DNA of 64,000 nt from the NCBI GenBank assembly GCA_041738755.1, contig JBGSPE010000005.1, forward strand, positions 79,872-143,871, in the 5' to 3' direction. This document shows positions 1 to 64,000 of this stretch, piece after piece. Under the pieces are notes generated by a model, which had not been told where the DNA came from, made no database searches, and saw nothing but the letters and a program-made list of their open reading frames with translations. Made by a program: the position numbers and the translations under genes. Position 1 is the stretch's first letter. Every line of letters begins with the position of its first letter. Origin of the DNA: Minisyncoccia bacterium. GTDB taxonomy: Bacteria; Patescibacteriota; Minisyncoccia; Phycocordibacterales; UBA918.

Positions 1-3000
1 TTCACGTTGGGGTGGATATGCAGATACATTCCCAGTCGGGGGTTATACAACTGAAATCGATGTCTATCTCGACATGGCGTTAGCTGACGGTTCTGATAAA
101 GGATTTGATTTCTCTTCAGCTGTGAACAGTACCGACATCAATACTCATCGTCGAGACTTTATATTTCATCTAGAAACTAATGCCTCTAACCCAGGTACTT
201 GGTTAGTTAATGTAAGTAACAACGCCCCAGGTAATCCCTCAGCTTCAGGAGATTCTGGAGTTATTGATGAAACTGGCTGGTATACGCTCCAGGCTTATTT
301 CCATGACAATGGCTCAGGAGTGCTTGAGGTGACAATGAATGTTATCGATAGATCTACTGATTCAGTTGTCTTCACTAAGAACCGTTCAGATGCCTCAGAC
401 ATAATCGGAACTACCGTAGGAGGAAATAGATACGGCTGGTTTACTGGTCAACGGTATGAAGTTGGAGATTTGGCAATTGATAACGCTGCGTTGTACCTTG
501 GTTCTCCAGTACAACGAGACTGTGAATCTGATATTGTCGCAGATACAACAAAACCTATAGGAACGATTGATTCTCCGGAAGATAATTCAGTTGTAGGTTC
601 GAGTTTTAGTGTTAATGGTACAGCATTCGATGGTGAGAGTGGTCTAGCTGAGGTGCTTTACAGAGTAAATGAAATTGACGCAATTGGAGGTTTGTTTGTA
701 GCAAATGTAATCTCTGGTACAGCATCTGGAACCGAAACGTGGTCATATGCTGTGAATGGACTAAGTGAAGGATTTTATCGTGTTCGTGCTGAAGTCATCG
801 ATAATGCAGGAAATATCCGTTTTCTCCACCATGACGTTGAGGTAGATACTACTAAGCCAACTGTAACGATTACTTCACCGTCTAATCAAGCTGTACTAGA
901 TAACGTTCCTTTTACTGTAACGGGTACTGCAAGTGATGCAAAGACAGGTATTAAGGAAGTAAAATATACCGTAACAAATATAACGGGTATCGGAGGTACG
1001 TTTGTTGATCTAATCGCATCAAGTACTGCGACTGGTAGGGAAAATTGGTCATTTGGGGTCCCGGCACTTGAAAATGGATTCTATCGATTAAAAGTCCAAG
1101 CTTTTGATGAAGTTGGAAATTGGCGATATGAATTTCATGATATTGAAGTCAAAGGTACTCGAGCGTTCATTAGCGTGATTAATCCTGCTGATGGGTTTAT
1201 TGCATACGAAGATTTTGAAATTACCGTAAATGCAACTGATGGCTTTGGCCTTGGACAAGTCGTAATTAATCTCAAAGATGAGGATGGCGACAACTTAGCA
1301 CCATGTCTCAATGTTCAGGCTGGTGGAGTGACTGACTTCACTGCGAGTTGTACAGTTGATGTTGATTCGTTAGAGCCAGGCATTTATGGCTTTCGTACCA
1401 ATGCTCGAGATCTTGAAGGAAATATCAGTAATACGGTCTCACAAACTTTTGAGGTTCGAGAATTACCAGTAGCATCACTCACTATCACCGCACCAACTAC
1501 TGATGGTGCTACTGTTGCAGACGCTGGTATCTTTACAGCTGAGTACATCGACAACGATTTGACGGCAGATAGCTTCCAGTGGGCTATTCGAGCAGGTACC
1601 TGTGAACGAGGTCAAGGAACTATCGCTGGAAACGTTGACGGGTTCGATGATGAGTCAACTTTTGTTGGTACTACCTTCACTGCACAATTCGATGCAACTG
1701 AACTAGAAGATGGTGAATACTGTTTTGTGGTAAATCCACGTGAGCAAGCCGGTGAGCAAGATTTGCGCGCAACCCGAACGTTTGTCGTTGAAACACCGTT
1801 ACTTACTTGTGAAATTACCAGTGATACAGGTACACTTATTATTGAAAATAATGAATACGCTGTAGAAACCTACGAGCACCGAAATTGGACAGCGTTGATT
1901 CCTGGAGCAACATGGGTGTGGGAAACCTTCTACGTTGAAGACCCAACAGTGAATACTACCCGTACCTTTACTGAGACCTTTGTGGTAAATGGCATTGATA
2001 CAGCTACGCTTGATGTTGCGGCTGATAACGGCTACCAACTCTTTGTGAATGACCAGCTCGTACAAGATCGTCGATCAATCGAGAACAACTTCCAAACACA
2101 TACCCAAAAGACATTCGATATTGCTGAATTCTTAGTTGACGGTGAAAATACCTTTACTATTGAAGTAACCAATAAGGGTGTTCAAAATGCAAATGCTCTT
2201 CAAAATCCAGCAGGAGTACTTTACAAGCTTGTTGTAAGCGCAGAAACAGCGTGTGAAATTACCACAGAACCAGCTGACGATACTGCACCGACTATTACCG
2301 TAAAAGAAGGTTCTGCCGGAGGCCCAACTGAGTTTACAGAGGTAAGCTTCGCACTCTTCGATGCGGGAGATATCGATAAACTAACACTCAATGGTGTTGA
2401 AAAGGATTTAACAAACAATCCGTATTCTGACTTAAACTTTGTGACACCAGGACAGTTTGGAGCTGTGTTGGGAACAAATACACTTGTTGTATTTGACGCA
2501 ACTGGCAATAGTACTACGTTTATCTTTACGTTAATTGAAGAAACGACTGAAAATCCTGAAGGTCCAGGAGACGGTGATCCAGAAACACCAACTGAAGGAG
2601 AACCCCCAATTGAACCGCCAATAACTACACCTGGTACACCAGAACCAGAAAGTGATAATAACAGTGGTGGAAATTCATCAGGAACATTGATTCCAAGTTT
2701 AGCGCAAGCTGACTTCCAACCGCTTGTATTGGGAGCTTCGACTGGACAATGTGGCATGTTGATTACTGACTATCTCCGAATGGGAATTGAGAATGACCCA
2801 AATCAAGTTCGATGGTTGCAATTCTTCCTCTTCGGACAAGGATACTTTGATGTGACCGTAAATGGTGAATTCGACGCTGCCACTGACGCTGCTGTTCGAG
2901 CCTTTCAAGAAAAGCACCGAGCTGACATCTTGGACCCTTGGGTAACAAACGGCATCTTGACCGTGAGTAATCCAACTGGTTGGGTATACCAACTTACTCG

Positions 3001-3058
3001 GTACAAGATTAACAACATTATCTGTCCTGGAAGCGAACCAATGCCTAGTCTTATTTAA
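1..3058 (+). CDS. 5'-partial large secreted surface protein with tandem Ig-like (Big-type) domains carrying DxxGN motifs and a C-terminal PG_binding_1-like peptidoglycan-binding domain
   Basis: The reading frame is open from nt 2 with no upstream stop, so the gene continues 5' of the window. Ig-like repeats contain EGFYRVRAEVIDNAGN, NGFYRLKVQAFDEVGN and PGIYGFRTNARDLEGN. The C-terminus (VRWLQFFLFGQGYF...NGEFDAATDAAVRAFQEKH) matches the PG_binding_1 pattern. A strong terminator follows. Confidence 0.6.
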   Translation, partial: SRWGGYADTFPVGGYTTEIDVYLDMALADGSDKGFDFSSAVNSTDINTHRRDFIFHLETNASNPGTWLVNVSNNAPGNPSASGDSGVIDETGWYTLQAYFHDNGSGVLEVTMNVIDRSTDSVVFTKNRSDASDIIGTTVGGNRYGWFTGQRYEVGDLAIDNAALYLGSPVQRDCESDIVADTTKPIGTIDSPEDNSVVGSSFSVNGTAFDGESGLAEVLYRVNEIDAIGGLFVANVISGTASGTETWSYAVNGLSEGFYRVRAEVIDNAGNIRFLHHDVEVDTTKPTVTITSPSNQAVLDNVPFTVTGTASDAKTGIKEVKYTVTNITGIGGTFVDLIASSTATGRENWSFGVPALENGFYRLKVQAFDEVGNWRYEFHDIEVKGTRAFISVINPADGFIAYEDFEITVNATDGFGLGQVVINLKDEDGDNLAPCLNVQAGGVTDFTASCTVDVDSLEPGIYGFRTNARDLEGNISNTVSQTFEVRELPVASLTITAPTTDGATVADAGIFTAEYIDNDLTADSFQWAIRAGTCERGQGTIAGNVDGFDDESTFVGTTFTAQFDATELEDGEYCFVVNPREQAGEQDLRATRTFVVETPLLTCEITSDTGTLIIENNEYAVETYEHRNWTALIPGATWVWETFYVEDPTVNTTRTFTETFVVNGIDTATLDVAADNGYQLFVNDQLVQDRRSIENNFQTHTQKTFDIAEFLVDGENTFTIEVTNKGVQNANALQNPAGVLYKLVVSAETACEITTEPADDTAPTITVKEGSAGGPTEFTEVSFALFDAGDIDKLTLNGVEKDLTNNPYSDLNFVTPGQFGAVLGTNTLVVFDATGNSTTFIFTLIEETTENPEGPGDGDPETPTEGEPPIEPPITTPGTPEPESDNNSGGNSSGTLIPSLAQADFQPLVLGASTGQCGMLITDYLRMGIENDPNQVRWLQFFLFGQGYFDVTVNGEFDAATDAAVRAFQEKHRADILDPWVTNGILTVSNPTGWVYQLTRYKINNIICPGSEPMPSLI

Positions 3059-3073
3059 AGAGCAGGGAGGCCA

Positions 3074-3115
3074 GAAAGGGCTGAAACGCAGAGCGTTTCA
3101 GCCCTTTCTTAATTT
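3074..3115 (+). terminator. Intrinsic terminator with a 16-bp perfect stem (3074-3089 / 3093-3108), a 3-nt loop and a T-run
   Basis: gaaagggctgaaacgc-aga-gcgtttcagccctttc followed by ttaattttt, directly after the stop at 3058. Confidence 0.8.
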
Positions 3116-3185
3116 TTACCCTCTTTCAAGAGAGAAGATAAGTCAGCCTGAGTAAATCCATTATTTGGCAGTTCACGGCAAAAGC

Positions 3186-3215
3186 TTGACAAAATGGTAA
3201 ATTATAGCTTAAAAT
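3186..3215 (+). promoter_or_regulatory. Sigma70-like promoter: TTGACA (3186-3191), 18-bp spacer, TAAAAT (3210-3215). The ATG at 3224 makes the transcript nearly leaderless.
   Basis: Read directly from the sequence; the -10 element ends 8 nt before the ATG at 3224. Confidence 0.4.
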
Positions 3216-3223
3216 AGCGATAT

Positions 3224-4354
3224 ATGAATCCTACCGTACCCCGAGAAAAAGCTCTCGACTTGTTACAAAAGGTATCACTCACCCTCATGTCTGTTTTGGT
3301 GCTTATTACCTTTGTGGCAGCAAATCTTCAAGCTGCCTTGTGGCAATCTTCACAATGGCTCGTTTCGACCGTGCTTCCAGCGGTAGTCGTTGAACTGACA
3401 AATGAGGAGCGAGGTGAAAATAACGTTGGACCCCTTAAACGAAATGCTACGCTTGATGCTGCAGCAAAGCTCAAAGCTGAGCACATGGCCAAAAACCAAT
3501 ACTTTGCACACTTTGCCCCAGATGGTACTACACCATGGTTTTGGTTTAAACAGGCTGGATATACCTATGCGCACGCAGGAGAAAATCTAGCGATTCACTT
3601 TACCGACTCGTCCGAGGTCGTTGATGCTTGGATGAATTCTCCGACGCACCGCGAGAACATCGTGAATGGAAAATATACTGAGATTGGTGTAGGTACCGCC
3701 AAAGGTAAATTTGATGGGTACAATACCGTGTATGTCGTACAGTTGTTTGGTACACCGGCTGTAGCACCGACGCCAACACGAGTGGTTACTCCAGCTCCAG
3801 CGACTCCAGCCCCACAAGTCGCGATTGCTACGCCTCCACCGGCTGAAGTGACACCAGTGCCTGAAGAAGAATCAGTCCTGGCGGCAGAGACACCAACTCC
3901 AACTCCTCCGGCTCGGGAAGTTGAAGCTGAAGAAGAGGGTGTTGCAGTAGCTGAAGCTGCACCAACCAGTGCACCGACAACCACCGTTTCAAGTACGCCG
4001 GTAGCTGCACCAATAGCTCCTCCAGAGCGACCGATTGTTACTGAGGATACGTTGGTATTAGAAAGCAGTATGATTGCGACTTCTTCGGGATTAGCAGTTG
4101 CGTCTGTGACTGAAACACTTGAAACAGCAACTGCTGGGACACTTTCAGGTCTCGCTACGAAGCCAAATGCTGTCCTGCAGATAACCTATACAATTCTCGG
4201 ATCTGTCGTCGTTTTACTCCTTGTAGCCTCTATCGCCTTAGAAGTACGACGTAAGCATATTCCACAGGTAATTTATGGTGGAGGCTTACTCATAGTGATG
4301 CTTGGTCTGTGGTTCTTCCACTCGTATATTACCGCCGGAGCGGTTATTATGTAG
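3224..4354 (+). CDS. Secreted CAP/SCP (YkwD-like) domain protein with a Pro/Thr/Ala-rich linker and a C-terminal TM anchor
   Basis: N-terminal signal anchor. CAP-domain motifs are AEHMAKNQYFAH, ENLA and WMNSPTHRENI. A PT-rich region (TPAPATPAPQVAIATPPPAEVTPVPEE) and a C-terminal hydrophobic segment follow. Confidence 0.7.
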   Translation: MNPTVPREKALDLLQKVSLTLMSVLVLITFVAANLQAALWQSSQWLVSTVLPAVVVELTNEERGENNVGPLKRNATLDAAAKLKAEHMAKNQYFAHFAPDGTTPWFWFKQAGYTYAHAGENLAIHFTDSSEVVDAWMNSPTHRENIVNGKYTEIGVGTAKGKFDGYNTVYVVQLFGTPAVAPTPTRVVTPAPATPAPQVAIATPPPAEVTPVPEEESVLAAETPTPTPPAREVEAEEEGVAVAEAAPTSAPTTTVSSTPVAAPIAPPERPIVTEDTLVLESSMIATSSGLAVASVTETLETATAGTLSGLATKPNAVLQITYTILGSVVVLLLVASIALEVRRKHIPQVIYGGGLLIVMLGLWFFHSYITAGAVIM

Positions 4355-4358
4355 TGAC

Positions 4359-4787
4359 ATGAAAGTCACCCATATTAGTCCGGTAAAAATCACCACAGCG
4401 CTTGAAGCACCTCTATATAGCTCACAACCAGCGGCTGGTTTTCCGGCCCCTGGTGATGACTTGGTTGAACGACCACTTGATTTGAATGATTTACTAATCG
4501 AGAACCCAACTGCTACGTTTTTTGTCCGGGTGAGTGGCGACTCGATGGAGGGTGCGAAGATTTTTGCTGGCGATATTCTGGTGGTTGATAGGGGATTGAC
4601 ACCAAGCTCAGGTAGTATTGTAGTGGCTGCGGTCTATGGTGAATTAGTCGTTAAGCGACTGCAAAAAACCAATAAAGGAATGGTCTTAGCTTCAGAGAAC
4701 CCTGACTATGAACCGATTATCGTCAATGAAGCGGAAGATTGTTACATTTGGGGCGTAGTAACAGGCAGTGCTCGTATTTTCACGTAA
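4359..4787 (+). CDS. umuD: UmuD-like S24 LexA-family self-cleaving peptidase (mutagenesis accessory protein). The start is taken at ATG 4359 rather than the ORF-track 4302.
   Basis: Contains an Ala-Gly cleavage site (QPAAGFPAPGDD), the GDSMEG serine motif and VVKRL lysine typical of the S24 catalytic dyad. It is too short for a LexA HTH. It lies upstream of a umuC homolog. Confidence 0.7.
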   Translation: MKVTHISPVKITTALEAPLYSSQPAAGFPAPGDDLVERPLDLNDLLIENPTATFFVRVSGDSMEGAKIFAGDILVVDRGLTPSSGSIVVAAVYGELVVKRLQKTNKGMVLASENPDYEPIIVNEAEDCYIWGVVTGSARIFT

Positions 4788-4817
4788 GATACATAGGACT
4801 TAATCGTCATAAAAACT

Positions 4818-5996
4818 ATGAAAACTATTAAAAATATTACTGCCGCTCTAGCGTTTGGTGCTTGTTTCCTTACTGCACCAGCTGGAGCTTTTGCGATGGA
4901 GGTTGGGGTCTGGGTACCCTGGTTTGGAGCCGAAGCAGGAGCTGAAAGTGCTACCGAAAACATTGAAAGTATTGATGTGGTATACCCCTTTGTATACGAA
5001 ATTGACGCCAGTGGACGTTTAATTAATAAGGTAAATTTTAATACACCTCACTGGCAGGAGTTATTTGAAGCAGCCGAAGATGAAGATGTGCTCGTTATTC
5101 CAACGATTGCTTGGTTTGACGGCCCACAAATTGATAGCCTCCTTAGCGATACTAGCAAACGCAAAGCTCATATCAATGAGATTGTAAAAATGGTTAATGA
5201 TAATGATTTCGATGGAGTCAATATCGACTACGAGACAAAACTAGCCAAGACGAAGGATAATTTTTCACTCTTTTTGAAAGAGTTAAATCGAGCATTGAGG
5301 CGGAAAACCCTCACCTGTGCCATTGAAGCAAGAACCCCACCAGAATCACTCTACCGAAATGTCCCGGCGAATCTTCAATATGCCAATGACTACAAGGCTA
5401 TCAATCGGTACTGTGACTGGGTAGAAATCATGGCCTATGACCAGCAACGAGCTGATATCAAACTTAATGATGAACGCCGCGGTGTACCATATAATCCGGT
5501 AGCTGATAAAGATTGGGTAGAAAAGGTTATCAAAGAAGCTATCAAGGATATTGACGAAGACAAGATTCTCCTTGGCGTACCAACCTATGGTCGTGCCTGG
5601 GACATTACGGTAGCTTCAGAGTGGTACAAAGACTATACGCGAGTCGCATCCCTCAACCAGCCACGAATTCTTGAATTATCTGAAATCTACGACTCACCAA
5701 TTGGTCGAACTGCAGGTGGGGAAGCGGTAATCAGTTATTTCCCTGAAGATTCGCCATGGAAAATTTTCAATCAATTACCAACACCAAAGGATACCCCGAA
5801 GGGCTATGAAGCTGCCGCTAAGGCACTTCTTGTCGCCACTATTGCTGATATTGAGCTACCGGTGCGGTTTGTAACCTGGAGCGATAGTGAAGCCGCTGAG
5901 GATAAGTTTGACCTGATTGAAAAGTATGACCTTCGTGGTACCGCTATCTTCAAGATTGACGGTGAAGAAGATCAGGATATTTGGAACCTATTGTAA
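4818..5996 (+). CDS. Secreted GH18-like glycoside hydrolase (chitinase/peptidoglycan-hydrolase-like)
   Basis: Signal peptide present. FDGVNIDYE resembles the GH18 DGxDxDWE catalytic motif (D to N variant) with the glutamate conserved. Confidence 0.5.
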   Translation: MKTIKNITAALAFGACFLTAPAGAFAMEVGVWVPWFGAEAGAESATENIESIDVVYPFVYEIDASGRLINKVNFNTPHWQELFEAAEDEDVLVIPTIAWFDGPQIDSLLSDTSKRKAHINEIVKMVNDNDFDGVNIDYETKLAKTKDNFSLFLKELNRALRRKTLTCAIEARTPPESLYRNVPANLQYANDYKAINRYCDWVEIMAYDQQRADIKLNDERRGVPYNPVADKDWVEKVIKEAIKDIDEDKILLGVPTYGRAWDITVASEWYKDYTRVASLNQPRILELSEIYDSPIGRTAGGEAVISYFPEDSPWKIFNQLPTPKDTPKGYEAAAKALLVATIADIELPVRFVTWSDSEAAEDKFDLIEKYDLRGTAIFKIDGEEDQDIWNLL

Positions 5997-6530
5997 TTTT
6001 TCCTTCAGTATCTCACCTAAAAAGTACGTCTCGAGTTCCTCGTAGACGTGCTTTTTGTATGTATCAGCTGCCGTAATAGCTTCAGTGAACGAAACAAATC
6101 GATAGTCTGAAGCCTCAACTTCGGTAGCATTCTTTAAATTTATAACCGAGTCTGGGGCAAGCTCAAGGAAATACCAACGATGGGCTTGGCCTAATCGAGG
6201 TTTGGTGGCGTCATCTACCGTATTGGTATCTTGGTAGACGGTCCATTTCGGATAGAGTGTAGTCGATGTAAAATCACGTTTCTCTAGTCCATTTTCTTCT
6301 TTGAGTTCTCGCCAGAGAGTCGTTTCAATATCTTCACCAAGGTCGATGCCACCTTGTTGAAATTGCCACACGCCGATGGGGTTTGTTGCTCGCTCAAACA
6401 GAGCTACCTCGCCAGCTTGGTTATAAATGACGGTCCCGACGCCGGCTCGAAAAAAACGGGTACTCACTGTCGTTGGCATAGGCCAGTACCATAGCATATT
6501 TATTGGTATACTTACTATGATATGAAGCAC
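5988..6530 (-). CDS. NUDIX hydrolase. The true start is probably an internal Met near 6497 or 6479.
   Basis: Nudix box GGIDLGEDIETTLWRELKEENGL matches GX5EX7REUXEEXGU. It is the only convincing minus-strand gene in the window. It converges on the GH18 gene and its annotated start would overlap umuC. Confidence 0.7.
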   Translation of the reverse strand: MLHIIVSIPINMLWYWPMPTTVSTRFFRAGVGTVIYNQAGEVALFERATNPIGVWQFQQGGIDLGEDIETTLWRELKEENGLEKRDFTSTTLYPKWTVYQDTNTVDDATKPRLGQAHRWYFLELAPDSVINLKNATEVEASDYRFVSFTEAITAADTYKKHVYEELETYFLGEILKEKLQ

Positions 6531-7778
6531 GATTGGATTGGAGTACTCGATTGTAATAATTTCTTTGTTTCATGCGAACGGCTGTTTCGACCTGACTTAA
6601 AAGGGAAGCCGGTGATTGTTCTCTCATCAAATGATGGTTGTATCGTGGCCCGCTCACAGGAGATAAAGGACAATAATATTCCCATGGGTGTCCCATATTT
6701 TCAGGTAAAGGACAATCTTACAGCCTTAAAGACAACATGTTTTTCTTCTAACCTCACACTCTACCGAGATATCTCAAGACGTGTCTTTGAGGCCATGAGA
6801 GAGGAGTTATCTATAATTGAAGAGTATTCAATTGATGAAGCTTTCTTTACGTTGAAAATGTTGACCGAGGAAGAAGTAACCTCGGTCGCCCAGATGTTAA
6901 AAGACAAAGTAGAGCAACGCATCGGTATTCCAGTTTCCATTGGTCTTGGTCCTTCAAAGACAATTGCAAAGTATGCCAATGACCGGGCCAAAAAGACAAC
7001 TGGAGTCGCTGTGTTCAATAAACTCACCTGGCTTAAAACTGCTCCTAACATTCAGCTTGGAGCTATTTGGGGAGTGGGGCTCAAAACGTCCCATCGCTTC
7101 CGCGACCACCAGTTATTTTCTGTTGCAGACTTTCTTGCCGTTGATAGTAGTCGGTGCCAAGCATTGTTCGGAGTGATGGGTATGCGTCTGCGTACTGAAT
7201 TAAGTGGCAATCCAGTTTTGGATACTATGAGTTCTACACCACAAAAAAGCATTGTCAGCTCTCGGTCCTTCAGAGCTTCTTCAAGTGATAAGTCTATTCT
7301 CAAAGACGCTCTGTCGTACCATGTGTCAGAAATTGCCGCTGAGTTACGGACTTTACGACAAAAGGCTGGTTATATAAGAATATTCATATTGCCTAGCAGA
7401 CACGGGGATTTTGTTCTACACGGCGCTTCAGCTGAAGCGGTGTTGGATGTGCCCCTGCAGGATACGTTAGCCTTGCTTCAGGTTGCACATCGGTTGCTTG
7501 AAACTATTTTTAAAGATGATGTACCGTACCAAAAGGTGGGTGTAGCTGTTGGTTCGTTTGTACCAGAAACGGTTGAGCAATTGGATCTGTTTGCGACACC
7601 TACGGTATCGTCTACCAAGGCCTTAATGAACGTGGTTGATACCCTTAATCGTTTGTTTGGGCACGAAACAATTAAGCTTGGGAGTCATTTGCGCGGTGGG
7701 GAATGGAGAGCAAAAGCTGAGTTACGGTCACCAGCATATACCACCAAGTGGAGTGACCTTCAGATAGTAAAAGCGTAA
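6522..7778 (+). CDS. umuC: Y-family error-prone DNA polymerase, UmuC-like
   Basis: The N-terminus VLDCNNFFVSCERLFRPDLKGKPVIVLSSNDGCIVARS and C-terminus SPAYTTKWSDLQIVKA closely parallel E. coli UmuC (VFRPDLWGKPVVVLSNNDGCVIAR ... SPRYTTRSSDLLRVK). Confidence 0.85.
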   Translation: MKHDWIGVLDCNNFFVSCERLFRPDLKGKPVIVLSSNDGCIVARSQEIKDNNIPMGVPYFQVKDNLTALKTTCFSSNLTLYRDISRRVFEAMREELSIIEEYSIDEAFFTLKMLTEEEVTSVAQMLKDKVEQRIGIPVSIGLGPSKTIAKYANDRAKKTTGVAVFNKLTWLKTAPNIQLGAIWGVGLKTSHRFRDHQLFSVADFLAVDSSRCQALFGVMGMRLRTELSGNPVLDTMSSTPQKSIVSSRSFRASSSDKSILKDALSYHVSEIAAELRTLRQKAGYIRIFILPSRHGDFVLHGASAEAVLDVPLQDTLALLQVAHRLLETIFKDDVPYQKVGVAVGSFVPETVEQLDLFATPTVSSTKALMNVVDTLNRLFGHETIKLGSHLRGGEWRAKAELRSPAYTTKWSDLQIVKA

Positions 7779-8095
7779 AGAGTCACACTGTAACCGACAT
7801 TTGTATTTTATAAAACGTTAGAGTCATGTCTTACATTTTGCATAATAAACCATGTATACATGAATAAAAGTAAGGAACAAAAGTCAGAGCAAAAAGGTTA
7901 TCAACAGCAGTTCTCGGACAGTTTGTCAAAGACGCAGTAAAATGTACACAGAGCGGTTGAAGGATATAAAACTTTTAGGCTGAGCCTTTTCACAAAAAAG
8001 TACTATATCTCTCCACAGAAACTTCAGCCGCAATGCTTCACCGAGTATTCACTCACCGAAGTAGAATTAGTTATTTAATAAATAATCCATAAAAC

Positions 8096-9172
8096 ATGTT
8101 CGCAAATCCAACAAATGTTGGCATTTCGCAACGGGTGGTCGCGACACTTGTTGCATGTGCTGTGGTACTTTCCTCAATCGGAATGTACGCAACTGCACAA
8201 GCAGCTAACTTAACAGAAATTAGCAATACCTTGTCTGACTCTAACCTTAGTGTCGCTTCATCACATACGATTGCATTTACCATTCCAACTGGTTCAACGC
8301 TTGTGGGAACACAAGATGTTGCTATCACATTCCCGTCAGGATTTACTGGCATCGCTGCTAACGTAGTGAGCGGGGACGTGACAGTGACAGTTGATGGAAC
8401 TCCAGACGCAGTCGGTACTTTCAGTGCCGTCGGTCAAGTCATTACGTTTGACGGAGTTGCAGCTACCGCTGGCCAGGAAGTAATCGTCGCGATTGCAGAT
8501 GGAAATATTACTAACCCAGGTACTGCTGGTTCCTACGAATTTGTAGTGACAACCGAAGCTGCTGATACTGGTAGAACTCGAGTTGCTATCATCGACGACG
8601 TGTTGGTGACAGCAATCGTTAACACTACCTTTGACTTCACCATCACCGGTCTCGCTACTTCAACTGCAGTCAATGGTACATCTACCACTGGTTCTACTTC
8701 GCCAACAGCAATTCCTTTCGGAACATTGGTGGCTAACCAAATCAAGACACTTGCGCAACGTCTCAATGTATCAACAAACGCCCGAAACGGCTTCGTGGTT
8801 ACCGTTGAGCAAGACAGTGACTTGCAATCAGCTACAGGTGCTGTTATCGATAGTTTCACAAACGGAACCTACGTTAACACTCCAGTTTCTTGGGCTGCTC
8901 CAACCAATAACGTGAACTTAGAAAACACGTGGGGTCACTGGGGTCTTACCTCAGCTGACGCAGACTTAAACGGTGACGAATTCGGTTCAGCCCTCTTCGT
9001 GGCTGCAAGTACTACTCCTCGAGAAGTATTTTCACACGATGGTCCATCTGACGGTACAACCGCTAATATCGGTGAAACCCAAGTTGGTTACCAGATTCAA
9101 ATCACGCCACTTCAAGAAGCGGCTGATGACTACAACACGACCTTGACCTACATCGCAACTCCTACCTTCTAA
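8096..9172 (+). CDS. Secreted surface protein with a shared N-terminal head domain and a WxL-like C-terminal domain (family A)
   Basis: Signal peptide present. The N-terminal pattern SD.LSDS...HTI.F...G..I.ITFP.GF is shared with the products of 10864 and 46865. The C-terminal region carries FGTL, GHWGL (a W-x-L) and a terminal YNTTLTYIATPTF, resembling the WxL domain (G-W-x-L ... L-T-W-T-L-x-x-P). Confidence 0.55.
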   Translation: MFANPTNVGISQRVVATLVACAVVLSSIGMYATAQAANLTEISNTLSDSNLSVASSHTIAFTIPTGSTLVGTQDVAITFPSGFTGIAANVVSGDVTVTVDGTPDAVGTFSAVGQVITFDGVAATAGQEVIVAIADGNITNPGTAGSYEFVVTTEAADTGRTRVAIIDDVLVTAIVNTTFDFTITGLATSTAVNGTSTTGSTSPTAIPFGTLVANQIKTLAQRLNVSTNARNGFVVTVEQDSDLQSATGAVIDSFTNGTYVNTPVSWAAPTNNVNLENTWGHWGLTSADADLNGDEFGSALFVAASTTPREVFSHDGPSDGTTANIGETQVGYQIQITPLQEAADDYNTTLTYIATPTF

Positions 9173-9185
9173 GGTATCGAGTAAG

Positions 9186-9226
9186 AACACAAAACTCGTA
9201 CATATTATATGTACGAGTTTTGTGTT
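9186..9226 (+). terminator. 20-bp perfect inverted repeat (hairpin) downstream of gene 8096-9172; likely a bidirectional terminator
   Basis: aacacaaaactcgtacatat / atatgtacgagttttgtgtt with a 1-nt centre; a U-rich sequence follows. Confidence 0.6.
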
Positions 9227-9297
9227 ATGTGTATACCCTACACCGGTGAACAATTCTTCAGTGGTATACTAGCCCTATTACACGTTATTGCTTATTT

Positions 9298-10383
9298 ATG
9301 CTACGCACATCGTCGGTCAGTGACTCATTATCTTTTGTAACTATACTACTGTCGCTATTGTTTATTTTTTCTATCCTTGTACCTTCAGTAGCGTCAGCAC
9401 AATCAATTGGTGTCAGTATTACACCAGCTCAGATTGAAGAAACCCTTGATCCTGGTACGACGCGACAGTTTACGTTTACCTTGCAGAATCTTAATCCAAC
9501 TGAGCAAACCTTTTACTTCTTCACTCGAAATATTTCTGGCGTACGAGACGGTGGCACACCAATATTTGCTGAGAATAACCAAGAAGTGACAGGGTATGAA
9601 TTGGCTGATTGGATTACGCTCGAGGCTACTTCTGCAGTAGTTCCAGGTGGTGGTAGTCAAGAGGTAAATTTCACCATGGTAGTACCGACTGATGCTTCTC
9701 CTGGAAGTCACTTTGGTGGGGTGTTTATATCGGTTGATCCGCCAGAGATCCAAAATAGTGGTGCGGCGGTTGGGTATCAAGTGGCAAATATTATCAGTAT
9801 TCGAGTTTCTGGAGATGCTAATAACTCAGCAAACATCAGACAATTTTCAACTGAAAGATATTTTCATGGTTCACAAAATGTAGATTTCTCAGTCAGAATT
9901 GAAAATGCTGGTAATGTTTTGGTGCGACCATCAGGACCGCTTGAGATTTATAACATGCTGGGACAACAAGTTGATTCAATTACGTTCAATGAAAGTCAAA
10001 ACGCTGTATTTCCTGCTGATACTCGAGAATATAATTTCTCATGGACTGGAGAAGGGGTGGGTTTTGGTCGTTATGAGGCTGTCTTGAGTGCGGTGTATGG
10101 CGATGAGGGTGCGAAGAAGACTATGTCCAGCACTGTTTCGTTCTGGATTTTACCAATGAATATTATCCTTCCGGCTTTAGGGATTTTAGCTTTTATCCTC
10201 CTTATAACCTTCGTATTCGTTCGCTTATATATCAAACGAACACTGGCAGGACTTTCTTCAGGGGGAACGAGGTTGGTACGAAAGCGAAAGCGAAATAGCT
10301 CATCAGCGACCCTATTACTTATTGTTTCGCTACTGACTGTCTCCTCACTATTCCTTATCGTACTCTTGGTGTTGTTTGCCTAG
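9298..10383 (+). CDS. TM-anchored surface protein, DUF916/DUF3324-like (CscA-like) or CARDB-like beta-sandwich (family B)
   Basis: Signal peptide, a roughly 270-aa ecto-region with V.N.GN motifs (FSVRIENAGNVLVRPSGPLEIYN), a GRYEAVLSAVYG motif, then a C-terminal TM plus a basic tail (RKRKRNSS). Paralogs are at 44299, 60520 and 61508. Confidence 0.5.
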   Translation: MLRTSSVSDSLSFVTILLSLLFIFSILVPSVASAQSIGVSITPAQIEETLDPGTTRQFTFTLQNLNPTEQTFYFFTRNISGVRDGGTPIFAENNQEVTGYELADWITLEATSAVVPGGGSQEVNFTMVVPTDASPGSHFGGVFISVDPPEIQNSGAAVGYQVANIISIRVSGDANNSANIRQFSTERYFHGSQNVDFSVRIENAGNVLVRPSGPLEIYNMLGQQVDSITFNESQNAVFPADTREYNFSWTGEGVGFGRYEAVLSAVYGDEGAKKTMSSTVSFWILPMNIILPALGILAFILLITFVFVRLYIKRTLAGLSSGGTRLVRKRKRNSSSATLLLIVSLLTVSSLFLIVLLVLFA

Positions 10384-10407
10384 CTTGTCAGGTTATACTA
10401 TATATGT

Positions 10408-10806
10408 ATGACAAGTACATCTGTATATCATCGAATTCTTAGAATTTCCGCAGTCGTGGTAGCGTTTGTATTGGTTTTTGAAAGCGGCCTGATTTCAGAG
10501 ACTACGGCACAATTATCACAAACTACTGAACTCTATCTTGCTAATGCAGTTGGAATGAGCGCCTCGGTAGAACCAACCGAGCTAAATCAGATGACAGCTC
10601 AACTGACCGCTCAGAAGACTCTTCTTGACCAGCGTGAGGCAGCTTTACGGGAGCGAGAAATAAATATCGAGTTTGGTAGTGGAGGAACAGACTACTCGAC
10701 GTATGTGCTGGCAAGTGTCTTATTTATCTTACTCGTACTGATACTACTCAACTACACACTGGATTATTTCCGGTACCGTGACCAAATGACGCTTCAGACT
10801 AACTAG
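10408..10806 (+). CDS. Small membrane protein with an N-terminal signal anchor, a coiled-coil and a C-terminal TM
   Basis: Assigned from hydrophobicity and a QKTLLDQREAALRERE coiled-coil segment; there is no homology clue. Confidence 0.4.
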   Translation: MTSTSVYHRILRISAVVVAFVLVFESGLISETTAQLSQTTELYLANAVGMSASVEPTELNQMTAQLTAQKTLLDQREAALREREINIEFGSGGTDYSTYVLASVLFILLVLILLNYTLDYFRYRDQMTLQTN

Positions 10807-10863
10807 GGCGAACCTGTGAAGTGTTCCGAAAAAGCCTCGTTAGGCAAGGTACAATAATAGGTA

Positions 10864-12774
10864 ATGAGTGTTTCTAAGCATGCAATTATCGTAGTGCTGC
10901 TAACTGTGGTTGGATTAACGGCGGTGCTACTTTCTTTTCTGCCGCAGTTTGTTAGTGCGCTTAATGTCCAGCGTTATAGTGACCTTATTAGTGACTCTGC
11001 ACCGACAGCTTCATCTAATCACACACTTCGGTTTGTGGTTGACACCGACGTAAATCCTGGAGGTGTGATAGAAATTACTCCACCTGAAGGGTTTGAAACG
11101 GTAGCTGATATTGGCTTTGATGTCAGGAATGTAGAGCTAACGGTTGATGGTACGACAAGAGTTGCGGGAGCAAGTGCGGGACCGGGAGTAGATCAGGTAG
11201 AGATTACACCGGGAACTCCGGGACAAATTCGCTACACCCTGGCACCTGACTCTGGTATTGGTAGCGGCGCAGAGATAGAGTTAAAAATTGGTAATCATAC
11301 CAGCAATGCAATCGGTCCCTCGTTAGAATTTAGTAGTACGACTGGTACCACTACCATCCCGGGAGATGTTGAGCCAATTATCAATAGTGCTGACACTGGT
11401 ACACATGAAGTAAAAATGGAGATTTACGATGGCGGACTCGGCTTGGTTGCCAGTGCGGGATTTCTGATTGCTGTCGTTGACCGAGTAGAAATTGCTGGTG
11501 TTGATACAACTGAAGAAGTGCCGCCATTTCGGTTTAATGGAGCGCCGACCTCTACGATTGGAGGAACTACACTCAGCGTTGAATTATCACTTGAAACTGA
11601 TGAGTTTGCGGTCTGTAGATTTTCAACAACCCCAGGTGTCAGTTACTTTGCAATGCCCAATCAGTTTGCTAATACAGGGATAATCTTCCATACCGTAGTG
11701 GTGGCTGTAACTCCGGCTACCTTCTATACCTTCTACGTTCGATGTATTGATGATGAAGGAAACTTCAATGTTGACGATTTCGAGATTGCGTTTGCTGTTA
11801 ATGAGACGCCAACCGGTGAGTCAAATGAAGAAGGTAACGTAGATGGTGACGGAACGGGGACTGGTAATCAAGGTAGTGGATCAGGTGGTGGCGGTGGTGG
11901 AACTTCCGGTTCGTCTGATGGTGAAGCACCAACGACGGGTGGAACTTCAGGTGGCGGTGGTTCAGGAGGTGGTGGCGGTGGTGGATCTGGAGGTACACGA
12001 GGAAACAGTGGCGGTGGAGGATTTGAATCAACTGACGCTCCGTTTCAAAGCGGAGATGGGCGAGTCGTTATCACCGGTTTGGCGTTCCCAAATAGTAACG
12101 TCACGTTTCTGGTCGATGGGAAAATTGCACAGTCTGTTCGGGCGGGAGGCAGTGGTGCCTATTCAGTGACGCTCGATGAGATTGCTCGCGGCGCGTATAC
12201 CTTCGGCGTGTATGCTACCGGAGCTGATGATGTGAAATCTTCCACATTTAGTACATCATTTACTGTCACTGGCGCCCGTACTTCGGCACTTTCTAATATT
12301 AATATTCCACCTTCAATTAGAGCTACTCCCGATCCGGTTGATCCTGGACAAGTGCTAACGCTTTCAGGATATGCAATTGCAAACTCAACCCTCACTATTC
12401 AAAATAGTCGTCTTCGTACATCTACCTCAGCAAGTGTACAAGCGACGGCGGATGGAAGTGGACGCTGGTCAACTACACTACAAACAAATAATTTTACGAA
12501 TGGCACATATCAAGTTCGAGCTCGGGCAGCGCAAGAGGGCGGAGCAACAACAAATTTTTCTGAATATACATTTTATGGCGTAGGTGAAGCAGCTGATGTT
12601 CCTATCAATGCCGATCTTAATACTGACGGAAGAATCAACTTGACTGACTTTTCTATTTTGCTGTTCTGGTGGAATAGTAACGGTGGAGATTCAGACCCAC
12701 CAGCTGATATTAACCGTGATGGAAGAGTCACGTTGACTGACTTTTCCATCCTACTGTTTAACTGGACTGGGTAA
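10864..12774 (+). CDS. Secreted protein with the family-A head domain, a Gly-rich linker, Ig-like domains and a C-terminal type-I dockerin
   Basis: The N-terminus is homologous to the products of 8096 and 46865. The C-terminus is a duplicated dockerin segment, DLNTDGRINLTDFSILLFWW ... DINRDGRVTLTDFSILLFNW, whose D1/N3/D5/G6/D12 residues match the dockerin Ca-binding loop. Confidence 0.75.
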   Translation: MSVSKHAIIVVLLTVVGLTAVLLSFLPQFVSALNVQRYSDLISDSAPTASSNHTLRFVVDTDVNPGGVIEITPPEGFETVADIGFDVRNVELTVDGTTRVAGASAGPGVDQVEITPGTPGQIRYTLAPDSGIGSGAEIELKIGNHTSNAIGPSLEFSSTTGTTTIPGDVEPIINSADTGTHEVKMEIYDGGLGLVASAGFLIAVVDRVEIAGVDTTEEVPPFRFNGAPTSTIGGTTLSVELSLETDEFAVCRFSTTPGVSYFAMPNQFANTGIIFHTVVVAVTPATFYTFYVRCIDDEGNFNVDDFEIAFAVNETPTGESNEEGNVDGDGTGTGNQGSGSGGGGGGTSGSSDGEAPTTGGTSGGGGSGGGGGGGSGGTRGNSGGGGFESTDAPFQSGDGRVVITGLAFPNSNVTFLVDGKIAQSVRAGGSGAYSVTLDEIARGAYTFGVYATGADDVKSSTFSTSFTVTGARTSALSNINIPPSIRATPDPVDPGQVLTLSGYAIANSTLTIQNSRLRTSTSASVQATADGSGRWSTTLQTNNFTNGTYQVRARAAQEGGATTNFSEYTFYGVGEAADVPINADLNTDGRINLTDFSILLFWWNSNGGDSDPPADINRDGRVTLTDFSILLFNWTG

Positions 12775-12844
12775 ATTTATTGACAATGTATTCATGTGGG
12801 TAACCTCATACATATACATTACAAACACCGTATACTATTAGAGT

Positions 12845-13345
12845 ATGTCCTTTTTACAAAGACTAAAAAGTCGCGGAGTCAGAAGTGGGGAAGCCTCACT
12901 ACAGTCTGATGCAGAAGAAACTGCAGCAGACAAAGTTGCTCAGCTGCACGTTGATGTGTACCAAACAGATCAACTTATTGTTGTATATGCCCAGTCAGCT
13001 GGAGCAGACATGAACGATGTGCACGTTTCGATTGAAGGTGACGCAGACATTGTACTGATTGAGGGTAAGCGAATTCGACCCGAGTACATTGTTTTCCCTA
13101 AAAAAATCATCAAGGGTTCATTTGTTGCAAGCGAGTGCGTGTGGGGCGATTTTTATCGCCGGATTATTTTGCCTGAGAGTGTAAATATTGATAAAGCAGA
13201 AGCAAAAATAAAAAATGGAGTTTTAATACTTATCCTACCTTTATTGAAGTCAAGTGAAAAAGAAAAAGTAAAATTAAAAGTGATGGGAACACGACCGCAA
13301 GCACGATCTCAAGCGCAGGCACGACCCCAACCACGACGTTCTTAA
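12845..13345 (+). CDS. Hsp20/alpha-crystallin small heat-shock protein
   Basis: Alpha-crystallin-domain pattern LHVDVYQTDQ...IEG...ILPESVNIDKAEAKIKNGVLILILP, with a basic C-terminal tail. Confidence 0.7.
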   Translation: MSFLQRLKSRGVRSGEASLQSDAEETAADKVAQLHVDVYQTDQLIVVYAQSAGADMNDVHVSIEGDADIVLIEGKRIRPEYIVFPKKIIKGSFVASECVWGDFYRRIILPESVNIDKAEAKIKNGVLILILPLLKSSEKEKVKLKVMGTRPQARSQAQARPQPRRS

Positions 13346-13356
13346 GTTCTTCATTT

Positions 13357-14898
13357 ATGTCAAAATTTTTCCATACTACAAACTTAAGCCTCTCCTTAAA
13401 GTTTTTTGCGATTGTCTTGGTATGGTTCTGTGTGTCGGTCTCATTTACATATGCAGCAGATCTTTCACTTTCACCAAGTAGTGGTTCGTATTCAGCTGGA
13501 CAGACATTTACCACAACTGTCCGAGTTTCACCCAATGGAGCTAATGTTAATGCAGTTGAAGCATCACTCCGGTTTAATCCAGCGGTGTTGTCAGTCGTGA
13601 GTGTGAGTAAAGGTCCGGCATTTTCATTGTGGACGACTGAGCCAACATTTTCAAACAGTGCCGGGACAATCCAATTTGGCGGTGGTAGCCCAGCTCCATT
13701 TTCAGCCGCTTCAAATCTTTTAACTATTACATTTAGAACGGTAGCTCCTGGTTCGGGCACCGTGTCATTCACCGGCTCATCGGTATTAGCCGCCGATGGT
13801 CGAGGGACTGATGTGTTTGAAAATGCAGCACCAGCTACTTTTGCAGTAGCGGCTGGAGCGGCACCAACACCTACCCCAACTCCTACTCCTACTCCTACAC
13901 CAACACCTCCTGCCGAAACGGGTAATAGTGGAGATGAGGCAATTATTTTCGGAGACCCACCACGACCACCAGAAATTGGTTCACCAATCTTCCTTGACCC
14001 AAACACCTGGTACAGCGACACAGAGGGAGTGTTTACGTGGACGCTACCATTTGATGTAAGTGCTCTGGCTGTGGAGATTACTGACAATGCTGAAAATCGT
14101 CCTGAGTTGAATCGAGCTGCAATTGTTGACCCACCGACTGAAGAATTTTTCATTACAAAAGATTTGATAAAAGATGGTGTTCAGTATATTAGTATCAATT
14201 ATCAGAATCAGGTTGGATGGGGCGCGCCAACGAATCGGAAGCTTCAGGTTGACACAACCGCTCCTGAACCATTTGCTATCAATGTACGAGCTGGTACATC
14301 TCCGAGCTCATTCCCACTCCTTAACTTTGAGGCGCTCGATGTTACTTCAGGAATTAACTTCTATGAAATGACGGTAGCGGACCGAGAACCAATTCGAATC
14401 ACTCCAGATGAAGCAAAGCTTGGGTACTTACTGACAGATCTTGAAGACGGTACCTATACAGTAAAGGTGGTAGCAACTGACATGGCTGGTAATATTCGCG
14501 AAAGTAGTGTCGCGGTACTTATTACAGCCGGTTGGATAAAACCGCTCGAGACACTTGAGGAAGGATCGATCTTTGATTTCCTCACTGCCAAAAATCTTCT
14601 CATCTTCTTCCTCTTCGTTGTGATTGCCTTGCAGATGGTATACATGTGGTACACGAGAAAGCATACAAGGGAGCGAGAAGAAAAATTACGTCGAGAAACG
14701 CGTGAAATTCAAGATCAGATGGAGAAAATATTCTCAGCGCTCCGTGATGAAATTTATGACCAAATTATCTCTATCACCAAACGTAAACGACTTTCACCAA
14801 AAGAAAAAGAAGCCATCGAAGGTCTAACACAAGCACTCGAAGTGTCTGAGACCTTGATAGAAAAGGAAATCAATGATGTGAAAACGATTTTGAAGTAA
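13357..14898 (+). CDS. Membrane-anchored cohesin-domain protein with a PT linker, an Ig-like domain, a TM and a cytoplasmic coiled-coil tail
   Basis: The cohesin-like domain spans about nt 13453-13866 (LSLSPSSGSYSAGQTFTTTVRVSPNGANVNAVEASLRFNPAVLSVVSV...). It is followed by a (TP)n linker, an Ig-like DGTYTVKVVATDMAGN segment, a TM (LLIFFLFVVIALQMVYMW) and a coiled coil ending IEKEINDVKTILK. Confidence 0.65.
   Translation: MSKFFHTTNLSLSLKFFAIVLVWFCVSVSFTYAADLSLSPSSGSYSAGQTFTTTVRVSPNGANVNAVEASLRFNPAVLSVVSVSKGPAFSLWTTEPTFSNSAGTIQFGGGSPAPFSAASNLLTITFRTVAPGSGTVSFTGSSVLAADGRGTDVFENAAPATFAVAAGAAPTPTPTPTPTPTPTPPAETGNSGDEAIIFGDPPRPPEIGSPIFLDPNTWYSDTEGVFTWTLPFDVSALAVEITDNAENRPELNRAAIVDPPTEEFFITKDLIKDGVQYISINYQNQVGWGAPTNRKLQVDTTAPEPFAINVRAGTSPSSFPLLNFEALDVTSGINFYEMTVADREPIRITPDEAKLGYLLTDLEDGTYTVKVVATDMAGNIRESSVAVLITAGWIKPLETLEEGSIFDFLTAKNLLIFFLFVVIALQMVYMWYTRKHTREREEKLRRETREIQDQMEKIFSALRDEIYDQIISITKRKRLSPKEKEAIEGLTQALEVSETLIEKEINDVKTILK
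13864..13911 (+). repeat. Coding microsatellite (ACNCCN)n encoding a (Thr-Pro)n linker
   Basis: acacctaccccaactcctactcctactcctacaccaacacctcc. Confidence 0.8.
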
Positions 14899-14928
14899 AA
14901 CCACTAATTAATCCCCATAAAACAAGCG

Positions 14929-14960
14929 TATCGCGTAAGTCTTCAGTGACTTACGCGATA
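14929..14960 (+). terminator. 13-bp perfect stem hairpin (tatcgcgtaagtc / gacttacgcgata, loop ttcagt) after gene 13357-14898; terminator-like but lacks a clean T-run
   Basis: Read directly from the sequence. An AT-rich stretch with tataat and an AGAGG RBS follows, ahead of the GTG start at 15005. Confidence 0.45.
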
Positions 14961-15004
14961 TACTTATAATTGCCACTACTTATAGCTGGCTTAGAGGTTT
15001 TTCT

Positions 15005-18000
15005 GTGGAGCGACTCAAAAAGGTAATACAATCACTTGGAACTAAGGGGGTAATCGGACTAGTTCTGTTCGGGTGTTTTGTTGTATATGCTGCAACCGTA
15101 GACCGTACCGTCTACGTGAGTGAGAGAATGCTGTTGCTGCCAGGTTCCGCTACCTCTGCAGGTTTTGAAAATCCAGAACGGTCGCTCATACAAGACTTAG
15201 GCGACTATACACTTTTCCAAGATTTTAATGCTAACAATTCAGCTGCTCTTAGCGAAGAAATAATTTTTCCTCCAGCCCCAGAACCTTCAAATCAAAATAC
15301 TGATCCAGGACCAACAACAGGCGGAACACAAGGAGACGGTCAAGGAGAACCAGCGGGTCAAACTGAGGAGGGAGGATCAGTTACCCCAGAAGTATTACCT
15401 GAATCTGATGTTGAGGAGCAGCCAGAACCACAACCTGATTCAGAACCAACTGCTGAATCAAGCCCAGCTCCTATAAATGAGACGGAGGTAAGTGAGCCAG
15501 TAAGCTCATTATTCAATAACCCAATTCGTAATCAAGTCACGGGACAGTTTCCTTATGCACAAGAAGCGACACAAGAACCTGTTGTAGAAGAACCGGTATC
15601 AGAAGCCGTAGAGGATTTAGATGAAACTGCGTTGGGTAGCGAACGTGTTGAAACTGATACTGCCGTAAGTGAAGAATCTGTTTCAGAAATAGATGAAGAA
15701 ATTGTAAATCCTGAGCTTGAGTCAGTAACCGAGACACCAGAATCAATTAGCCCAAGCGATATTCTTCCAGAACCGGAAGTGACAACTGCCCCAGACGTAG
15801 TGGTATCTGAAGAACTACTAGAAGAAGCGTTAGTGGAGTCAGTTAGTCCACAGATTGAGTGTAGTTCACAAGTAAATTGTACTACGCACAGCATTACGTA
15901 CACAGACTTTAATATTCCAGAATTTGAACGAGGCACAGTCTTAAATGGAGTACAACTGCGCTTGTCTTTGGCAGCGCAAACAAAATCTCCAGAACAGGAC
16001 CAAATTCAGCGATTTGTTATCGAGTATTCATTTGATGGTGAGGTTACATGGAGCACCGCCTCAGTTATTGATATTGATGAAGAAATCTCCAACAGTATAA
16101 ATGGCGGCTTCTTTCTCGCCAATCTTCCCAATCCTCCAGTGGCAAATTCGCTTGCAGGCCTTGCCGTTCGTGTTTCATACCAAGGAGATATTACTGAGTT
16201 AAACGAGGCTTTTGTAGAAGCGGTATGGCTTGAACTTAACTCAGGACGATTTTATGAAGAAGGAGATCCATTTTTCAATACGGATACCATTGATTATGAG
16301 CGGAATTTAGAGTCACCAAAATTCCATTCATTACACACAGAAGGATTGGACATGTCATTGAATGAGCTTCCATCGTTTACGATGGATTATGATCCGCAAC
16401 AAAATTTTCTGCGACGTATATTTACTGGACTCTTTAGTGATAATACCTATGAGGTAGGGAGCATTGAATTAGTGGATAGTGCGGGTGTCCGAGTTGAGGT
16501 TCCTTTTGAAGTGGTGTACCACGACGACACAACCTGGACAGTTGAGATGATGAGGCAGCCACAAAAAATGCAGCCTGGTAAATATGAACTCCGTCTCACG
16601 ATAAATGAAAATGATGCTGAGTTTGTCGATGTGTTCGAATTCTACTGGGGTGTTTTGGCCGTAAATACAACCAAAAGCATGTACGCTCCAAACGAAGCCG
16701 TGGCATTGAATTTGGCCGCCTTGACGGATAAGGGTGACACTATTTGTGATGCCGAACTTGCTTTGAAAATTATTGATCCAGCAAATGAAATTTATGAAGT
16801 ACCGGTTCAACAATCGGGTTCATGTGGTCCAAATAATGTTACTGATATTTCTGACTATATAGCTGATTTTAGAAATACCGGTGAAGTTGGTGTATATCAG
16901 ATTTTGCTTGAGCATAAGAACCAGGCTGGTGAAGTAGTCCATAAGATAGCTGATTCTTTTGAAGTGCGTGACTATATTCCTTTTGATATTACGCGAACTG
17001 CTCCAACTCGAATTTACCCACCTGCGCCATATACAGTCACGCTTGCTATTAAAGCCAATCGAGCATTTACCGGAGACATTGTCGAGCGAGTTCCACGGGG
17101 GTTTGTCTTTGCGGACACCAGTGGTGCTGAGGTAACTACACTTGAAGAGGCAACTCTCTTGACTTGGAAAGATGTAGTGCTTGAAGAAGGTGATGAACTC
17201 ACGCTCTCGTATGTCTTTGATGCTCCAGATATTAGTCCGTATATGTACTTGCTTGGCCCACTTGATATGGATGGCTTTACAGAGTTACGTCAGTGGCAGA
17301 TTGCGTCTGATGCCATTTCGGCAGTGGCAGTTCTTTCAGCAACTCAGACTGAGTTAGGTACAAACCTTAACGATGCAACAGCAGGAGCGCTAATCTGGAG
17401 TACAAGTACCTTAGATGCATTTTATTTTTCACACTCTACCGGCACAACGCCGGAGCGATTATTTGTCGAAGTAGATGGAGATTATCTGGTGTCAGTAGCA
17501 CTACCTCTTGAACGAACTGATACTACTGATACTAGAACCCGTGTTGGATTTGAGGTGAGAGTTAACGGCGCTGTTATTCCACAAGCCATAAGTCGAAGTG
17601 GGTACATGAAGAATCAAATCAGTAACGGCAATCGACAAGGTGAATCATCATCAAACGGTAGTTTCTTACTGACAGGGTTATCAGAAGGAGATTATATCGA
17701 GGTCTATGCGCAGGGTCTTACGACAAGTTTTAATAATGTCATTGTTTCAGGTCAAGCAAGTTTATATGTTGAACACATTACACCAGCTACTGGAGTATTT
17801 GCAGCTACTGCTACCTCGACAACAAATTCTGCAAACCTAAACCAAGCGACTGCATTTCCGCTTCGTTGGACTGAAACACGACAAGATACGGGTTTTGTAC
17901 ACTCAGATACCATTAACCCAGAAAACATCATAATCTCTGAACCCGGTACATACCTGGTATATGCAAACGTACCGCTCTTCTCGACAGTAACGCAACACCG

Positions 18001-21000
18001 AAACGTTTTGGGTAGAGTCACCCTGGGAGGAGTACAGGTACCAAACGGTATATTTTCGCAAGGGTATCACAACGTAAGCAATAGTAATGACTTCAATGCC
18101 TCAATTCACTTCTCTGGTATTGTGGTAGCAACCACTACTGATCAGGTACTCACGATTACAACTGAACAAGAATCAAGTGCTGGAACTACCGTAATACCAA
18201 CTGGTTTTGAAGGTTCAATATACATCCAAAAGCTTCCAACTGATGACGTTATTGCTCTGCGGGGACAAGATCCAATAGGTGGTACCAACTGGAATGTTTC
18301 ACCGGCTCAAGCAATTGGCTGGAACACCCAAGATCAATATGATAGTACTACGTTCACGCACTCAACTGGGGTAAATAATGATCAAATTATTATTAATGAG
18401 GCAGGTGATTATGTTTTGGTATATAACGATGCGTTATTTACGACAACAGGTAACGCTGCAAACGTTATTACCGTTACTAAAAACGGTGTTGCGGTGGCCG
18501 GTGCCCAGACAAAAACACACCATATTTCAGCCGGTACTGGTCACAATGATTCATCCGGCTCACTTACGTTTACGCTTGAAGGTCTAGTACCAACAGATGT
18601 AATTCGAGTGACAACTATCCAAGAAGGAGCAAACGCAACGATAAACGATCGTGCCGATGCCAGCTTACTTATCTGGAAGAAACGAGAGCTTAACTTTAGA
18701 CCGGGTGAACCAACAATGTTCGATACACCGTTTGATAATATTCGGTTTGCCTCAACTACACCGTACTTTGATTTTGCAGCAACTGACCCTGACGGTACAT
18801 CGAATGTAGTATACGAATTTACTATTAGTACTACTTCAGACTTTAGTACATCGGTTACTCGAATATCCGATACAGATGCTGGATTCGTTAATACCGCATC
18901 TTCTACCGACGCGAGTCCGTTTACTGAAGGAGAGCGGATTAGATTCCAGCTACAACCTGGTGACGCCTTGCAAAATAATACTACTTACTATTGGCGAGTC
19001 CGAGCCAAAGACGTGACTGGTTCGGCCGAGTTTGGTGATTGGTCAACTACCCAAAGTTTAACGGTTGATGTAACGGTGGAAGTACCAAACTGGCATCAAA
19101 CTACTGACGCTCAACTTTTAAGTAATCAACTTACCGGTGTTGCGTCAGCGGAAGGTGATGGTGCTGTGGTTGATATTGTTGAAAATACAGAAGCAATACT
19201 TGTGTATGGTGAAAAGACTGACACGTTGTTAAAGTACCGATTCTGGGACGGTCTGGCTTGGACCGCTGAAACAAACGGTCCTGATCTTGGCGGTCAGATT
19301 TTTTGGGCGGAAACTTCAGCTGGTAACATTCGTGACGAGTATGTGGGAATTTTCTTGACGGCAGACGGTGATACAAACGCTCTTGTGTATAGTGCTTCAA
19401 GTTCAACCTGGGGAAGTCAAACTGAGTTTGAAACAGCTGTAAACACTCCAGCCCGTCGAGGAATCGCAGTAGCTCATGAAAGTGTTTCGGGACGAGCGAT
19501 TGCTGTGTCATGTAGTACGGGAACTAATCCAAACTACACAATCTGGGACGGTTCAAGCTGGTCAACTCCAGCTAGTATCTCCGTCGGGACGGCTAGTAAC
19601 TGCAACTGGTTAAAGTTAGTAGCGGACCCAGAGTCAGATGAAATGATTCTCGTCGTAAAAGGAGCCGCTAATAATTACGAAGCCGTAGTGTGGGACGGTA
19701 CTGCCTGGGGAAATAATAAAACTCTTGGCCGGGCGGTAGGAACCAACCTCAATACTGATGGAATGAGCGCGGTGTATGAAGCCTCGGGGGATCAGGCTTT
19801 GGTTGTTTCGTCTGACGCCAGTGATGCTGAATTTGTGTATAGTGCTTGGAATGGAGTCGAGTGGCTCATTAATGTTAATGTGCCAGTCACTGGTGATTTT
19901 GAGAATGGTCGGTTGGTCAGGGATGTTGGTACTGACAGAATTGGTTTGTGTATGGTTGATGATCAGTCAGATATAAATGCATTTATTTGGGATGGTACGG
20001 CCTGGGGGACTGAAACACAACTCGAACCCCTAACCGAGTCAGTACAAAGTCGGCCATTTGATTGTTTGTTTGAAACGGTACCAGGACGAGATGGTAATTT
20101 CATCGTAGCTTACTCTGATAGTGCGACTGACGAATATCAGTTTTTTGACACGACATGGTCTGGTCCGCTTGATATGTCCAATATGGAGGAGTTTTGGTAT
20201 CTCGAAACAGTTCGAACGGGTGACGGAACTTTATTGGCAGTAGGTATGGAAAATGTTGGAATCGACCCACTTCGAGCGAGTGAGTTTAATGGAACAAGTT
20301 GGTCACCAAGCACTCTCATTGAAGCTGATCCGGCTGAGACAAATGCTGATCCGCGAAGTGAATCATTTTCACTATCGGCAAAACGCTTTAGCTTCGCACA
20401 AGGAGAGTTGTTGACACAACCAATTGATTTTTCTTTTGTGCCGGGCCAACCATCGTGGGGAGATATGTTTTTTAACACAACTGAGCCAATCGGCACCAGT
20501 GTGTCAGTGCGAGTCAAATATTCCAATGTAGGGGTGTGTGATGCGTATATACCAAATGGCACACTTCCTGGGAATGACGTTGGCTTTACGGTAGAGGACG
20601 GTCCAATTGATCTTTCAGGGCTCAGCACTACAACCTATAATCAAATTTGTCTTGAAGCAACAATTAATCGTAGTGGTGATGTCTCAGCCGTCCTCAATGA
20701 TTGGACACTTACCTGGGTACGTGAACCAAAACTTATTCAAAATCAGTACCGGTGGTACGTCAATGGAAGTTTTTTAAGTCCGGTAGATCCTTGGCCATTT
20801 GGAGTGAATGATTTGGCAGAAAATACACCACTTGGAGCTGCTGAGGCAATTAATATCGAACAATCGATTCGCCTACGAATGTCCCTACAAGGACTTAATA
20901 TTGATTTACCAGCAGCAACTGAAACATTTAAACTTCAGTATGCAGAAGGCCTAACATGTTCGCCAACACTTAACTGGCAAGATGTGGGTGGTATCGGTAG

Positions 21001-24000
21001 TACCACAGCGGTATGGCGTGGGTTTGAAAACTCAGTAGTAGGAAGCGACTGGTATAACGCTGCGTGGGCGCGTCGAGTTGAAATCACTATTCCAGACGCA
21101 CAAGTAAGTGAAGATCTTACTGATTTTCCCGTCTATGTAGATATGGCTGACTTGCCAGTTGGATTTTTCATTGCGGCAAAGTCTGATGGTTCAGACATTC
21201 GAATCACAGAGGCTGATGGCATTACGGAACTGCCATATGATTTGGTGTCTTATAATAGTGGTACACAAACTGGAGAACTTCACTTCAAAGCTGATTTGGC
21301 GTCTACAACCGATAATGAGTTTTATATTTATTATGGTAATAGTGGCGCATCCGCCTACGCTCCAAGTGCGACCTATGGCTCGCAAAATGTTTGGAACAAT
21401 AACTTTAACCTCAGGTATGCAATGGATGACTCTCCTGTCTCAGCTAGTCCACAGTTTAAAGACAGTACAGCAAATGGAAACGACGCTATTACGAGAGCCG
21501 GCTCCGGAATGACAAGCGGTGACGTGGTGGCTGGAAAGATAGGTCAAGCAATTAACCATGATGGAAATGACGGCGCGTTCTTTGAAAACGTTCTAACCTA
21601 TACTGGAACCTACACAATTTCAATGTGGTGGCGGACTCAGAATATCGCAGATGGAAATGGTTTTGCGGTCGCAAGTGCAGATGGTGGGGCAAATGAAAAA
21701 ATCGGACCATGGAATACACCAAGTAACGGCCGATCATTTATCCGGGTATTGCCAGGGGGGGCTTCCGATACAACGATTAACCACCCCGCAGACGGTACCT
21801 GGACACATGTCGTTATTACCCGTGACGCAAGTAATAAAGTAGATATTCACTTTAATGGTACAGCTAATCGTCTGTATGGTGACGTTGCGCAGTCAGGGAA
21901 CTCCAACTGGCACAACTTTGGTGGTGATCCTACACAAGGGTTCGAGGGAGATATTGATGAATTACGATTCTCGCCTGTACGTCGTACCAACGGTTGGATT
22001 GCAACTGAATACGCAAATCAATTAAGTCCGATTGGATTCTATGATGTATCTGCAGAGGAGCTCATTAGTGATGGTCGCAATTTACCAAGTACGTTACTAT
22101 CGTTATCTGATTATGCCGAGACGTATGAAGAACAAAATCCAACCCGTGAAAATCAAAATCTGATTGTTGTTGGTAATGATGCTGAGTGGGATTTTGTTCT
22201 GCAAAATAATCTCGGACTACCAAATACAAATTATTGTTTCCGTATGGTATACGACGATGGTGCGCTTTTGAGTACCTATGATCGATATCCACGATTAATC
22301 ACCAATGCACCCCCGCTTGAACCCGACTTATTTGCACCGTTTGACAACGAACAGCTAGCGTCGACCTCACCATGGTTTGAATTTGCAGTTGCCGATCAAC
22401 TCGATGACGATGTGTCCTATGAAATTGTTGTTGATAATAACCCCGACTTTAGTTCGCCGGAAATCACCCGTGAATCTACTGCTGATTTTTCTCAATTTGA
22501 AAACCTTTCAGCACCAGCTGAGCGAGGTATTTATACACCAGGACAAATTATCAGATTCATCCCGAGTGTGGCCTTGGCTAATAACACCACATACTATTGG
22601 CGGGTGCGGGCTCGTGATGACAATGGATCTGGTGCGTACGGCCCATGGTCAGACGGTGATAGTTTTACAGTGAATACGGCAACGATAATCACAACTTGGT
22701 TCCAAACAACCCAAGCGCAGTTTGATACTAATGATCTACAAAACACGGTGGCGACAGTGTCTGATGATGTGAGGATAGCCCCAACGTTAACGAGTGGTAC
22801 AACGACTGGAACCGCTATTCGCTTTGCCGATGTTGATACTGGCAATGCGTGGGGGGAATTATTATTTGCACAAGATGAACCTTCTGGAGATATTAAGTAC
22901 TCAATTGAATACTTAATATCGGGTAATGAATGGGCATTGATTCCAGATACTGATTTGGCTGGAAATAGCACTGGGTTTGATAGCTCAGGGGTATCTTTGG
23001 CGAATCTTAGTCCAATTACCTACCACACCATCCGTATTCGAGCATCCTTTTCAGGTACGGATAGTCAACCTCGGTTGCAAAGCTGGTCAATTACGTGGGG
23101 AAAGCGGATTGAAACACCGACCGTTCAATCACCATTTGATAATGCAAAAGTTAACACGACAGTCCCTCGGTTACTGTTTTCAACTACCGATCCACAAGCT
23201 GACAACTTAGAGTATGAAGTACAGGTATCACAGAGTTCAGATTTTGGTGTAGCGGTGACGTACCTCTCTGCCGTAGACAGTGGATTCACAAATCAAGTAA
23301 CGCCGGCAGACCTTACTCCGTTTACTTCCGGCGAACAAATTGAATATGAGTTCCAAACTAGTCTTACCGACGGTGTGACGTACTGGTATCGGGTACGGGC
23401 GAGAGACCCGTTGCCAGGAGAAAACGCCTACTCTGACTGGAGTAATGCTCGAAGCTTTACGGTAGATACTACAGCTACTGTTTCTACCTGGCATCAGACT
23501 ACCGGCGATCAATTTGCCACAGGTCAGACTGAAAATGCAGAATTCCTTACTACTGAAGTGGGTGTAACAAGCGTGATTCGTGGGGCCATGGTTGCTTATG
23601 GTGAATCTACTTCGCTCAATCCTCGATATCGACTATGGGATGGTGAAGCTTGGAGTGATCCACAAACTGCTGAAAGTATCGATGCGCTGGTAGAGTGGGC
23701 TGAGGTAAAAGCTGGGGTAACCCGCAACGAATATGCACTGGGAACACTTGGTAATGATGGTGATGTAAATGTTCAAATCTTTAACGTCAACTCAGGTACG
23801 TGGGGTAATCAAGTAGAGCTCTCCACTACCATCGCAAATACAGGATATCGATCAATGGATATAACATACGAGACTATATCCGGCGAACTGATGGCCGTTT
23901 CTTGTGAAGGAGATGATGCTGTGTATCGACTCTGGGATGGTTCTAACTGGACAGCATCTACAACCATAAGCCTCACAAAAGCAGCAGCCTGTGAGTATAT

Positions 24001-27000
24001 CGAGCTGTCCTCTGACCCGACCTCGAACGAAATTATTGCTGTTTTCCGACATCTAAATACTGGTAGTCCCGACTATGAAGTATTGGTTTGGAATGGTTCG
24101 TCGTGGGGTAACTCAATTACATTGGGGGATTACTCAGAAGCAGAAAATGAAGGTATTGCAATTGAATACGAAGCATCAGGAGACCAAGCTGTAGTCGTGA
24201 TTACCAACGGTAATAACCCAAGTTTCTTCTATAATACCTGGAATGGTTCAGCGTGGTCTGGGACATTGACACAGGCCCTGCAAAATGACTTTGAAAGTGG
24301 CGTTTTGAAGAAAAATCCACTCAGTGATGAAATGGCACTCTGCTACATCGATGACGAAAGTGATCTTGGGACGGTGTTTTGGGATGGTGCTGCATGGGAC
24401 ACGTTCTTAGAGCACGAACAGACAGCTAATAGTAAAGATGGTGGGCGACCTGTCAGTTGTGAATTTGAAACCACGCCCGGGAGAGAAGGGTATTTGATGA
24501 TTCCGTATTCTGATACTGTAGCAACAAACTACACCGTCTATGCCACCTCGTCATACTCTGGTGAGCTTCCAATTGGTACCATTACTGACACCTGGACGAC
24601 TCAAACTGTTAGGACTGCAGATGGTTTAATTCTTGGCGTCTTCTTACAGGACGAAGGCCTTGCTCCAGCTGACCGTTACGAGTTTGCGTATTGGAACGGA
24701 ACGGATTGGTTGGGTCAAGAAACACTCAGCACCGTCCCATCAGTTACAGGTACTCCATTTCATGACTCTATTGGGGTGGCGGCACAAATTTTCCCAAGTG
24801 TCACTAATGCCTCGATTCTTTCAACGGCTATTAATTTTGAAGATGGAGGAAGTCCTCGCTTTGAAGATATCTCTTTCAGTGACGCAACACCAGGAGCTAG
24901 TAGTATTGAATATCGAGTGTATTACGAATCCACCCCTGGGGTATTTTCACTTATCTCTGACAGTGCTTTGCCTGGTAACTCGGTTGGTTTTTCTGCAGGT
25001 ACTGTTGATATATCAACGCTCGACACTGATATTTATTCTGTTTTGAAACTAGAAGCTACACTTCTGTGCGATAGTGGCGATTGTCCAACCCTTGAAGAAT
25101 GGACTATCCGGTGGTCAGAGGGAGTGAGTGTCTCAGGACTAGCATTTGCTTATGACCAAACAACTCCTTTAACCGAAGGAACGGTAGCTATTGCGGTGAA
25201 TGGTGTGTTACAAGTCGGTAAGACGGCAGAAATCTCTGCGAGTACCGGAGTACAGGAGGTTGCGTTTACTTCCGCTGGGAGCAGTACTTGGGCGGTGCCA
25301 GCCGGAGTCACTGATCTTACTGTAAAAGCGTGGGGGGCTGGCGGTGGTGGCGGAGGGGGTGGTATAGCTGATTCAGGAGCAGCCGGTGGCGGTGGCGGAT
25401 TTGTCACAGGTACAGTGCCAGTTACTCCACTGGAAAACCTTACGGTGTTTGTTGGCGGTGGTGGACAAGCAGGGTTGTCCGGATCTCCGGCAGGCGCCGC
25501 CGGCGGTGGAGGATTTTCAGGAGTATTCAGAACGAGCACACCACTTACAGTGGCTGGTGGTGGTGGAGGTGGTGGGGCTGGTTCTGGTGGAATTAGCTAC
25601 GCTGGAGTTGGTACGGCGTGTACCGTCTCAGGAGCAAGTTGTACCCCGACAATTCCAGGTGGCACAGCAGAGCATGATGTACTTGTGGCAGTAGTCCATT
25701 CTCGAACTGACACAGCGCACACCTGTACCACGAACTGCGCTGGCTGGACAGAGTTTTCATCTCAGGCCGGTGGTAATGGACGTCTGTCTGTGTGGTATCT
25801 CAGACGGGGTGCAGGAGCTCCGGCAAACCCTACTTTTGCTGGTCCAGCAACTGAAAGTTACACCGCTCGAATTTGGTCATTCCGCGGAGTGGCACGAAGC
25901 GGTAATCCGTTTGATGTTATAAGTGCAAACACAACCCAAGCAGCTACCAACCCATTTGTTGGAGCAAGTCTTACCAGTACACTCGATAATGTAATGAGTG
26001 TATTTGTGGGAGGTACACTTGATGATAATACGTGGGGACCAGCAGGAGGTACTTGTACAGTTCCAACTGGAGTGGACGCAAACTTTTACGCAGCTAATCT
26101 CAACGGATCTGATAACTCTATTTTCCTCTGTTACAACAACCACCCAACCAATACCGCCGGACCACTTGGTGTACCAACTATGACCCAAGTTGCGAACGCA
26201 ACTGATGTCGGGCGTTGGTTTACGTTTGCGCTCCGACCAGATTACACCGCACAACAAGCGGCGGGTCTTGGTGGTCCTGGAGGGGGACTCATTGGTATAA
26301 CTGCAAGTTCCTCCGGCGCCGCAGCTGGGGGTAGTGGTGGAACGCAAAGTGGTGGTGGAACCGGTAGTGGTGGAGCATCGTCCGGTAGTTCGCTCGTTGG
26401 TGGATCTGGGGGTTCTGGCACTAGCGGTGGAGTAGGCGGAGTTGGTGGAATTAACGGTGGCGGAGCCGGTGGTTCGGGTGCAGGCGCAACCGCGCAAGCA
26501 GGCGGAGGTGGAGCCGGTGCGGGATATTTTGGTGGTGGCGGTGGCGCAAGCGCTAACTCAAATGCTGTTTCAGGTGCCGGTGGCGGAGGAGGTTCTTCAT
26601 ATGTTGTAACGGGAGCGAGCGCAACTTCAACTCAGTCTGGCAATGGCGTAACTCCTGGTGGTGCTGCCGATCCTCGCTATCTCCTTGGATCCGCTATCGG
26701 TGGGGCAGGAGGCGCAACATCTAGCGATGGAGTCGCTGGAACTAATGGTCGAGTAGTCGTGAGTTGGATTGGTAGTACTACCCCAGGTGTCTGGTCAATT
26801 CCAAATATTAATGTTGAAGCTGGAGATGTTATTACGGTGTTCGTTACCGGTGCTGATGGTGCGCGTGAGGCTGTCGCAGTTACGCAGTACAACGGAGCTG
26901 GCGACGTCACTGGTATGCAATTGAGCGAACGAACACTCACGCTTGGTTCAGCGGATAACCCAATCCTCAGTAATCCTGAAATCGGCCTCTATGAATTTGA

Positions 27001-30000
27001 TGACAACGAAGACGTGTTCTTCGGTGTTAATGCTGGAAATGAACTACAACTTTGTGAAGATACAACCTGTTTGGATGCACGTTTGCGGATTCTTTCTGGG
27101 ACAACCTATGAACCACAAACCAATGGTCGAGTCGTAAATTTTGAAAATACCGGTACGTTCAGTCCCGGGACTACCACCCTTCGAGTGTCTGGTTCGTGGA
27201 AACAAAACGGGATATTTACTACCGCAGCATCTACCGTTATCTTTACCGCAACAACCTCAAGTTACACACTTGAAAATGCAACTTCATCGTTTTCATTCTT
27301 TAATGTTACGTTCGGAGAAACATCCAGTGTTGCCACTTGGAACATTACTAAACCACTACAAGCTCTTGGCACGTTTGCAATTGATAGAGGTACATTGAAT
27401 CGTGGTACGTCGACTATTACAGTTGGTAATAATCTGCGTGTTGGGAATGGTGGCGTGGTAGTTGGTATTGGTACAACGACATTTACTGGTGGAGGAAGTT
27501 ATGTCTGGACTGATTTAAATGCCAGCTCAACTAATATTGGAAACGTTCTTATTGATGGTACGGCAAAGACTATTACGCTTGGTAGCGCTGTGTTAGCGCA
27601 AAGTATCACTATCGGGGCTGATGATACACTTAACGCCTCTGGTTCAAATTTCCCAATAACTGTACTTGGCTCATGGGTAAATAATAATTCGTTTATTCCG
27701 CAAGGGGGTACCGTTATATTTGCTGGTACTTCAACCACCGCAATAAATAGAGGTACCTCAGCGTTCAATAATCTTTCTTTCACAGGAGTGGGAGGTAGTT
27801 GGTCATTTACTACTCCGACACTTGCTCTAAACGGAACGCTAACTATCGCTACTGGTACCGTCACCCTACCAACAGGAACTACGACTATTGGACGATCATT
27901 TACTAATAGTGGCGGAACGTTTCTACATAACAATGGTGAGGTTCGGATGACGAGCACTGTCGCTGGACAAACAATTACGCAGCGAGCTGATAGCTTCTTC
28001 AACGCATTCTACGATCTTACCTTCAGCGGGTCGGGTGCCTGGGCATTCTCGGAAACAGCGGCCACAACAACTCGAAACATGAGTATTCAGTCAGGTACCG
28101 TGACGTTCCCAAGTGGTACCTTGACGGTTGGTGAAGATTTCCTCACGACTGGTACTGGTGCTTTTGCTCATAATAATGGGGAAGTCATATTCTTGGTGCA
28201 AGGTCCTGATACTGCCAGCGTTAATAATTCTTCATTTAATAATGTGCGGGTTCGAAATGGTGTTGCCTCGGCTACTTGGTATAACGACGCGTGGTTATAT
28301 AGAGTGCCGGTAACTATTAATGAGTCACAAATTGATGGTGATCTTACTAACTTCCCGGTCTATGTAAACCTTGATGATTTTGGTACTCATTTCTTCACCA
28401 ATGTGAAAGCCAATGGTGGTGATATTCGAGTGACGCAGGGTGATGGAGTGACAGAAGTACCTCGAGAATTAGTTTCTATTAACCCTGGTACTGGCGTAGG
28501 TGAACTTCATTTTAGAGCCAACTCAGTTTCTTCTTCAACCAATTCAACCTACTATATTTATTACGGTAATGCTGCAGCCAATGATTATGCGGTGACTGAT
28601 CCGTTTGGAGCACGAAATGTATGGAGTAATGGCTATGCGCTCGTCACACACTTGAACGACTTAACAACAAGCACTATCCTCAACAGTGCGGGTACCATAA
28701 ACGGAACCAAAACGAGCGCAAATAATCCATTGTTTGTAACGACAAGCTTTATCTACGGTGGACAGGACTTTAGTGCTGATGCAATTCAGTTTAATGGAGA
28801 TATTATTGCCAGTGAGAGTCAATATAGTGTGTCACTCTGGTTCAATCCTGATAATCTTGGCGGCGGAAATGCTGAAGAACAGAGCTTTGGAGAATCACTC
28901 TATGCGGTGTCGGTTGCAGCGCCGTACCAATGGCTTACAACTGGGGGTACTGGTTTTCCGGGTGAGTTACGCCTTTGTGCCTTTGAAAATACTGCAACTG
29001 ATTGTACGCCAACCAGTGGTGCCTCGCTCGTGAGTGGAAATTGGTATTACGCCTCTGTTAACGCCATTGGTGGAGGTAATACAACGGTTCGAATCAATGG
29101 AGTTGAACGGCTTTCCTATACAAATCAAAACAAAGGCGTAGTCAGTGACAACTTTACAATAGGAGATCTGCGCGCCGGTCGGAATATTAATTACGACGGT
29201 CGAATTGATGAGGTGCGCGTAGCAAATGTCACTCGAACCAACGCTTGGCAAGATGCTGAGTACAGAAACCATGCGACAACCACGAACTTCTATACAGCAG
29301 GAGCTGTCCAAACTAGTGGCGCGAGAACGTTTACTACCGTAAATACAAACATCCTTGGTAATCTTATCCTTGAAGATGGGGGTGACAGCGTGTTCCCAAC
29401 TGGAGTTTTGGCGGTTGGTGGGTCATTCGATAACAACGCTAGTTTTGACGCCAATGGCGGAACGGTCCGCTTTAACTCAACTGCCGGAGCGGAAACTATT
29501 GCTGCGGGTAGTTCACCATTTGCGACGCTTGAATTTAACAATGCCGCTGGTACCTTTACGGTTACTGAACACGCTACCGCCACTGTTGCGATAAACCTCG
29601 TAAACGCAACATCGTTCACTCTGCAAAGTGGACAATCCCTAACGACGCTCGGTACCTTCACGAACGCCATTGTAAACGCTAATACCACCTGGACCGGTGC
29701 AACAGTGGTATTTGGCGGAAATAATGACATTACCACCAGTGCCAAAACCTACACGGGTGATAGCTACGGAACCATCAGAACACTTGGTACCACTACAGCA
29801 AGGTTCTGGAATTCAACCTCAACTGTCTACGACACAGTTGCCTCATCATCAATCTACTCACAAGACCATGCTGGGGTAGATGGAGATCTGTTTATCTTTG
29901 GTGACTACAGGAGGTCAGCTGGGTCAGAGTATTGGAGTCACGCTACTGACTTTGATGGGGCAAATATTGGAGGGACACCAAGACAAGTTGATGTACGATT

Positions 30001-33000
30001 TGAAAGTGGATCAACGTTCGTTCTGACAAATGCCTCGCTCTTCATGCAGGGAGCGACTTCAGCATCAACAACGGTCGCGGCCCAAAGTGGTGATTATACT
30101 ATCACCGCAGCAAACGCAACGATTAACGCATCACTCTTTGAGGTTGCGCAAACAAATAGCTCTGGATTTTCACTGACAAGCTCAACAACACTAGCTCAAT
30201 TTACCAATGGGTATTTCAATGTGACACCAGGACGGAGCGGAATCACCATCGATGCAACAACCGTGAACCAGAATCCAGGTGGTCAGTACTTTGGAATTAA
30301 CTTCGCGACAACTACGGCGGGAGCAGCGACTAATGTGACGCTGACAGGAACACCAGCCAGCTTTGTTTGGTTCCGTAACGGCAGCGGTAATCTCTACGGA
30401 GAAGCGTTTGATGCGGGAGATGGTAACCCTGGTTCTATTCGATTTGATGATAGTTCATTTAATATCACTATTTCAGGAACTATCTATAGTGATGACGGAG
30501 TGACACCAATGGGTGCAGCAATTTGTGACAATGTAACACCGGTTGTGGCGGTGGCGGTTGATGGGGCTGTGGTGCAAACTGGTACCTGTAATAGTGCTAA
30601 TGGTACGTACAGTATTCCAAATATAAATTATATTGGAGACGCTGACATTGCAGTGTACCTCGACACTAACCGACCAGGTACTTCAACCATAGCGCTCCGT
30701 AGTCAAACTTCCGGTGTTGGTACTACCAACGGAACGACCGGACAGTTTAGTGTTAATAAGCCAGCCTCAGTCACAAATGGTGATTACCTGGTTGTGATTA
30801 TTGGTAAAGATGATACTCCAGGAATTACGCCACCGGCGGGTTGGACAGGGTACACCCAGGCTGGAACTACTGGAAACGTACGGCATACAGGAATTTGGTA
30901 TAAGCGAGTCACCGATGCCACTTCTGAACCTGCTTCGTATACCTTTACTGGAGATGTGAACGAAGTATTCAGTTATTACTCAGCCGCTTTGATAGGTGTA
31001 AGTCCAAGTAATCCAGAAGATGTCTCCTTTGCTGGTCGGTGGCAGCAGGTACAAAATAGTGTTGCTCCGTCCGCTCCGTCACTGACAACGCAAACAACAA
31101 ATTCATATGTCTTTAGTGCGTGGTATGTCGATAATGATAATGCGGTCACTATGCCGGGAGCACCATGGACAACTCGAACGGCAAATATTGTTTCGGGCGA
31201 AAATAATAATCTCTCCATCTCATCACAAGTGGTAGCTGCACCAGGTGCAACCGGTGGGGTGGCTATTACGGGCGTTGGTGGTACAGCTGAGACAAATATG
31301 GCGCAGTTTGCCTTTAGGCGAGATGTAGCAACAACAAGTTCAGTACGAGCAGTTACGGTTACTAAGACACCGTCGGCAAATATCACTAACTTTGATTTAT
31401 ACCAGTCACGCGTCATTGTACGGCACGAAGACGTGTCACCAATGACAATTGCTGATATGACAAAGTATCAATTCAGTAATGATTCAGATGTACAGTTTGT
31501 TGCTTCCTCAAGTCAACTTACGGTACTTCCTAATAATGAGTTGTTCGTCTGGAATAATAAGACTTTTGCACCAGGGGGTGATGTCACATTGACTGGAAAT
31601 GGAAATAGCAATGGCTTCGAAGGAACGCTCCAGATTGGCTCAGGCGCAGCTTTTGTTGCTGCAGGATCACAAACGCACACGTTGGCTGGTCGATTTGTGA
31701 TGAGAAATACCGGAAGCTTCACAGCCGCTTCTTCAACCGTTATATTCAACGCCTCAACAACCGGTAAGAGTATTACGGCTTCAACGACAGTGGCATTTAA
31801 CGAATTGCAGTTCAACGGCACAGGCGGCGGATGGAATATAACAGCACCACTGACGGTTGCGCAAAATATCAATCTTGCTGCCGGAACTGTTACTGGTACC
31901 AGCAACATCACCATTCAAAATGGTTCCTTCTTTGGAAACGGTGTGCTTTCACTCGGTACGGGTACAACGACCATCAATCAAACCAATACCCTCGGTGGCA
32001 CAACCCCGTGGACCTTTGCCAACCTCGTTTTGGGTAATGGTTCATCTATTGGGACAACCACTCCGGCCAGCACTGCCACAACTACTATCCTCGGTCGGTT
32101 AACCATCAGTCCAGCTCACTTCCTCAATGCGCAAAACAGCTCGTTTGATTTAGCGGGAACCGGTGTTGTCTTACAAGAGTCGGGTACCTTGCTTGAAGGC
32201 ACCGGTACTATTCGTTACAGCGGGAACGGTGCGACAGTAGCGAATACCACGTACTACAATTTACTACTCGAAGCTGGCGCTGGTACTCCGACCTACGTGG
32301 CTGCCGGACCAGGTATCTTGGTACTCAATAACCTCACCGTGGGAGGAGTGGCTAATAGTACATTCAACCTCAGCACTAATAACGCGTCGCTTGATGTAAA
32401 TGGAAACGTTACGATAGCTTCAAACGGTACTCTTATTGCAAGTGCGTCTGCACCACTCACGGCCGGAGGCTCATGGCAAAATAATGGAACCTTCACTGCT
32501 TCAAATGGAACAGTTACGTTTGATACTGCTACCTCAGCTACGGTTAATCCAGGTAATTCATCATTTGCAAACCTTAATCTTGCGGCACTTGGAGCAATAG
32601 CTATTACAAATAATGCAACGGCAACTGCAAACATAACTATTGCTTCAACAACATCATTTACTCAAAATAGCGGCACCACTTTGGCAATTGGTAATCGTCT
32701 TATTAATCAAACTGATGGTTCTAACACAACCTGGACTGGTAGTACCTTGTCACTTTATGGTGGTGGCCAGTACGAAGTGAATACAAAAACTGGGGTAGAC
32801 AATTATGACGGTACACTGGTGGTAAGCGGCACCGCACAACCTCGTTTCTGGAATTCTAATTTTGGAACTGTCCAAAATAGCGGAGGGGGTTCAATCTACT
32901 CAATGAACCATGCAGGGAATAGTGGCGAGTTGTACATCTATGGAAATTACAATAATACGACCTACGCTGATCATTGGAGTTATGCAACTGACTTTGATGG

Positions 33001-36000
33001 AACAGTATTGGGTTCACCGCGACCTGCCTCCGTATTTGTGGCTGGTGGTAGTTCGGTAACGTATAGCAGTAGTAGTATCAGTGTCCAAGGAACATCGACC
33101 GCTACCACTACCATCCAAAACCAGGGGAGTGGCACATACGAATTATCACTTGAAGGAAATACAACAGCTACCTTGCGTTACGTCGCGCCTCGAAACCTGG
33201 CTGCAAGTGGTATTGAGTTCAGTGGTACCCCAACCATTGTCGATATTGCAAATGCTGATTTCTTTATTCAAACTAACAGTGCCTCAGCGCTCACTGTCGC
33301 TGGTTCAGTTATCAATGCTAATCCAGCCAAGAACCTTAATATCAACCGTTTTGAAGCAGCTGGCGGGGTGACTGGCGCAATCAACGTGACTGTCACTGGT
33401 TCGTCAGTGAGTTCATGGCGGTTTACCAATGAATACGGTAATCGAGCGGGTGAACTCTATGACGCTGACGCGGGAGATCCGGGTGAAATTGTATGGACCG
33501 ACTCAGCTGCTCTGATTACTATCTCCGGAAGTGTGTTTAGTGATGAGGGAAGTAGTGTATCAAGTGTTTGTGACGGCTCGACACCAAACATTCGAATTGT
33601 GGTGGCGGGAGTAACTTCAGCTTCAACCACATGTAATGGTAGTGGAAATTATTCATTCACGAGTGTTGGATTCAATGCCAACGATTCAATCATCGTCTAT
33701 ATTAATGGTGAGGCAGAAAAAGCCGCTACCGTTACCTACGAACCGATTTCAAATATCACTAATATGGACCTGTATGAAAATCGAGTGATTGTTCGACATG
33801 AAGGAGCTACTCCAATTGCGATTGAAGAATTGGCAGTGTATGACAGCAGTGATGATGGTGATATACCGTTTACTGCCGACACTGTAGGAAGTCCAGATAC
33901 ACTCGTGCTACCAGCAAATCGAAAGTTGCTCGTTTGGAACAATAAACAATTTACTCCAAATGGTAATGTCACCATAACTGGTGGAGGTGGAAGTGCTGAT
34001 TATGACGGTACACTAGAAGCTCGAGCGGGAGGTCAATTCATTGCTCAAAACAGCGAGACACATACCATTGGTGGAAGTCTTATCTTTGGCAGCGGCGCTG
34101 TATTTACCGGGGCCCAATCATCAGTCGTAATGACTACTGATGATGCAAGCCGAGTGATTGATGTAAACGGCGGTTCGTTCCACAATCTTTCAGTTACCGG
34201 TCCGGGTAGTCTAGCGGTGACAGATACAACACTAACGGTAAATAATAATTTCACGCAAACAAATGGTAGCCTAAGCTTCCCAACCGGAACAACAACTATT
34301 GGTAGCTCATTTATTGCCTCAGGTGGAGACTTTGATATCAATGGAAGTCCTCTGGTATTCACGAGTACGGTAACCGGGCGAACAGTCACGTTTGGTGATT
34401 CTGATGTAGCAAACGTAACCTTCGCTGGAGTTGGTGGTGCGTGGAATATCACTGATGTCAATGCTACTGCTACAGAGTCAGTTGTAATCAATGCTGGTGC
34501 GGTAACGCTTCCAAGTGGAACCCTCACCATTGGCGGTGACTTTAATAATGCCAGTGGAACTATTGCGCACAATACGAGTGAACTCGTCTTCACGAGTCCT
34601 AACCCACAAATACTGCGGGCCCGTGGCTCTGATTTACATAGCGTCAGGCAAGCTGGGGTTGGTGCACTAACGATGACTGATACCAATGCGACGCTACTCG
34701 GAAGTTTGATAATCTCAGCTGGTTCGGTCAATCTCGCAACGGGAACACTGGCAGTTGGAGGCTCACTCATCTCTGTTGGCGGTACGTTTGAAAGTGCCAC
34801 TGGCACGGTCTTGTTCAATGGTGTGACGAGCGGACTTACCATTAATCCTGGCCAAAGTGATTTCTACAATGTACAGATTGGTGCTCCAAGTGGTGGGTAT
34901 ACACTCTCAAGCGCTACTACCACGAACAACTTCACGTTGGCTTCGGTTAATAATTTTACGCTTAGCCCGACTAATGTCTTACGAGTTGAGGGAGTCTTTA
35001 CAAATACTGCAGTGGGCGCTAATACCACTTGGACTGGTTCGACGTTGGTACTTGGTTCGGGTACCTCATATAGTGTAAACACTCGAATTAGTACTGGTGA
35101 TTTCTATGAAAATCTTATCCTTGCTAATAATACCGACGTACGCTTCTGGTACTCACAAGCGACTACGACAACTGTTGCCTCAAGTGCATCACTCTATTCA
35201 CAAGACCATGCCAATGTAAACGGAGCACTCAATGTGTACGGAGATTTCGTTATTAGTACAACCACTGAGTACTGGAGTTACGCAACTGACTTTGATGGTA
35301 CACCGCTTGGTGGCTCACCTCGAAAAGTAACCGTACGAATTGCCGGCAATGCTACCACCACAATGCAAAGCGGTGGGCTACAGATTGTGGGTGGTAGTGG
35401 TAATACAACAGATATAAATAATCAAGGAAGTGGGCAATATAATTTCGTAGTTACTGGGGGAACCTTCAACGCCAATCAGTACAGCTTCGCTAATCTATCT
35501 CTCCAAGGTCTTCAATTTACCGGTCTCCCAACCATCACCGACCTATCCAATGGATATTATGAAATTGCCGCTGATACTGGTTCACTTATCACGCTGTCTT
35601 CAACGACGTTGAACGCTAATGCATCAAAGGTCTTCAATAATGTTGGATTCAATGCAGTTGGACCATTAACTGGCTTTAACGTAAACCTGGTCGGTGTAAC
35701 TGATAACGCCTGGAGGTTCACCAATGCGTACGGCAATATTGGCAATGAAGGATTTGACGTCGATGGTTTGGATGCCTGTGGTTCAATACGGTTTGATGAC
35801 AGTGCCTGTCTCTTGACTGAACAAACAAACTACCGCTGGCGCAATGATGATGGAGGTGCCGGAGTACCTGATAGCGAATGGTTTAATACAGACTGGGATC
35901 TTCGAAAGCGAGTGAGAATTACTAACCCAGTCAACCAGACCTATAGCAGCACCTCTGTGAAGATTGCGGTCGCGTATGAAAGTGACATGCTTTCAAACTT

Positions 36001-38095
36001 CAGTGACCTTCGCTTTACTGCTGGTGACGGCATTACCCCGATTCCATATTGGATTGAACGATTTACAGCCAGTACTGACGCTACCGTTTGGGTAAAGGTT
36101 CCAACCTTACCAGCTAATGGGCAAGCGGTCGTACACATGTATTACGGTAACGCTGCCGCCACAACTACTACCAGTAATGGTGCTGCGGTATTCAATGCGT
36201 TTGAAGATTTTGAACGGACGCCGCTTTCTGGCTACACCGGGGACACGGGACTATTCCAAACCGATACAGCGCCCGTGTTTGGCGGAACCTATGCCCTTGA
36301 GGCATCCAATAAGAACGGTAAGACAACCGATGGTATTTTCCGCTTTGACCGAACTGTTGCTCAAGGAGAGATTATTCGCTACATGCAGTACGTTGATATT
36401 GTTGCGGGTAGTGGTGATGAGGCGTGTACCTTGTTTGGTGTACAGTCACCCGGAACGACAAATGAAAACTACGCAGTGTGTCTTGAACAGTTTGGTACTG
36501 ACCGAATTGCACTCTCCAAAGATGTCGAAAATAATGACACCTCAGGAACCGTATTGGCTTCTAAAAACGTTACCTACAGTACTGGTTGGTACGAGGTTGA
36601 AATTGACTGGCTCACAAACGACACTATTAACGTGGCGCTCTATAACCCAGCGGGAGTTTTGACTGCAACCACTTCAGCTACTGATGCGTCATACACCTCA
36701 GGAGGAATCGGCTTTGCGTTCTGGTTCAATTACGGTGCTTGGGATAGTTACACCTCACGTGTGCGTACTGGACTTCCACCTGAAGTATTCATTGGTGCGC
36801 CACAAGGCAGAGGCGGTGCAACCTGGCGTTCAGCCCTTAATACTCCAGCTGGTGGCGTACCAGGTGAGACGTTGCGTCTGCGTATGGCGATTGAAAATTC
36901 AGGTCTTGAAGTGACGCAATCGTATCAACTTGAATATGCTCCGAAGGGCGCAGCTCCAAGTTGTGAAGCTGTCCTTCCGAGTGCCTACGAACCAGTTCCA
37001 AATCAAGCAAGTTGTGGAAGCTCTCCGGTCTGTATGCAGTCGAGTACACAGTTTGCAAGTGGCGACGCGACGACCGACTTACTCTTAGGAACCAACGGTG
37101 ACTTTGTGTCTGGTGAACTAATAGAAAGTCCAAATTCAATCACCAGCGCTTTGGTTGTTGATCAGTTCTTCTTTACTGAACTTGAGTATGCTGTAACGCC
37201 AACTATTAACGCCGCAGATGCCTATTGTTTCCGAGCTACCAACAACGGTACGCCACTTGACTTCTATAGCCGTATTCCAGAACTCGGCCTGCAGTTTGAT
37301 CCATTTGTTAATCCTGTCGACTTTAATAACGGAATGGATATCAATAATCTTACCCCTGGTACCACGACGAGAATTTACGCCTCGAGTACGGTGACAGACT
37401 TCAACGGCTTTACTGATTTGGTATCTGCTACCGCTACGGTATTTCGAACTGGAGTGGGAGCGATTTGTACACCTGATAATAATAATTGTTACGTTGAAAC
37501 TACTGATACCAGTTGTAGTTTTACTCAGTGTTCAGATAATAGCTGTGAGTTAGTCTGTGCCATTGATATCTTCTTCCACGCTGATCCAACTGATACCGGA
37601 ACATACCTAGGCGAAGAGTGGTTTGCCTTCTTGGAAGTAAGAGATGCTGCCGGTACGTTGGGCTTTAATGATAGTCAAAACGGGCTCCAGTTATTATCGG
37701 TTCGAGCAATTGATGTTGTTGGTTCAATTGATTACGGAGCCTTGGCAGTAAATGAAGATACCGGTGCCTTTAACCCATCAACCTCAATCATTAACCTCGG
37801 TAATGTACCTGTTAATATCGATGTACAAGGAACTGACTTAACTGATGGAGCGAGTTCGTTTATCCCGGCTGAACAACAGAAATTTGCGACCTCGACATTT
37901 AACTATTCACTCTGTGGTTCAAGTTGTGGCGTTGTTTCGGCTGATACACCAGTACCAATTGATGTTGACTTGATAAAGCCAACTGCTGTAACACCACCAA
38001 TCAGCGATGAGGTGTATTGGGGAATTGCCATTCCGGTCGGGACCAATAGTGTGGCTCACCAAGGAATTAACGTCTTTACCCCAATCAGTCCGTAG
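15005..38095 (+). CDS. Giant (7696-aa) multidomain cell-surface protein with a GTG start and an N-terminal signal anchor
   Basis: A single uninterrupted 23,091-nt ORF. An AGAGG RBS lies 8 nt upstream of the GTG. The N-terminus is acidic and PT/PE-rich. Modules include FN3-like domains (YYWRVRA motifs), two beta-propeller-like WDG-x-W arrays, a Gly-rich domain, three DUF2341+LamG/ConA-like modules, long beta-helix-like internal repeats and a Cys-rich C-terminal domain shared with the product of 42326. Confidence 0.85.
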   Translation: MERLKKVIQSLGTKGVIGLVLFGCFVVYAATVDRTVYVSERMLLLPGSATSAGFENPERSLIQDLGDYTLFQDFNANNSAALSEEIIFPPAPEPSNQNTDPGPTTGGTQGDGQGEPAGQTEEGGSVTPEVLPESDVEEQPEPQPDSEPTAESSPAPINETEVSEPVSSLFNNPIRNQVTGQFPYAQEATQEPVVEEPVSEAVEDLDETALGSERVETDTAVSEESVSEIDEEIVNPELESVTETPESISPSDILPEPEVTTAPDVVVSEELLEEALVESVSPQIECSSQVNCTTHSITYTDFNIPEFERGTVLNGVQLRLSLAAQTKSPEQDQIQRFVIEYSFDGEVTWSTASVIDIDEEISNSINGGFFLANLPNPPVANSLAGLAVRVSYQGDITELNEAFVEAVWLELNSGRFYEEGDPFFNTDTIDYERNLESPKFHSLHTEGLDMSLNELPSFTMDYDPQQNFLRRIFTGLFSDNTYEVGSIELVDSAGVRVEVPFEVVYHDDTTWTVEMMRQPQKMQPGKYELRLTINENDAEFVDVFEFYWGVLAVNTTKSMYAPNEAVALNLAALTDKGDTICDAELALKIIDPANEIYEVPVQQSGSCGPNNVTDISDYIADFRNTGEVGVYQILLEHKNQAGEVVHKIADSFEVRDYIPFDITRTAPTRIYPPAPYTVTLAIKANRAFTGDIVERVPRGFVFADTSGAEVTTLEEATLLTWKDVVLEEGDELTLSYVFDAPDISPYMYLLGPLDMDGFTELRQWQIASDAISAVAVLSATQTELGTNLNDATAGALIWSTSTLDAFYFSHSTGTTPERLFVEVDGDYLVSVALPLERTDTTDTRTRVGFEVRVNGAVIPQAISRSGYMKNQISNGNRQGESSSNGSFLLTGLSEGDYIEVYAQGLTTSFNNVIVSGQASLYVEHITPATGVFAATATSTTNSANLNQATAFPLRWTETRQDTGFVHSDTINPENIIISEPGTYLVYANVPLFSTVTQHRNVLGRVTLGGVQVPNGIFSQGYHNVSNSNDFNASIHFSGIVVATTTDQVLTITTEQESSAGTTVIPTGFEGSIYIQKLPTDDVIALRGQDPIGGTNWNVSPAQAIGWNTQDQYDSTTFTHSTGVNNDQIIINEAGDYVLVYNDALFTTTGNAANVITVTKNGVAVAGAQTKTHHISAGTGHNDSSGSLTFTLEGLVPTDVIRVTTIQEGANATINDRADASLLIWKKRELNFRPGEPTMFDTPFDNIRFASTTPYFDFAATDPDGTSNVVYEFTISTTSDFSTSVTRISDTDAGFVNTASSTDASPFTEGERIRFQLQPGDALQNNTTYYWRVRAKDVTGSAEFGDWSTTQSLTVDVTVEVPNWHQTTDAQLLSNQLTGVASAEGDGAVVDIVENTEAILVYGEKTDTLLKYRFWDGLAWTAETNGPDLGGQIFWAETSAGNIRDEYVGIFLTADGDTNALVYSASSSTWGSQTEFETAVNTPARRGIAVAHESVSGRAIAVSCSTGTNPNYTIWDGSSWSTPASISVGTASNCNWLKLVADPESDEMILVVKGAANNYEAVVWDGTAWGNNKTLGRAVGTNLNTDGMSAVYEASGDQALVVSSDASDAEFVYSAWNGVEWLINVNVPVTGDFENGRLVRDVGTDRIGLCMVDDQSDINAFIWDGTAWGTETQLEPLTESVQSRPFDCLFETVPGRDGNFIVAYSDSATDEYQFFDTTWSGPLDMSNMEEFWYLETVRTGDGTLLAVGMENVGIDPLRASEFNGTSWSPSTLIEADPAETNADPRSESFSLSAKRFSFAQGELLTQPIDFSFVPGQPSWGDMFFNTTEPIGTSVSVRVKYSNVGVCDAYIPNGTLPGNDVGFTVEDGPIDLSGLSTTTYNQICLEATINRSGDVSAVLNDWTLTWVREPKLIQNQYRWYVNGSFLSPVDPWPFGVNDLAENTPLGAAEAINIEQSIRLRMSLQGLNIDLPAATETFKLQYAEGLTCSPTLNWQDVGGIGSTTAVWRGFENSVVGSDWYNAAWARRVEITIPDAQVSEDLTDFPVYVDMADLPVGFFIAAKSDGSDIRITEADGITELPYDLVSYNSGTQTGELHFKADLASTTDNEFYIYYGNSGASAYAPSATYGSQNVWNNNFNLRYAMDDSPVSASPQFKDSTANGNDAITRAGSGMTSGDVVAGKIGQAINHDGNDGAFFENVLTYTGTYTISMWWRTQNIADGNGFAVASADGGANEKIGPWNTPSNGRSFIRVLPGGASDTTINHPADGTWTHVVITRDASNKVDIHFNGTANRLYGDVAQSGNSNWHNFGGDPTQGFEGDIDELRFSPVRRTNGWIATEYANQLSPIGFYDVSAEELISDGRNLPSTLLSLSDYAETYEEQNPTRENQNLIVVGNDAEWDFVLQNNLGLPNTNYCFRMVYDDGALLSTYDRYPRLITNAPPLEPDLFAPFDNEQLASTSPWFEFAVADQLDDDVSYEIVVDNNPDFSSPEITRESTADFSQFENLSAPAERGIYTPGQIIRFIPSVALANNTTYYWRVRARDDNGSGAYGPWSDGDSFTVNTATIITTWFQTTQAQFDTNDLQNTVATVSDDVRIAPTLTSGTTTGTAIRFADVDTGNAWGELLFAQDEPSGDIKYSIEYLISGNEWALIPDTDLAGNSTGFDSSGVSLANLSPITYHTIRIRASFSGTDSQPRLQSWSITWGKRIETPTVQSPFDNAKVNTTVPRLLFSTTDPQADNLEYEVQVSQSSDFGVAVTYLSAVDSGFTNQVTPADLTPFTSGEQIEYEFQTSLTDGVTYWYRVRARDPLPGENAYSDWSNARSFTVDTTATVSTWHQTTGDQFATGQTENAEFLTTEVGVTSVIRGAMVAYGESTSLNPRYRLWDGEAWSDPQTAESIDALVEWAEVKAGVTRNEYALGTLGNDGDVNVQIFNVNSGTWGNQVELSTTIANTGYRSMDITYETISGELMAVSCEGDDAVYRLWDGSNWTASTTISLTKAAACEYIELSSDPTSNEIIAVFRHLNTGSPDYEVLVWNGSSWGNSITLGDYSEAENEGIAIEYEASGDQAVVVITNGNNPSFFYNTWNGSAWSGTLTQALQNDFESGVLKKNPLSDEMALCYIDDESDLGTVFWDGAAWDTFLEHEQTANSKDGGRPVSCEFETTPGREGYLMIPYSDTVATNYTVYATSSYSGELPIGTITDTWTTQTVRTADGLILGVFLQDEGLAPADRYEFAYWNGTDWLGQETLSTVPSVTGTPFHDSIGVAAQIFPSVTNASILSTAINFEDGGSPRFEDISFSDATPGASSIEYRVYYESTPGVFSLISDSALPGNSVGFSAGTVDISTLDTDIYSVLKLEATLLCDSGDCPTLEEWTIRWSEGVSVSGLAFAYDQTTPLTEGTVAIAVNGVLQVGKTAEISASTGVQEVAFTSAGSSTWAVPAGVTDLTVKAWGAGGGGGGGGIADSGAAGGGGGFVTGTVPVTPLENLTVFVGGGGQAGLSGSPAGAAGGGGFSGVFRTSTPLTVAGGGGGGGAGSGGISYAGVGTACTVSGASCTPTIPGGTAEHDVLVAVVHSRTDTAHTCTTNCAGWTEFSSQAGGNGRLSVWYLRRGAGAPANPTFAGPATESYTARIWSFRGVARSGNPFDVISANTTQAATNPFVGASLTSTLDNVMSVFVGGTLDDNTWGPAGGTCTVPTGVDANFYAANLNGSDNSIFLCYNNHPTNTAGPLGVPTMTQVANATDVGRWFTFALRPDYTAQQAAGLGGPGGGLIGITASSSGAAAGGSGGTQSGGGTGSGGASSGSSLVGGSGGSGTSGGVGGVGGINGGGAGGSGAGATAQAGGGGAGAGYFGGGGGASANSNAVSGAGGGGGSSYVVTGASATSTQSGNGVTPGGAADPRYLLGSAIGGAGGATSSDGVAGTNGRVVVSWIGSTTPGVWSIPNINVEAGDVITVFVTGADGAREAVAVTQYNGAGDVTGMQLSERTLTLGSADNPILSNPEIGLYEFDDNEDVFFGVNAGNELQLCEDTTCLDARLRILSGTTYEPQTNGRVVNFENTGTFSPGTTTLRVSGSWKQNGIFTTAASTVIFTATTSSYTLENATSSFSFFNVTFGETSSVATWNITKPLQALGTFAIDRGTLNRGTSTITVGNNLRVGNGGVVVGIGTTTFTGGGSYVWTDLNASSTNIGNVLIDGTAKTITLGSAVLAQSITIGADDTLNASGSNFPITVLGSWVNNNSFIPQGGTVIFAGTSTTAINRGTSAFNNLSFTGVGGSWSFTTPTLALNGTLTIATGTVTLPTGTTTIGRSFTNSGGTFLHNNGEVRMTSTVAGQTITQRADSFFNAFYDLTFSGSGAWAFSETAATTTRNMSIQSGTVTFPSGTLTVGEDFLTTGTGAFAHNNGEVIFLVQGPDTASVNNSSFNNVRVRNGVASATWYNDAWLYRVPVTINESQIDGDLTNFPVYVNLDDFGTHFFTNVKANGGDIRVTQGDGVTEVPRELVSINPGTGVGELHFRANSVSSSTNSTYYIYYGNAAANDYAVTDPFGARNVWSNGYALVTHLNDLTTSTILNSAGTINGTKTSANNPLFVTTSFIYGGQDFSADAIQFNGDIIASESQYSVSLWFNPDNLGGGNAEEQSFGESLYAVSVAAPYQWLTTGGTGFPGELRLCAFENTATDCTPTSGASLVSGNWYYASVNAIGGGNTTVRINGVERLSYTNQNKGVVSDNFTIGDLRAGRNINYDGRIDEVRVANVTRTNAWQDAEYRNHATTTNFYTAGAVQTSGARTFTTVNTNILGNLILEDGGDSVFPTGVLAVGGSFDNNASFDANGGTVRFNSTAGAETIAAGSSPFATLEFNNAAGTFTVTEHATATVAINLVNATSFTLQSGQSLTTLGTFTNAIVNANTTWTGATVVFGGNNDITTSAKTYTGDSYGTIRTLGTTTARFWNSTSTVYDTVASSSIYSQDHAGVDGDLFIFGDYRRSAGSEYWSHATDFDGANIGGTPRQVDVRFESGSTFVLTNASLFMQGATSASTTVAAQSGDYTITAANATINASLFEVAQTNSSGFSLTSSTTLAQFTNGYFNVTPGRSGITIDATTVNQNPGGQYFGINFATTTAGAATNVTLTGTPASFVWFRNGSGNLYGEAFDAGDGNPGSIRFDDSSFNITISGTIYSDDGVTPMGAAICDNVTPVVAVAVDGAVVQTGTCNSANGTYSIPNINYIGDADIAVYLDTNRPGTSTIALRSQTSGVGTTNGTTGQFSVNKPASVTNGDYLVVIIGKDDTPGITPPAGWTGYTQAGTTGNVRHTGIWYKRVTDATSEPASYTFTGDVNEVFSYYSAALIGVSPSNPEDVSFAGRWQQVQNSVAPSAPSLTTQTTNSYVFSAWYVDNDNAVTMPGAPWTTRTANIVSGENNNLSISSQVVAAPGATGGVAITGVGGTAETNMAQFAFRRDVATTSSVRAVTVTKTPSANITNFDLYQSRVIVRHEDVSPMTIADMTKYQFSNDSDVQFVASSSQLTVLPNNELFVWNNKTFAPGGDVTLTGNGNSNGFEGTLQIGSGAAFVAAGSQTHTLAGRFVMRNTGSFTAASSTVIFNASTTGKSITASTTVAFNELQFNGTGGGWNITAPLTVAQNINLAAGTVTGTSNITIQNGSFFGNGVLSLGTGTTTINQTNTLGGTTPWTFANLVLGNGSSIGTTTPASTATTTILGRLTISPAHFLNAQNSSFDLAGTGVVLQESGTLLEGTGTIRYSGNGATVANTTYYNLLLEAGAGTPTYVAAGPGILVLNNLTVGGVANSTFNLSTNNASLDVNGNVTIASNGTLIASASAPLTAGGSWQNNGTFTASNGTVTFDTATSATVNPGNSSFANLNLAALGAIAITNNATATANITIASTTSFTQNSGTTLAIGNRLINQTDGSNTTWTGSTLSLYGGGQYEVNTKTGVDNYDGTLVVSGTAQPRFWNSNFGTVQNSGGGSIYSMNHAGNSGELYIYGNYNNTTYADHWSYATDFDGTVLGSPRPASVFVAGGSSVTYSSSSISVQGTSTATTTIQNQGSGTYELSLEGNTTATLRYVAPRNLAASGIEFSGTPTIVDIANADFFIQTNSASALTVAGSVINANPAKNLNINRFEAAGGVTGAINVTVTGSSVSSWRFTNEYGNRAGELYDADAGDPGEIVWTDSAALITISGSVFSDEGSSVSSVCDGSTPNIRIVVAGVTSASTTCNGSGNYSFTSVGFNANDSIIVYINGEAEKAATVTYEPISNITNMDLYENRVIVRHEGATPIAIEELAVYDSSDDGDIPFTADTVGSPDTLVLPANRKLLVWNNKQFTPNGNVTITGGGGSADYDGTLEARAGGQFIAQNSETHTIGGSLIFGSGAVFTGAQSSVVMTTDDASRVIDVNGGSFHNLSVTGPGSLAVTDTTLTVNNNFTQTNGSLSFPTGTTTIGSSFIASGGDFDINGSPLVFTSTVTGRTVTFGDSDVANVTFAGVGGAWNITDVNATATESVVINAGAVTLPSGTLTIGGDFNNASGTIAHNTSELVFTSPNPQILRARGSDLHSVRQAGVGALTMTDTNATLLGSLIISAGSVNLATGTLAVGGSLISVGGTFESATGTVLFNGVTSGLTINPGQSDFYNVQIGAPSGGYTLSSATTTNNFTLASVNNFTLSPTNVLRVEGVFTNTAVGANTTWTGSTLVLGSGTSYSVNTRISTGDFYENLILANNTDVRFWYSQATTTTVASSASLYSQDHANVNGALNVYGDFVISTTTEYWSYATDFDGTPLGGSPRKVTVRIAGNATTTMQSGGLQIVGGSGNTTDINNQGSGQYNFVVTGGTFNANQYSFANLSLQGLQFTGLPTITDLSNGYYEIAADTGSLITLSSTTLNANASKVFNNVGFNAVGPLTGFNVNLVGVTDNAWRFTNAYGNIGNEGFDVDGLDACGSIRFDDSACLLTEQTNYRWRNDDGGAGVPDSEWFNTDWDLRKRVRITNPVNQTYSSTSVKIAVAYESDMLSNFSDLRFTAGDGITPIPYWIERFTASTDATVWVKVPTLPANGQAVVHMYYGNAAATTTTSNGAAVFNAFEDFERTPLSGYTGDTGLFQTDTAPVFGGTYALEASNKNGKTTDGIFRFDRTVAQGEIIRYMQYVDIVAGSGDEACTLFGVQSPGTTNENYAVCLEQFGTDRIALSKDVENNDTSGTVLASKNVTYSTGWYEVEIDWLTNDTINVALYNPAGVLTATTSATDASYTSGGIGFAFWFNYGAWDSYTSRVRTGLPPEVFIGAPQGRGGATWRSALNTPAGGVPGETLRLRMAIENSGLEVTQSYQLEYAPKGAAPSCEAVLPSAYEPVPNQASCGSSPVCMQSSTQFASGDATTDLLLGTNGDFVSGELIESPNSITSALVVDQFFFTELEYAVTPTINAADAYCFRATNNGTPLDFYSRIPELGLQFDPFVNPVDFNNGMDINNLTPGTTTRIYASSTVTDFNGFTDLVSATATVFRTGVGAICTPDNNNCYVETTDTSCSFTQCSDNSCELVCAIDIFFHADPTDTGTYLGEEWFAFLEVRDAAGTLGFNDSQNGLQLLSVRAIDVVGSIDYGALAVNEDTGAFNPSTSIINLGNVPVNIDVQGTDLTDGASSFIPAEQQKFATSTFNYSLCGSSCGVVSADTPVPIDVDLIKPTAVTPPISDEVYWGIAIPVGTNSVAHQGINVFTPISP
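21049..22045 (+). other. DUF2341-like plus LamG/ConA-like module 1 within the giant CDS
   Basis: WYNAAWARRVEITIP...DLTDFPVYVDMADL...EFYIYYGNSGA, then a LamG-like stretch ending DELRFSPVRRTNGWIATEYANQ. Confidence 0.55.
25327..26775 (+). other. Glycine-rich domain (Gly_rich-like, PF12810-type) within the giant CDS
   Basis: AWGAGGGGGGGGIADSGAAGGGGGFVTGTVPV ... NLTVFVGGGGQAG ... GRVVVSWIG; Gly runs alternate with short beta segments. Confidence 0.5.
28275..29295 (+). other. DUF2341-like plus LamG-like module 2 within the giant CDS
   Basis: WYNDAWLYRVPVTINESQIDGDLTNFPVYVNLDDF ... TYYIYYGNAAANDYA ... DEVRVANVTRTNAWQDAEY. Confidence 0.55.
29290..35800 (+). repeat. At least three diverged long internal coding repeats (beta-helix-like GT/NT-rich units)
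   Basis: Three motif sets recur in order in units at roughly 29290-30460, 32230-33500 and 34540-35800. They are RFWNS/RFWYS, YWS(H/Y)ATDFDG and W(F/R)(R/F)(N/T)...YG(N/E)...D(A/V)(G/D)...PG(S/E)I(R/V)(F/W)(D/T)DS. A fourth partial copy begins near 27150. Confidence 0.6.
35876..36775 (+). other. DUF2341-like plus ConA/LamG-like module 3 within the giant CDS
   Basis: EWFNTDWDLRKRVRITNP ... SNFSDLRFTAGDGITPIPYWIERF ... VVHMYYGNAAA, followed by a lectin-like domain. Confidence 0.5.
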
Positions 38096-38104
38096 AGTAG
38101 TGGT

Positions 38105-39631
38105 ATGATACAACTATCTATGAAAGCAGTAGCCGCCTTTGTTCTTGGAGTTTCGCTCGCCGTTGGTGGTTCGGTGTGGGCTCAATCTTCAGATCGGGAA
38201 GCGCCAGAGATTAGTAATGTACAAATTTCAGAGGTTAATGAAACTGAAGTGACCATTACCTGGGAGACTGATGAAGAGGCAGATTCACTTATCAACTACG
38301 GACTACAACCTGATTACGGTATTTTGCGTGTGCCAGTGGCCGACCGAACCAGCCACACCATGAAAATTGAAAATCTCGAACCAGGCCGAGTATATTATTT
38401 TAGAGTTGGTTCAAGTGACCTCAATGGTAACCAAGGTATTTCGGCCGACTATCGAGTTCAGACTTCAGGCACACCTCAGACCGGTGATGGGCAGGGGACT
38501 GGTGAGTCTGACGGTGAAGGTGCCGGTGAGGGGGCCGATGAACTCCAAGGTGAAGGTAATCTTGGTCAATCACCAACCACCAATCGAATTATTGAACAGA
38601 TTAATCAGATAACAAGCCCGGAAGAACTGCAAGAGATTTTAAATGAGACCGTAAAAGCGATTGAAGGTATCACCGAAGACCTCACCATTATCGGACCTCC
38701 GACCGTAATTCCTGAAACTACTACGGCGGAAATTCGGTGGGTGACTGACCGTGAAGCTACGTCTGAAGTATTTTTCTCCCCGACAGATAGTTTTGACGGA
38801 ACAACATATCAATTCAATCAGGTTTCAACTGCCGGCAATACCACCGAACACGAAATCCAGTTAATTGGTCTTAATGCCTTTACGGACTACAGTTTCAAAG
38901 TTCAGTCGACTGATACGTTTGGAATTACTGGAGAAAGTCGTAATTTTACCTTTAAAACAAAAGCCTCAGCCCCTGATATTCGAAATCTGCGGGTGGTAAA
39001 GGTGGAAGAGAACGCTGCTACGTTGGCTTGGGAAACCTCAGTACCAGCTAAGGCGCTGGTGGAATACCAAGATCAAACCACCGGTGCTCAAAGTTCAGTG
39101 GGGCGTCCAACACTTGCCACTACGCACCAAATGCGCCTGGCTGACCTTACGCTTGGAACACGCTATGTAGCGTTTGTGACTTCTGAGAACTCTGGTGGTG
39201 ACCGGGTACGGAGTCAGCCAATTCAATTTATTACCGTCCGAGACATTGCTCCGCCTATCATCACAAATGTTACTAATGAATCAACCCTGTTCCCGGGGAG
39301 CGAATCACGAATACAAACCATTATCGAATGGGATACCGACGAACCGGCCAGTTGTCTCATGACCTATCAAGAGGGAGTGGCGGGAGGAACTGAGCCATTT
39401 ACGATTGAAAAGGAGCAAGTCCAGTACAATACGAATCATGTAGAGGTAGTCGTAGATTTTGCACCAGCAACGGTCTACCAATTTTTCTTGAATTGTGAAG
39501 ACGAAGCGGGAAATGAAATCCAATCAGAAAACTTTGTACTCTTCACTCCAATTCAAGAAAAAAATATCATTGACTTGATTATTGAAAACTTTGAAAGTAC
39601 CTTCGGTTGGGTTAAGAACATTGGTGTGTAG
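38105..39631 (+). CDS. Secreted protein with about four FN3 domains of the purple-acid-phosphatase N-terminal type
   Basis: Signal peptide present. Repeated VTITWETDEEADSLINYG, AEIRWVTDREATSEVFF and ATLAWETSVPAKALVEY patterns, with a Gly/Glu-rich linker. Confidence 0.6.
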   Translation: MIQLSMKAVAAFVLGVSLAVGGSVWAQSSDREAPEISNVQISEVNETEVTITWETDEEADSLINYGLQPDYGILRVPVADRTSHTMKIENLEPGRVYYFRVGSSDLNGNQGISADYRVQTSGTPQTGDGQGTGESDGEGAGEGADELQGEGNLGQSPTTNRIIEQINQITSPEELQEILNETVKAIEGITEDLTIIGPPTVIPETTTAEIRWVTDREATSEVFFSPTDSFDGTTYQFNQVSTAGNTTEHEIQLIGLNAFTDYSFKVQSTDTFGITGESRNFTFKTKASAPDIRNLRVVKVEENAATLAWETSVPAKALVEYQDQTTGAQSSVGRPTLATTHQMRLADLTLGTRYVAFVTSENSGGDRVRSQPIQFITVRDIAPPIITNVTNESTLFPGSESRIQTIIEWDTDEPASCLMTYQEGVAGGTEPFTIEKEQVQYNTNHVEVVVDFAPATVYQFFLNCEDEAGNEIQSENFVLFTPIQEKNIIDLIIENFESTFGWVKNIGV

Positions 39632-39688
39632 TCATGTATAGTGTGGAAGACTACAAAAGAGACCTTCAATTAATGTCATAATACTTTT

Positions 39689-41011
39689 ATGGCCAAACCG
39701 CTTATCGTCTGTCGGGATCTTTCGATTATTTACAACAAAGGTAAATCGAATGAGTTCCGAGCCTTGCAGGGGGTTAATACTGATATTTTTGAGGGAGAGT
39801 ATATTATTCTCTTTGGTGCGTCGGGCTCCGGGAAGTCTACGTTGATGTATTCCATCCAAGGATCACTTCCTCCTGGAGACGGAACCTTACTCATTCAAGG
39901 TGATGATATTTATTCGTACCCTCCCGCTGAGCGTGTCTATTTCCAACGGTATGTGATGGGGATTATTTTCCAATCGTTTAACTTGATTGGATCTTTGTCG
40001 GTCCTTGATAACGTAGCGTTACCGATGATTTTCTGTAACGTCGAGAAGACGGCTAGAAATAGACGAGCACAGTCACTCCTTGATCGGTTTGGAGTAGGGC
40101 ATGTCTCACACAAAATCCCTGCCATGCTTTCAGGAGGTCAGCAACAACGTGTATCAGTGGCTCGTTCGATGGTTAATGATCCAAGAATTCTTTTAGCCGA
40201 TGAGCCGACCGGTAACCTCGACTCGGTTTCAACGCAGCAGGTAATGGACAAAATTGACGAGATTAACACCTTTGATAGGCGAACCATTATCATGGTGTCG
40301 CACAATGCTGCGCACTTGAGTTACGCGCACCGGGTATATTATTTGAAAGACGGATTTATTGTACGTGAAGTTGTTAATCCGCAGCGTAAACAAATTAAGC
40401 CAGTACGAGAAGGGGAGACGATTGTAACCGAGCTTGAACAGCTCGCTCGACTCTTTCCGTATGACTCCGTAGAAACCCTGCGGGTTAAGAGTATGGTTAA
40501 TTTTTTGACGCAAGATTATACCTTCGACCAGATTATGAGACTTGAGCACGCCATGTCACTCTTCTTGCAGGGAAAGATTGATCGGGACGCAATGATAAAA
40601 AGTTTAGTACTACCACTTGAGCGCGGTGGAGTAGAGATTAATGAAACTGAAGCTCGGCGAATGGCATCAGTGGCTGAAAAGATGATTAGTCATGCCGATG
40701 ATATTCGTCGCTTCAGAGCTCGAAAAGATAATAACAATATCTTCTTTACCCAGCACAAATTGGCCGAGCGACTGCGAGACCACCTGACACATTTGTATCG
40801 AATCAAACTCTCCAAAGATCAGGACGAAAATCTCGTCGAGATGATAGCTGACCGAGTTACGGGGGTGATTGAAGAAGATGAGTTTAATATGCGTCTTATG
40901 CAAGGTATCAAAGCCGGTGGGTTAGGTTTCTCTGATAAAGAAGCGGATGAACTGACACGATATTTTGAGAAGATAATCGCTCAAGGAGTTGATGTGAGTT
41001 ACAAGAGTTAG
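39689..41011 (+). CDS. ABC transporter ATP-binding protein (MacB/LolD/FtsE-like) with an unusual C-terminal extension of roughly 200 aa
   Basis: Walker A GASGSGKST, signature LSGGQQQRVSVARS and Walker B ILLADEPTG are present. The core domain ends near aa 230 and the protein is 440 aa. Confidence 0.8.
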   Translation: MAKPLIVCRDLSIIYNKGKSNEFRALQGVNTDIFEGEYIILFGASGSGKSTLMYSIQGSLPPGDGTLLIQGDDIYSYPPAERVYFQRYVMGIIFQSFNLIGSLSVLDNVALPMIFCNVEKTARNRRAQSLLDRFGVGHVSHKIPAMLSGGQQQRVSVARSMVNDPRILLADEPTGNLDSVSTQQVMDKIDEINTFDRRTIIMVSHNAAHLSYAHRVYYLKDGFIVREVVNPQRKQIKPVREGETIVTELEQLARLFPYDSVETLRVKSMVNFLTQDYTFDQIMRLEHAMSLFLQGKIDRDAMIKSLVLPLERGGVEINETEARRMASVAEKMISHADDIRRFRARKDNNNIFFTQHKLAERLRDHLTHLYRIKLSKDQDENLVEMIADRVTGVIEEDEFNMRLMQGIKAGGLGFSDKEADELTRYFEKIIAQGVDVSYKS

Positions 41012-41021
41012 TGATTAGTAT

Positions 41022-42236
41022 ATGAGAATACAAGATCTAGCCCAGCTTTCAACCAGAATGTTTAAAACGAATCCACTCCGTACGTGGCTGACAATTTTAG
41101 GTATGGGAGTAGGTACAGGGGCGGTGGTGGTTTTGGTGGGGCTAGGGTTTGGCTTGCAGCAGATTATTCTTGAACAGATTGTGTTTGGAGAAACACTGCT
41201 TTCTTTGGGAGTTTCTTCAACTGGAGCGCAAGGTCTCTCACTGACGCCTGATACGGTTACCCAGTTTGAAAGTAATCCGGCGGTTCTTGATGCTGCGCCG
41301 CTCGCTCGCTTCCCAGCACTTATAACCTATAAGGGATTAACGGGAAATGTATTCGTACAGGGGGTTGAGCCGCCCTACCTACGGTACGCAGGAGTGACAG
41401 CTGAAGTTGGAGAGGTCTTCTTGGAAGAGGATGCTGGTGATACTAGTAGCATTATGTTGTCGCCAGCCGTTCTTAAGCTGTTCGGGATTGAGGATACAGA
41501 AATTGCAAATTTTATTGGAGAGCGCGTTTCGATTCGTCTGCTTGTACCGGCTGATGATGGAACAGAAAATGTTAACGAGATTATTATTGATAAAGAATAC
41601 ACCGTAAAGGGAGTCACCAAAGAACAAGGGGTGTTAAACGCCATGATGATGCTTCCAGAATTACGTAATTACGTTGGTATTGAAGAATACGAACGAATTC
41701 AAGTACGGGTTGATACCAATGAAAACTTGCCGCTCGTTGAAGAGCAGTTAATTGAAGAAGGCTATCGTGTGACGGCGCTTTCAAAGACGGTTGAACAAGC
41801 ATCACAAATTTTCCAAGGAATTCAGGCCGTGCTGGCGACGTTTGGCGGTATAGCGTTACTCGTATCTGCGATTGGTATGTTCAACACCATGACTGTGACA
41901 TTGCTTGAGCGAACGAAAGAGATTGGAATTATGCGTACCATTGGTGCGTCACCAAACGACGTTAAGTACCTCTTCGTATCTGAGTCAGTAGTTGTAGGGT
42001 TTATGGGGGGAGTGACTGGTATCGCTATGGGGGTCACCTTTGGAGTAGCGATAAATATTTTCCTCAACGTGCTGGCTGGGCAGTTTGGTGGACAGGCAGT
42101 ATCACTCTTTTCATTTCCCCTTAACTTTTTGCTCTTCATCGCAATCTTTTCGGCTGGGGTAGGGTACCTGACGGGTATTTTTCCAGCCAGACGAGCTTCA
42201 ACCCTCAATCCACTTGATGCGATTAGGTATGAATAA
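41022..42236 (+). CDS. FtsX/MacB-type ABC permease with TM1, a large extracytoplasmic domain and three C-terminal TMs
   Basis: The topology, and C-terminal TM helices with conserved Gly residues, are typical of the FtsX-like permease family. It is adjacent to the ABC ATPase, 11 nt downstream. Confidence 0.7.
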   Translation: MRIQDLAQLSTRMFKTNPLRTWLTILGMGVGTGAVVVLVGLGFGLQQIILEQIVFGETLLSLGVSSTGAQGLSLTPDTVTQFESNPAVLDAAPLARFPALITYKGLTGNVFVQGVEPPYLRYAGVTAEVGEVFLEEDAGDTSSIMLSPAVLKLFGIEDTEIANFIGERVSIRLLVPADDGTENVNEIIIDKEYTVKGVTKEQGVLNAMMMLPELRNYVGIEEYERIQVRVDTNENLPLVEEQLIEEGYRVTALSKTVEQASQIFQGIQAVLATFGGIALLVSAIGMFNTMTVTLLERTKEIGIMRTIGASPNDVKYLFVSESVVVGFMGGVTGIAMGVTFGVAINIFLNVLAGQFGGQAVSLFSFPLNFLLFIAIFSAGVGYLTGIFPARRASTLNPLDAIRYE

Positions 42237-42325
42237 GATGTGTATATGTGTGTATAACTATGTGCATATACGAAACGTTTTTAGGTAAAATAGTAGTAAA
42301 CAAAAGTTATTTATAAATTATTATT

Positions 42326-44206
42326 ATGTTGTACAACAAAACGGAGCTTCCAAATTTAATGAACACTGCAGGAAAGATAACCATTACTACCGCTATAGCC
42401 GGCGTTGTCGTGTTTGCCTTTGCTCTTATGTTTGACGTCGGTACTACCGAACTGAGTCGAGTATCAGCTCAAACAGCGTCTACTACACTGACGGTGCTCA
42501 ATACACCTCCAGCATTTGTGGTGAATGCCTATGAGGTAATTGAGTCATCAACCACCACTCCAACCAACTCCGGTGACGTCGTTCAGTGGGCAGCTGTAGC
42601 AAACGATAGTAACGGTGCCCCATACTTCCTCCTTGTCTGTGACACCAACGCGACACCAACCGCTCGAGCTGCTGCTGATATCGGTTCACTTGGGACAAAC
42701 CCTCCAGTTTGTAGTTCAACTAGTACCGTACAGTGGGGTGTGTCAGCCGCTACTCCAAGCGATGCCTTGGCGACAGTTTCAACTACCACAACCGAGGGCT
42801 TTGCTGAGTCCAACAACTGGTACGCCTGGGTATGTGACGATGATCCTTTCAATCCGCGATGTAATAACATTCCCGTTCAAGGCTTCAGTGCCACCAACTC
42901 CTCTCCGTTTTATGTAAACCACCGACCAGTATTCTCTGCCTTTGGGAACAACGGTCCAGTTGACCCGGGAGGAACTCTCACCTTCACTTCGACTTCATCA
43001 GATCCGGACGTAGTGACTAGCCCCGACACCATCAGACTAGTCGTGTGTTCATCACCAACTGAATACAACATCACTACCAATAACTGTAACTCTGGATTTG
43101 GTATTGCTTCAAGCACCGTCGGCGTAACTACCGACGCCTCAGCCCAAGCGGTTATGGCGGCTATCATGCAAGACGATGACTACCCAGCCTACGGATTTAT
43201 TGTTGACCAACACGGACATGAAGCTGCAGCCAACGGAATTAATGAAGATTTCACCGTAAACAACGTCGCGCCAGTGGTACTTGGTGGTGACATCATTCTC
43301 AACGATGTTGATGATTTACTGCTAACTGTAGAAGGTGGTGAGACTACTGGATTCACACTAGAGTTCACCGTCACCGATGCAAACAGTTGTCAAAACGCTC
43401 TGGGTGGAGCTGAAATTACTGGTTATGCTGCCTCAGTGTTCCGTAGCAGTATTGGAAGTAGTACCTGCAATGGTCTAACTGGAGTCTATAATCCAAACAA
43501 CTGTTACCCAAGTAACGCTGCTACTACAACTTGGAACCTCTCATGTACACCATCTGCCTGTGGCGGTCCTACGACTAATAACATTGAGTACTCATGTACC
43601 TTCCCACTGTGGTTTGTGGCTGACCCGACTGACGAAGCAAACACTGATATTCCTGCAATTCTCGGTAATGATAGTTGGTCAGCTGCAGTTGGAGGGATTG
43701 ACGATAACGCCTTGATCGGAGTCATCGCTACCTCAACCGGTGTCAAAAACCTCATCAGTTTGACGGCCCTCGACCTTCTTTCTGCTGAAATTCCCTACGG
43801 CTCACTTGAACCTGGCGAAAACACTGGGACACTTGATGCAACTACTATCGTTCGTTCGGTAGGAAACACTGGTCTTGACCAAGAGTTGCGAGGAACGTCT
43901 ATGTGTGGAGGATTTACTGTACTTGTACCTTGTGCTCCAAACCCTGCAGCAACCATTCCTGAAGACCAACAACAGTTCTCAACTACAAGTCTGGCCTACA
44001 ATAGTCCACTTGCCTTATCACTTTCTTCAACAACAGATACTGAGCTTGAGTTAAACGTTGCTAAGTCAATCAGTACCTCAACACCGAACTCAGGTACTAC
44101 CTACTGGGGAATCGAGGTACCACTTTCTATCACGCTCGCCGGGGCATACTCTGGACTTAACACGTTCACTGCGGTGACAGCTGAAGCGGCTGACTGGGGT
44201 TACTAG
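42326..44206 (+). CDS. Secreted Cys-rich surface protein whose C-terminal domain is homologous to the C-terminus of the giant protein
   Basis: N-terminal signal anchor present. The C-terminal ~250 aa (FVADPTDE ... IPYGSL ... NTGLDQE ... DQQQFSTTSLAYNS ... TYWGIEVP) align with the giant's C-terminus (FHADPTDT ... IDYGAL ... EQQKFATSTFNYS ... VYWGIAIP). Confidence 0.6.
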   Translation: MLYNKTELPNLMNTAGKITITTAIAGVVVFAFALMFDVGTTELSRVSAQTASTTLTVLNTPPAFVVNAYEVIESSTTTPTNSGDVVQWAAVANDSNGAPYFLLVCDTNATPTARAAADIGSLGTNPPVCSSTSTVQWGVSAATPSDALATVSTTTTEGFAESNNWYAWVCDDDPFNPRCNNIPVQGFSATNSSPFYVNHRPVFSAFGNNGPVDPGGTLTFTSTSSDPDVVTSPDTIRLVVCSSPTEYNITTNNCNSGFGIASSTVGVTTDASAQAVMAAIMQDDDYPAYGFIVDQHGHEAAANGINEDFTVNNVAPVVLGGDIILNDVDDLLLTVEGGETTGFTLEFTVTDANSCQNALGGAEITGYAASVFRSSIGSSTCNGLTGVYNPNNCYPSNAATTTWNLSCTPSACGGPTTNNIEYSCTFPLWFVADPTDEANTDIPAILGNDSWSAAVGGIDDNALIGVIATSTGVKNLISLTALDLLSAEIPYGSLEPGENTGTLDATTIVRSVGNTGLDQELRGTSMCGGFTVLVPCAPNPAATIPEDQQQFSTTSLAYNSPLALSLSSTTDTELELNVAKSISTSTPNSGTTYWGIEVPLSITLAGAYSGLNTFTAVTAEAADWGY

Positions 44207-44239
44207 AAGAACATATATTAGGACACATAAATAGTCGAC

Positions 44240-44278
44240 AATAACCACTGTTATCCAGCAGTGGTTATTGATTTTTTA
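44240..44278 (+). terminator. Intrinsic terminator: 11-bp stem (aataaccactg / cagtggttatt), 8-nt loop, then gatttttt
   Basis: Read directly from the sequence, immediately after the stop at 44206. Confidence 0.8.
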
Positions 44279-44298
44279 GACTAAGTTACGGATAATTA

Positions 44299-45264
44299 GT
44301 GAACGTCTCCATGGGGGTATTTTTATACAAATCATTACTGGGAGTATTGCTAGTCGCGGTCTTTTTTATAAGCACTGGTGCTCAGTTTGTGCATGCTGGT
44401 TTTGGTATTACACCACCCTATGTGAGTAACACGAGTCTCACCAGGAACTCTATCTATGAGCAGCAAATCCTGCTTGTGCGTGGTGATCCTAATACGGCGC
44501 AAAATGCTGAAATTGTGGTTGATGCGCCTGAGATTGCTTCATGGATTGAAGTCATTGAAGGTGACGTTATCAGTCTTCCTCGCGGTGAACAAAAGGTTCC
44601 TATGACGGTACGGGTTACGGTACCAGCTGATGCTGAGTTCAAGACGTACCAAGGTTCTATTCGAATTCGAACGGTACCCGAAAGTGGTGAGGTAACTCAA
44701 GGAGCCGTAAATATTTCCCTAGGAGCCCTCGTCGATATTGATTTGACTGTTATTGATAGAGAAATTAAAGACTTTAGATTACGACGGGTATCTGTGGATG
44801 AACTAAATGAGGGAACGAAATTCTTGTGGTTGTTTTTCCCAGGAAAAGTTCGCTTTGATATGGCTGTAGAAAATATTGGAAACGTTGATGTTGCCCCATC
44901 AAAAGTTGACCTCAGAATCTATGATAGATCAGGAAAAGTATTGCTCGAAGAAACAGATAATATTGGGAGAGTAAAACGCATTAAACCGTACGCAACTGAA
45001 ACCGTCACTGCCAACATTCCAACCAGACTACCAGCAGGGAGTTACATTGCTCGTTACCGAGTTTACAATGATGATGAAGTCAAACAAGAAGGTGACTTGA
45101 GTATGAATATCCGTCCAGCTGGTACGCTTGAAACCGCTGGCTTTGGGTTCATTGGTTTATCAATGGCGCACAAAATATCAATCCTTCTCCCAATCTTCTC
45201 TCTTATAATTGCCGGACTGTACCTCTATCGTTCTCTACGGTCTAAACGACGACGAGGTTCTTAG
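44299..45264 (+). CDS. TM-anchored DUF916/DUF3324-like surface protein (family B paralog). GTG start at 44299, alternative ATG at 44311.
   Basis: Signal peptide, beta-rich ectodomain (DMAVENIGNVDVAPSKVDLRIYD; AGSYIARYRVYNDDE), C-terminal TM and an RSKRRRGS basic tail. Confidence 0.5.
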   Translation: MNVSMGVFLYKSLLGVLLVAVFFISTGAQFVHAGFGITPPYVSNTSLTRNSIYEQQILLVRGDPNTAQNAEIVVDAPEIASWIEVIEGDVISLPRGEQKVPMTVRVTVPADAEFKTYQGSIRIRTVPESGEVTQGAVNISLGALVDIDLTVIDREIKDFRLRRVSVDELNEGTKFLWLFFPGKVRFDMAVENIGNVDVAPSKVDLRIYDRSGKVLLEETDNIGRVKRIKPYATETVTANIPTRLPAGSYIARYRVYNDDEVKQEGDLSMNIRPAGTLETAGFGFIGLSMAHKISILLPIFSLIIAGLYLYRSLRSKRRRGS

Positions 45265-45267
45265 TCT

Positions 45268-46371
45268 ATGCCCTTATTACTAATCATTGTACTTTTAGGC
45301 GCAACGGCTGTATTTCCTTCGACACTCACTGCACAGTCATTTGCGACCACTACGTTGAGCCTCAGTATCTGCGGTAACTTAATTGTAGATGATGGCGAGC
45401 AGTGTGATATTCCGGGTGAGACGGGTCAGTACAGTCAAACCATTGTCGGTCGACAATGCACCGCCGAATGTAACTTTGGACCGTATTGTGGTGATGGTAT
45501 TTTACAGACTGTCTTTGGCGAGACGTGTGATGATGGTAACAACGAAAACGGTGACTTCTGTTCCGCTATCTGTGCTATAGAGCCAGCTGGTTCCGGTGGT
45601 GGAGGGTCTTCCGGCGGAGGGTCTGGCGGCGGTGGAGGGAGTAATCGTGAGCAAGGTGAGACTCAGGTAAATATCCGCGGTCGTGCCTATCCATCAAGAA
45701 CAATAAACTTTTTACTTGATTCTGAATCGGTTGGTTCGGTTCAATCAAATAGTACAGGAGCTTTTGAATTCACTACTGAAGCTTCGCCTGGTACAGCAAC
45801 CCTCGGAATTTGGGCAAATGACAGTTCTGGTACCCGCTCTATCACGTTGAATAACACCTTCGATGTAACCCAAGGAGCAATCACTAATATTAATGGTGTC
45901 GTACTGCCGCCAACGATTAGAATCGCTAATCAAAATGTTGATCCTGGGACACCGGTGATTGTCTCTGGGCAATCAGTTCCAAATGCTACCGTTGAATTAA
46001 ACGTTGACAATAGTGCAATCATTGAGACAACCACGGCCGGAGCCAACGGACAGTGGAGTATTACCTTGGCTGGCGGTCGTTTGTCAGTAGCAGCCCACAC
46101 CTTACGAGCGCGTACCATAACCGGCACAGCTCCGACTACGATACAATCGAGTTTTAGTAATTCACTACAGGTGTTTGTTGGTGTTGATGGTCAAGCTAGT
46201 ACACCGTCTGACTTGAGTCGTGATGGTCGGGTAAATCTTACCGACTTCTCAATACTTATTTTTTGGTGGCAGACAAATGGAGGAGATTCTGACCCGCCGG
46301 CTGATATCAATGGCAACGGAAGAGTTAGTCTCGAAGACTTCTCGATCCTTTTGTTTAATTGGTCGGGTTAA
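45268..46371 (+). CDS. Secreted protein with Myxococcus-type Cys-rich repeats, a Gly-rich linker, Ig-like domains and a C-terminal dockerin
   Basis: CGNLIVDDGEQCD and CGDGILQTVFGETCDDGNNENGDFCSAIC match the CGDG...ECDDGN...GDGCS repeat. The C-terminal DLSRDGRVNLTDFSILIFWW ... DINGNGRVSLEDFSILLFNW is a duplicated dockerin segment. Confidence 0.75.
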   Translation: MPLLLIIVLLGATAVFPSTLTAQSFATTTLSLSICGNLIVDDGEQCDIPGETGQYSQTIVGRQCTAECNFGPYCGDGILQTVFGETCDDGNNENGDFCSAICAIEPAGSGGGGSSGGGSGGGGGSNREQGETQVNIRGRAYPSRTINFLLDSESVGSVQSNSTGAFEFTTEASPGTATLGIWANDSSGTRSITLNNTFDVTQGAITNINGVVLPPTIRIANQNVDPGTPVIVSGQSVPNATVELNVDNSAIIETTTAGANGQWSITLAGGRLSVAAHTLRARTITGTAPTTIQSSFSNSLQVFVGVDGQASTPSDLSRDGRVNLTDFSILIFWWQTNGGDSDPPADINGNGRVSLEDFSILLFNWSG

Positions 46372-46864
46372 AATTTGTATTTTTAGTCATGATTTAGTTC
46401 TCGGTTCCAGGAATCTACTTTAGGAAAGAAGCAGATTCGGAACTGACCTAGATTTAAAAAGCATTTGCGATTATTAAATCGGAAATGCCCTTGTGGTGAA
46501 ATTCAGAATACCCCAGGGTACTTTCTCTTGATTTCCTCGAAATCAATTCACCTTGTAGTCGTTTTTCTCCTACTCACATTTAAATTGGTCAGGATAAATC
46601 ATCGCCGCTGCGATGATTTTTGTGTATAAGTGTAAAATTATTTTTTTGTACTCGAGTACAATGAATACGTATCTGCACGGGAGGTAATCAATTAGTATTA
46701 CTGCAGTTGAGTTATATCAGCTGGGCCCTTCAGCCGAGGGTTACTGCGCAGATGTACTTACAGAATATTTCAAATGAGGGAGTGGAGACCCTCTTTTGTA
46801 CGAAGTAATTCGTCCGTCACAGTCTTCGGGCTTCTACGGTCTGTAAGGTAATACAACGTAGAGT

Positions 46865-48022
46865 ATGTTTAGAGCGTCCAACGCGTTCTCACTACTCCAA
46901 GCTCTCGCAGCGATTGTTGGCTTCGCGATCATTTTATGGTCACTTGGTCTTCCATCACTCCGCTTCGCGGAAGCTGCAAATGTCATCTCGTTTAGCGACA
47001 CCCTATCGGACGCAAATCCGAATACGGCCGCTAATCACACAATTTCTTTCGCAACCCCTTCTGGTCTCAGTGCTGGTGATACTATCACCATCAACTTTGA
47101 AGCAGGAGAGTTCGGAGGACTAGATAGTCTCGACGACGGAGACTTTGACCTCGCAATCGATGGTGTCGATCAAGATCTAGCAGGTGCTGCTGCCGGGGCA
47201 ACCTGGGGCGTTACAGCTGCTGGAGATGTTGTCACTATTGAAAGCGGTACCGAAGCAATTGGGAGCGGTGCTACCGTCACTATTGAAATTGGTACCAACG
47301 CAACGCATCAGTCAAATGGTGTAAACCAAATCATTAACCCACTTACCCCTACGTCATATTCACTTGACTTAGTATTTGGTAACGACGGTACAAATAATGA
47401 TACAGGCAGCACTTTGGTTGCTATCGTTGACGATGTTACGGTCACTGCTTCAGTTGATACTATCTTCTCGTTCACTGTTGATGGAGTTGTAGCTACCACA
47501 TCGGTTAATACAGCTGACACAACAGGTGGCGATACCACTGCAACCACAATTCCATTTGGAACTTTGGAAGCAGATACCGCGAGCACTGCTGCGCAGGCAC
47601 TACAAGTACAAACAAATGCCGCCAACGGCTTTGTGGTTACCGTAGAAACTAACCAGCAACTAACTTCTGGTAACGGTGCGGATATTGATGGCTTCTCTAA
47701 CGGAGCCTTCACTGGCACACCGATATTGTGGGAAAGTCCAACAGCATCGCCTGGATCAGAAAATTCATACGGTCACTGGGGCCTATCATCAACTGATACC
47801 TCGCTGACAGATGGATTGAATGACTTCTTTGACGGTGGTGACAATTTTGTCTCTGCTTCAACTACACCAGTTGAAGTCTTCCGACATGATGGTCCAACTG
47901 ATGGTTCACCTGCGAATGAAGGTAATACCACAGTAATCTACAAGGTCGAAATCTCTGCTTTGCAAGAAGCAGCGAGCGACTACACCGCTACACTGACATA
48001 TGTAGCAACCCCAGTGTTCTAA
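46865..48022 (+). CDS. Secreted family-A surface protein with the head domain and a WxL-like C-terminus (paralog of the product of 8096)
   Basis: SDTLSDANPNTAANHTISF ... INFEAGEF at the N-terminus; FGTL ... YGHWGLSSTD ... YTATLTYVATPVF at the C-terminus. Confidence 0.55.
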   Translation: MFRASNAFSLLQALAAIVGFAIILWSLGLPSLRFAEAANVISFSDTLSDANPNTAANHTISFATPSGLSAGDTITINFEAGEFGGLDSLDDGDFDLAIDGVDQDLAGAAAGATWGVTAAGDVVTIESGTEAIGSGATVTIEIGTNATHQSNGVNQIINPLTPTSYSLDLVFGNDGTNNDTGSTLVAIVDDVTVTASVDTIFSFTVDGVVATTSVNTADTTGGDTTATTIPFGTLEADTASTAAQALQVQTNAANGFVVTVETNQQLTSGNGADIDGFSNGAFTGTPILWESPTASPGSENSYGHWGLSSTDTSLTDGLNDFFDGGDNFVSASTTPVEVFRHDGPTDGSPANEGNTTVIYKVEISALQEAASDYTATLTYVATPVF

Positions 48023-48056
48023 CGAATATTGGCTCTAAGCTTGGAGTTAAAAGACA

Positions 48057-48090
48057 AAAAACCCTATCTCCCACCACGAGAAGGGTTTTT
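48057..48090 (+). terminator. A/T-flanked hairpin (aaaaccct ... agggtttttt); bidirectional terminator-like
   Basis: Lies 35 nt after the stop at 48022. A second hairpin, ttgtatgt-cggacgcccaac-acatacaa, follows at 48089-48116. Confidence 0.5.
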
Positions 48091-48295
48091 TGTATGTCGG
48101 ACGCCCAACATACAAGACCCTTCAGTCGTGGCGGGCCGGTCTACGACCGCTGTACACCTTGTCGCTGATTTATTCGCAAGCTCTTAAATCACCTGGCAAG
48201 GTGAAGGTGAATTTTTCTAAAAGAAAAAGAGAGGCTGCCCTGGGGTACTTGCGAAAATCTCCCAGATTTTCTCACGAGAAGGGTTTTTTGTATGT
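48075..48295 (+). repeat. Exact 23-bp direct repeat, cacgagaagggttttttgtatgt, at 48075-48097 and 48273-48295
   Basis: Two identical copies about 198 bp apart in the 48023-48342 intergenic region. Each overlaps a hairpin plus T-run. Confidence 0.7.
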
Positions 48296-48342
48296 GAACA
48301 GCTTGCGTAAAAAGTATTACTGAACACTGGTATACTAAGCGG

Positions 48343-49401
48343 ATGATGAGTTATAAAACGGCTATTTTTGCTGTTACCCTGGTAGGTAATTTTTTGCTGT
48401 TCACAACTTCAGCGTCAGCCGCATCACTCTATATCGACCCTGCGGTGTCAAACGTGCTTCGTGGTGACACTATTAATCTCTTGGTGAGACTAGACACCGA
48501 TGAAGCTGCCGGTGAATGTGTAAATGCTGTTGATGGGGTCATAACCTACTCTGAAAACGTTGACCTCGTAGATGTCTCAACCGGAGATTCTATTTTTAGT
48601 ATTTGGATTGAACAACCCGTTATTGATAAAGCCAACCGTACGGTCACGTTCGCTGGCGGAATTCCTAATGGCTACTGCGGACGTGTTGATGGTGACCCGA
48701 GACTCACCAATACCATTATCAAGATGGTGTTCCGTTCACCGGGTTTTAGTATTGGCGGCGGTGATACGGGGACTACTGCCCGAGTTGATTTTGATCCGGC
48801 AACAACTGCATATTTAAATGATGGTCAAGGTACGACTGCCACACTAACTACGTACGGGGCACAAATCGAACTCGCTACAGGTCCGGGATTACAGATTGAT
48901 GACAAATGGCGAGATGAAGTCGCGGCTGATACCGTTCCACCGGCACAATTCAGTATTGCGCTTGAGAAGGACAGAGTCGCCTTTGGGGGTAAATACTTTA
49001 TCGTCTTTAATACTACTGACAAACAAACTGGTATTGATCAATATCAGGTTATTGAAGAACCACTCTCAAAATTAGGCTCATTTGAGTGGGGGAGAGCAGA
49101 CGCACCATGGGTAACAACTCGTAGTCCGTACGTACTTGAGGATCAGTCGCTCAACAGCATTATTCGGGTGAAAGCAATTGATAAGGCGGGTAATGAATAC
49201 ATCGCAACCTTGATACCTGATGAGTCACTCCAGTCTTACTCGTTGACACAGATTATTGTCTTCGGCGCAGCGGTGGTAATTGGGTTGTTACTGCTTGGAA
49301 TTGCCGTTACCTTTGTACGGAATCTGCGACGTCGCAAAAAAGCCAGTCCTGAACAATTGACAGACGATGACACTAATGAAATACATCATGAAAATAACTA
49401 A
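48343..49401 (+). CDS. Cohesin-domain protein with a C-terminal TM anchor and a short charged tail
   Basis: Signal peptide present. The cohesin-like domain spans about 48421-48790 (SLYIDPAVSNVLRGDTINLLVRLDTDEAAGECVNAVDGVITYSENVDLVDVSTGDSIFSIW). TM is IIVFGAAVVIGLLLLGIAVTFV. Confidence 0.55.
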   Translation: MMSYKTAIFAVTLVGNFLLFTTSASAASLYIDPAVSNVLRGDTINLLVRLDTDEAAGECVNAVDGVITYSENVDLVDVSTGDSIFSIWIEQPVIDKANRTVTFAGGIPNGYCGRVDGDPRLTNTIIKMVFRSPGFSIGGGDTGTTARVDFDPATTAYLNDGQGTTATLTTYGAQIELATGPGLQIDDKWRDEVAADTVPPAQFSIALEKDRVAFGGKYFIVFNTTDKQTGIDQYQVIEEPLSKLGSFEWGRADAPWVTTRSPYVLEDQSLNSIIRVKAIDKAGNEYIATLIPDESLQSYSLTQIIVFGAAVVIGLLLLGIAVTFVRNLRRRKKASPEQLTDDDTNEIHHENN

Positions 49402-51145
49402 TACCTTAGAAACAGGAGTGACGCGCGTAGTCATACCAGTACTTCTAGGGCTCTTGTTTTTCGTAGCTACAACCACTTTGGCAGCAGCCGCTACCTTATC
49501 ACTATCACCGAGTACAGGAGTCTATACCTCTAACAGTACGTTCACCGTAAGGGTAAATGTAAATTCCTCCGGACAATCTATCAATGCTGCCGAAGGAACA
49601 CTCAGTTTTAATCCACGAGAACTTTCTGTAGTTAGTGTCACCCGCTCTGGTTCAATCTTTAACTTATGGGTAGCTGAACCATCATTTTCAAACAGTGCTG
49701 GTACAGTGAGCTTTAGTGGCGGTTCGCCATCAGGCTATACTGGATCAGCAGGAAATATCATGTCGATTACCTTTCGTGCGATTGGCTCAGGCGCTGCTCG
49801 AGTGAACTTTTCTAACGGCTCAGTACTCGCAAATGATGGCCGAGGTTCAAATGTGTTAACTAACATGAGTGGTGGTACCTACACGATTCAGGCTGCTAGC
49901 ACAGCACCACCACAAGAAGTTATCGTTGAATATGTTGCCCCGGCTAATACACCTGGCGCACCATCTATTACCTCAAGTACACACGCTGACCCTGATGCTT
50001 GGCATACCAATAAAACTGCAACGCTCAACTGGTCCGTTCCAGCTGGAGTGACGGGAGTGCGGACACTCCTAAATAGTAGTCCAAGCTCAGTCCCTTCAAG
50101 AGTGTACGAAACACCAATTAGCAGCATTACGCTTGAGGACCTCGATGAAGGAGTTTCGTATTTCCATTTACAGTTTCGTAACGAGGATGGTTGGGGTAGG
50201 GTGAGTAGTTACCGGTTAGCAGTCGATAGTAGTAAACCATCAGCAATAGAAATTGTTCAGCCTGAAGATGCTGACAACACGAATCCAGAGCAAAAACTAC
50301 AAGTTACCGTTACCGATGATGGATCTGAGGTAAAGCGATTCATGGTACGAGTTGATAATGACGAACCGTATGAAGTAATCCGTGAAGCTGTCACCGACCT
50401 CCTTTCCCTCGGCACATTGTCACCTGGATACCATACCATTATCATTGAGGCGTTCGACGAGGCAGGTAATAGCATAATCGGAACCTACTCGCTCACTATT
50501 GAATCGTTTGAAAAACCAACCTTTACCGAGTATCCGAGTGAGATTAATGAAGAAGTAATTCCAGTCATTAAAGGTATGACGCGTCCAAACGCTACGGTTA
50601 TGGTCACGGTTACAAAACTCGGAAGTGAACCAGCTTCCTACGAAATACAGAGTTCCGACAGTGGAGAGTTCGTCTTCATTCCAGAAGGTCGATTCTCAAC
50701 CGGGGTATACGAATTTACCGCCTACGCAATTGACCAGTATGGAGCCCAGAGTGAGGTTTCAGAACCGGTCCGAGTAGCTGTCCAACAACCAGGCTTTGTG
50801 CGCGTAGGCTCATTTATCGTTAGCATTCTTTCGGTTATAATTCCTTTAGTTGCACTTTCAGCACTCCTCATCATTGGTTCAGGGTACCTCTTGGCATATC
50901 TTCGTCGCTTTAGAGGTAAGGTCCGGACCGAATCAATCGAAGCACTTGATATATTGCATCGAGAATTTACAGCCCTACAAGCTGAACTACGACATCAGGA
51001 ATCCTTGCTTACTGAGTCACGAAAAACAAAAAAACTTACCAAGGCTGAATCTGAAATGATTCAAGTCATTGATACTGCACTCCAGACATCACAACGAAAG
51101 GTGGAAAAAGAGATTACCGACGTCACTAACTTAACTAAAAATTAA
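49367..51145 (+). CDS. Membrane-anchored cohesin-domain protein, paralog of the product of 13357. The start may be the ATG at 49388.
   Basis: The cohesin-like domain spans about 49490-49865 (ATLSLSPSTGVYTSNSTFTVRVNVNSSGQSINAAEGTLSFNPRELSVVSV...). An Ig-like domain, a TM and a coiled-coil tail ending VEKEITDVTNLTKN follow. The annotated start overlaps the upstream stop at 49401 in another frame. Confidence 0.65.
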   Translation: MTLMKYIMKITNTLETGVTRVVIPVLLGLLFFVATTTLAAAATLSLSPSTGVYTSNSTFTVRVNVNSSGQSINAAEGTLSFNPRELSVVSVTRSGSIFNLWVAEPSFSNSAGTVSFSGGSPSGYTGSAGNIMSITFRAIGSGAARVNFSNGSVLANDGRGSNVLTNMSGGTYTIQAASTAPPQEVIVEYVAPANTPGAPSITSSTHADPDAWHTNKTATLNWSVPAGVTGVRTLLNSSPSSVPSRVYETPISSITLEDLDEGVSYFHLQFRNEDGWGRVSSYRLAVDSSKPSAIEIVQPEDADNTNPEQKLQVTVTDDGSEVKRFMVRVDNDEPYEVIREAVTDLLSLGTLSPGYHTIIIEAFDEAGNSIIGTYSLTIESFEKPTFTEYPSEINEEVIPVIKGMTRPNATVMVTVTKLGSEPASYEIQSSDSGEFVFIPEGRFSTGVYEFTAYAIDQYGAQSEVSEPVRVAVQQPGFVRVGSFIVSILSVIIPLVALSALLIIGSGYLLAYLRRFRGKVRTESIEALDILHREFTALQAELRHQESLLTESRKTKKLTKAESEMIQVIDTALQTSQRKVEKEITDVTNLTKN

Positions 51146-51160
51146 TCCCGCAAGACGCAT

Positions 51161-51847
51161 ATGAAAGCCCTACTGAACCAAAATAAAAATACTATTAAAG
51201 GAATTATTGTCATTCTCTTACTCGTTGCTGCTCTCTGGTACATATCGCTGCTTATTGTTAAAGAGCGGACACAAGATCTCATGTCGCTCATTAAAGTCCA
51301 GGTGGCGGAGCAAGGGGCACTCCTTACCAGTATCGCTGAAACAACGGCGCGAAATGGTGCCGACCAGGTGACTGAATCAGTTGTTCGAGACTGTACAGTA
51401 GAAGAACGGACCACCTTCGATACGTTACTTGGACAGCTTGACGCTGGGTTGCCACGAGCTGATTTGGTTGAGCTTGAACGGTTATTTGGCCGGTGTGGAA
51501 GTTTTTATGCTGAACGAAAGCTCGTGATGTCGTCACGATTAGACCGTGAAATTGAAGTCTATGAAAATTATGTAAATCAACTTGCGGAACTCACCAACAA
51601 TCGAGAACTTGAAGAATATAATCTTGATACCTGGAAACAGCTAGCTGAACAAGAAAAAATGCTTAGTACTGATTTCTCTAAATTAGTAGATTTACAAGAC
51701 AATATTATTTCTACCTTACTCGAAGGGAAAACGCGTGACTCAGAGGAAATTCAATCCATTCTCCGTGAAGTAAAAGACACAAACGACAACCTTATTATTA
51801 CGAATGCTCAAACAGCAACGATTAGAAGTGAGTTGATCACTCTGTAA
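51161..51847 (+). CDS. N-terminally anchored coiled-coil membrane protein of unknown function
   Basis: TM IIVILLLVAALWYISLLIV, followed by a helical region. Confidence 0.4.
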   Translation: MKALLNQNKNTIKGIIVILLLVAALWYISLLIVKERTQDLMSLIKVQVAEQGALLTSIAETTARNGADQVTESVVRDCTVEERTTFDTLLGQLDAGLPRADLVELERLFGRCGSFYAERKLVMSSRLDREIEVYENYVNQLAELTNNRELEEYNLDTWKQLAEQEKMLSTDFSKLVDLQDNIISTLLEGKTRDSEEIQSILREVKDTNDNLIITNAQTATIRSELITL

Positions 51848-51857
51848 CTCACGACAC

Positions 51858-52610
51858 ATGTCATACATACGTAACTGGTATCACGTTTTGGTTTCAAAAT
51901 TTCGAAACCGCCGTCGTGGTACGGTGCGAACGATGTTTTCTTTGTTAAGTATTTTTACGCTCCTTGGTGCTGCGGTATTAACGGGAACAGAAGCTTCATA
52001 CGTACGACTGGTCGCTAACACTTCAACCGTAGAGGCAGGACAGCGATTTTCTATAGATATATTTGCGAGTGCACATGTACCAGTAAATGCAGTAGATATA
52101 ACACTGCGCTTTGACAAAAATACTGTCGAGGTACTCGAAGTTGATCGTGGACAATCTGTACTCACTATTTGGACAGAAGACCCAATAATCACTGGTGATA
52201 CCGTAATTTTACGAGGAGGTACTTTCAGGCGGGGGTTTATTGGAGAACATAAGATAGCCACTATCGATCTTATGGCAAAACAAACTGGTCAAAGCGAATT
52301 TCGTACTGAAGACGTAGTGTTATTAGCTGGTGATGGGAGAGGTACACCAGTTAAGCTTACAGAATCTGATACTGACAGAGTAAGTTTGTTTATATACGAC
52401 GAAAATACGGTACCGGAAAACATTGGGGTTGACGTGAAAGTCATTGTGCTGACAGATGTGGACGGGGATGGTACGGTGACAATCAAGGACATCAGTACGT
52501 TTATGTCATCCTGGGCACGACAAGACACGGTCTATGACTTCAATAGCGATGGTAAAATGACCTTCAAAGACTTCTCAATCCTCCTGGCTGACTTTGTGTT
52601 TAAAACGTAA
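51858..52610 (+). CDS. Small adaptor-like protein with an N-terminal cohesin-like domain and a C-terminal dockerin
   Basis: Cohesin-like domain at about 51993-52353 (SYVRLVANTSTVEAGQRFSIDIFASAHVPVNAVDITLRFDKNTVEVLEVDRG...). Dockerin at about 52446-52607 (DVDGDGTVTIKDISTFMSSW ... DFNSDGKMTFKDFSILLADF). Confidence 0.6.
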   Translation: MSYIRNWYHVLVSKFRNRRRGTVRTMFSLLSIFTLLGAAVLTGTEASYVRLVANTSTVEAGQRFSIDIFASAHVPVNAVDITLRFDKNTVEVLEVDRGQSVLTIWTEDPIITGDTVILRGGTFRRGFIGEHKIATIDLMAKQTGQSEFRTEDVVLLAGDGRGTPVKLTESDTDRVSLFIYDENTVPENIGVDVKVIVLTDVDGDGTVTIKDISTFMSSWARQDTVYDFNSDGKMTFKDFSILLADFVFKT

Positions 52611-52706
52611 TTCTGTTGATAACACTGGTGATAAATGCTTGATAAAGTTGTTATTATTGTTATGTGATGGGAATAATCTGGCAACAGACTTATTAGTCGA
52701 GCCAAA

Positions 52707-54296
52707 ATGTCACGAACGAGCTTAAAAAACAAAGACAAAACAACAAAAGCAACAGCAAGCGTTTCTCGTGTGAGCAAACGCCCAGTTGTGGTATTTGATA
52801 GTGCAGAGACAAAGACAGTTAAAGATACTGTGCTGCTATACAAAATTGTGTTTAAAACAAGACAAGCGAGTCTTCTTGCGTTGTTTTTCTGCGTATGTTT
52901 TTTGAGTCAACCATTCCAAAACCTCTATGCCAACGAGCTACCTGAAGCGGTGGTAGAAGTACAACCAGAACCGATTGTAATTGTAGAAGAAGTTGAACCA
53001 ATTGTATTGGAGTCGGCTGCTGAAGTAATAGAAGCTGAATCAGCATTACCAGCAGAAGAAGTTTTAGTCAGTGGTGACGAAGCTAGTCCAGCTGAAGTTT
53101 TGCCGTTAGAAACAGTTGCCACCTCTACCCCAGCAGACACTATAGAAAATACAGAAACCACGACAAGCACCTCGGAGCCAATTGAAGCACCAGATGGCTC
53201 AACCGTCCCTGCTGTAGCAGAGACGTCTGAATCAGACTCAGATTCTGGATCACCTGATTATAGTACCGCTAGTACATCCGAGTCTGATTCAGGTGAACAG
53301 TTTGTTCAAAATCTACACATTATCGCTACTGTTGATAGTGATACGTCATATTCGTTTTCAAAAGAAGAGTGTACCCGAATAGAAGATGGCTCATTTTACT
53401 GTCAAGAACAAGAACAGAGAGAATTACAAAATGATACCCTTATCGCCGCACCCGATGCTGATGGAGATTTGGAAATTTACCTTGTGCGTGACGGTGAGCA
53501 AATACAGATTAGTCGTAACAGTGTAGACGACGCCTCGCCATATTTTGATGAAAAATCCAAAACGATTGTGTGGCATCGTTTGATTAGCGACCGCTACCAA
53601 ATAATTTCCTACGACCCCGACTCTGGCGAAGAACTCCAATTGACCCACGGTGATATAAACAACATGGAGCCAACGAGGCAAGGTGAGTATATTACCTGGC
53701 AACGCTGGGTAGATGATAACTGGGAAGTTATTCTCTATGATGGCAATCAAGAGTTACAAATTACTGACACGAGCGAACATGATACCGCTCCACATATTAG
53801 AGGGTCACTAATCATCTGGAATAGTCGCACCGTAACCGGCGAGCAATCATTAAAAACTTATGATATTGAAAATCGCTCCTTCACGACCATAGCTGATAGC
53901 GATGGCGTAGCGGTGAGTAACCCACGCATGGTAGTGATGTATGAAGCACTGTATGAAAACGGAGATGTTATTATGAAAGGATTTGATGTTGTGACAGGTG
54001 AGATTATTCCACTGAATGCCATACCGCGCGAAATGCCTGAAGATATCCCAAATACCGATACAACTGGCGAAACAAGAGCGCTCATTCAAAGCAAGCCGTC
54101 GGTGAGAGATACGGTAGTACAAAATACCAGTGGTGGTCCGACTCCGACCTCTACTCCGCCGGTGCTTGAACCTGAGTTAGAGGCAGGGACGCTTGATTTG
54201 CGGCCAGCCTCGTCCTCCACTGAGCAAATCAAGGTAGAAAACCCAGTTGAAGATATTCCTGTTTTGGTTATTCCACCACTTGAAACTGACGTCTAA
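52707..54296 (+). CDS. Secreted acidic protein with PD40/TolB-like beta-propeller repeats
   Basis: Signal anchor present. An acidic Glu/Ser/Thr-rich N-terminal half is followed by repeats such as LEIYLVRDGEQIQISRNSVDDASPYFDE, QIISYDPDSGEELQLTHG and EVILYDGNQELQITDT. Confidence 0.45.
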   Translation: MSRTSLKNKDKTTKATASVSRVSKRPVVVFDSAETKTVKDTVLLYKIVFKTRQASLLALFFCVCFLSQPFQNLYANELPEAVVEVQPEPIVIVEEVEPIVLESAAEVIEAESALPAEEVLVSGDEASPAEVLPLETVATSTPADTIENTETTTSTSEPIEAPDGSTVPAVAETSESDSDSGSPDYSTASTSESDSGEQFVQNLHIIATVDSDTSYSFSKEECTRIEDGSFYCQEQEQRELQNDTLIAAPDADGDLEIYLVRDGEQIQISRNSVDDASPYFDEKSKTIVWHRLISDRYQIISYDPDSGEELQLTHGDINNMEPTRQGEYITWQRWVDDNWEVILYDGNQELQITDTSEHDTAPHIRGSLIIWNSRTVTGEQSLKTYDIENRSFTTIADSDGVAVSNPRMVVMYEALYENGDVIMKGFDVVTGEIIPLNAIPREMPEDIPNTDTTGETRALIQSKPSVRDTVVQNTSGGPTPTSTPPVLEPELEAGTLDLRPASSSTEQIKVENPVEDIPVLVIPPLETDV

Positions 54297-54359
54297 GAAA
54301 GAGTACACAGGTACATAAAAAAACCTTGAAAAAATAAGCTAAAATGAACGGACGGAGTT

Positions 54360-57300
54360 ATGAAACGACTGCGCTTATTAAAACGTACAAATAAGACTAT
54401 TAGTGCAGCTTTGTTGCTCACGCTTGTGCTTGATGTGGTTGGTATTACACTCATCAATGTTATTTTGTTGTACCCGAGTCAGGCTAATGCGGCGCAGGTA
54501 GTAATTGATGCTTCAGCTAGTACGGTTGGCGATAGTGCACTTACCCTCGGTGCTAACGACGTATTTATAAGTGATCAAGTTGGCTATACGTTTTATCGAG
54601 ACAGTACGGGGCAATGTGTGTATAGCAAAACCACCAACGGTGGAAATAGCTGGTCCACAGCAATACTGGTTGATGCGCAGACTGATTGTATCAAGTTGAA
54701 TGTTTGGTACGATCGCTGGACACCGGGAGATACAAGCGGAACAAATATCCATATTGCTACACTTGATACAAGTGACGATGATATTTTCTATAATCGACTT
54801 GATACAAATACTGATACGTTATTACTCGGGTCGACTCCTGTTAATACGGGAATAAATACTGCGCAAGTACCAGTTATCTCCTCAGCAGCAAACTCACACA
54901 CAATCACAAAAGCTACTTCTGGTGAAGTTTTCGTGGCATTAAATGACGCGTCAGACTCTTATGCCGTCTTTTGTGCCAGTAACTGTAACCTTACGACTAG
55001 TTGGGGAGAGGCTGTACCTCGACCATTCGATTTGGCAGATGATCATAATCTCTTAATGCCTCTGTCGGGCGGACGAGTAATGGCAATCAATCGTGACATT
55101 TCTGCTAATACCATGCGCTCGAGTATTTGGAATGGTGCTAGCTGGTCAGCCTGGGATACGTTCGCAACCGGGGCAGTTGAAAGTGGTACTTTTGATGGTG
55201 GCTTTGCCGCAACACTTGATGTCGAAACAGGTCGAATCTTTTTAGCGTATGCAACCGATCATGATAACTACACAACTGCTGATCATGATATACGGACAGC
55301 GGTGTACGATGGATCAGGCTGGACGCTCACTACAGATGTCTTTACTGATGCAGCAGGTCGGGGGTTACACGACGTGGGTATAGCGTATGACCAAAATACT
55401 GGTGAAGTCTACATTACGTATTCTGTCCGTACTGCTATTGCTACCGCAACGAGTGCAAATATTTACTACCGGGTGTCTAGTAACGGAATGAGCTCATGGG
55501 GAAGTGAGCAGGGTCCTCTCAATACCACGCCTGGAAATATCTACACCCCAAGCATGAATCTGAACAATTACGAACGAATCTATGTATCTTGGTGGGAGCC
55601 AGCCACAGACGATCGATTTGGAAATACGGTGGCAGATATTTCACCTGATACACAGGTAAAAAGTATCGGGAACATGACTTCAGAAGTTCGAAACAACGCT
55701 AATAATTTTTATGTCGGTGGAGCGTTTACAATCGAAAGTATTTCTAACCGGTCTGTCTCTGAAATTACTATCAGTGAAACAGGTACGGTTGATGCACAAA
55801 ACGATATCAATAATGTAAAGCTTTTCTACGAACTAGATACCTCATCACCGTACAATTGTCAGAGTGAATCGTACAATGGAAGCGAATCTCAATTTGGTGG
55901 TACTGACACCAATGGATTTTCTGGGCCAAATGGACAGTCAGGTTTTAGTGGTACATTAGTCAATATTAGCCCAACTGCCACCGTGTGTGTATATGTGGTG
56001 CTTGATATTGTTTCGTCTGCGAATGATGCGGAAACGATAGGTATTGAAATTACAAACCCCAAAACAGACATTGTTTCAACTGCGGCAAACCTTTTCCCAG
56101 GTTATCCCGTAGTACTCGCTGGCAATACCACTATCCGCAGCTCAGACTTAACGCTTGATCACTATCACTGGCGACTAGATAACGGTACGGAACTTGACGC
56201 TGACTCAGCTACTGGTGGAGTAGAAGATACAACACTCATATCACTACCAAAAGAGTCACCGCGGCGGCTTCGGTTAGGAGTTTCAAACCAAGGTTCAACC
56301 AGTACATTACCAACACAATTTCGTTTGGAGTATGGTATATCTGCGCCAACGTGTGAGGCAGTTACAACTTGGACTGACGTGGGCGCAGCGAACGATGCAA
56401 TTAACATGTTGGACTCAACGTTTTTGACTGATGGTAATAACACAACTGATATTGCTGTCGTGGACGGAGGAGTGAGCAATGGTAACGTCACATTCTTAAC
56501 CCCTAATGGCGGAATTAGAGATGTGAATTCTACGACTGGTTCAGTCACACTAGCAACTACTAACTTTATTGAGCTCGAATATGCAATTGTGGCCTCGGCG
56601 AGTGCAGGTGAAGGCGATACATACTGTTTTCGAGTTACTGATGCTGGTTCTCCGCTCAGTACGTATACCGTATACCCAACCGCTACCATTGAATCTGATG
56701 TGAGAGTATCAGCTACTGGATTACAAGTAGCAACGATAGATGTTCCAACAGTAGACAATTACTTCGGTGGCGTATTTGCAGTGCGCGAAAATACCAGCTC
56801 GCGGTCAGTGAATAGTGTTACGGTAACCGAGATTGGTACGGTGGACGCCGAAATTGGTCTCGATAATATAAAACTCTTTTACAAATTTGATACCAGCTCA
56901 CCGTATAACTGTGCCAGTGAGTCATATACCGGTTCTGAATCACAATATGGTGCAACGGATGGTAATGGATTTTCTGGACCTAATGGAACATCCACATTTT
57001 CGCAATCAGTTACCATTACAACCACCCAAGCACTTTGTCTGTTTGTAGTGGCTGATGTAACTGAGCAAGCCGTCAATGGACAGACGGTGGAATTTTCTAT
57101 CAACTCAGCGTCATCTGAAGTGCTTGTATCTGGTGGAGGTTCGGTAGCACCATCGCAGCCAGTGACACTACTAAGCTCAACAACCTTGCGTGGTGGAGTT
57201 TTAACCCAGACTCACTATCATTGGCGAAACAATGATGGTGGCGAAACAGACGCAACCTCAGCCACGGGTGGTGTTGAAGATGTGCCAGTGGTTGATTTTA

Positions 57301-60300
57301 CTCAAGCGAGTCCAATTCGCTTACGACTCGGTGTTTCAAATGAAGGTGCAACTACGTCTGTGCAAACACGATTTAGACTTGAATTCGCACCTCGTATCAC
57401 CACCTGTGAAAATGTTTTTGTGTGGACTGATATTGATGCAACCCCCGATGATGACTGGGATATGAGTGACTCAATTACGCTTGTAAATGGAGAAGACACC
57501 ACGGATATACCAATTGGAGATGGTGGTGTGAGTAATGAAAATACTTCATTTTTATCACCAAACGGGGGTGTGCGGGACACTGAATCACTCACTGGAAGCA
57601 GTACAGTACTTGAAACACAGTACGTTGATATTGAATATAGTCTTACGTCTACACTGAGCACGGCTTTCAATACTACCTATTGTTTTAGAGTAACCAGTAA
57701 CGGCACACCGCTACCGGTATATACCAGATACGCAGAGCTAACGACGACTCCAAAACGTGATTTTAAAATTCAGCAAGGTAACACTATTCTGACGGGACTC
57801 AGTACCACCATTACTGCTGGAGTTGATTACACTGCGCCGAGCGCAAGTAGTACGGCATTTATCAGAATCACAAACAGTCAACACACTGGAGCAGGAGGAA
57901 CGGCAGGGGGTGGGGCTCAAAACGCTGATGATACAACTGCGTACATTTTGAACCCACAAAATATAATGACAAACATCACTTTTAACCGGGTCGCAAACGT
58001 ACGACAAACATTTATTGACTGGGAAATTATCGAGTTTGTTGGTCAACCTGAAACAGATAACGAAATGATTGTTCGAGATGCAAATACTATTGCTTTAAGT
58101 GGGGCACAGCTCACCAATACTGGTCCAGTAGTTTCAGGTATAGCTGACGATGCCGATGTGGTGGTATTTGTGACCGGGGTCCGAAACTCAAATACCTCAA
58201 GAAACTACTATGCCGGACAAGTCACAGCTGAGTGGGATAGTGTCAATAATCAACCCATCTTTACCCGGGGCGCTACGGGCGCTGCTCCAATCGTGGTGAG
58301 TTATGCAGTCGTTGAGTTTGTTGGCGGTAATTGGAAGGTGCAACGGGCCGAGCACACGTATTCGGTAGCTGGTGTAGCCTCAACGACACCAATCACACCA
58401 GTCAACTCATTGGAACGGACATTTTTACATACCCAAAAACGCATGGGCGCTACTACCAACGTAGCCAGTTTTGGGCATACGGTATGGCTTTCAAGTATCG
58501 GCGATGTCTCGTTTCAGCTATATCCTGGAGCCACCCTGGGGCAGACATCCGTTGCTTGGGTGATAGAGAATATTCAAACTGGTCTTGGAGCTGCCAAAGT
58601 TCAGCGGCAAAATGGCTCAACTATTAACGGTGCAGAACCATTAACCTTACAAATAACATTGGTCGAAGAAGTTGATGCCGTAAATAACACATCGCTATTT
58701 GTCACCACCAGTGCAAACGGAGTGGGGACTGATACGAATCACCCGAGAGCAGTTTCTGGTGCGCGATTGACGGCCCCTGATGCGTACCAGCTATGGCGAA
58801 GTGATACCGGTTCACAGCTTCTGTATCGAACTGAAGTGGTTGAGTGGCCGGTAGCCGATATTGCACTGCGACAAAACTACTATCGATTTTATGTAGATAA
58901 TAATGAAGTTACTCCAAATGATCCGTGGCCACAAGGACCATCTGATTTGGGTGAGAATACCAGTGTCACGGTTAGCGATGAGCCACTTGGCGATCAGGAA
59001 ATCATTCGCTTGCGAACCAGTGTTCGAGTATCAAATGCTAATCTCTCACCAGGTATTCAAGTCTTTCGATTACAATATGCTGAGCGAACCAGTACCTGTA
59101 CGGCTGTTTCTGAGTGGTTTGAGCTTGGTGATAATGCGAGTACGACGGCGTGGCGCGGGTACGCAGCAACGGGTACAACTGATGGTACGGTGTTGTCTCT
59201 AAACCCTCCAACACCGGGTGACTTATTACTATCGATTTCTGATGTGGCCGGTCGACTAGAACATACGAATCCCTCAATTGCTAATCCCTATCCAGTCTAT
59301 GACGGTGAGGATGTAGAATATGATTGGTATATTCAACATAACGGAGCAGCTCCTAGTACAGTTTACTGTTTTAGGATGGTGCGTTTTGATAATGAGCCGC
59401 TCGAAGGCTATTTTAATTATCCACAAATTAGAACAGCTGGATTTTCTCCAGCTACCCTGGATTGGCGCTGGTATGATGATGCTGAGAACGAAACTCCCCT
59501 CAGTCCACTTGGACTAACAAATGCTGCGCCAACTAATATTGGAAGTAACGACCCGCTCAGTCTGCGGGTGACGGTTCGTGAACGAAAGGGTGTAACCGGA
59601 ACTGATATCAAGTTTAAACTACAATTTTCTGACGACCCATCATTTAATAATCCAGTAGACGTTGTCGCCTCCTCATCTTGTCTGGTGAATAGTCTGTGGT
59701 GTTACGCTGATGGTGGCGGGGTTGATAATGCAATCATTCAAAATGCTCTCCTGGCAGATGGAGCAGGGTGTGTTGGTGGTGTTGGCAGTGGTTGTGGGAC
59801 ACATAACGAATCTGGCGACTATGTAACAGGTCACTTACATGCCTCGGGGTTAGCCCAAGAGTATTCTTTCACCGTCGTTGGTGCAGCGCCCCGAGTGAAT
59901 GCCGTGTATTACTTTAGATTATATGATTTAAGTAATAATCAACCCGTTCCCTTTGGCGTTGGCGAGTTGCAGCCATCACTATTGAGTGAAGGGTCAAATC
60001 TTAATTTTTCGGTAAGTGGACTTCCGTCTGGTACTACAACTGCTGGCGTTGTGACAGATGTTACGACGACTCCGGCCGCTATTAACTTTGGTTCTTTACC
60101 AATGAATACTGATCAGGTTGCAGCTCAACGAATTAGTGTTACCACAAATGCCACAGAAGGGTATCAAGTACTAAAGTACGCCAGACAACAGTTGATGAAT
60201 AGCTATGGGGTAGCCATTTCTCCGGTAAATTCTTCTAATCAGTCGCCAGCGAGCTGGGCAACTGCCTGTACACTTGGAGCAGTTAGTTGCTTTGGGTATC

Positions 60301-60512
60301 ACACGACCGATGCAACCTTGCAGGGTGGGTCAACCAGGTTTGCGGCAACTGATACATACTCAGCCCTTACTACTGATCCGGAAGAGATAATTTTTAGTTC
60401 TATACCAACCCCGGAAACTGAAGATATTGTATTTAGAGTACGGGTATCAGAGGGACAGCCAGCCGGAGATTATGATACTAATATTGTATATATAGCCGTG
60501 CCAGTGTTCTAA
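54360..60512 (+). CDS. Giant (2050-aa) secreted surface protein with a WxL-like C-terminus; shares repeat modules with the 7696-aa protein
   Basis: Signal peptide present. WNGASW beta-propeller-like repeats. A tandem internal duplication lies at about 55690-56740 / 56740-57790. HYHWR(L/N)DNG ... RLRLGVSN ... F(R/L)LE(Y/F) modules also occur in the 7696-aa protein. The C-terminus is FGSL ... TNATEGYQV ... GYHTTD ... DYDTNIVYIAVPVF. Confidence 0.8.
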   Translation: MKRLRLLKRTNKTISAALLLTLVLDVVGITLINVILLYPSQANAAQVVIDASASTVGDSALTLGANDVFISDQVGYTFYRDSTGQCVYSKTTNGGNSWSTAILVDAQTDCIKLNVWYDRWTPGDTSGTNIHIATLDTSDDDIFYNRLDTNTDTLLLGSTPVNTGINTAQVPVISSAANSHTITKATSGEVFVALNDASDSYAVFCASNCNLTTSWGEAVPRPFDLADDHNLLMPLSGGRVMAINRDISANTMRSSIWNGASWSAWDTFATGAVESGTFDGGFAATLDVETGRIFLAYATDHDNYTTADHDIRTAVYDGSGWTLTTDVFTDAAGRGLHDVGIAYDQNTGEVYITYSVRTAIATATSANIYYRVSSNGMSSWGSEQGPLNTTPGNIYTPSMNLNNYERIYVSWWEPATDDRFGNTVADISPDTQVKSIGNMTSEVRNNANNFYVGGAFTIESISNRSVSEITISETGTVDAQNDINNVKLFYELDTSSPYNCQSESYNGSESQFGGTDTNGFSGPNGQSGFSGTLVNISPTATVCVYVVLDIVSSANDAETIGIEITNPKTDIVSTAANLFPGYPVVLAGNTTIRSSDLTLDHYHWRLDNGTELDADSATGGVEDTTLISLPKESPRRLRLGVSNQGSTSTLPTQFRLEYGISAPTCEAVTTWTDVGAANDAINMLDSTFLTDGNNTTDIAVVDGGVSNGNVTFLTPNGGIRDVNSTTGSVTLATTNFIELEYAIVASASAGEGDTYCFRVTDAGSPLSTYTVYPTATIESDVRVSATGLQVATIDVPTVDNYFGGVFAVRENTSSRSVNSVTVTEIGTVDAEIGLDNIKLFYKFDTSSPYNCASESYTGSESQYGATDGNGFSGPNGTSTFSQSVTITTTQALCLFVVADVTEQAVNGQTVEFSINSASSEVLVSGGGSVAPSQPVTLLSSTTLRGGVLTQTHYHWRNNDGGETDATSATGGVEDVPVVDFTQASPIRLRLGVSNEGATTSVQTRFRLEFAPRITTCENVFVWTDIDATPDDDWDMSDSITLVNGEDTTDIPIGDGGVSNENTSFLSPNGGVRDTESLTGSSTVLETQYVDIEYSLTSTLSTAFNTTYCFRVTSNGTPLPVYTRYAELTTTPKRDFKIQQGNTILTGLSTTITAGVDYTAPSASSTAFIRITNSQHTGAGGTAGGGAQNADDTTAYILNPQNIMTNITFNRVANVRQTFIDWEIIEFVGQPETDNEMIVRDANTIALSGAQLTNTGPVVSGIADDADVVVFVTGVRNSNTSRNYYAGQVTAEWDSVNNQPIFTRGATGAAPIVVSYAVVEFVGGNWKVQRAEHTYSVAGVASTTPITPVNSLERTFLHTQKRMGATTNVASFGHTVWLSSIGDVSFQLYPGATLGQTSVAWVIENIQTGLGAAKVQRQNGSTINGAEPLTLQITLVEEVDAVNNTSLFVTTSANGVGTDTNHPRAVSGARLTAPDAYQLWRSDTGSQLLYRTEVVEWPVADIALRQNYYRFYVDNNEVTPNDPWPQGPSDLGENTSVTVSDEPLGDQEIIRLRTSVRVSNANLSPGIQVFRLQYAERTSTCTAVSEWFELGDNASTTAWRGYAATGTTDGTVLSLNPPTPGDLLLSISDVAGRLEHTNPSIANPYPVYDGEDVEYDWYIQHNGAAPSTVYCFRMVRFDNEPLEGYFNYPQIRTAGFSPATLDWRWYDDAENETPLSPLGLTNAAPTNIGSNDPLSLRVTVRERKGVTGTDIKFKLQFSDDPSFNNPVDVVASSSCLVNSLWCYADGGGVDNAIIQNALLADGAGCVGGVGSGCGTHNESGDYVTGHLHASGLAQEYSFTVVGAAPRVNAVYYFRLYDLSNNQPVPFGVGELQPSLLSEGSNLNFSVSGLPSGTTTAGVVTDVTTTPAAINFGSLPMNTDQVAAQRISVTTNATEGYQVLKYARQQLMNSYGVAISPVNSSNQSPASWATACTLGAVSCFGYHTTDATLQGGSTRFAATDTYSALTTDPEEIIFSSIPTPETEDIVFRVRVSEGQPAGDYDTNIVYIAVPVF

Positions 60513-60519
60513 ATATAGT

Positions 60520-61551
60520 ATGATAGTACATATGCCTCTTAAACTTGCCGTTCTGATACTCTTTGTCTGCGCCTTCGTACTACCTGACGTGAGCAGTGCC
60601 AACGAAGTAGAAATCCGTCCATTTCTAATTGATGAAACAGCTGAAGCTCGTGATGTTATAACGAGAACCATTACCCTTACCAATCAGTATGCCGATAGAA
60701 AAATTACTGTTTTTGCTACAGTAAACGAAATCTCAGTTGGAACTGATGGTGAAATTAAAGAATTTATTACGCCAGTGATGACGGACCGAACGAATACGGT
60801 CACGAGTTGGGTTGAAATAACTCGTGGTGTTATTGAACTCGAACCAGGTGAGACAAAAGAAGTGCCGCTGACGCTGCGTATCCATCCGTACGCAAAGTCT
60901 GGCGAGTATCATGTTTTCTTGGGGTTTGTGCCAGAGCGAAAACGACCAGATGCAGAAGCAGTTGCAATGCGAGGTGAGGCAGACGGTGTAATACTAAAAC
61001 TAACGGTTGCCGACAACAAAACAGAGGCGCTCCGTATCAGCGGGTTTTCTATTGATAGATTTGTAGTTGGTGAAGACAATCAAGATATTGCCATCAAGCT
61101 TCAAAATACGGGACAACTCGCCAGCGTTCCTACGGGAGAGGTGATTTTTTATAATTCAAAAGGAGAAGAAGTCGCCTCGGTACCAGTTAATACTGCTGGT
61201 GTTGAGGTCGCTCCCGGAGCTGAGATTACATTGACCGAAAAACTTCCACTTGATAGTAAACTAGGCAGGTACAAAGCCAATCTGGCACTTGAGTACGGTG
61301 CGACACAGCGAGCAAATCTAGCTGATACAACATTTTTCTATTCACTCCCCATACAACTTATGATTTTAGTGGGGGTCGGTATTCTTATCCTGACGCTTTT
61401 AGTTACGATTCTCTTTAGACGAGCGTTCTTAGAAGAAAAAGATGACGAAGAAGCCCATGATGTAGTACTCTATGTTAAAGATACCCATGATGCTAAGCCA
61501 CAAGACCATGATATTGACCTTACTACCAAGTCTGAAGAAGTACCTTCTTAG
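60520..61551 (+). CDS. TM-anchored DUF916/DUF3324-like surface protein (family B)
   Basis: Signal peptide; IAIKLQNTGQLASVPTGEVIFYN; LGRYKANLALEYG; C-terminal TM plus an acidic tail. Confidence 0.5.
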   Translation: MIVHMPLKLAVLILFVCAFVLPDVSSANEVEIRPFLIDETAEARDVITRTITLTNQYADRKITVFATVNEISVGTDGEIKEFITPVMTDRTNTVTSWVEITRGVIELEPGETKEVPLTLRIHPYAKSGEYHVFLGFVPERKRPDAEAVAMRGEADGVILKLTVADNKTEALRISGFSIDRFVVGEDNQDIAIKLQNTGQLASVPTGEVIFYNSKGEEVASVPVNTAGVEVAPGAEITLTEKLPLDSKLGRYKANLALEYGATQRANLADTTFFYSLPIQLMILVGVGILILTLLVTILFRRAFLEEKDDEEAHDVVLYVKDTHDAKPQDHDIDLTTKSEEVPS

Positions 61552-62767
61552 TACGTTGACGGTATTCCTGATTGTTCCGGGAATACTTCAGGCGCAAGAA
61601 ACACTCACGCTCAGCGTTTCTCCTACTCTGTTTAATATGTCTGCTACGCCAGGTCAGGCCTGGGAAAGCTCAGTTCGAGTAATCAACTCAAATTCATACG
61701 AATTAAATATCTATATAGATGTCGTTAACTTCGCTGCCAACGGCGAATCAGGACAGGGAATGTTTATTCCTGCAGATATTAGTGATGGCGAGAAGGATAC
61801 GTTTGCTGAGTGGATTACAATGGAGCGAAGAGAGATTACCATTGCCCCCGAACAGACTGTCCAAATTCCATTTAGTATTTTAGTACCTGAAAACGCACCA
61901 CCAGGTGGACACTCGGCTGCGCTTTTAATAGGGACGAGGCCGCCCCAAGATCAAACTGATATCACCAAGGTTGAAACCTCACAGGTCATAACGAGTTTGA
62001 TATTTTTACGCGTTTCCGGTGATGTGAATGAGTCTGGTTTGATTAGAGAATTTCGCACCACGTCAGCTATTATTGAAAAGCCTGAAACAAACTTTATTCT
62101 TCGGTTTGAAAATAACGGAAATGTTCACTTGCAACCACAGGGCGAAATAAAAATTTATAATATGTGGGGTCAGGAACGAGGCGTAGTTCCAATTAATCAA
62201 AAGACGTTGTTTGGGAATGTTTTACCACAGAGTATCCGAGCATATAATTTTAATTGGAAAGGGGAGTGGTCTGTCGCTGATATTGGTCGCTACACTGCGG
62301 TTGCAGCTCTTGCCTACGGCGAAGATCAAAAACAATTTACGTCGTTTGAAACTGCATTCTGGATTATTCCCTGGAAGGTGTTACTTGGTATCGTTATTGT
62401 ATTAGGAACATTTATACTACTGTTTACCTGGGCAATTAAGGCATACATCAGACGAATGTTACAGCTTGCCCACGTGCCAGTGCCACAACAGCCACACAAA
62501 GTAACTGTACCAAAAAAGGTGTCAGTAGTAGCGCCGCTTGAAGCGGGTATCTTAGATTTACGATCAAGACTTAAAGATGAGCGAACAGCCGCTGGACGTT
62601 TACAGACGCTAGGGTTATTCATCAAAAACTATCGCTTCTTCTTCCTGATGCTTTGTGCTGTGCTGTTGTTTATTGCCATCTTGGTTTGGTTTATCAGTAG
62701 TGCTTCACAATCAGAAAGGGGGTATGAGTTCACTATAGAAGATGCTGTTACGCCAGCTGAGGAATAG
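61508..62767 (+). CDS. TM-anchored DUF916/DUF3324-like surface protein (family B). The start is taken at ATG 61508, overlapping the upstream gene by 44 nt.
   Basis: The ORF-track start at 61472 lies inside the upstream CDS. From 61508 the N-terminus is MILTLLPSLKKYLLSTLTVFLIVPGILQA, a plausible signal peptide. Also ILRFENNGNVHLQPQGEIKIYN and IGRYTAVAALAYG. C-terminal TM. Confidence 0.5.
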   Translation: MILTLLPSLKKYLLSTLTVFLIVPGILQAQETLTLSVSPTLFNMSATPGQAWESSVRVINSNSYELNIYIDVVNFAANGESGQGMFIPADISDGEKDTFAEWITMERREITIAPEQTVQIPFSILVPENAPPGGHSAALLIGTRPPQDQTDITKVETSQVITSLIFLRVSGDVNESGLIREFRTTSAIIEKPETNFILRFENNGNVHLQPQGEIKIYNMWGQERGVVPINQKTLFGNVLPQSIRAYNFNWKGEWSVADIGRYTAVAALAYGEDQKQFTSFETAFWIIPWKVLLGIVIVLGTFILLFTWAIKAYIRRMLQLAHVPVPQQPHKVTVPKKVSVVAPLEAGILDLRSRLKDERTAAGRLQTLGLFIKNYRFFFLMLCAVLLFIAILVWFISSASQSERGYEFTIEDAVTPAEE

Positions 62768-62804
62768 GTCAGAATAATTTTTAGGAGGGTGCTACTATAT
62801 ACCT

Positions 62805-62927
62805 ATGAGTTCAAAAGTAATCATTCTCATAACACTACTATTCACGCTCATTGTCGTTGGTATGTTCGTATTTGCTTATTTACGGAATGCCGAAATTGAA
62901 AACACTCCAGCAACCTATGAAAATTAG
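62805..62927 (+). CDS. Unannotated 40-aa single-TM small protein (MSSKVIILITLLFTLIVVGMFVFAYLRNAEIENTPATYEN)
   Basis: An AGGAGGG RBS lies about 15 nt upstream of the ATG. Its stop overlaps the start of the downstream thioredoxin-like gene (tATGAaaattag), suggesting translational coupling. Confidence 0.35.
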   Translation: MSSKVIILITLLFTLIVVGMFVFAYLRNAEIENTPATYEN

Positions 62928-63483
62928 TCGCACGTTTACCATAACGAGAACCGGAAGGTATGTCCTTCTTGCGATGTCAGGTACAGTGTTTTGCCTAGCT
63001 GGTTATATTCTGTATTCCTACTTACAAGAGTCTGATGTCAAAAGTGAGACGGAACTACTATTCGAAACTAATGAAAATTATGAACCGTACGCCGATCTTC
63101 TTGGTAACCCTGTAGCCCTGACTGATTACTTAGACAAGGTTATTGTCGTGCATTCCTGGGCAAGCTGGTGCCCAAGTTGTGTTGAACAAATCAAAATGTT
63201 CCAAACATCTACAGCAAATAACAATGACCAGGTTCAAATTATTGCCATCAATCGAGCAGAATCTATCAATACCATTGAACGATTTAAAAATACCTTTTCA
63301 ATTGAAGATTCAGTTTTGATGGTCATTGATCCAAGTGACAGATTTTATAATTCAGTTGGAGCGTATGCTATGCCGGAAACAATTATCTATGACAAAGCAG
63401 GGAACAAGGCTCTTCAGGTCCATGGTGAAATAAGCCAAGAAATACTCGAACAGAAAATTGCCGAGCTTCTCGAAGAGAATTGA
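62917..63483 (+). CDS. Membrane-anchored thioredoxin-like (TlpA/ResA-type) thiol-disulfide oxidoreductase. The start is taken at ATG 62917; the ORF track has 62851.
   Basis: WASWCPSCV CxxC motif in a thioredoxin-fold context, with an N-terminal TM (YVLLAMSGTVFCLAGYILYSYL). Confidence 0.7.
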   Translation: MKISRTFTITRTGRYVLLAMSGTVFCLAGYILYSYLQESDVKSETELLFETNENYEPYADLLGNPVALTDYLDKVIVVHSWASWCPSCVEQIKMFQTSTANNNDQVQIIAINRAESINTIERFKNTFSIEDSVLMVIDPSDRFYNSVGAYAMPETIIYDKAGNKALQVHGEISQEILEQKIAELLEEN

Positions 63484-63507
63484 CAATCGTATGATTATAT
63501 GTATAAT
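63480..63507 (+). promoter_or_regulatory. Near-consensus sigma70 promoter: TTGACA-16 bp-TATAAT
   Basis: ttgaca at 63480-63485 and tataat at 63502-63507; it overlaps the stop of the thioredoxin-like gene. Confidence 0.5.
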
Positions 63508-63609
63508 GTAGGTAGAGTAGTTCATTAGCTACTCATACACGTCTGTGCCCAGCCGATATTTAGTTGGAGCTTACTATCGAGGTAAGTTTCTGGTCACAAT
63601 TTCACCTGT

Positions 63610-63765
63610 ATGCGTAATGCAATTGGATTTCTGATAATTCTCTTTGGATTATCACAATTCTTCTCTACAAGCATTTCTGCTCTTGATGGTGCTGCACGCG
63701 AGACATTTAAGACTGTCGAAATCGCTGCCGTGAAATCACAGCAACAAATCTTGGAAGAGAAATAA
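63610..63765 (+). CDS. Unannotated 51-aa small secreted or membrane peptide (MRNAIGFLIILFGLSQFFSTSISALDGAARETFKTVEIAAVKSQQQILEEK)
   Basis: The ORF lies between a consensus promoter (63480) and a terminator (63772). The N-terminus is hydrophobic and signal-like. Confidence 0.35.
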   Translation: MRNAIGFLIILFGLSQFFSTSISALDGAARETFKTVEIAAVKSQQQILEEK

Positions 63766-63771
63766 CGATGT

Positions 63772-63806
63772 AAGGACTGAGCTATTCGCTTAGTCCTTTT
63801 TGGTAT
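63772..63806 (+). terminator. Intrinsic terminator hairpin (aaggactgagc ... gcttagtcctt) followed by ttttt
   Basis: Read directly from the sequence after the small ORF. Confidence 0.6.
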
Positions 63807-63834
63807 GGTGCATATATGCTATATAATGTGACTA

Positions 63835-64000
63835 TGCAATTAAGTCGGGTCGTTGAATATGTATTTTTCTTTGGGCTTTTGCTGCTCTCTGGCTACATGG
63901 TATGGCAGATTGCAGCACCGTTTGTGAGCGCAATTGCCTTAGCTGCCATTATTGTGGTTATTTGTGAGCCATTACATCAACGAATCAAACGAGTTACGCC
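63835..64000 (+). CDS. 3'-truncated CDS, possibly an AI-2E family (PerM/YhhT-like) permease N-terminus
   Basis: MQLSRVVEYVFFFGLLLLSGYMVWQIAAPFVSAIALAAIIVVICEPLHQRIKRVT runs to the window edge and resembles the AI-2E TM1-TM2 region (...P.l.R). Confidence 0.35.

Follow-up and report, generated by a model that had tools for sequence, protein, structure and literature searches.

The window analysed here (64,000 nucleotides from a Minisyncoccia bacterium) holds an open reading frame of some 23 kb, and the locus raises two questions: whether so long a frame is one gene, and what its product does for the cell. Patescibacteria account for a large share of bacterial diversity and most of them appear to be dependent on other cells; many Paceibacteria, at the same time, may not be episymbionts. 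To our knowledge, the mechanism by which Patescibacteria outside the Saccharibacteria recognize and hold their partners is not known.

The reading frame and its start

14928..14961, + strand: 14-bp perfect hairpin, terminator-like (dG -36 kcal/mol, z -5.8)
14993..15007, + strand: AGAGG (14993-14997), 7-nt spacer and GTG start codon (15005-15007)
15005..38095, + strand: giant gene, 7,696 codons and stop, covered by homologs over its whole length

The earlier note, made from the sequence alone, described one uninterrupted frame opening with GTG, and this description holds. The 7,696 codons contain zero internal stops, and since ~5% of random triplets are stops, an open frame of this length is impossible by chance. 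A single real gene is borne out by the relatives, in which the giant frames are open, colinear and full-length; the minus-strand ORFs inside the gene, already dismissed as shadows, contain stops in the homologous DNA of relatives. The GTG start is supported by the N-termini of homologs, which share a layout of basic residues, hydrophobic residues and 'YA(T/S)xDRTVY'. The AGAGG claimed as a ribosome-binding site is present, but it is weak evidence for such a site because SD-like motifs precede only ~5 of the 27 gene starts in the window. The hairpin stands in the intergenic stretch after the cohesin gene, ahead of the giant gene, and is followed by TATAAT at 14965-14970, as read directly from the sequence.

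An artefact or pseudogene, arising by chimeric assembly or by the fusion of several genes through sequencing error, is extremely unlikely. Such an origin would fit four relatives (L001-L004) that are annotated as two to four genes, and a Gly-rich segment that is nearly unique to this sequence. However, family members as a rule have colinear giant ORFs, and the break positions differ between the split relatives and resemble indel errors (in one case at a C-run, in another as a local double frameshift), with homology running on across each break. The Gly-rich insert is in frame between the two halves of a recognizable domain, and it includes a sub-domain homologous to aa 5230-5447, a segment found in other family members as well. 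Mis-assembly at internal repeats, the hazard named in the earlier note, was examined as well. The repeats share 25-42% identity as protein and at most 82% identity over less than 80 nt as DNA, and no long or near-identical DNA repeats were found in the giant gene or the window; given this divergence at both levels, collapse is not a realistic risk. A role of the gene as target of a diversity-generating retroelement was rejected for the same lack of long similar DNA repeats in gene and window.

A widespread family in Patescibacteria

The giant belongs to a widespread Patescibacteria family that has already been noticed and is uncharacterized. Relatives of its last 1,197 aa occur in at least 204 GTDB species genomes, all of them Patescibacteria, the best GTDB match to the C-terminus standing at 61%. 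In 75 of 80 loci the homologous frame runs without a stop up to the limit of the fetched DNA, and in 56 of these it spans at least 4,500 codons. Across shared modules the identity is 36-51% (30 homologs of 5,310-7,696 aa). Placing the product among the largest bacterial proteins, as the earlier note did, is an overstatement: up to 85,804 aa are predicted elsewhere (bioRxiv 10.1101/2023.11.21.568195), 149 Patescibacteria proteins longer than 4,000 aa are found at NCBI (PMC11809585), and the family itself includes at least 24 full-length homologs of 5,310-7,696 aa.

Giant DUF2341/FhaB-domain proteins of Patescibacteria were noted by Dutkiewicz et al. 2024 (PMC11809585), and large beta-sheet repeat proteins of OD1/Parcubacteria were described by Nelson & Stegen 2015, who read them as adhesins (PMC4508563). 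Our protein has in common with these the phylum, a length above 4,000 aa, DUF2341, beta-rich repeats, an inferred role in adhesion or host interaction and evidence of domain reshuffling, and differs from them by the lack of an FhaB-type domain. Colinear homology, neighbourhood and DUF2341 scores place it in the patescibacterial giant DUF2341 orthologous group. Neither publication reports a function for those proteins, and neither contains the defined scaffold, the conserved neighbourhood and the specific C-terminal module that are resolved here.

Domain architecture

15044..15100, + strand: only hydrophobic segment, aa ~14-32 (Kyte-Doolittle scan; layout conserved in homologs)
15272..15874, + strand: acidic Pro/Glu/Ser/Thr-rich linker, aa 90-290
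15875..17317, + strand: conserved N-terminal beta domains, aa 291-771, including a weak MG2-like Ig domain
17318..18667, + strand: three tandem ~155-aa TNF/C1q-like jelly-roll domains, aa 772-1221, variable cassette
18668..19162, + strand: FN3/Ig-like domain 1, aa 1222-1386 (Ig_Rha78A_N)
19163..20404, + strand: predicted eight-bladed beta-propeller 1, aa 1387-1800, lectin-like, variable cassette
21026..22054, + strand: DUF2341 + LamG module 1, aa 2008-2350 (Laminin_G_3 46 bits)
22304-22804 and 23090-23560: FN3/Ig-like domains, copies 2 and 3 (Ig_Rha78A_N)
23561..24808, + strand: predicted eight-bladed beta-propeller 2, aa 2853-3268 (37% identical to propeller 1)
25265..26779, + strand: glycine-rich domain, aa 3421-3925 (Gly_rich_2)
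26867..35809, + strand: threefold A-B-C-D super-repeat, aa 3955-5447, 5448-6238 and 6239-6935
28253-29350, + strand: DUF2341-LamG module 2, within super-repeat copy 1
35810..36766, + strand: DUF2341 module 3, aa 6936-7059, then ConA/LamG-like jelly roll, aa 7060-7254

The product (7,696 aa, ~810 kDa, pI 4.2) is supported as an acidic, all-beta, extracellular modular protein. Its extracellular location is indicated by the N-terminal position of the sole hydrophobic segment, by paired and conserved Cys residues (49 Cys in total) and by neighbours that are secreted proteins. Most of the domains listed in the earlier note were called correctly, but the TNF/C1q-like domains, the variability of the cassettes and the sharing of the C-terminal module had been missed. 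The N-terminal signal anchor of that list does correspond to the hydrophobic segment, which may act either as a signal anchor or as a cleavable Sec signal. A lipoprotein was rejected: Cys24 stands in an LFGC context, yet it is not conserved in homologs. The acidic PE/PT-rich stalk is evident from the composition of aa 90-290 (50 D+E versus 2 K+R, 26 Pro). The beta domains at aa 291-771 are conserved in most full-length homologs; their MG2 match is weak (E 0.04), and homologs also match MG2. The FN3-like domains number three, with Ig_Rha78A_N scores of 20-38 bits, at or near the Pfam cut-off.

The TNF/C1q-like domains were recognized by self-similarity and by a Pfam TNF score of 34.3 bits (cut-off 23 bits), and homologs match the Pfam families TNF and BclA_C. 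The triple is present in ~7 of 30 long homologs. Jelly rolls on a surface filament are shared with trimeric tips of the BclA/C1q/TNF-like type, as in the Bacillus exosporium nap protein BclA, whereas those of the giant are three in tandem, internal rather than terminal, and have no collagen-like stalk. Possibly the triple forms a pseudo-trimer within a single chain.

Of the two propellers claimed from the sequence, one copy was confirmed by an AF2 model (pLDDT 85.6, pTM 0.89) with eight W[DN]GxxW blades, and the second is recognized by its identity to the first; both are predicted to be eight-bladed and lectin-like. The top Foldseek matches of the model are the PLL/PHL lectin propellers (E 3e-13 and ~1e-12; TM 0.6-0.7 on target length), with which it shares Trp-rich repeated blades (Photorhabdus lectins, PDB 5c9o, 5mxe, 6rgr, 8q81). 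The PLL/PHL propellers, in contrast, have seven blades, with defined pockets for fucose or O-methyl sugars between them, and are free ~40-kDa lectins, whereas the propeller described here is embedded in a giant chain; at 12-15% identity the likeness is one of fold only, with no sequence-level match, and sequence and profile searches of the propeller against PDB gave no match.

All three DUF2341 units exceed the Pfam cut-off of 23.4 bits (29.2, 25.7 and 83.9 bits). The claim of three DUF2341+LamG modules thus stands for DUF2341, while the third LamG domain is supported by structure only, its jelly roll having no sequence similarity to modules 1 and 2. Assignment of these units to the LamG/ConA-like lectin superfamily follows from the jelly-roll fold or a Pfam Laminin_G_3 match. 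The ConA-like fold matches include CBM66, legume lectins, phage receptor-binding proteins and the lectin domains of staphylococcal adhesins (SraP, Aap); unlike these, the units of the giant are preceded by DUF2341. Sequence identity of the propellers and jelly rolls to lectins is only 9-15%, and such likeness of predicted folds is no proof of sugar binding.

The same fold matches include GH16, GH43 and levanase-associated domains, and on this ground the giant could be read as a polysaccharide- or cell-wall-degrading, predation-related protein in which unassigned or ConA-like modules are partly catalytic. A GH18 protein and a CAP-domain protein encoded upstream in the window would agree with this reading, as would the precedent of the Omnitrophota giants implicated in the digestion of prey walls (West-Roberts et al. 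2023, bioRxiv 10.1101/2023.11.21.568195). We consider it improbable. Pfam and NCBIfam searches detected no glycoside hydrolase, lyase, peptidase, other catalytic or toxin family anywhere in the giant, and the jelly roll following the third DUF2341 has no GH16-type E-x-D-x-x-E motif when the sequence is read. The Omnitrophota giants also come from ultrasmall, host-dependent bacteria, and likewise have domains revealed mainly by structure prediction, attachment and carbohydrate modules, and dockerin-type proteins nearby. However, they exceed 30,000 aa and have many TM regions, a divergent SecA-DEAD domain and T2SS loci, none of which applies to the present protein, in which one hydrophobic segment and no SecA match were found.

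The Gly-rich domain of the earlier note was confirmed by a Gly_rich_2 match of 33 bits, above the cut-off. The domain interrupts a loop of 'D0', a small beta-sandwich (aa 3385-3954), and itself holds a nested insert of ~230 aa that resembles aa 5230-5447. Only partial homologs were found for it, carrying PF21722 or PF12810, and none of the 30 long homologs in the comparison has it.

The zone of ~3,000 aa previously taken for beta-helix repeats is partly solenoid-like, but it is really a threefold super-repeat of four module types, the first copy of which also carries an inserted domain (30692-31345) besides DUF2341-LamG module 2. Module B has a period of ~75-80 aa with a solenoid-like strand pattern, and a ~20-aa periodicity is also seen. 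In the AF2 model the DSSP pattern of aa 6500-6620 is solenoid-like at pLDDT >90, a pattern that was taken for aa 6500-6909. No Pfam Beta_helix, PATR or PMP matches were obtained in the giant, and fold searches, which were dominated by other domains, gave no match for the super-repeat modules. Altogether ~45% of the protein has no fold assignment, namely the N-terminal domains, the X domains, modules A, C and D, the inserted domains and Ct1-3; sequence and profile searches of the whole protein against PDB and a search against NCBIfam also gave no match.

A conserved scaffold with interchangeable cassettes

Comparison with the relatives shows that a conserved scaffold carries interchangeable cassettes of carbohydrate-binding type. 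The scaffold is composed of the N-terminal domains, the FN3/Ig spacers, the A-B-C-D super-repeat, a DUF2341 + ConA-like unit and the Cys-stabilized C-terminal module. The two propellers, the three TNF/C1q-like jelly rolls, the two further DUF2341-LamG units and the unusual Gly-rich domain make up the cassettes. Relatives keep both ends of the giant and vary in the middle; the C-terminal ~2,250 aa are found in essentially all of them.

The C-terminal module and the gene neighbourhood

36767..38092, + strand: Cys-containing C-terminal region, Cys conserved
aa 7255-7431, + strand: Ct1 sandwich, first part of the C-terminal region 36767..38092
37298-38092, + strand: Ct2-Ct3 module, aa 7432-7696
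10864-12774: dockerin protein, before the Hsp20 and cohesin genes
12845-13345: Hsp20, before the cohesin gene
13357..14898, + strand: cohesin-domain secreted protein, upstream, syntenic in L001 and L002
38105-39631, + strand: FN3 secreted protein, starting 9 nt past the stop codon of the giant gene
39689-41011, + strand: ABC ATPase
41022-42236, + strand: MacB/FtsX-type permease
42326..46371, + strand: block starting with a 626-aa protein (C-terminal module at 43289-44182, aa 322-619)
44299-45264, + strand: 321-aa membrane-anchored protein
45268-46371, + strand: dockerin protein, downstream
49367-51145: further cohesin protein

The Cys-rich C-terminal domain of the earlier note is well founded, as 12 of the 49 Cys residues of the giant fall within its last 377 aa and are conserved in homologs. 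The region is represented by 1,214 cluster representatives, and the ~265-aa C-terminal module occurs in more than 800 protein clusters with lengths of 170-7,700 aa, almost always at the extreme C-terminus (121 of 139 carriers). The Ct2-Ct3 module has no Pfam or PDB counterpart, and searches of the last 1,197 aa against PDB by sequence and profile found no match. One carrier is encoded close by: the last ~300 aa of the 626-aa neighbour are homologous to the module of the giant (hhalign 99.5%, E 3e-22; BLASTP E 4e-22).

The order of the FN3 protein, ABC ATPase and permease genes downstream of the giant is conserved in 72-77 of 84 loci, and the genes for the 626-aa, 321-aa and dockerin proteins are retained in 57-65 of 84. 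In loci L085 and L086, small proteins that carry the C-terminal module are embedded in this same cassette. The MacB-type ABC transporter, conserved beside the giant, is absent around these small carriers; a functional link to it was therefore rejected, and its adjacency to the giant may be incidental.

The nearby ABC transporter, the large size and beta-rich nature of the protein and the FhaB-type domains of other giant Patescibacteria proteins (PMC11809585) could all suggest a filament that delivers toxins or effectors, of the FhaB/CDI, RTX or polymorphic-toxin type. This reading is largely refuted and highly improbable, as no TPS/FhaB domain, RTX nonapeptide, C-terminal toxin domain or immunity-like gene was found, the C-terminus is a conserved module of hundreds of proteins rather than a polymorphic tip, and the ABC system is of the MacB/Lol/FtsX type and not a T1SS exporter. 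Several established architectures were rejected along with it: a T1SS adhesin of the RTX/BAP type such as LapA, SiiE or MpIBP (no GGxGxDxU motif, and the MacB/Lol/FtsX type of the adjacent ABC system); an FhaB/TpsA filament or autotransporter (no Haemagg_act/TPS or beta-barrel translocator Pfam match in any segment); an LPXTG/sortase-anchored protein of the MSCRAMM type (no LPXTG near the C-terminus, and the sole hydrophobic segment is N-terminal); and a scaffoldin or dockerin subunit (no cohesin or dockerin in the giant by Pfam or by HMMs made from the dockerins and cohesins encoded in the window).

WxL clusters of Firmicutes combine proteins having a C-terminal WxL domain with DUF916/WxLIP membrane proteins. 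The present module resembles that arrangement in being near-always C-terminal, in ending with 'YWGIxxP' and in being encoded beside membrane-anchored E-set-like proteins. The likeness goes no further than resemblance: WxL identity was rejected by the lack of a Pfam WxL match in the giant, the 626-aa protein and 20 other carriers, and the 321-aa neighbour has no WxLIP match, while true WxLIP_PGBD matches occur elsewhere in the window.

The C-terminal module, common to many other proteins and genomically tied to cohesin and dockerin proteins, probably serves an interaction that its carriers share, for example docking to the cell surface or into a surface complex, rather than target-specific binding. 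A bolder proposal, which we advance only tentatively and think doubtful as it stands, is that the module is an undescribed, Patescibacteria-wide sorting or docking domain that plugs diverse passengers into a common cell-surface assembly.

Rather than an adhesin for a foreign surface, the giant could be part of the structure of the envelope of its own cell, whether as surface coat, as fibrillar or S-layer-like scaffold, or as backbone of a cohesin-dockerin surface assembly; its lectin-type modules would then bind the wall polymers of the cell itself. Many Paceibacteria lineages keep the locus together with its gene order, the C-terminal ~2,250 aa are nearly universal among relatives, the C-terminal module recurs in many secreted proteins and is found together with cohesin and dockerin genes, and a single gene takes up ~2% of a genome of ~1 Mb (size taken from relatives). 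These facts make an envelope role the most serious of the alternatives, though an unlikely one. The giant itself contains no SLH, cohesin, dockerin or known wall-binding domain; lectin cassettes that come and go between lineages are easier to reconcile with changing external targets than with a wall of its own that stays the same; and coat proteins would usually be small and abundant rather than of 810 kDa.

Proposed function

A putative multivalent glycan-binding adhesin is the best-supported function. An adhesin or host-attachment role, as proposed from the sequence, is plausible in view of many lectin-type modules and of the lack of any detectable catalytic, toxin or known anchoring domain. 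Related evidence comes from DUF2341 proteins, which have been proposed as pilus-tip adhesins (PMC4858521), and from the lectin-like, dockerin and FN3 envelope proteins that are essential for the epibiotic growth of a cultured Saccharibacterium (PMC10633639). With moderate confidence, we regard the locus as a genuine single gene of a Patescibacteria bacterium (class Paceibacteria/Parcubacteria, near Kaiserbacteria) for a probably Sec-exported surface protein, with a scaffold and cassettes, that serves as a putative glycan- or envelope-binding attachment fibre. The protein would be exported via Sec through its single N-terminal hydrophobic segment and reach the cell surface, where it may form a long multivalent fibre that binds glycans or cell envelopes. 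The fibre would give the ultrasmall cell a hold on a host cell or a polysaccharide matrix, and the gain and loss of cassettes between lineages would retune its specificity.

Conclusions

This work provides a module map of the whole giant protein. Several deposited genomes split the giant gene through apparent indel errors, which is a warning for the use of such annotations. Occupying ~2% of the genome and kept intact in many lineages, the giant is likely central to the interaction of these bacteria with their surroundings. The lectin-type cassettes swapped on the conserved scaffold are candidate determinants of specificity, and the shared C-terminal module together with its gene cassette is a candidate surface-display system. 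If the docking proposal is true, its passengers would range from 300-aa proteins to the 810-kDa giant, and the co-encoded ~320-aa membrane protein and the cohesin- and dockerin-bearing proteins would be parts of the assembly, which would be for the CPR what T9SS-CTD, WxL or cellulosome display is elsewhere. In that arrangement the C-terminus would secure the giant, and the variable lectin cassettes would face outward.

Genomic locus and reading frame

The giant protein is the product of one real, conserved gene. The earlier note had described an uninterrupted GTG-start ORF of 23 kb, and the plus strand indeed contains a single frame at 15005..38095 with 7,696 codons and no internal stop. The proposed AGAGG ribosome-binding site is present (14993-14997, with a 7-nt spacer to the GTG), but it is weak evidence for ribosome binding, since SD-like motifs precede only ~5 of the 27 gene starts in the window. 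Upstream of it lie a terminator-like perfect 14-bp hairpin (14928-14961; dG -36 kcal/mol, z -5.8) and, between hairpin and AGAGG, a TATAAT box (14965-14970), and the gene probably has its own promoter 3' of the terminator-like structure. The start position is independently supported by homologs, whose N-termini share the same layout of a basic stretch, ~17 hydrophobic residues and then 'YA(T/S)xDRTVY'. The following gene starts 9 nt after the stop. TATACT or TATAAT boxes are found 7-12 nt 5' of many other gene starts in the window (e.g. 6522, 12845, 39689 and 48343); together with the rarity of SD motifs, such boxes before many ATGs suggest that mRNAs of this organism are leaderless or have very short leaders.

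Conservation in Patescibacteria

Homologs were found in Patescibacteria only; their labels are Minisyncoccia, Paceibacterota, Kaiserbacteria, Nomurabacteria, Adlerbacteria and Lloydbacteria. When each GTDB species was scanned through a single genome, 204 genomes proved to encode a protein related to the final 1,197 aa (top identity 61%). In 75 of 80 loci, the ORF carrying this region runs without a stop as far as the fetched DNA extends upstream, and 56 of them have at least 4,500 open codons. The last 442 aa, searched against 1.84 billion cluster representatives, retrieved at least 24 homologs of 5,310-7,696 aa, matched at their extreme C-terminus. In four syntenic relatives the gene is annotated in pieces.

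Annotated pieces of the giant gene in syntenic relatives
L001: two, 1,813 + 5,191 aa
L002: two, 1,632 + 5,310 aa
L003 (JAWKSP010000002.1): four, 2,998 + 2,498 + 60 + 983 aa
L004 (Ca. Kaiserbacteria CP064968.1, complete genome; 9938-13000): three, 5,626 + 994 + 467 aa

The break positions differ among these loci, and past each break homology resumes in another frame. One break lies at a C-run, another is a local, compensating double frameshift within ~60 nt, and a third is a short deletion of a length not divisible by three. The splits look like sequencing or assembly indels, or recent lesions, and do not reflect an ancestral multi-gene state; in deposited relatives such breaks are probably assembly errors that conceal the true size of the gene. 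That the giant itself is an artefact is extremely improbable. Collapse of its internal repeats, checked at the sequence level, is unlikely because they have diverged both in protein (25-42% identity) and in DNA (82% identity at most, in stretches shorter than 80 nt). Within the gene lie five further ORFs on the minus strand and an off-frame one on the plus strand. They are open in only 0-8 of up to 81 relatives; since the homologous DNA of nearly all relatives contains stops there, these are shadow ORFs, as had been claimed for the minus-strand ones.

Module architecture

The giant is an all-beta modular protein of about 810 kDa (pI 4.16) with an N-terminal hydrophobic signal or anchor, several lectin-type folds and 49 Cys, mostly as close pairs, which are conserved. 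Its module map was compared with 30 homologs of >=5,300 aa and 84 fetched loci.

Modules of the giant protein (aa), with occurrence of cassettes among the 30 long homologs; counts were derived from BLAST hits by a colinear-chain heuristic and are approximate at repeats
~14-32: hydrophobic segment, the sole one in the giant
90-290: acidic P/E/S/T linker, 50 D+E vs 2 K+R
291-771: N-terminal beta domains; weak MG2-like Ig match, recurring in homologs
772-1221: three tandem TNF/C1q-like domains, ~155 aa each; Pfam TNF 34.3 bits vs a 23-bit cut-off; triple in ~7/30
1222-1386, 2434-2600, 2696-2852: three FN3/Ig-like domains
1387-1800: beta-propeller 1; 5/30
2853-3268: beta-propeller 2; 10/30
1807-1907, 2605-2701, 3261-3385: X, an unassigned ~100-aa domain in three copies
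2008-2350: DUF2341 module 1, Laminin_G_3 at 46 bits; DUF2341-LamG 1 in 10/30
3421-3925 (window 25265-26779): glycine-rich domain, Gly_rich_2 match; 0/30
3955-6935: threefold super-repeat of four module types, A-B-C-D; C1/D1 in ~15/30
4417-4782: DUF2341 module 2, LamG by C-terminal motif match only; DUF2341-LamG 2 in 12/30
5230-5447 (window 30692-31345): insert after module D1; 3/30
6936-7059: DUF2341 module 3, then domain 7060-7254 lacking sequence similarity to its counterparts in modules 1 and 2
7255-7696: C-terminus, made of three units resembling beta-sandwiches; contains 12 Cys, which homologs conserve

This map agrees with the earlier note on the two propeller arrays, the Gly-rich domain and the Cys-rich C-terminus, and adds the three TNF/C1q-like domains that it had omitted; homologs match TNF and BclA_C. 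An AF2 model of propeller 1 from a 10-sequence alignment (pLDDT 85.6, pTM 0.89) has eight four-stranded blades bearing W[DN]GxxW; its top PDB matches are the Photorhabdus PLL/PHL lectin propellers (E ~1e-12 to 1e-13, TM 0.6-0.7), followed by fungal fucose lectins. Of the three suggested DUF2341+LamG modules, all DUF2341 domains score above the Pfam cut-off and are mutually homologous by hhalign; for the LamG part, module 1 matches Laminin_G_3 and module 2 a LamG-type C-terminal motif. The 'beta-helix' zone proved to be the A-B-C-D super-repeat, for which no fold match was obtained. Module B, with periodicities of ~75-80 and ~20 aa and, in the model, a run of short, evenly spaced strands (pLDDT >90), is consistent with a beta-solenoid. 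Modules C and D have the long strands typical of sandwiches.

The Gly-rich domain is a domain within a domain: it occupies a loop of a small sandwich (3385-3420 + 3926-3954, compared with 5108-5229 and 6125-6238). Nested in it is an insert of ~230 aa related to the 5230-5447 insert (BLASTP E 1e-5); neither insert has a Pfam match. The Gly-rich region, used as a query, gave no more than partial matches, all to proteins with PF21722 or PF12810, among them a Ca. Nomurabacteria DUF2341 + LamG protein.

Variable cassettes ride on a conserved scaffold. The N-terminal domains, the FN3-2/X2/FN3-3/X3 block, A1, B1 and everything from aa 5448 to the end occur in nearly all relatives. The nearest architecture, that of homolog P0153 (7,083 aa, 50% identity), matches that of the giant except that the Gly-rich domain and the 5230-5447 insert are missing.

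C-terminal module and gene neighborhood

The C-terminal module (the final ~265 aa, 7432-7696) has matches in 1,214 cluster representatives when E <= 1e-3 is required, and in 838 with E <= 1e-10. Among the best hits, which range from 172 to 7,696 aa, it ends within 15 residues of the C-terminus in 121 of 139 carriers. No Pfam or PDB counterpart was found, including when 22 carriers were scanned singly.

Genes around the giant in the window
4302-4787: UmuD-like (Peptidase_S24); its true start is probably 3' of the listed TTG, which overlaps the gene before it
6522-7778: UmuC/DinB-like (IMS), forming a translesion polymerase pair with 4302-4787; such a polymerase gene also lies 5' of the giant locus in L001
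8096-14898: partial paralogous set 5' of the giant, comprising a 358-aa protein (43% identical to the 46865-48022 product), a WxLIP_PGBD-like TM protein (9298-10383), a dockerin protein (10864-12774), Hsp20 and a cohesin protein (13357-14898)
39689-42236: ABC pair of generic MacB/Lol/FtsX type; the 440-aa ATPase is unusually long, and its C-terminal half is unassigned
42326-44206: 626-aa protein, four genes 3' of the giant, ending in the C-terminal module (hhalign 99.5%, E 3e-22; BLASTP E 4e-22)
54360-60512: second large ORF, 2,050 aa, without Pfam or NCBIfam matches; shares two Ct1-like sandwiches (Ct1 being a C-terminal unit) and an X1/linker-like stretch with the giant; C-terminus '...NIVYIAVPVF' resembles the products at 8096 ('TLTYIATPTF') and 46865 ('TLTYVATPVF')
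60520-62767: WxLIP_PGBD-like TM proteins, following the 2,050-aa ORF

The 3' order of giant, FN3 protein, ABC ATPase, MacB/FtsX permease, 626-aa, 321-aa and dockerin proteins is kept in 57-77 of 84 loci, and the 5' order of dockerin, Hsp20 and cohesin in L001 and L002. Between loci the ABC pair shares ~80% identity, compared with ~50% for the giant; it is far better conserved than the genes around it and invariably adjoins the giant locus. Two small carriers of the module in other loci, L085 (8001-15419) and L086 (8001-15153), lie in a cassette resembling window 42326-51145: module protein(s), a ~310-320-aa homolog of the 321-aa protein (signal and C-terminal TM), a dockerin protein, a ~350-aa homolog of the 352-aa protein (cohesin-like N-terminus and C-terminal TM) and a cohesin protein. 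This cassette recurs in unrelated contigs with its order unchanged. The position of these small carriers ties the module to cohesin/dockerin surface-protein cassettes. No ABC transporter was found in the L085 and L086 cassettes, and its adjacency to the giant may be incidental. That the module serves surface display or docking throughout the phylum is a tentative and rather doubtful proposal.

Proposed role and implications

The giant belongs to a group of orthologous giant surface proteins in Patescibacteria, named 'DUF2341 domain-containing protein' or 'hypothetical protein' in databases and noted in the literature as an uncharacterized class. The earlier note had placed it among the largest bacterial proteins; its 7,696 aa make it large without being exceptional, as proteins as long as 85,804 aa have been predicted (bioRxiv 10.1101/2023.11.21.568195) and NCBI contains 149 Patescibacteria proteins >4,000 aa (PMC11809585). 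It lacks the hallmarks of LPXTG and RTX/T1SS adhesins, TPS filaments and autotransporters, scaffoldins, WxL proteins and Omnitrophota giants.

The note's interpretation as a whole is partly supported. We propose that the giant would be exported Sec-dependently and displayed on the surface as a fiber on the order of 100 nm (a rough figure from typical domain sizes), where it may multivalently bind glycans of host cells or matrices. Earlier readings point the same way, both for the large beta-rich proteins of OD1, taken as adhesins (PMC4508563), and for the giant Patescibacteria proteins with DUF2341/FhaB (PMC11809585). A pilus-tip adhesin role was also proposed for DUF2341 proteins (PMC4858521), and a cultured Saccharibacterium cannot grow epibiotically without its envelope proteins of the lectin-like, dockerin and FN3 kinds (PMC10633639). 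Among the alternatives, an envelope or scaffold role is unlikely, a degradative role considerably less probable, and toxin delivery very improbable; searches for catalytic, toxin, LPXTG, RTX, TPS, SLH, cohesin and dockerin elements in the giant found none. Possibly new to specialists are the logic of the cassettes, the insertion of the Gly-rich domain into another domain, and a C-terminal module that is uncatalogued and comes with a cohesin/dockerin gene cassette. For an adhesin of this kind, exchange of cassettes would retune its specificity.
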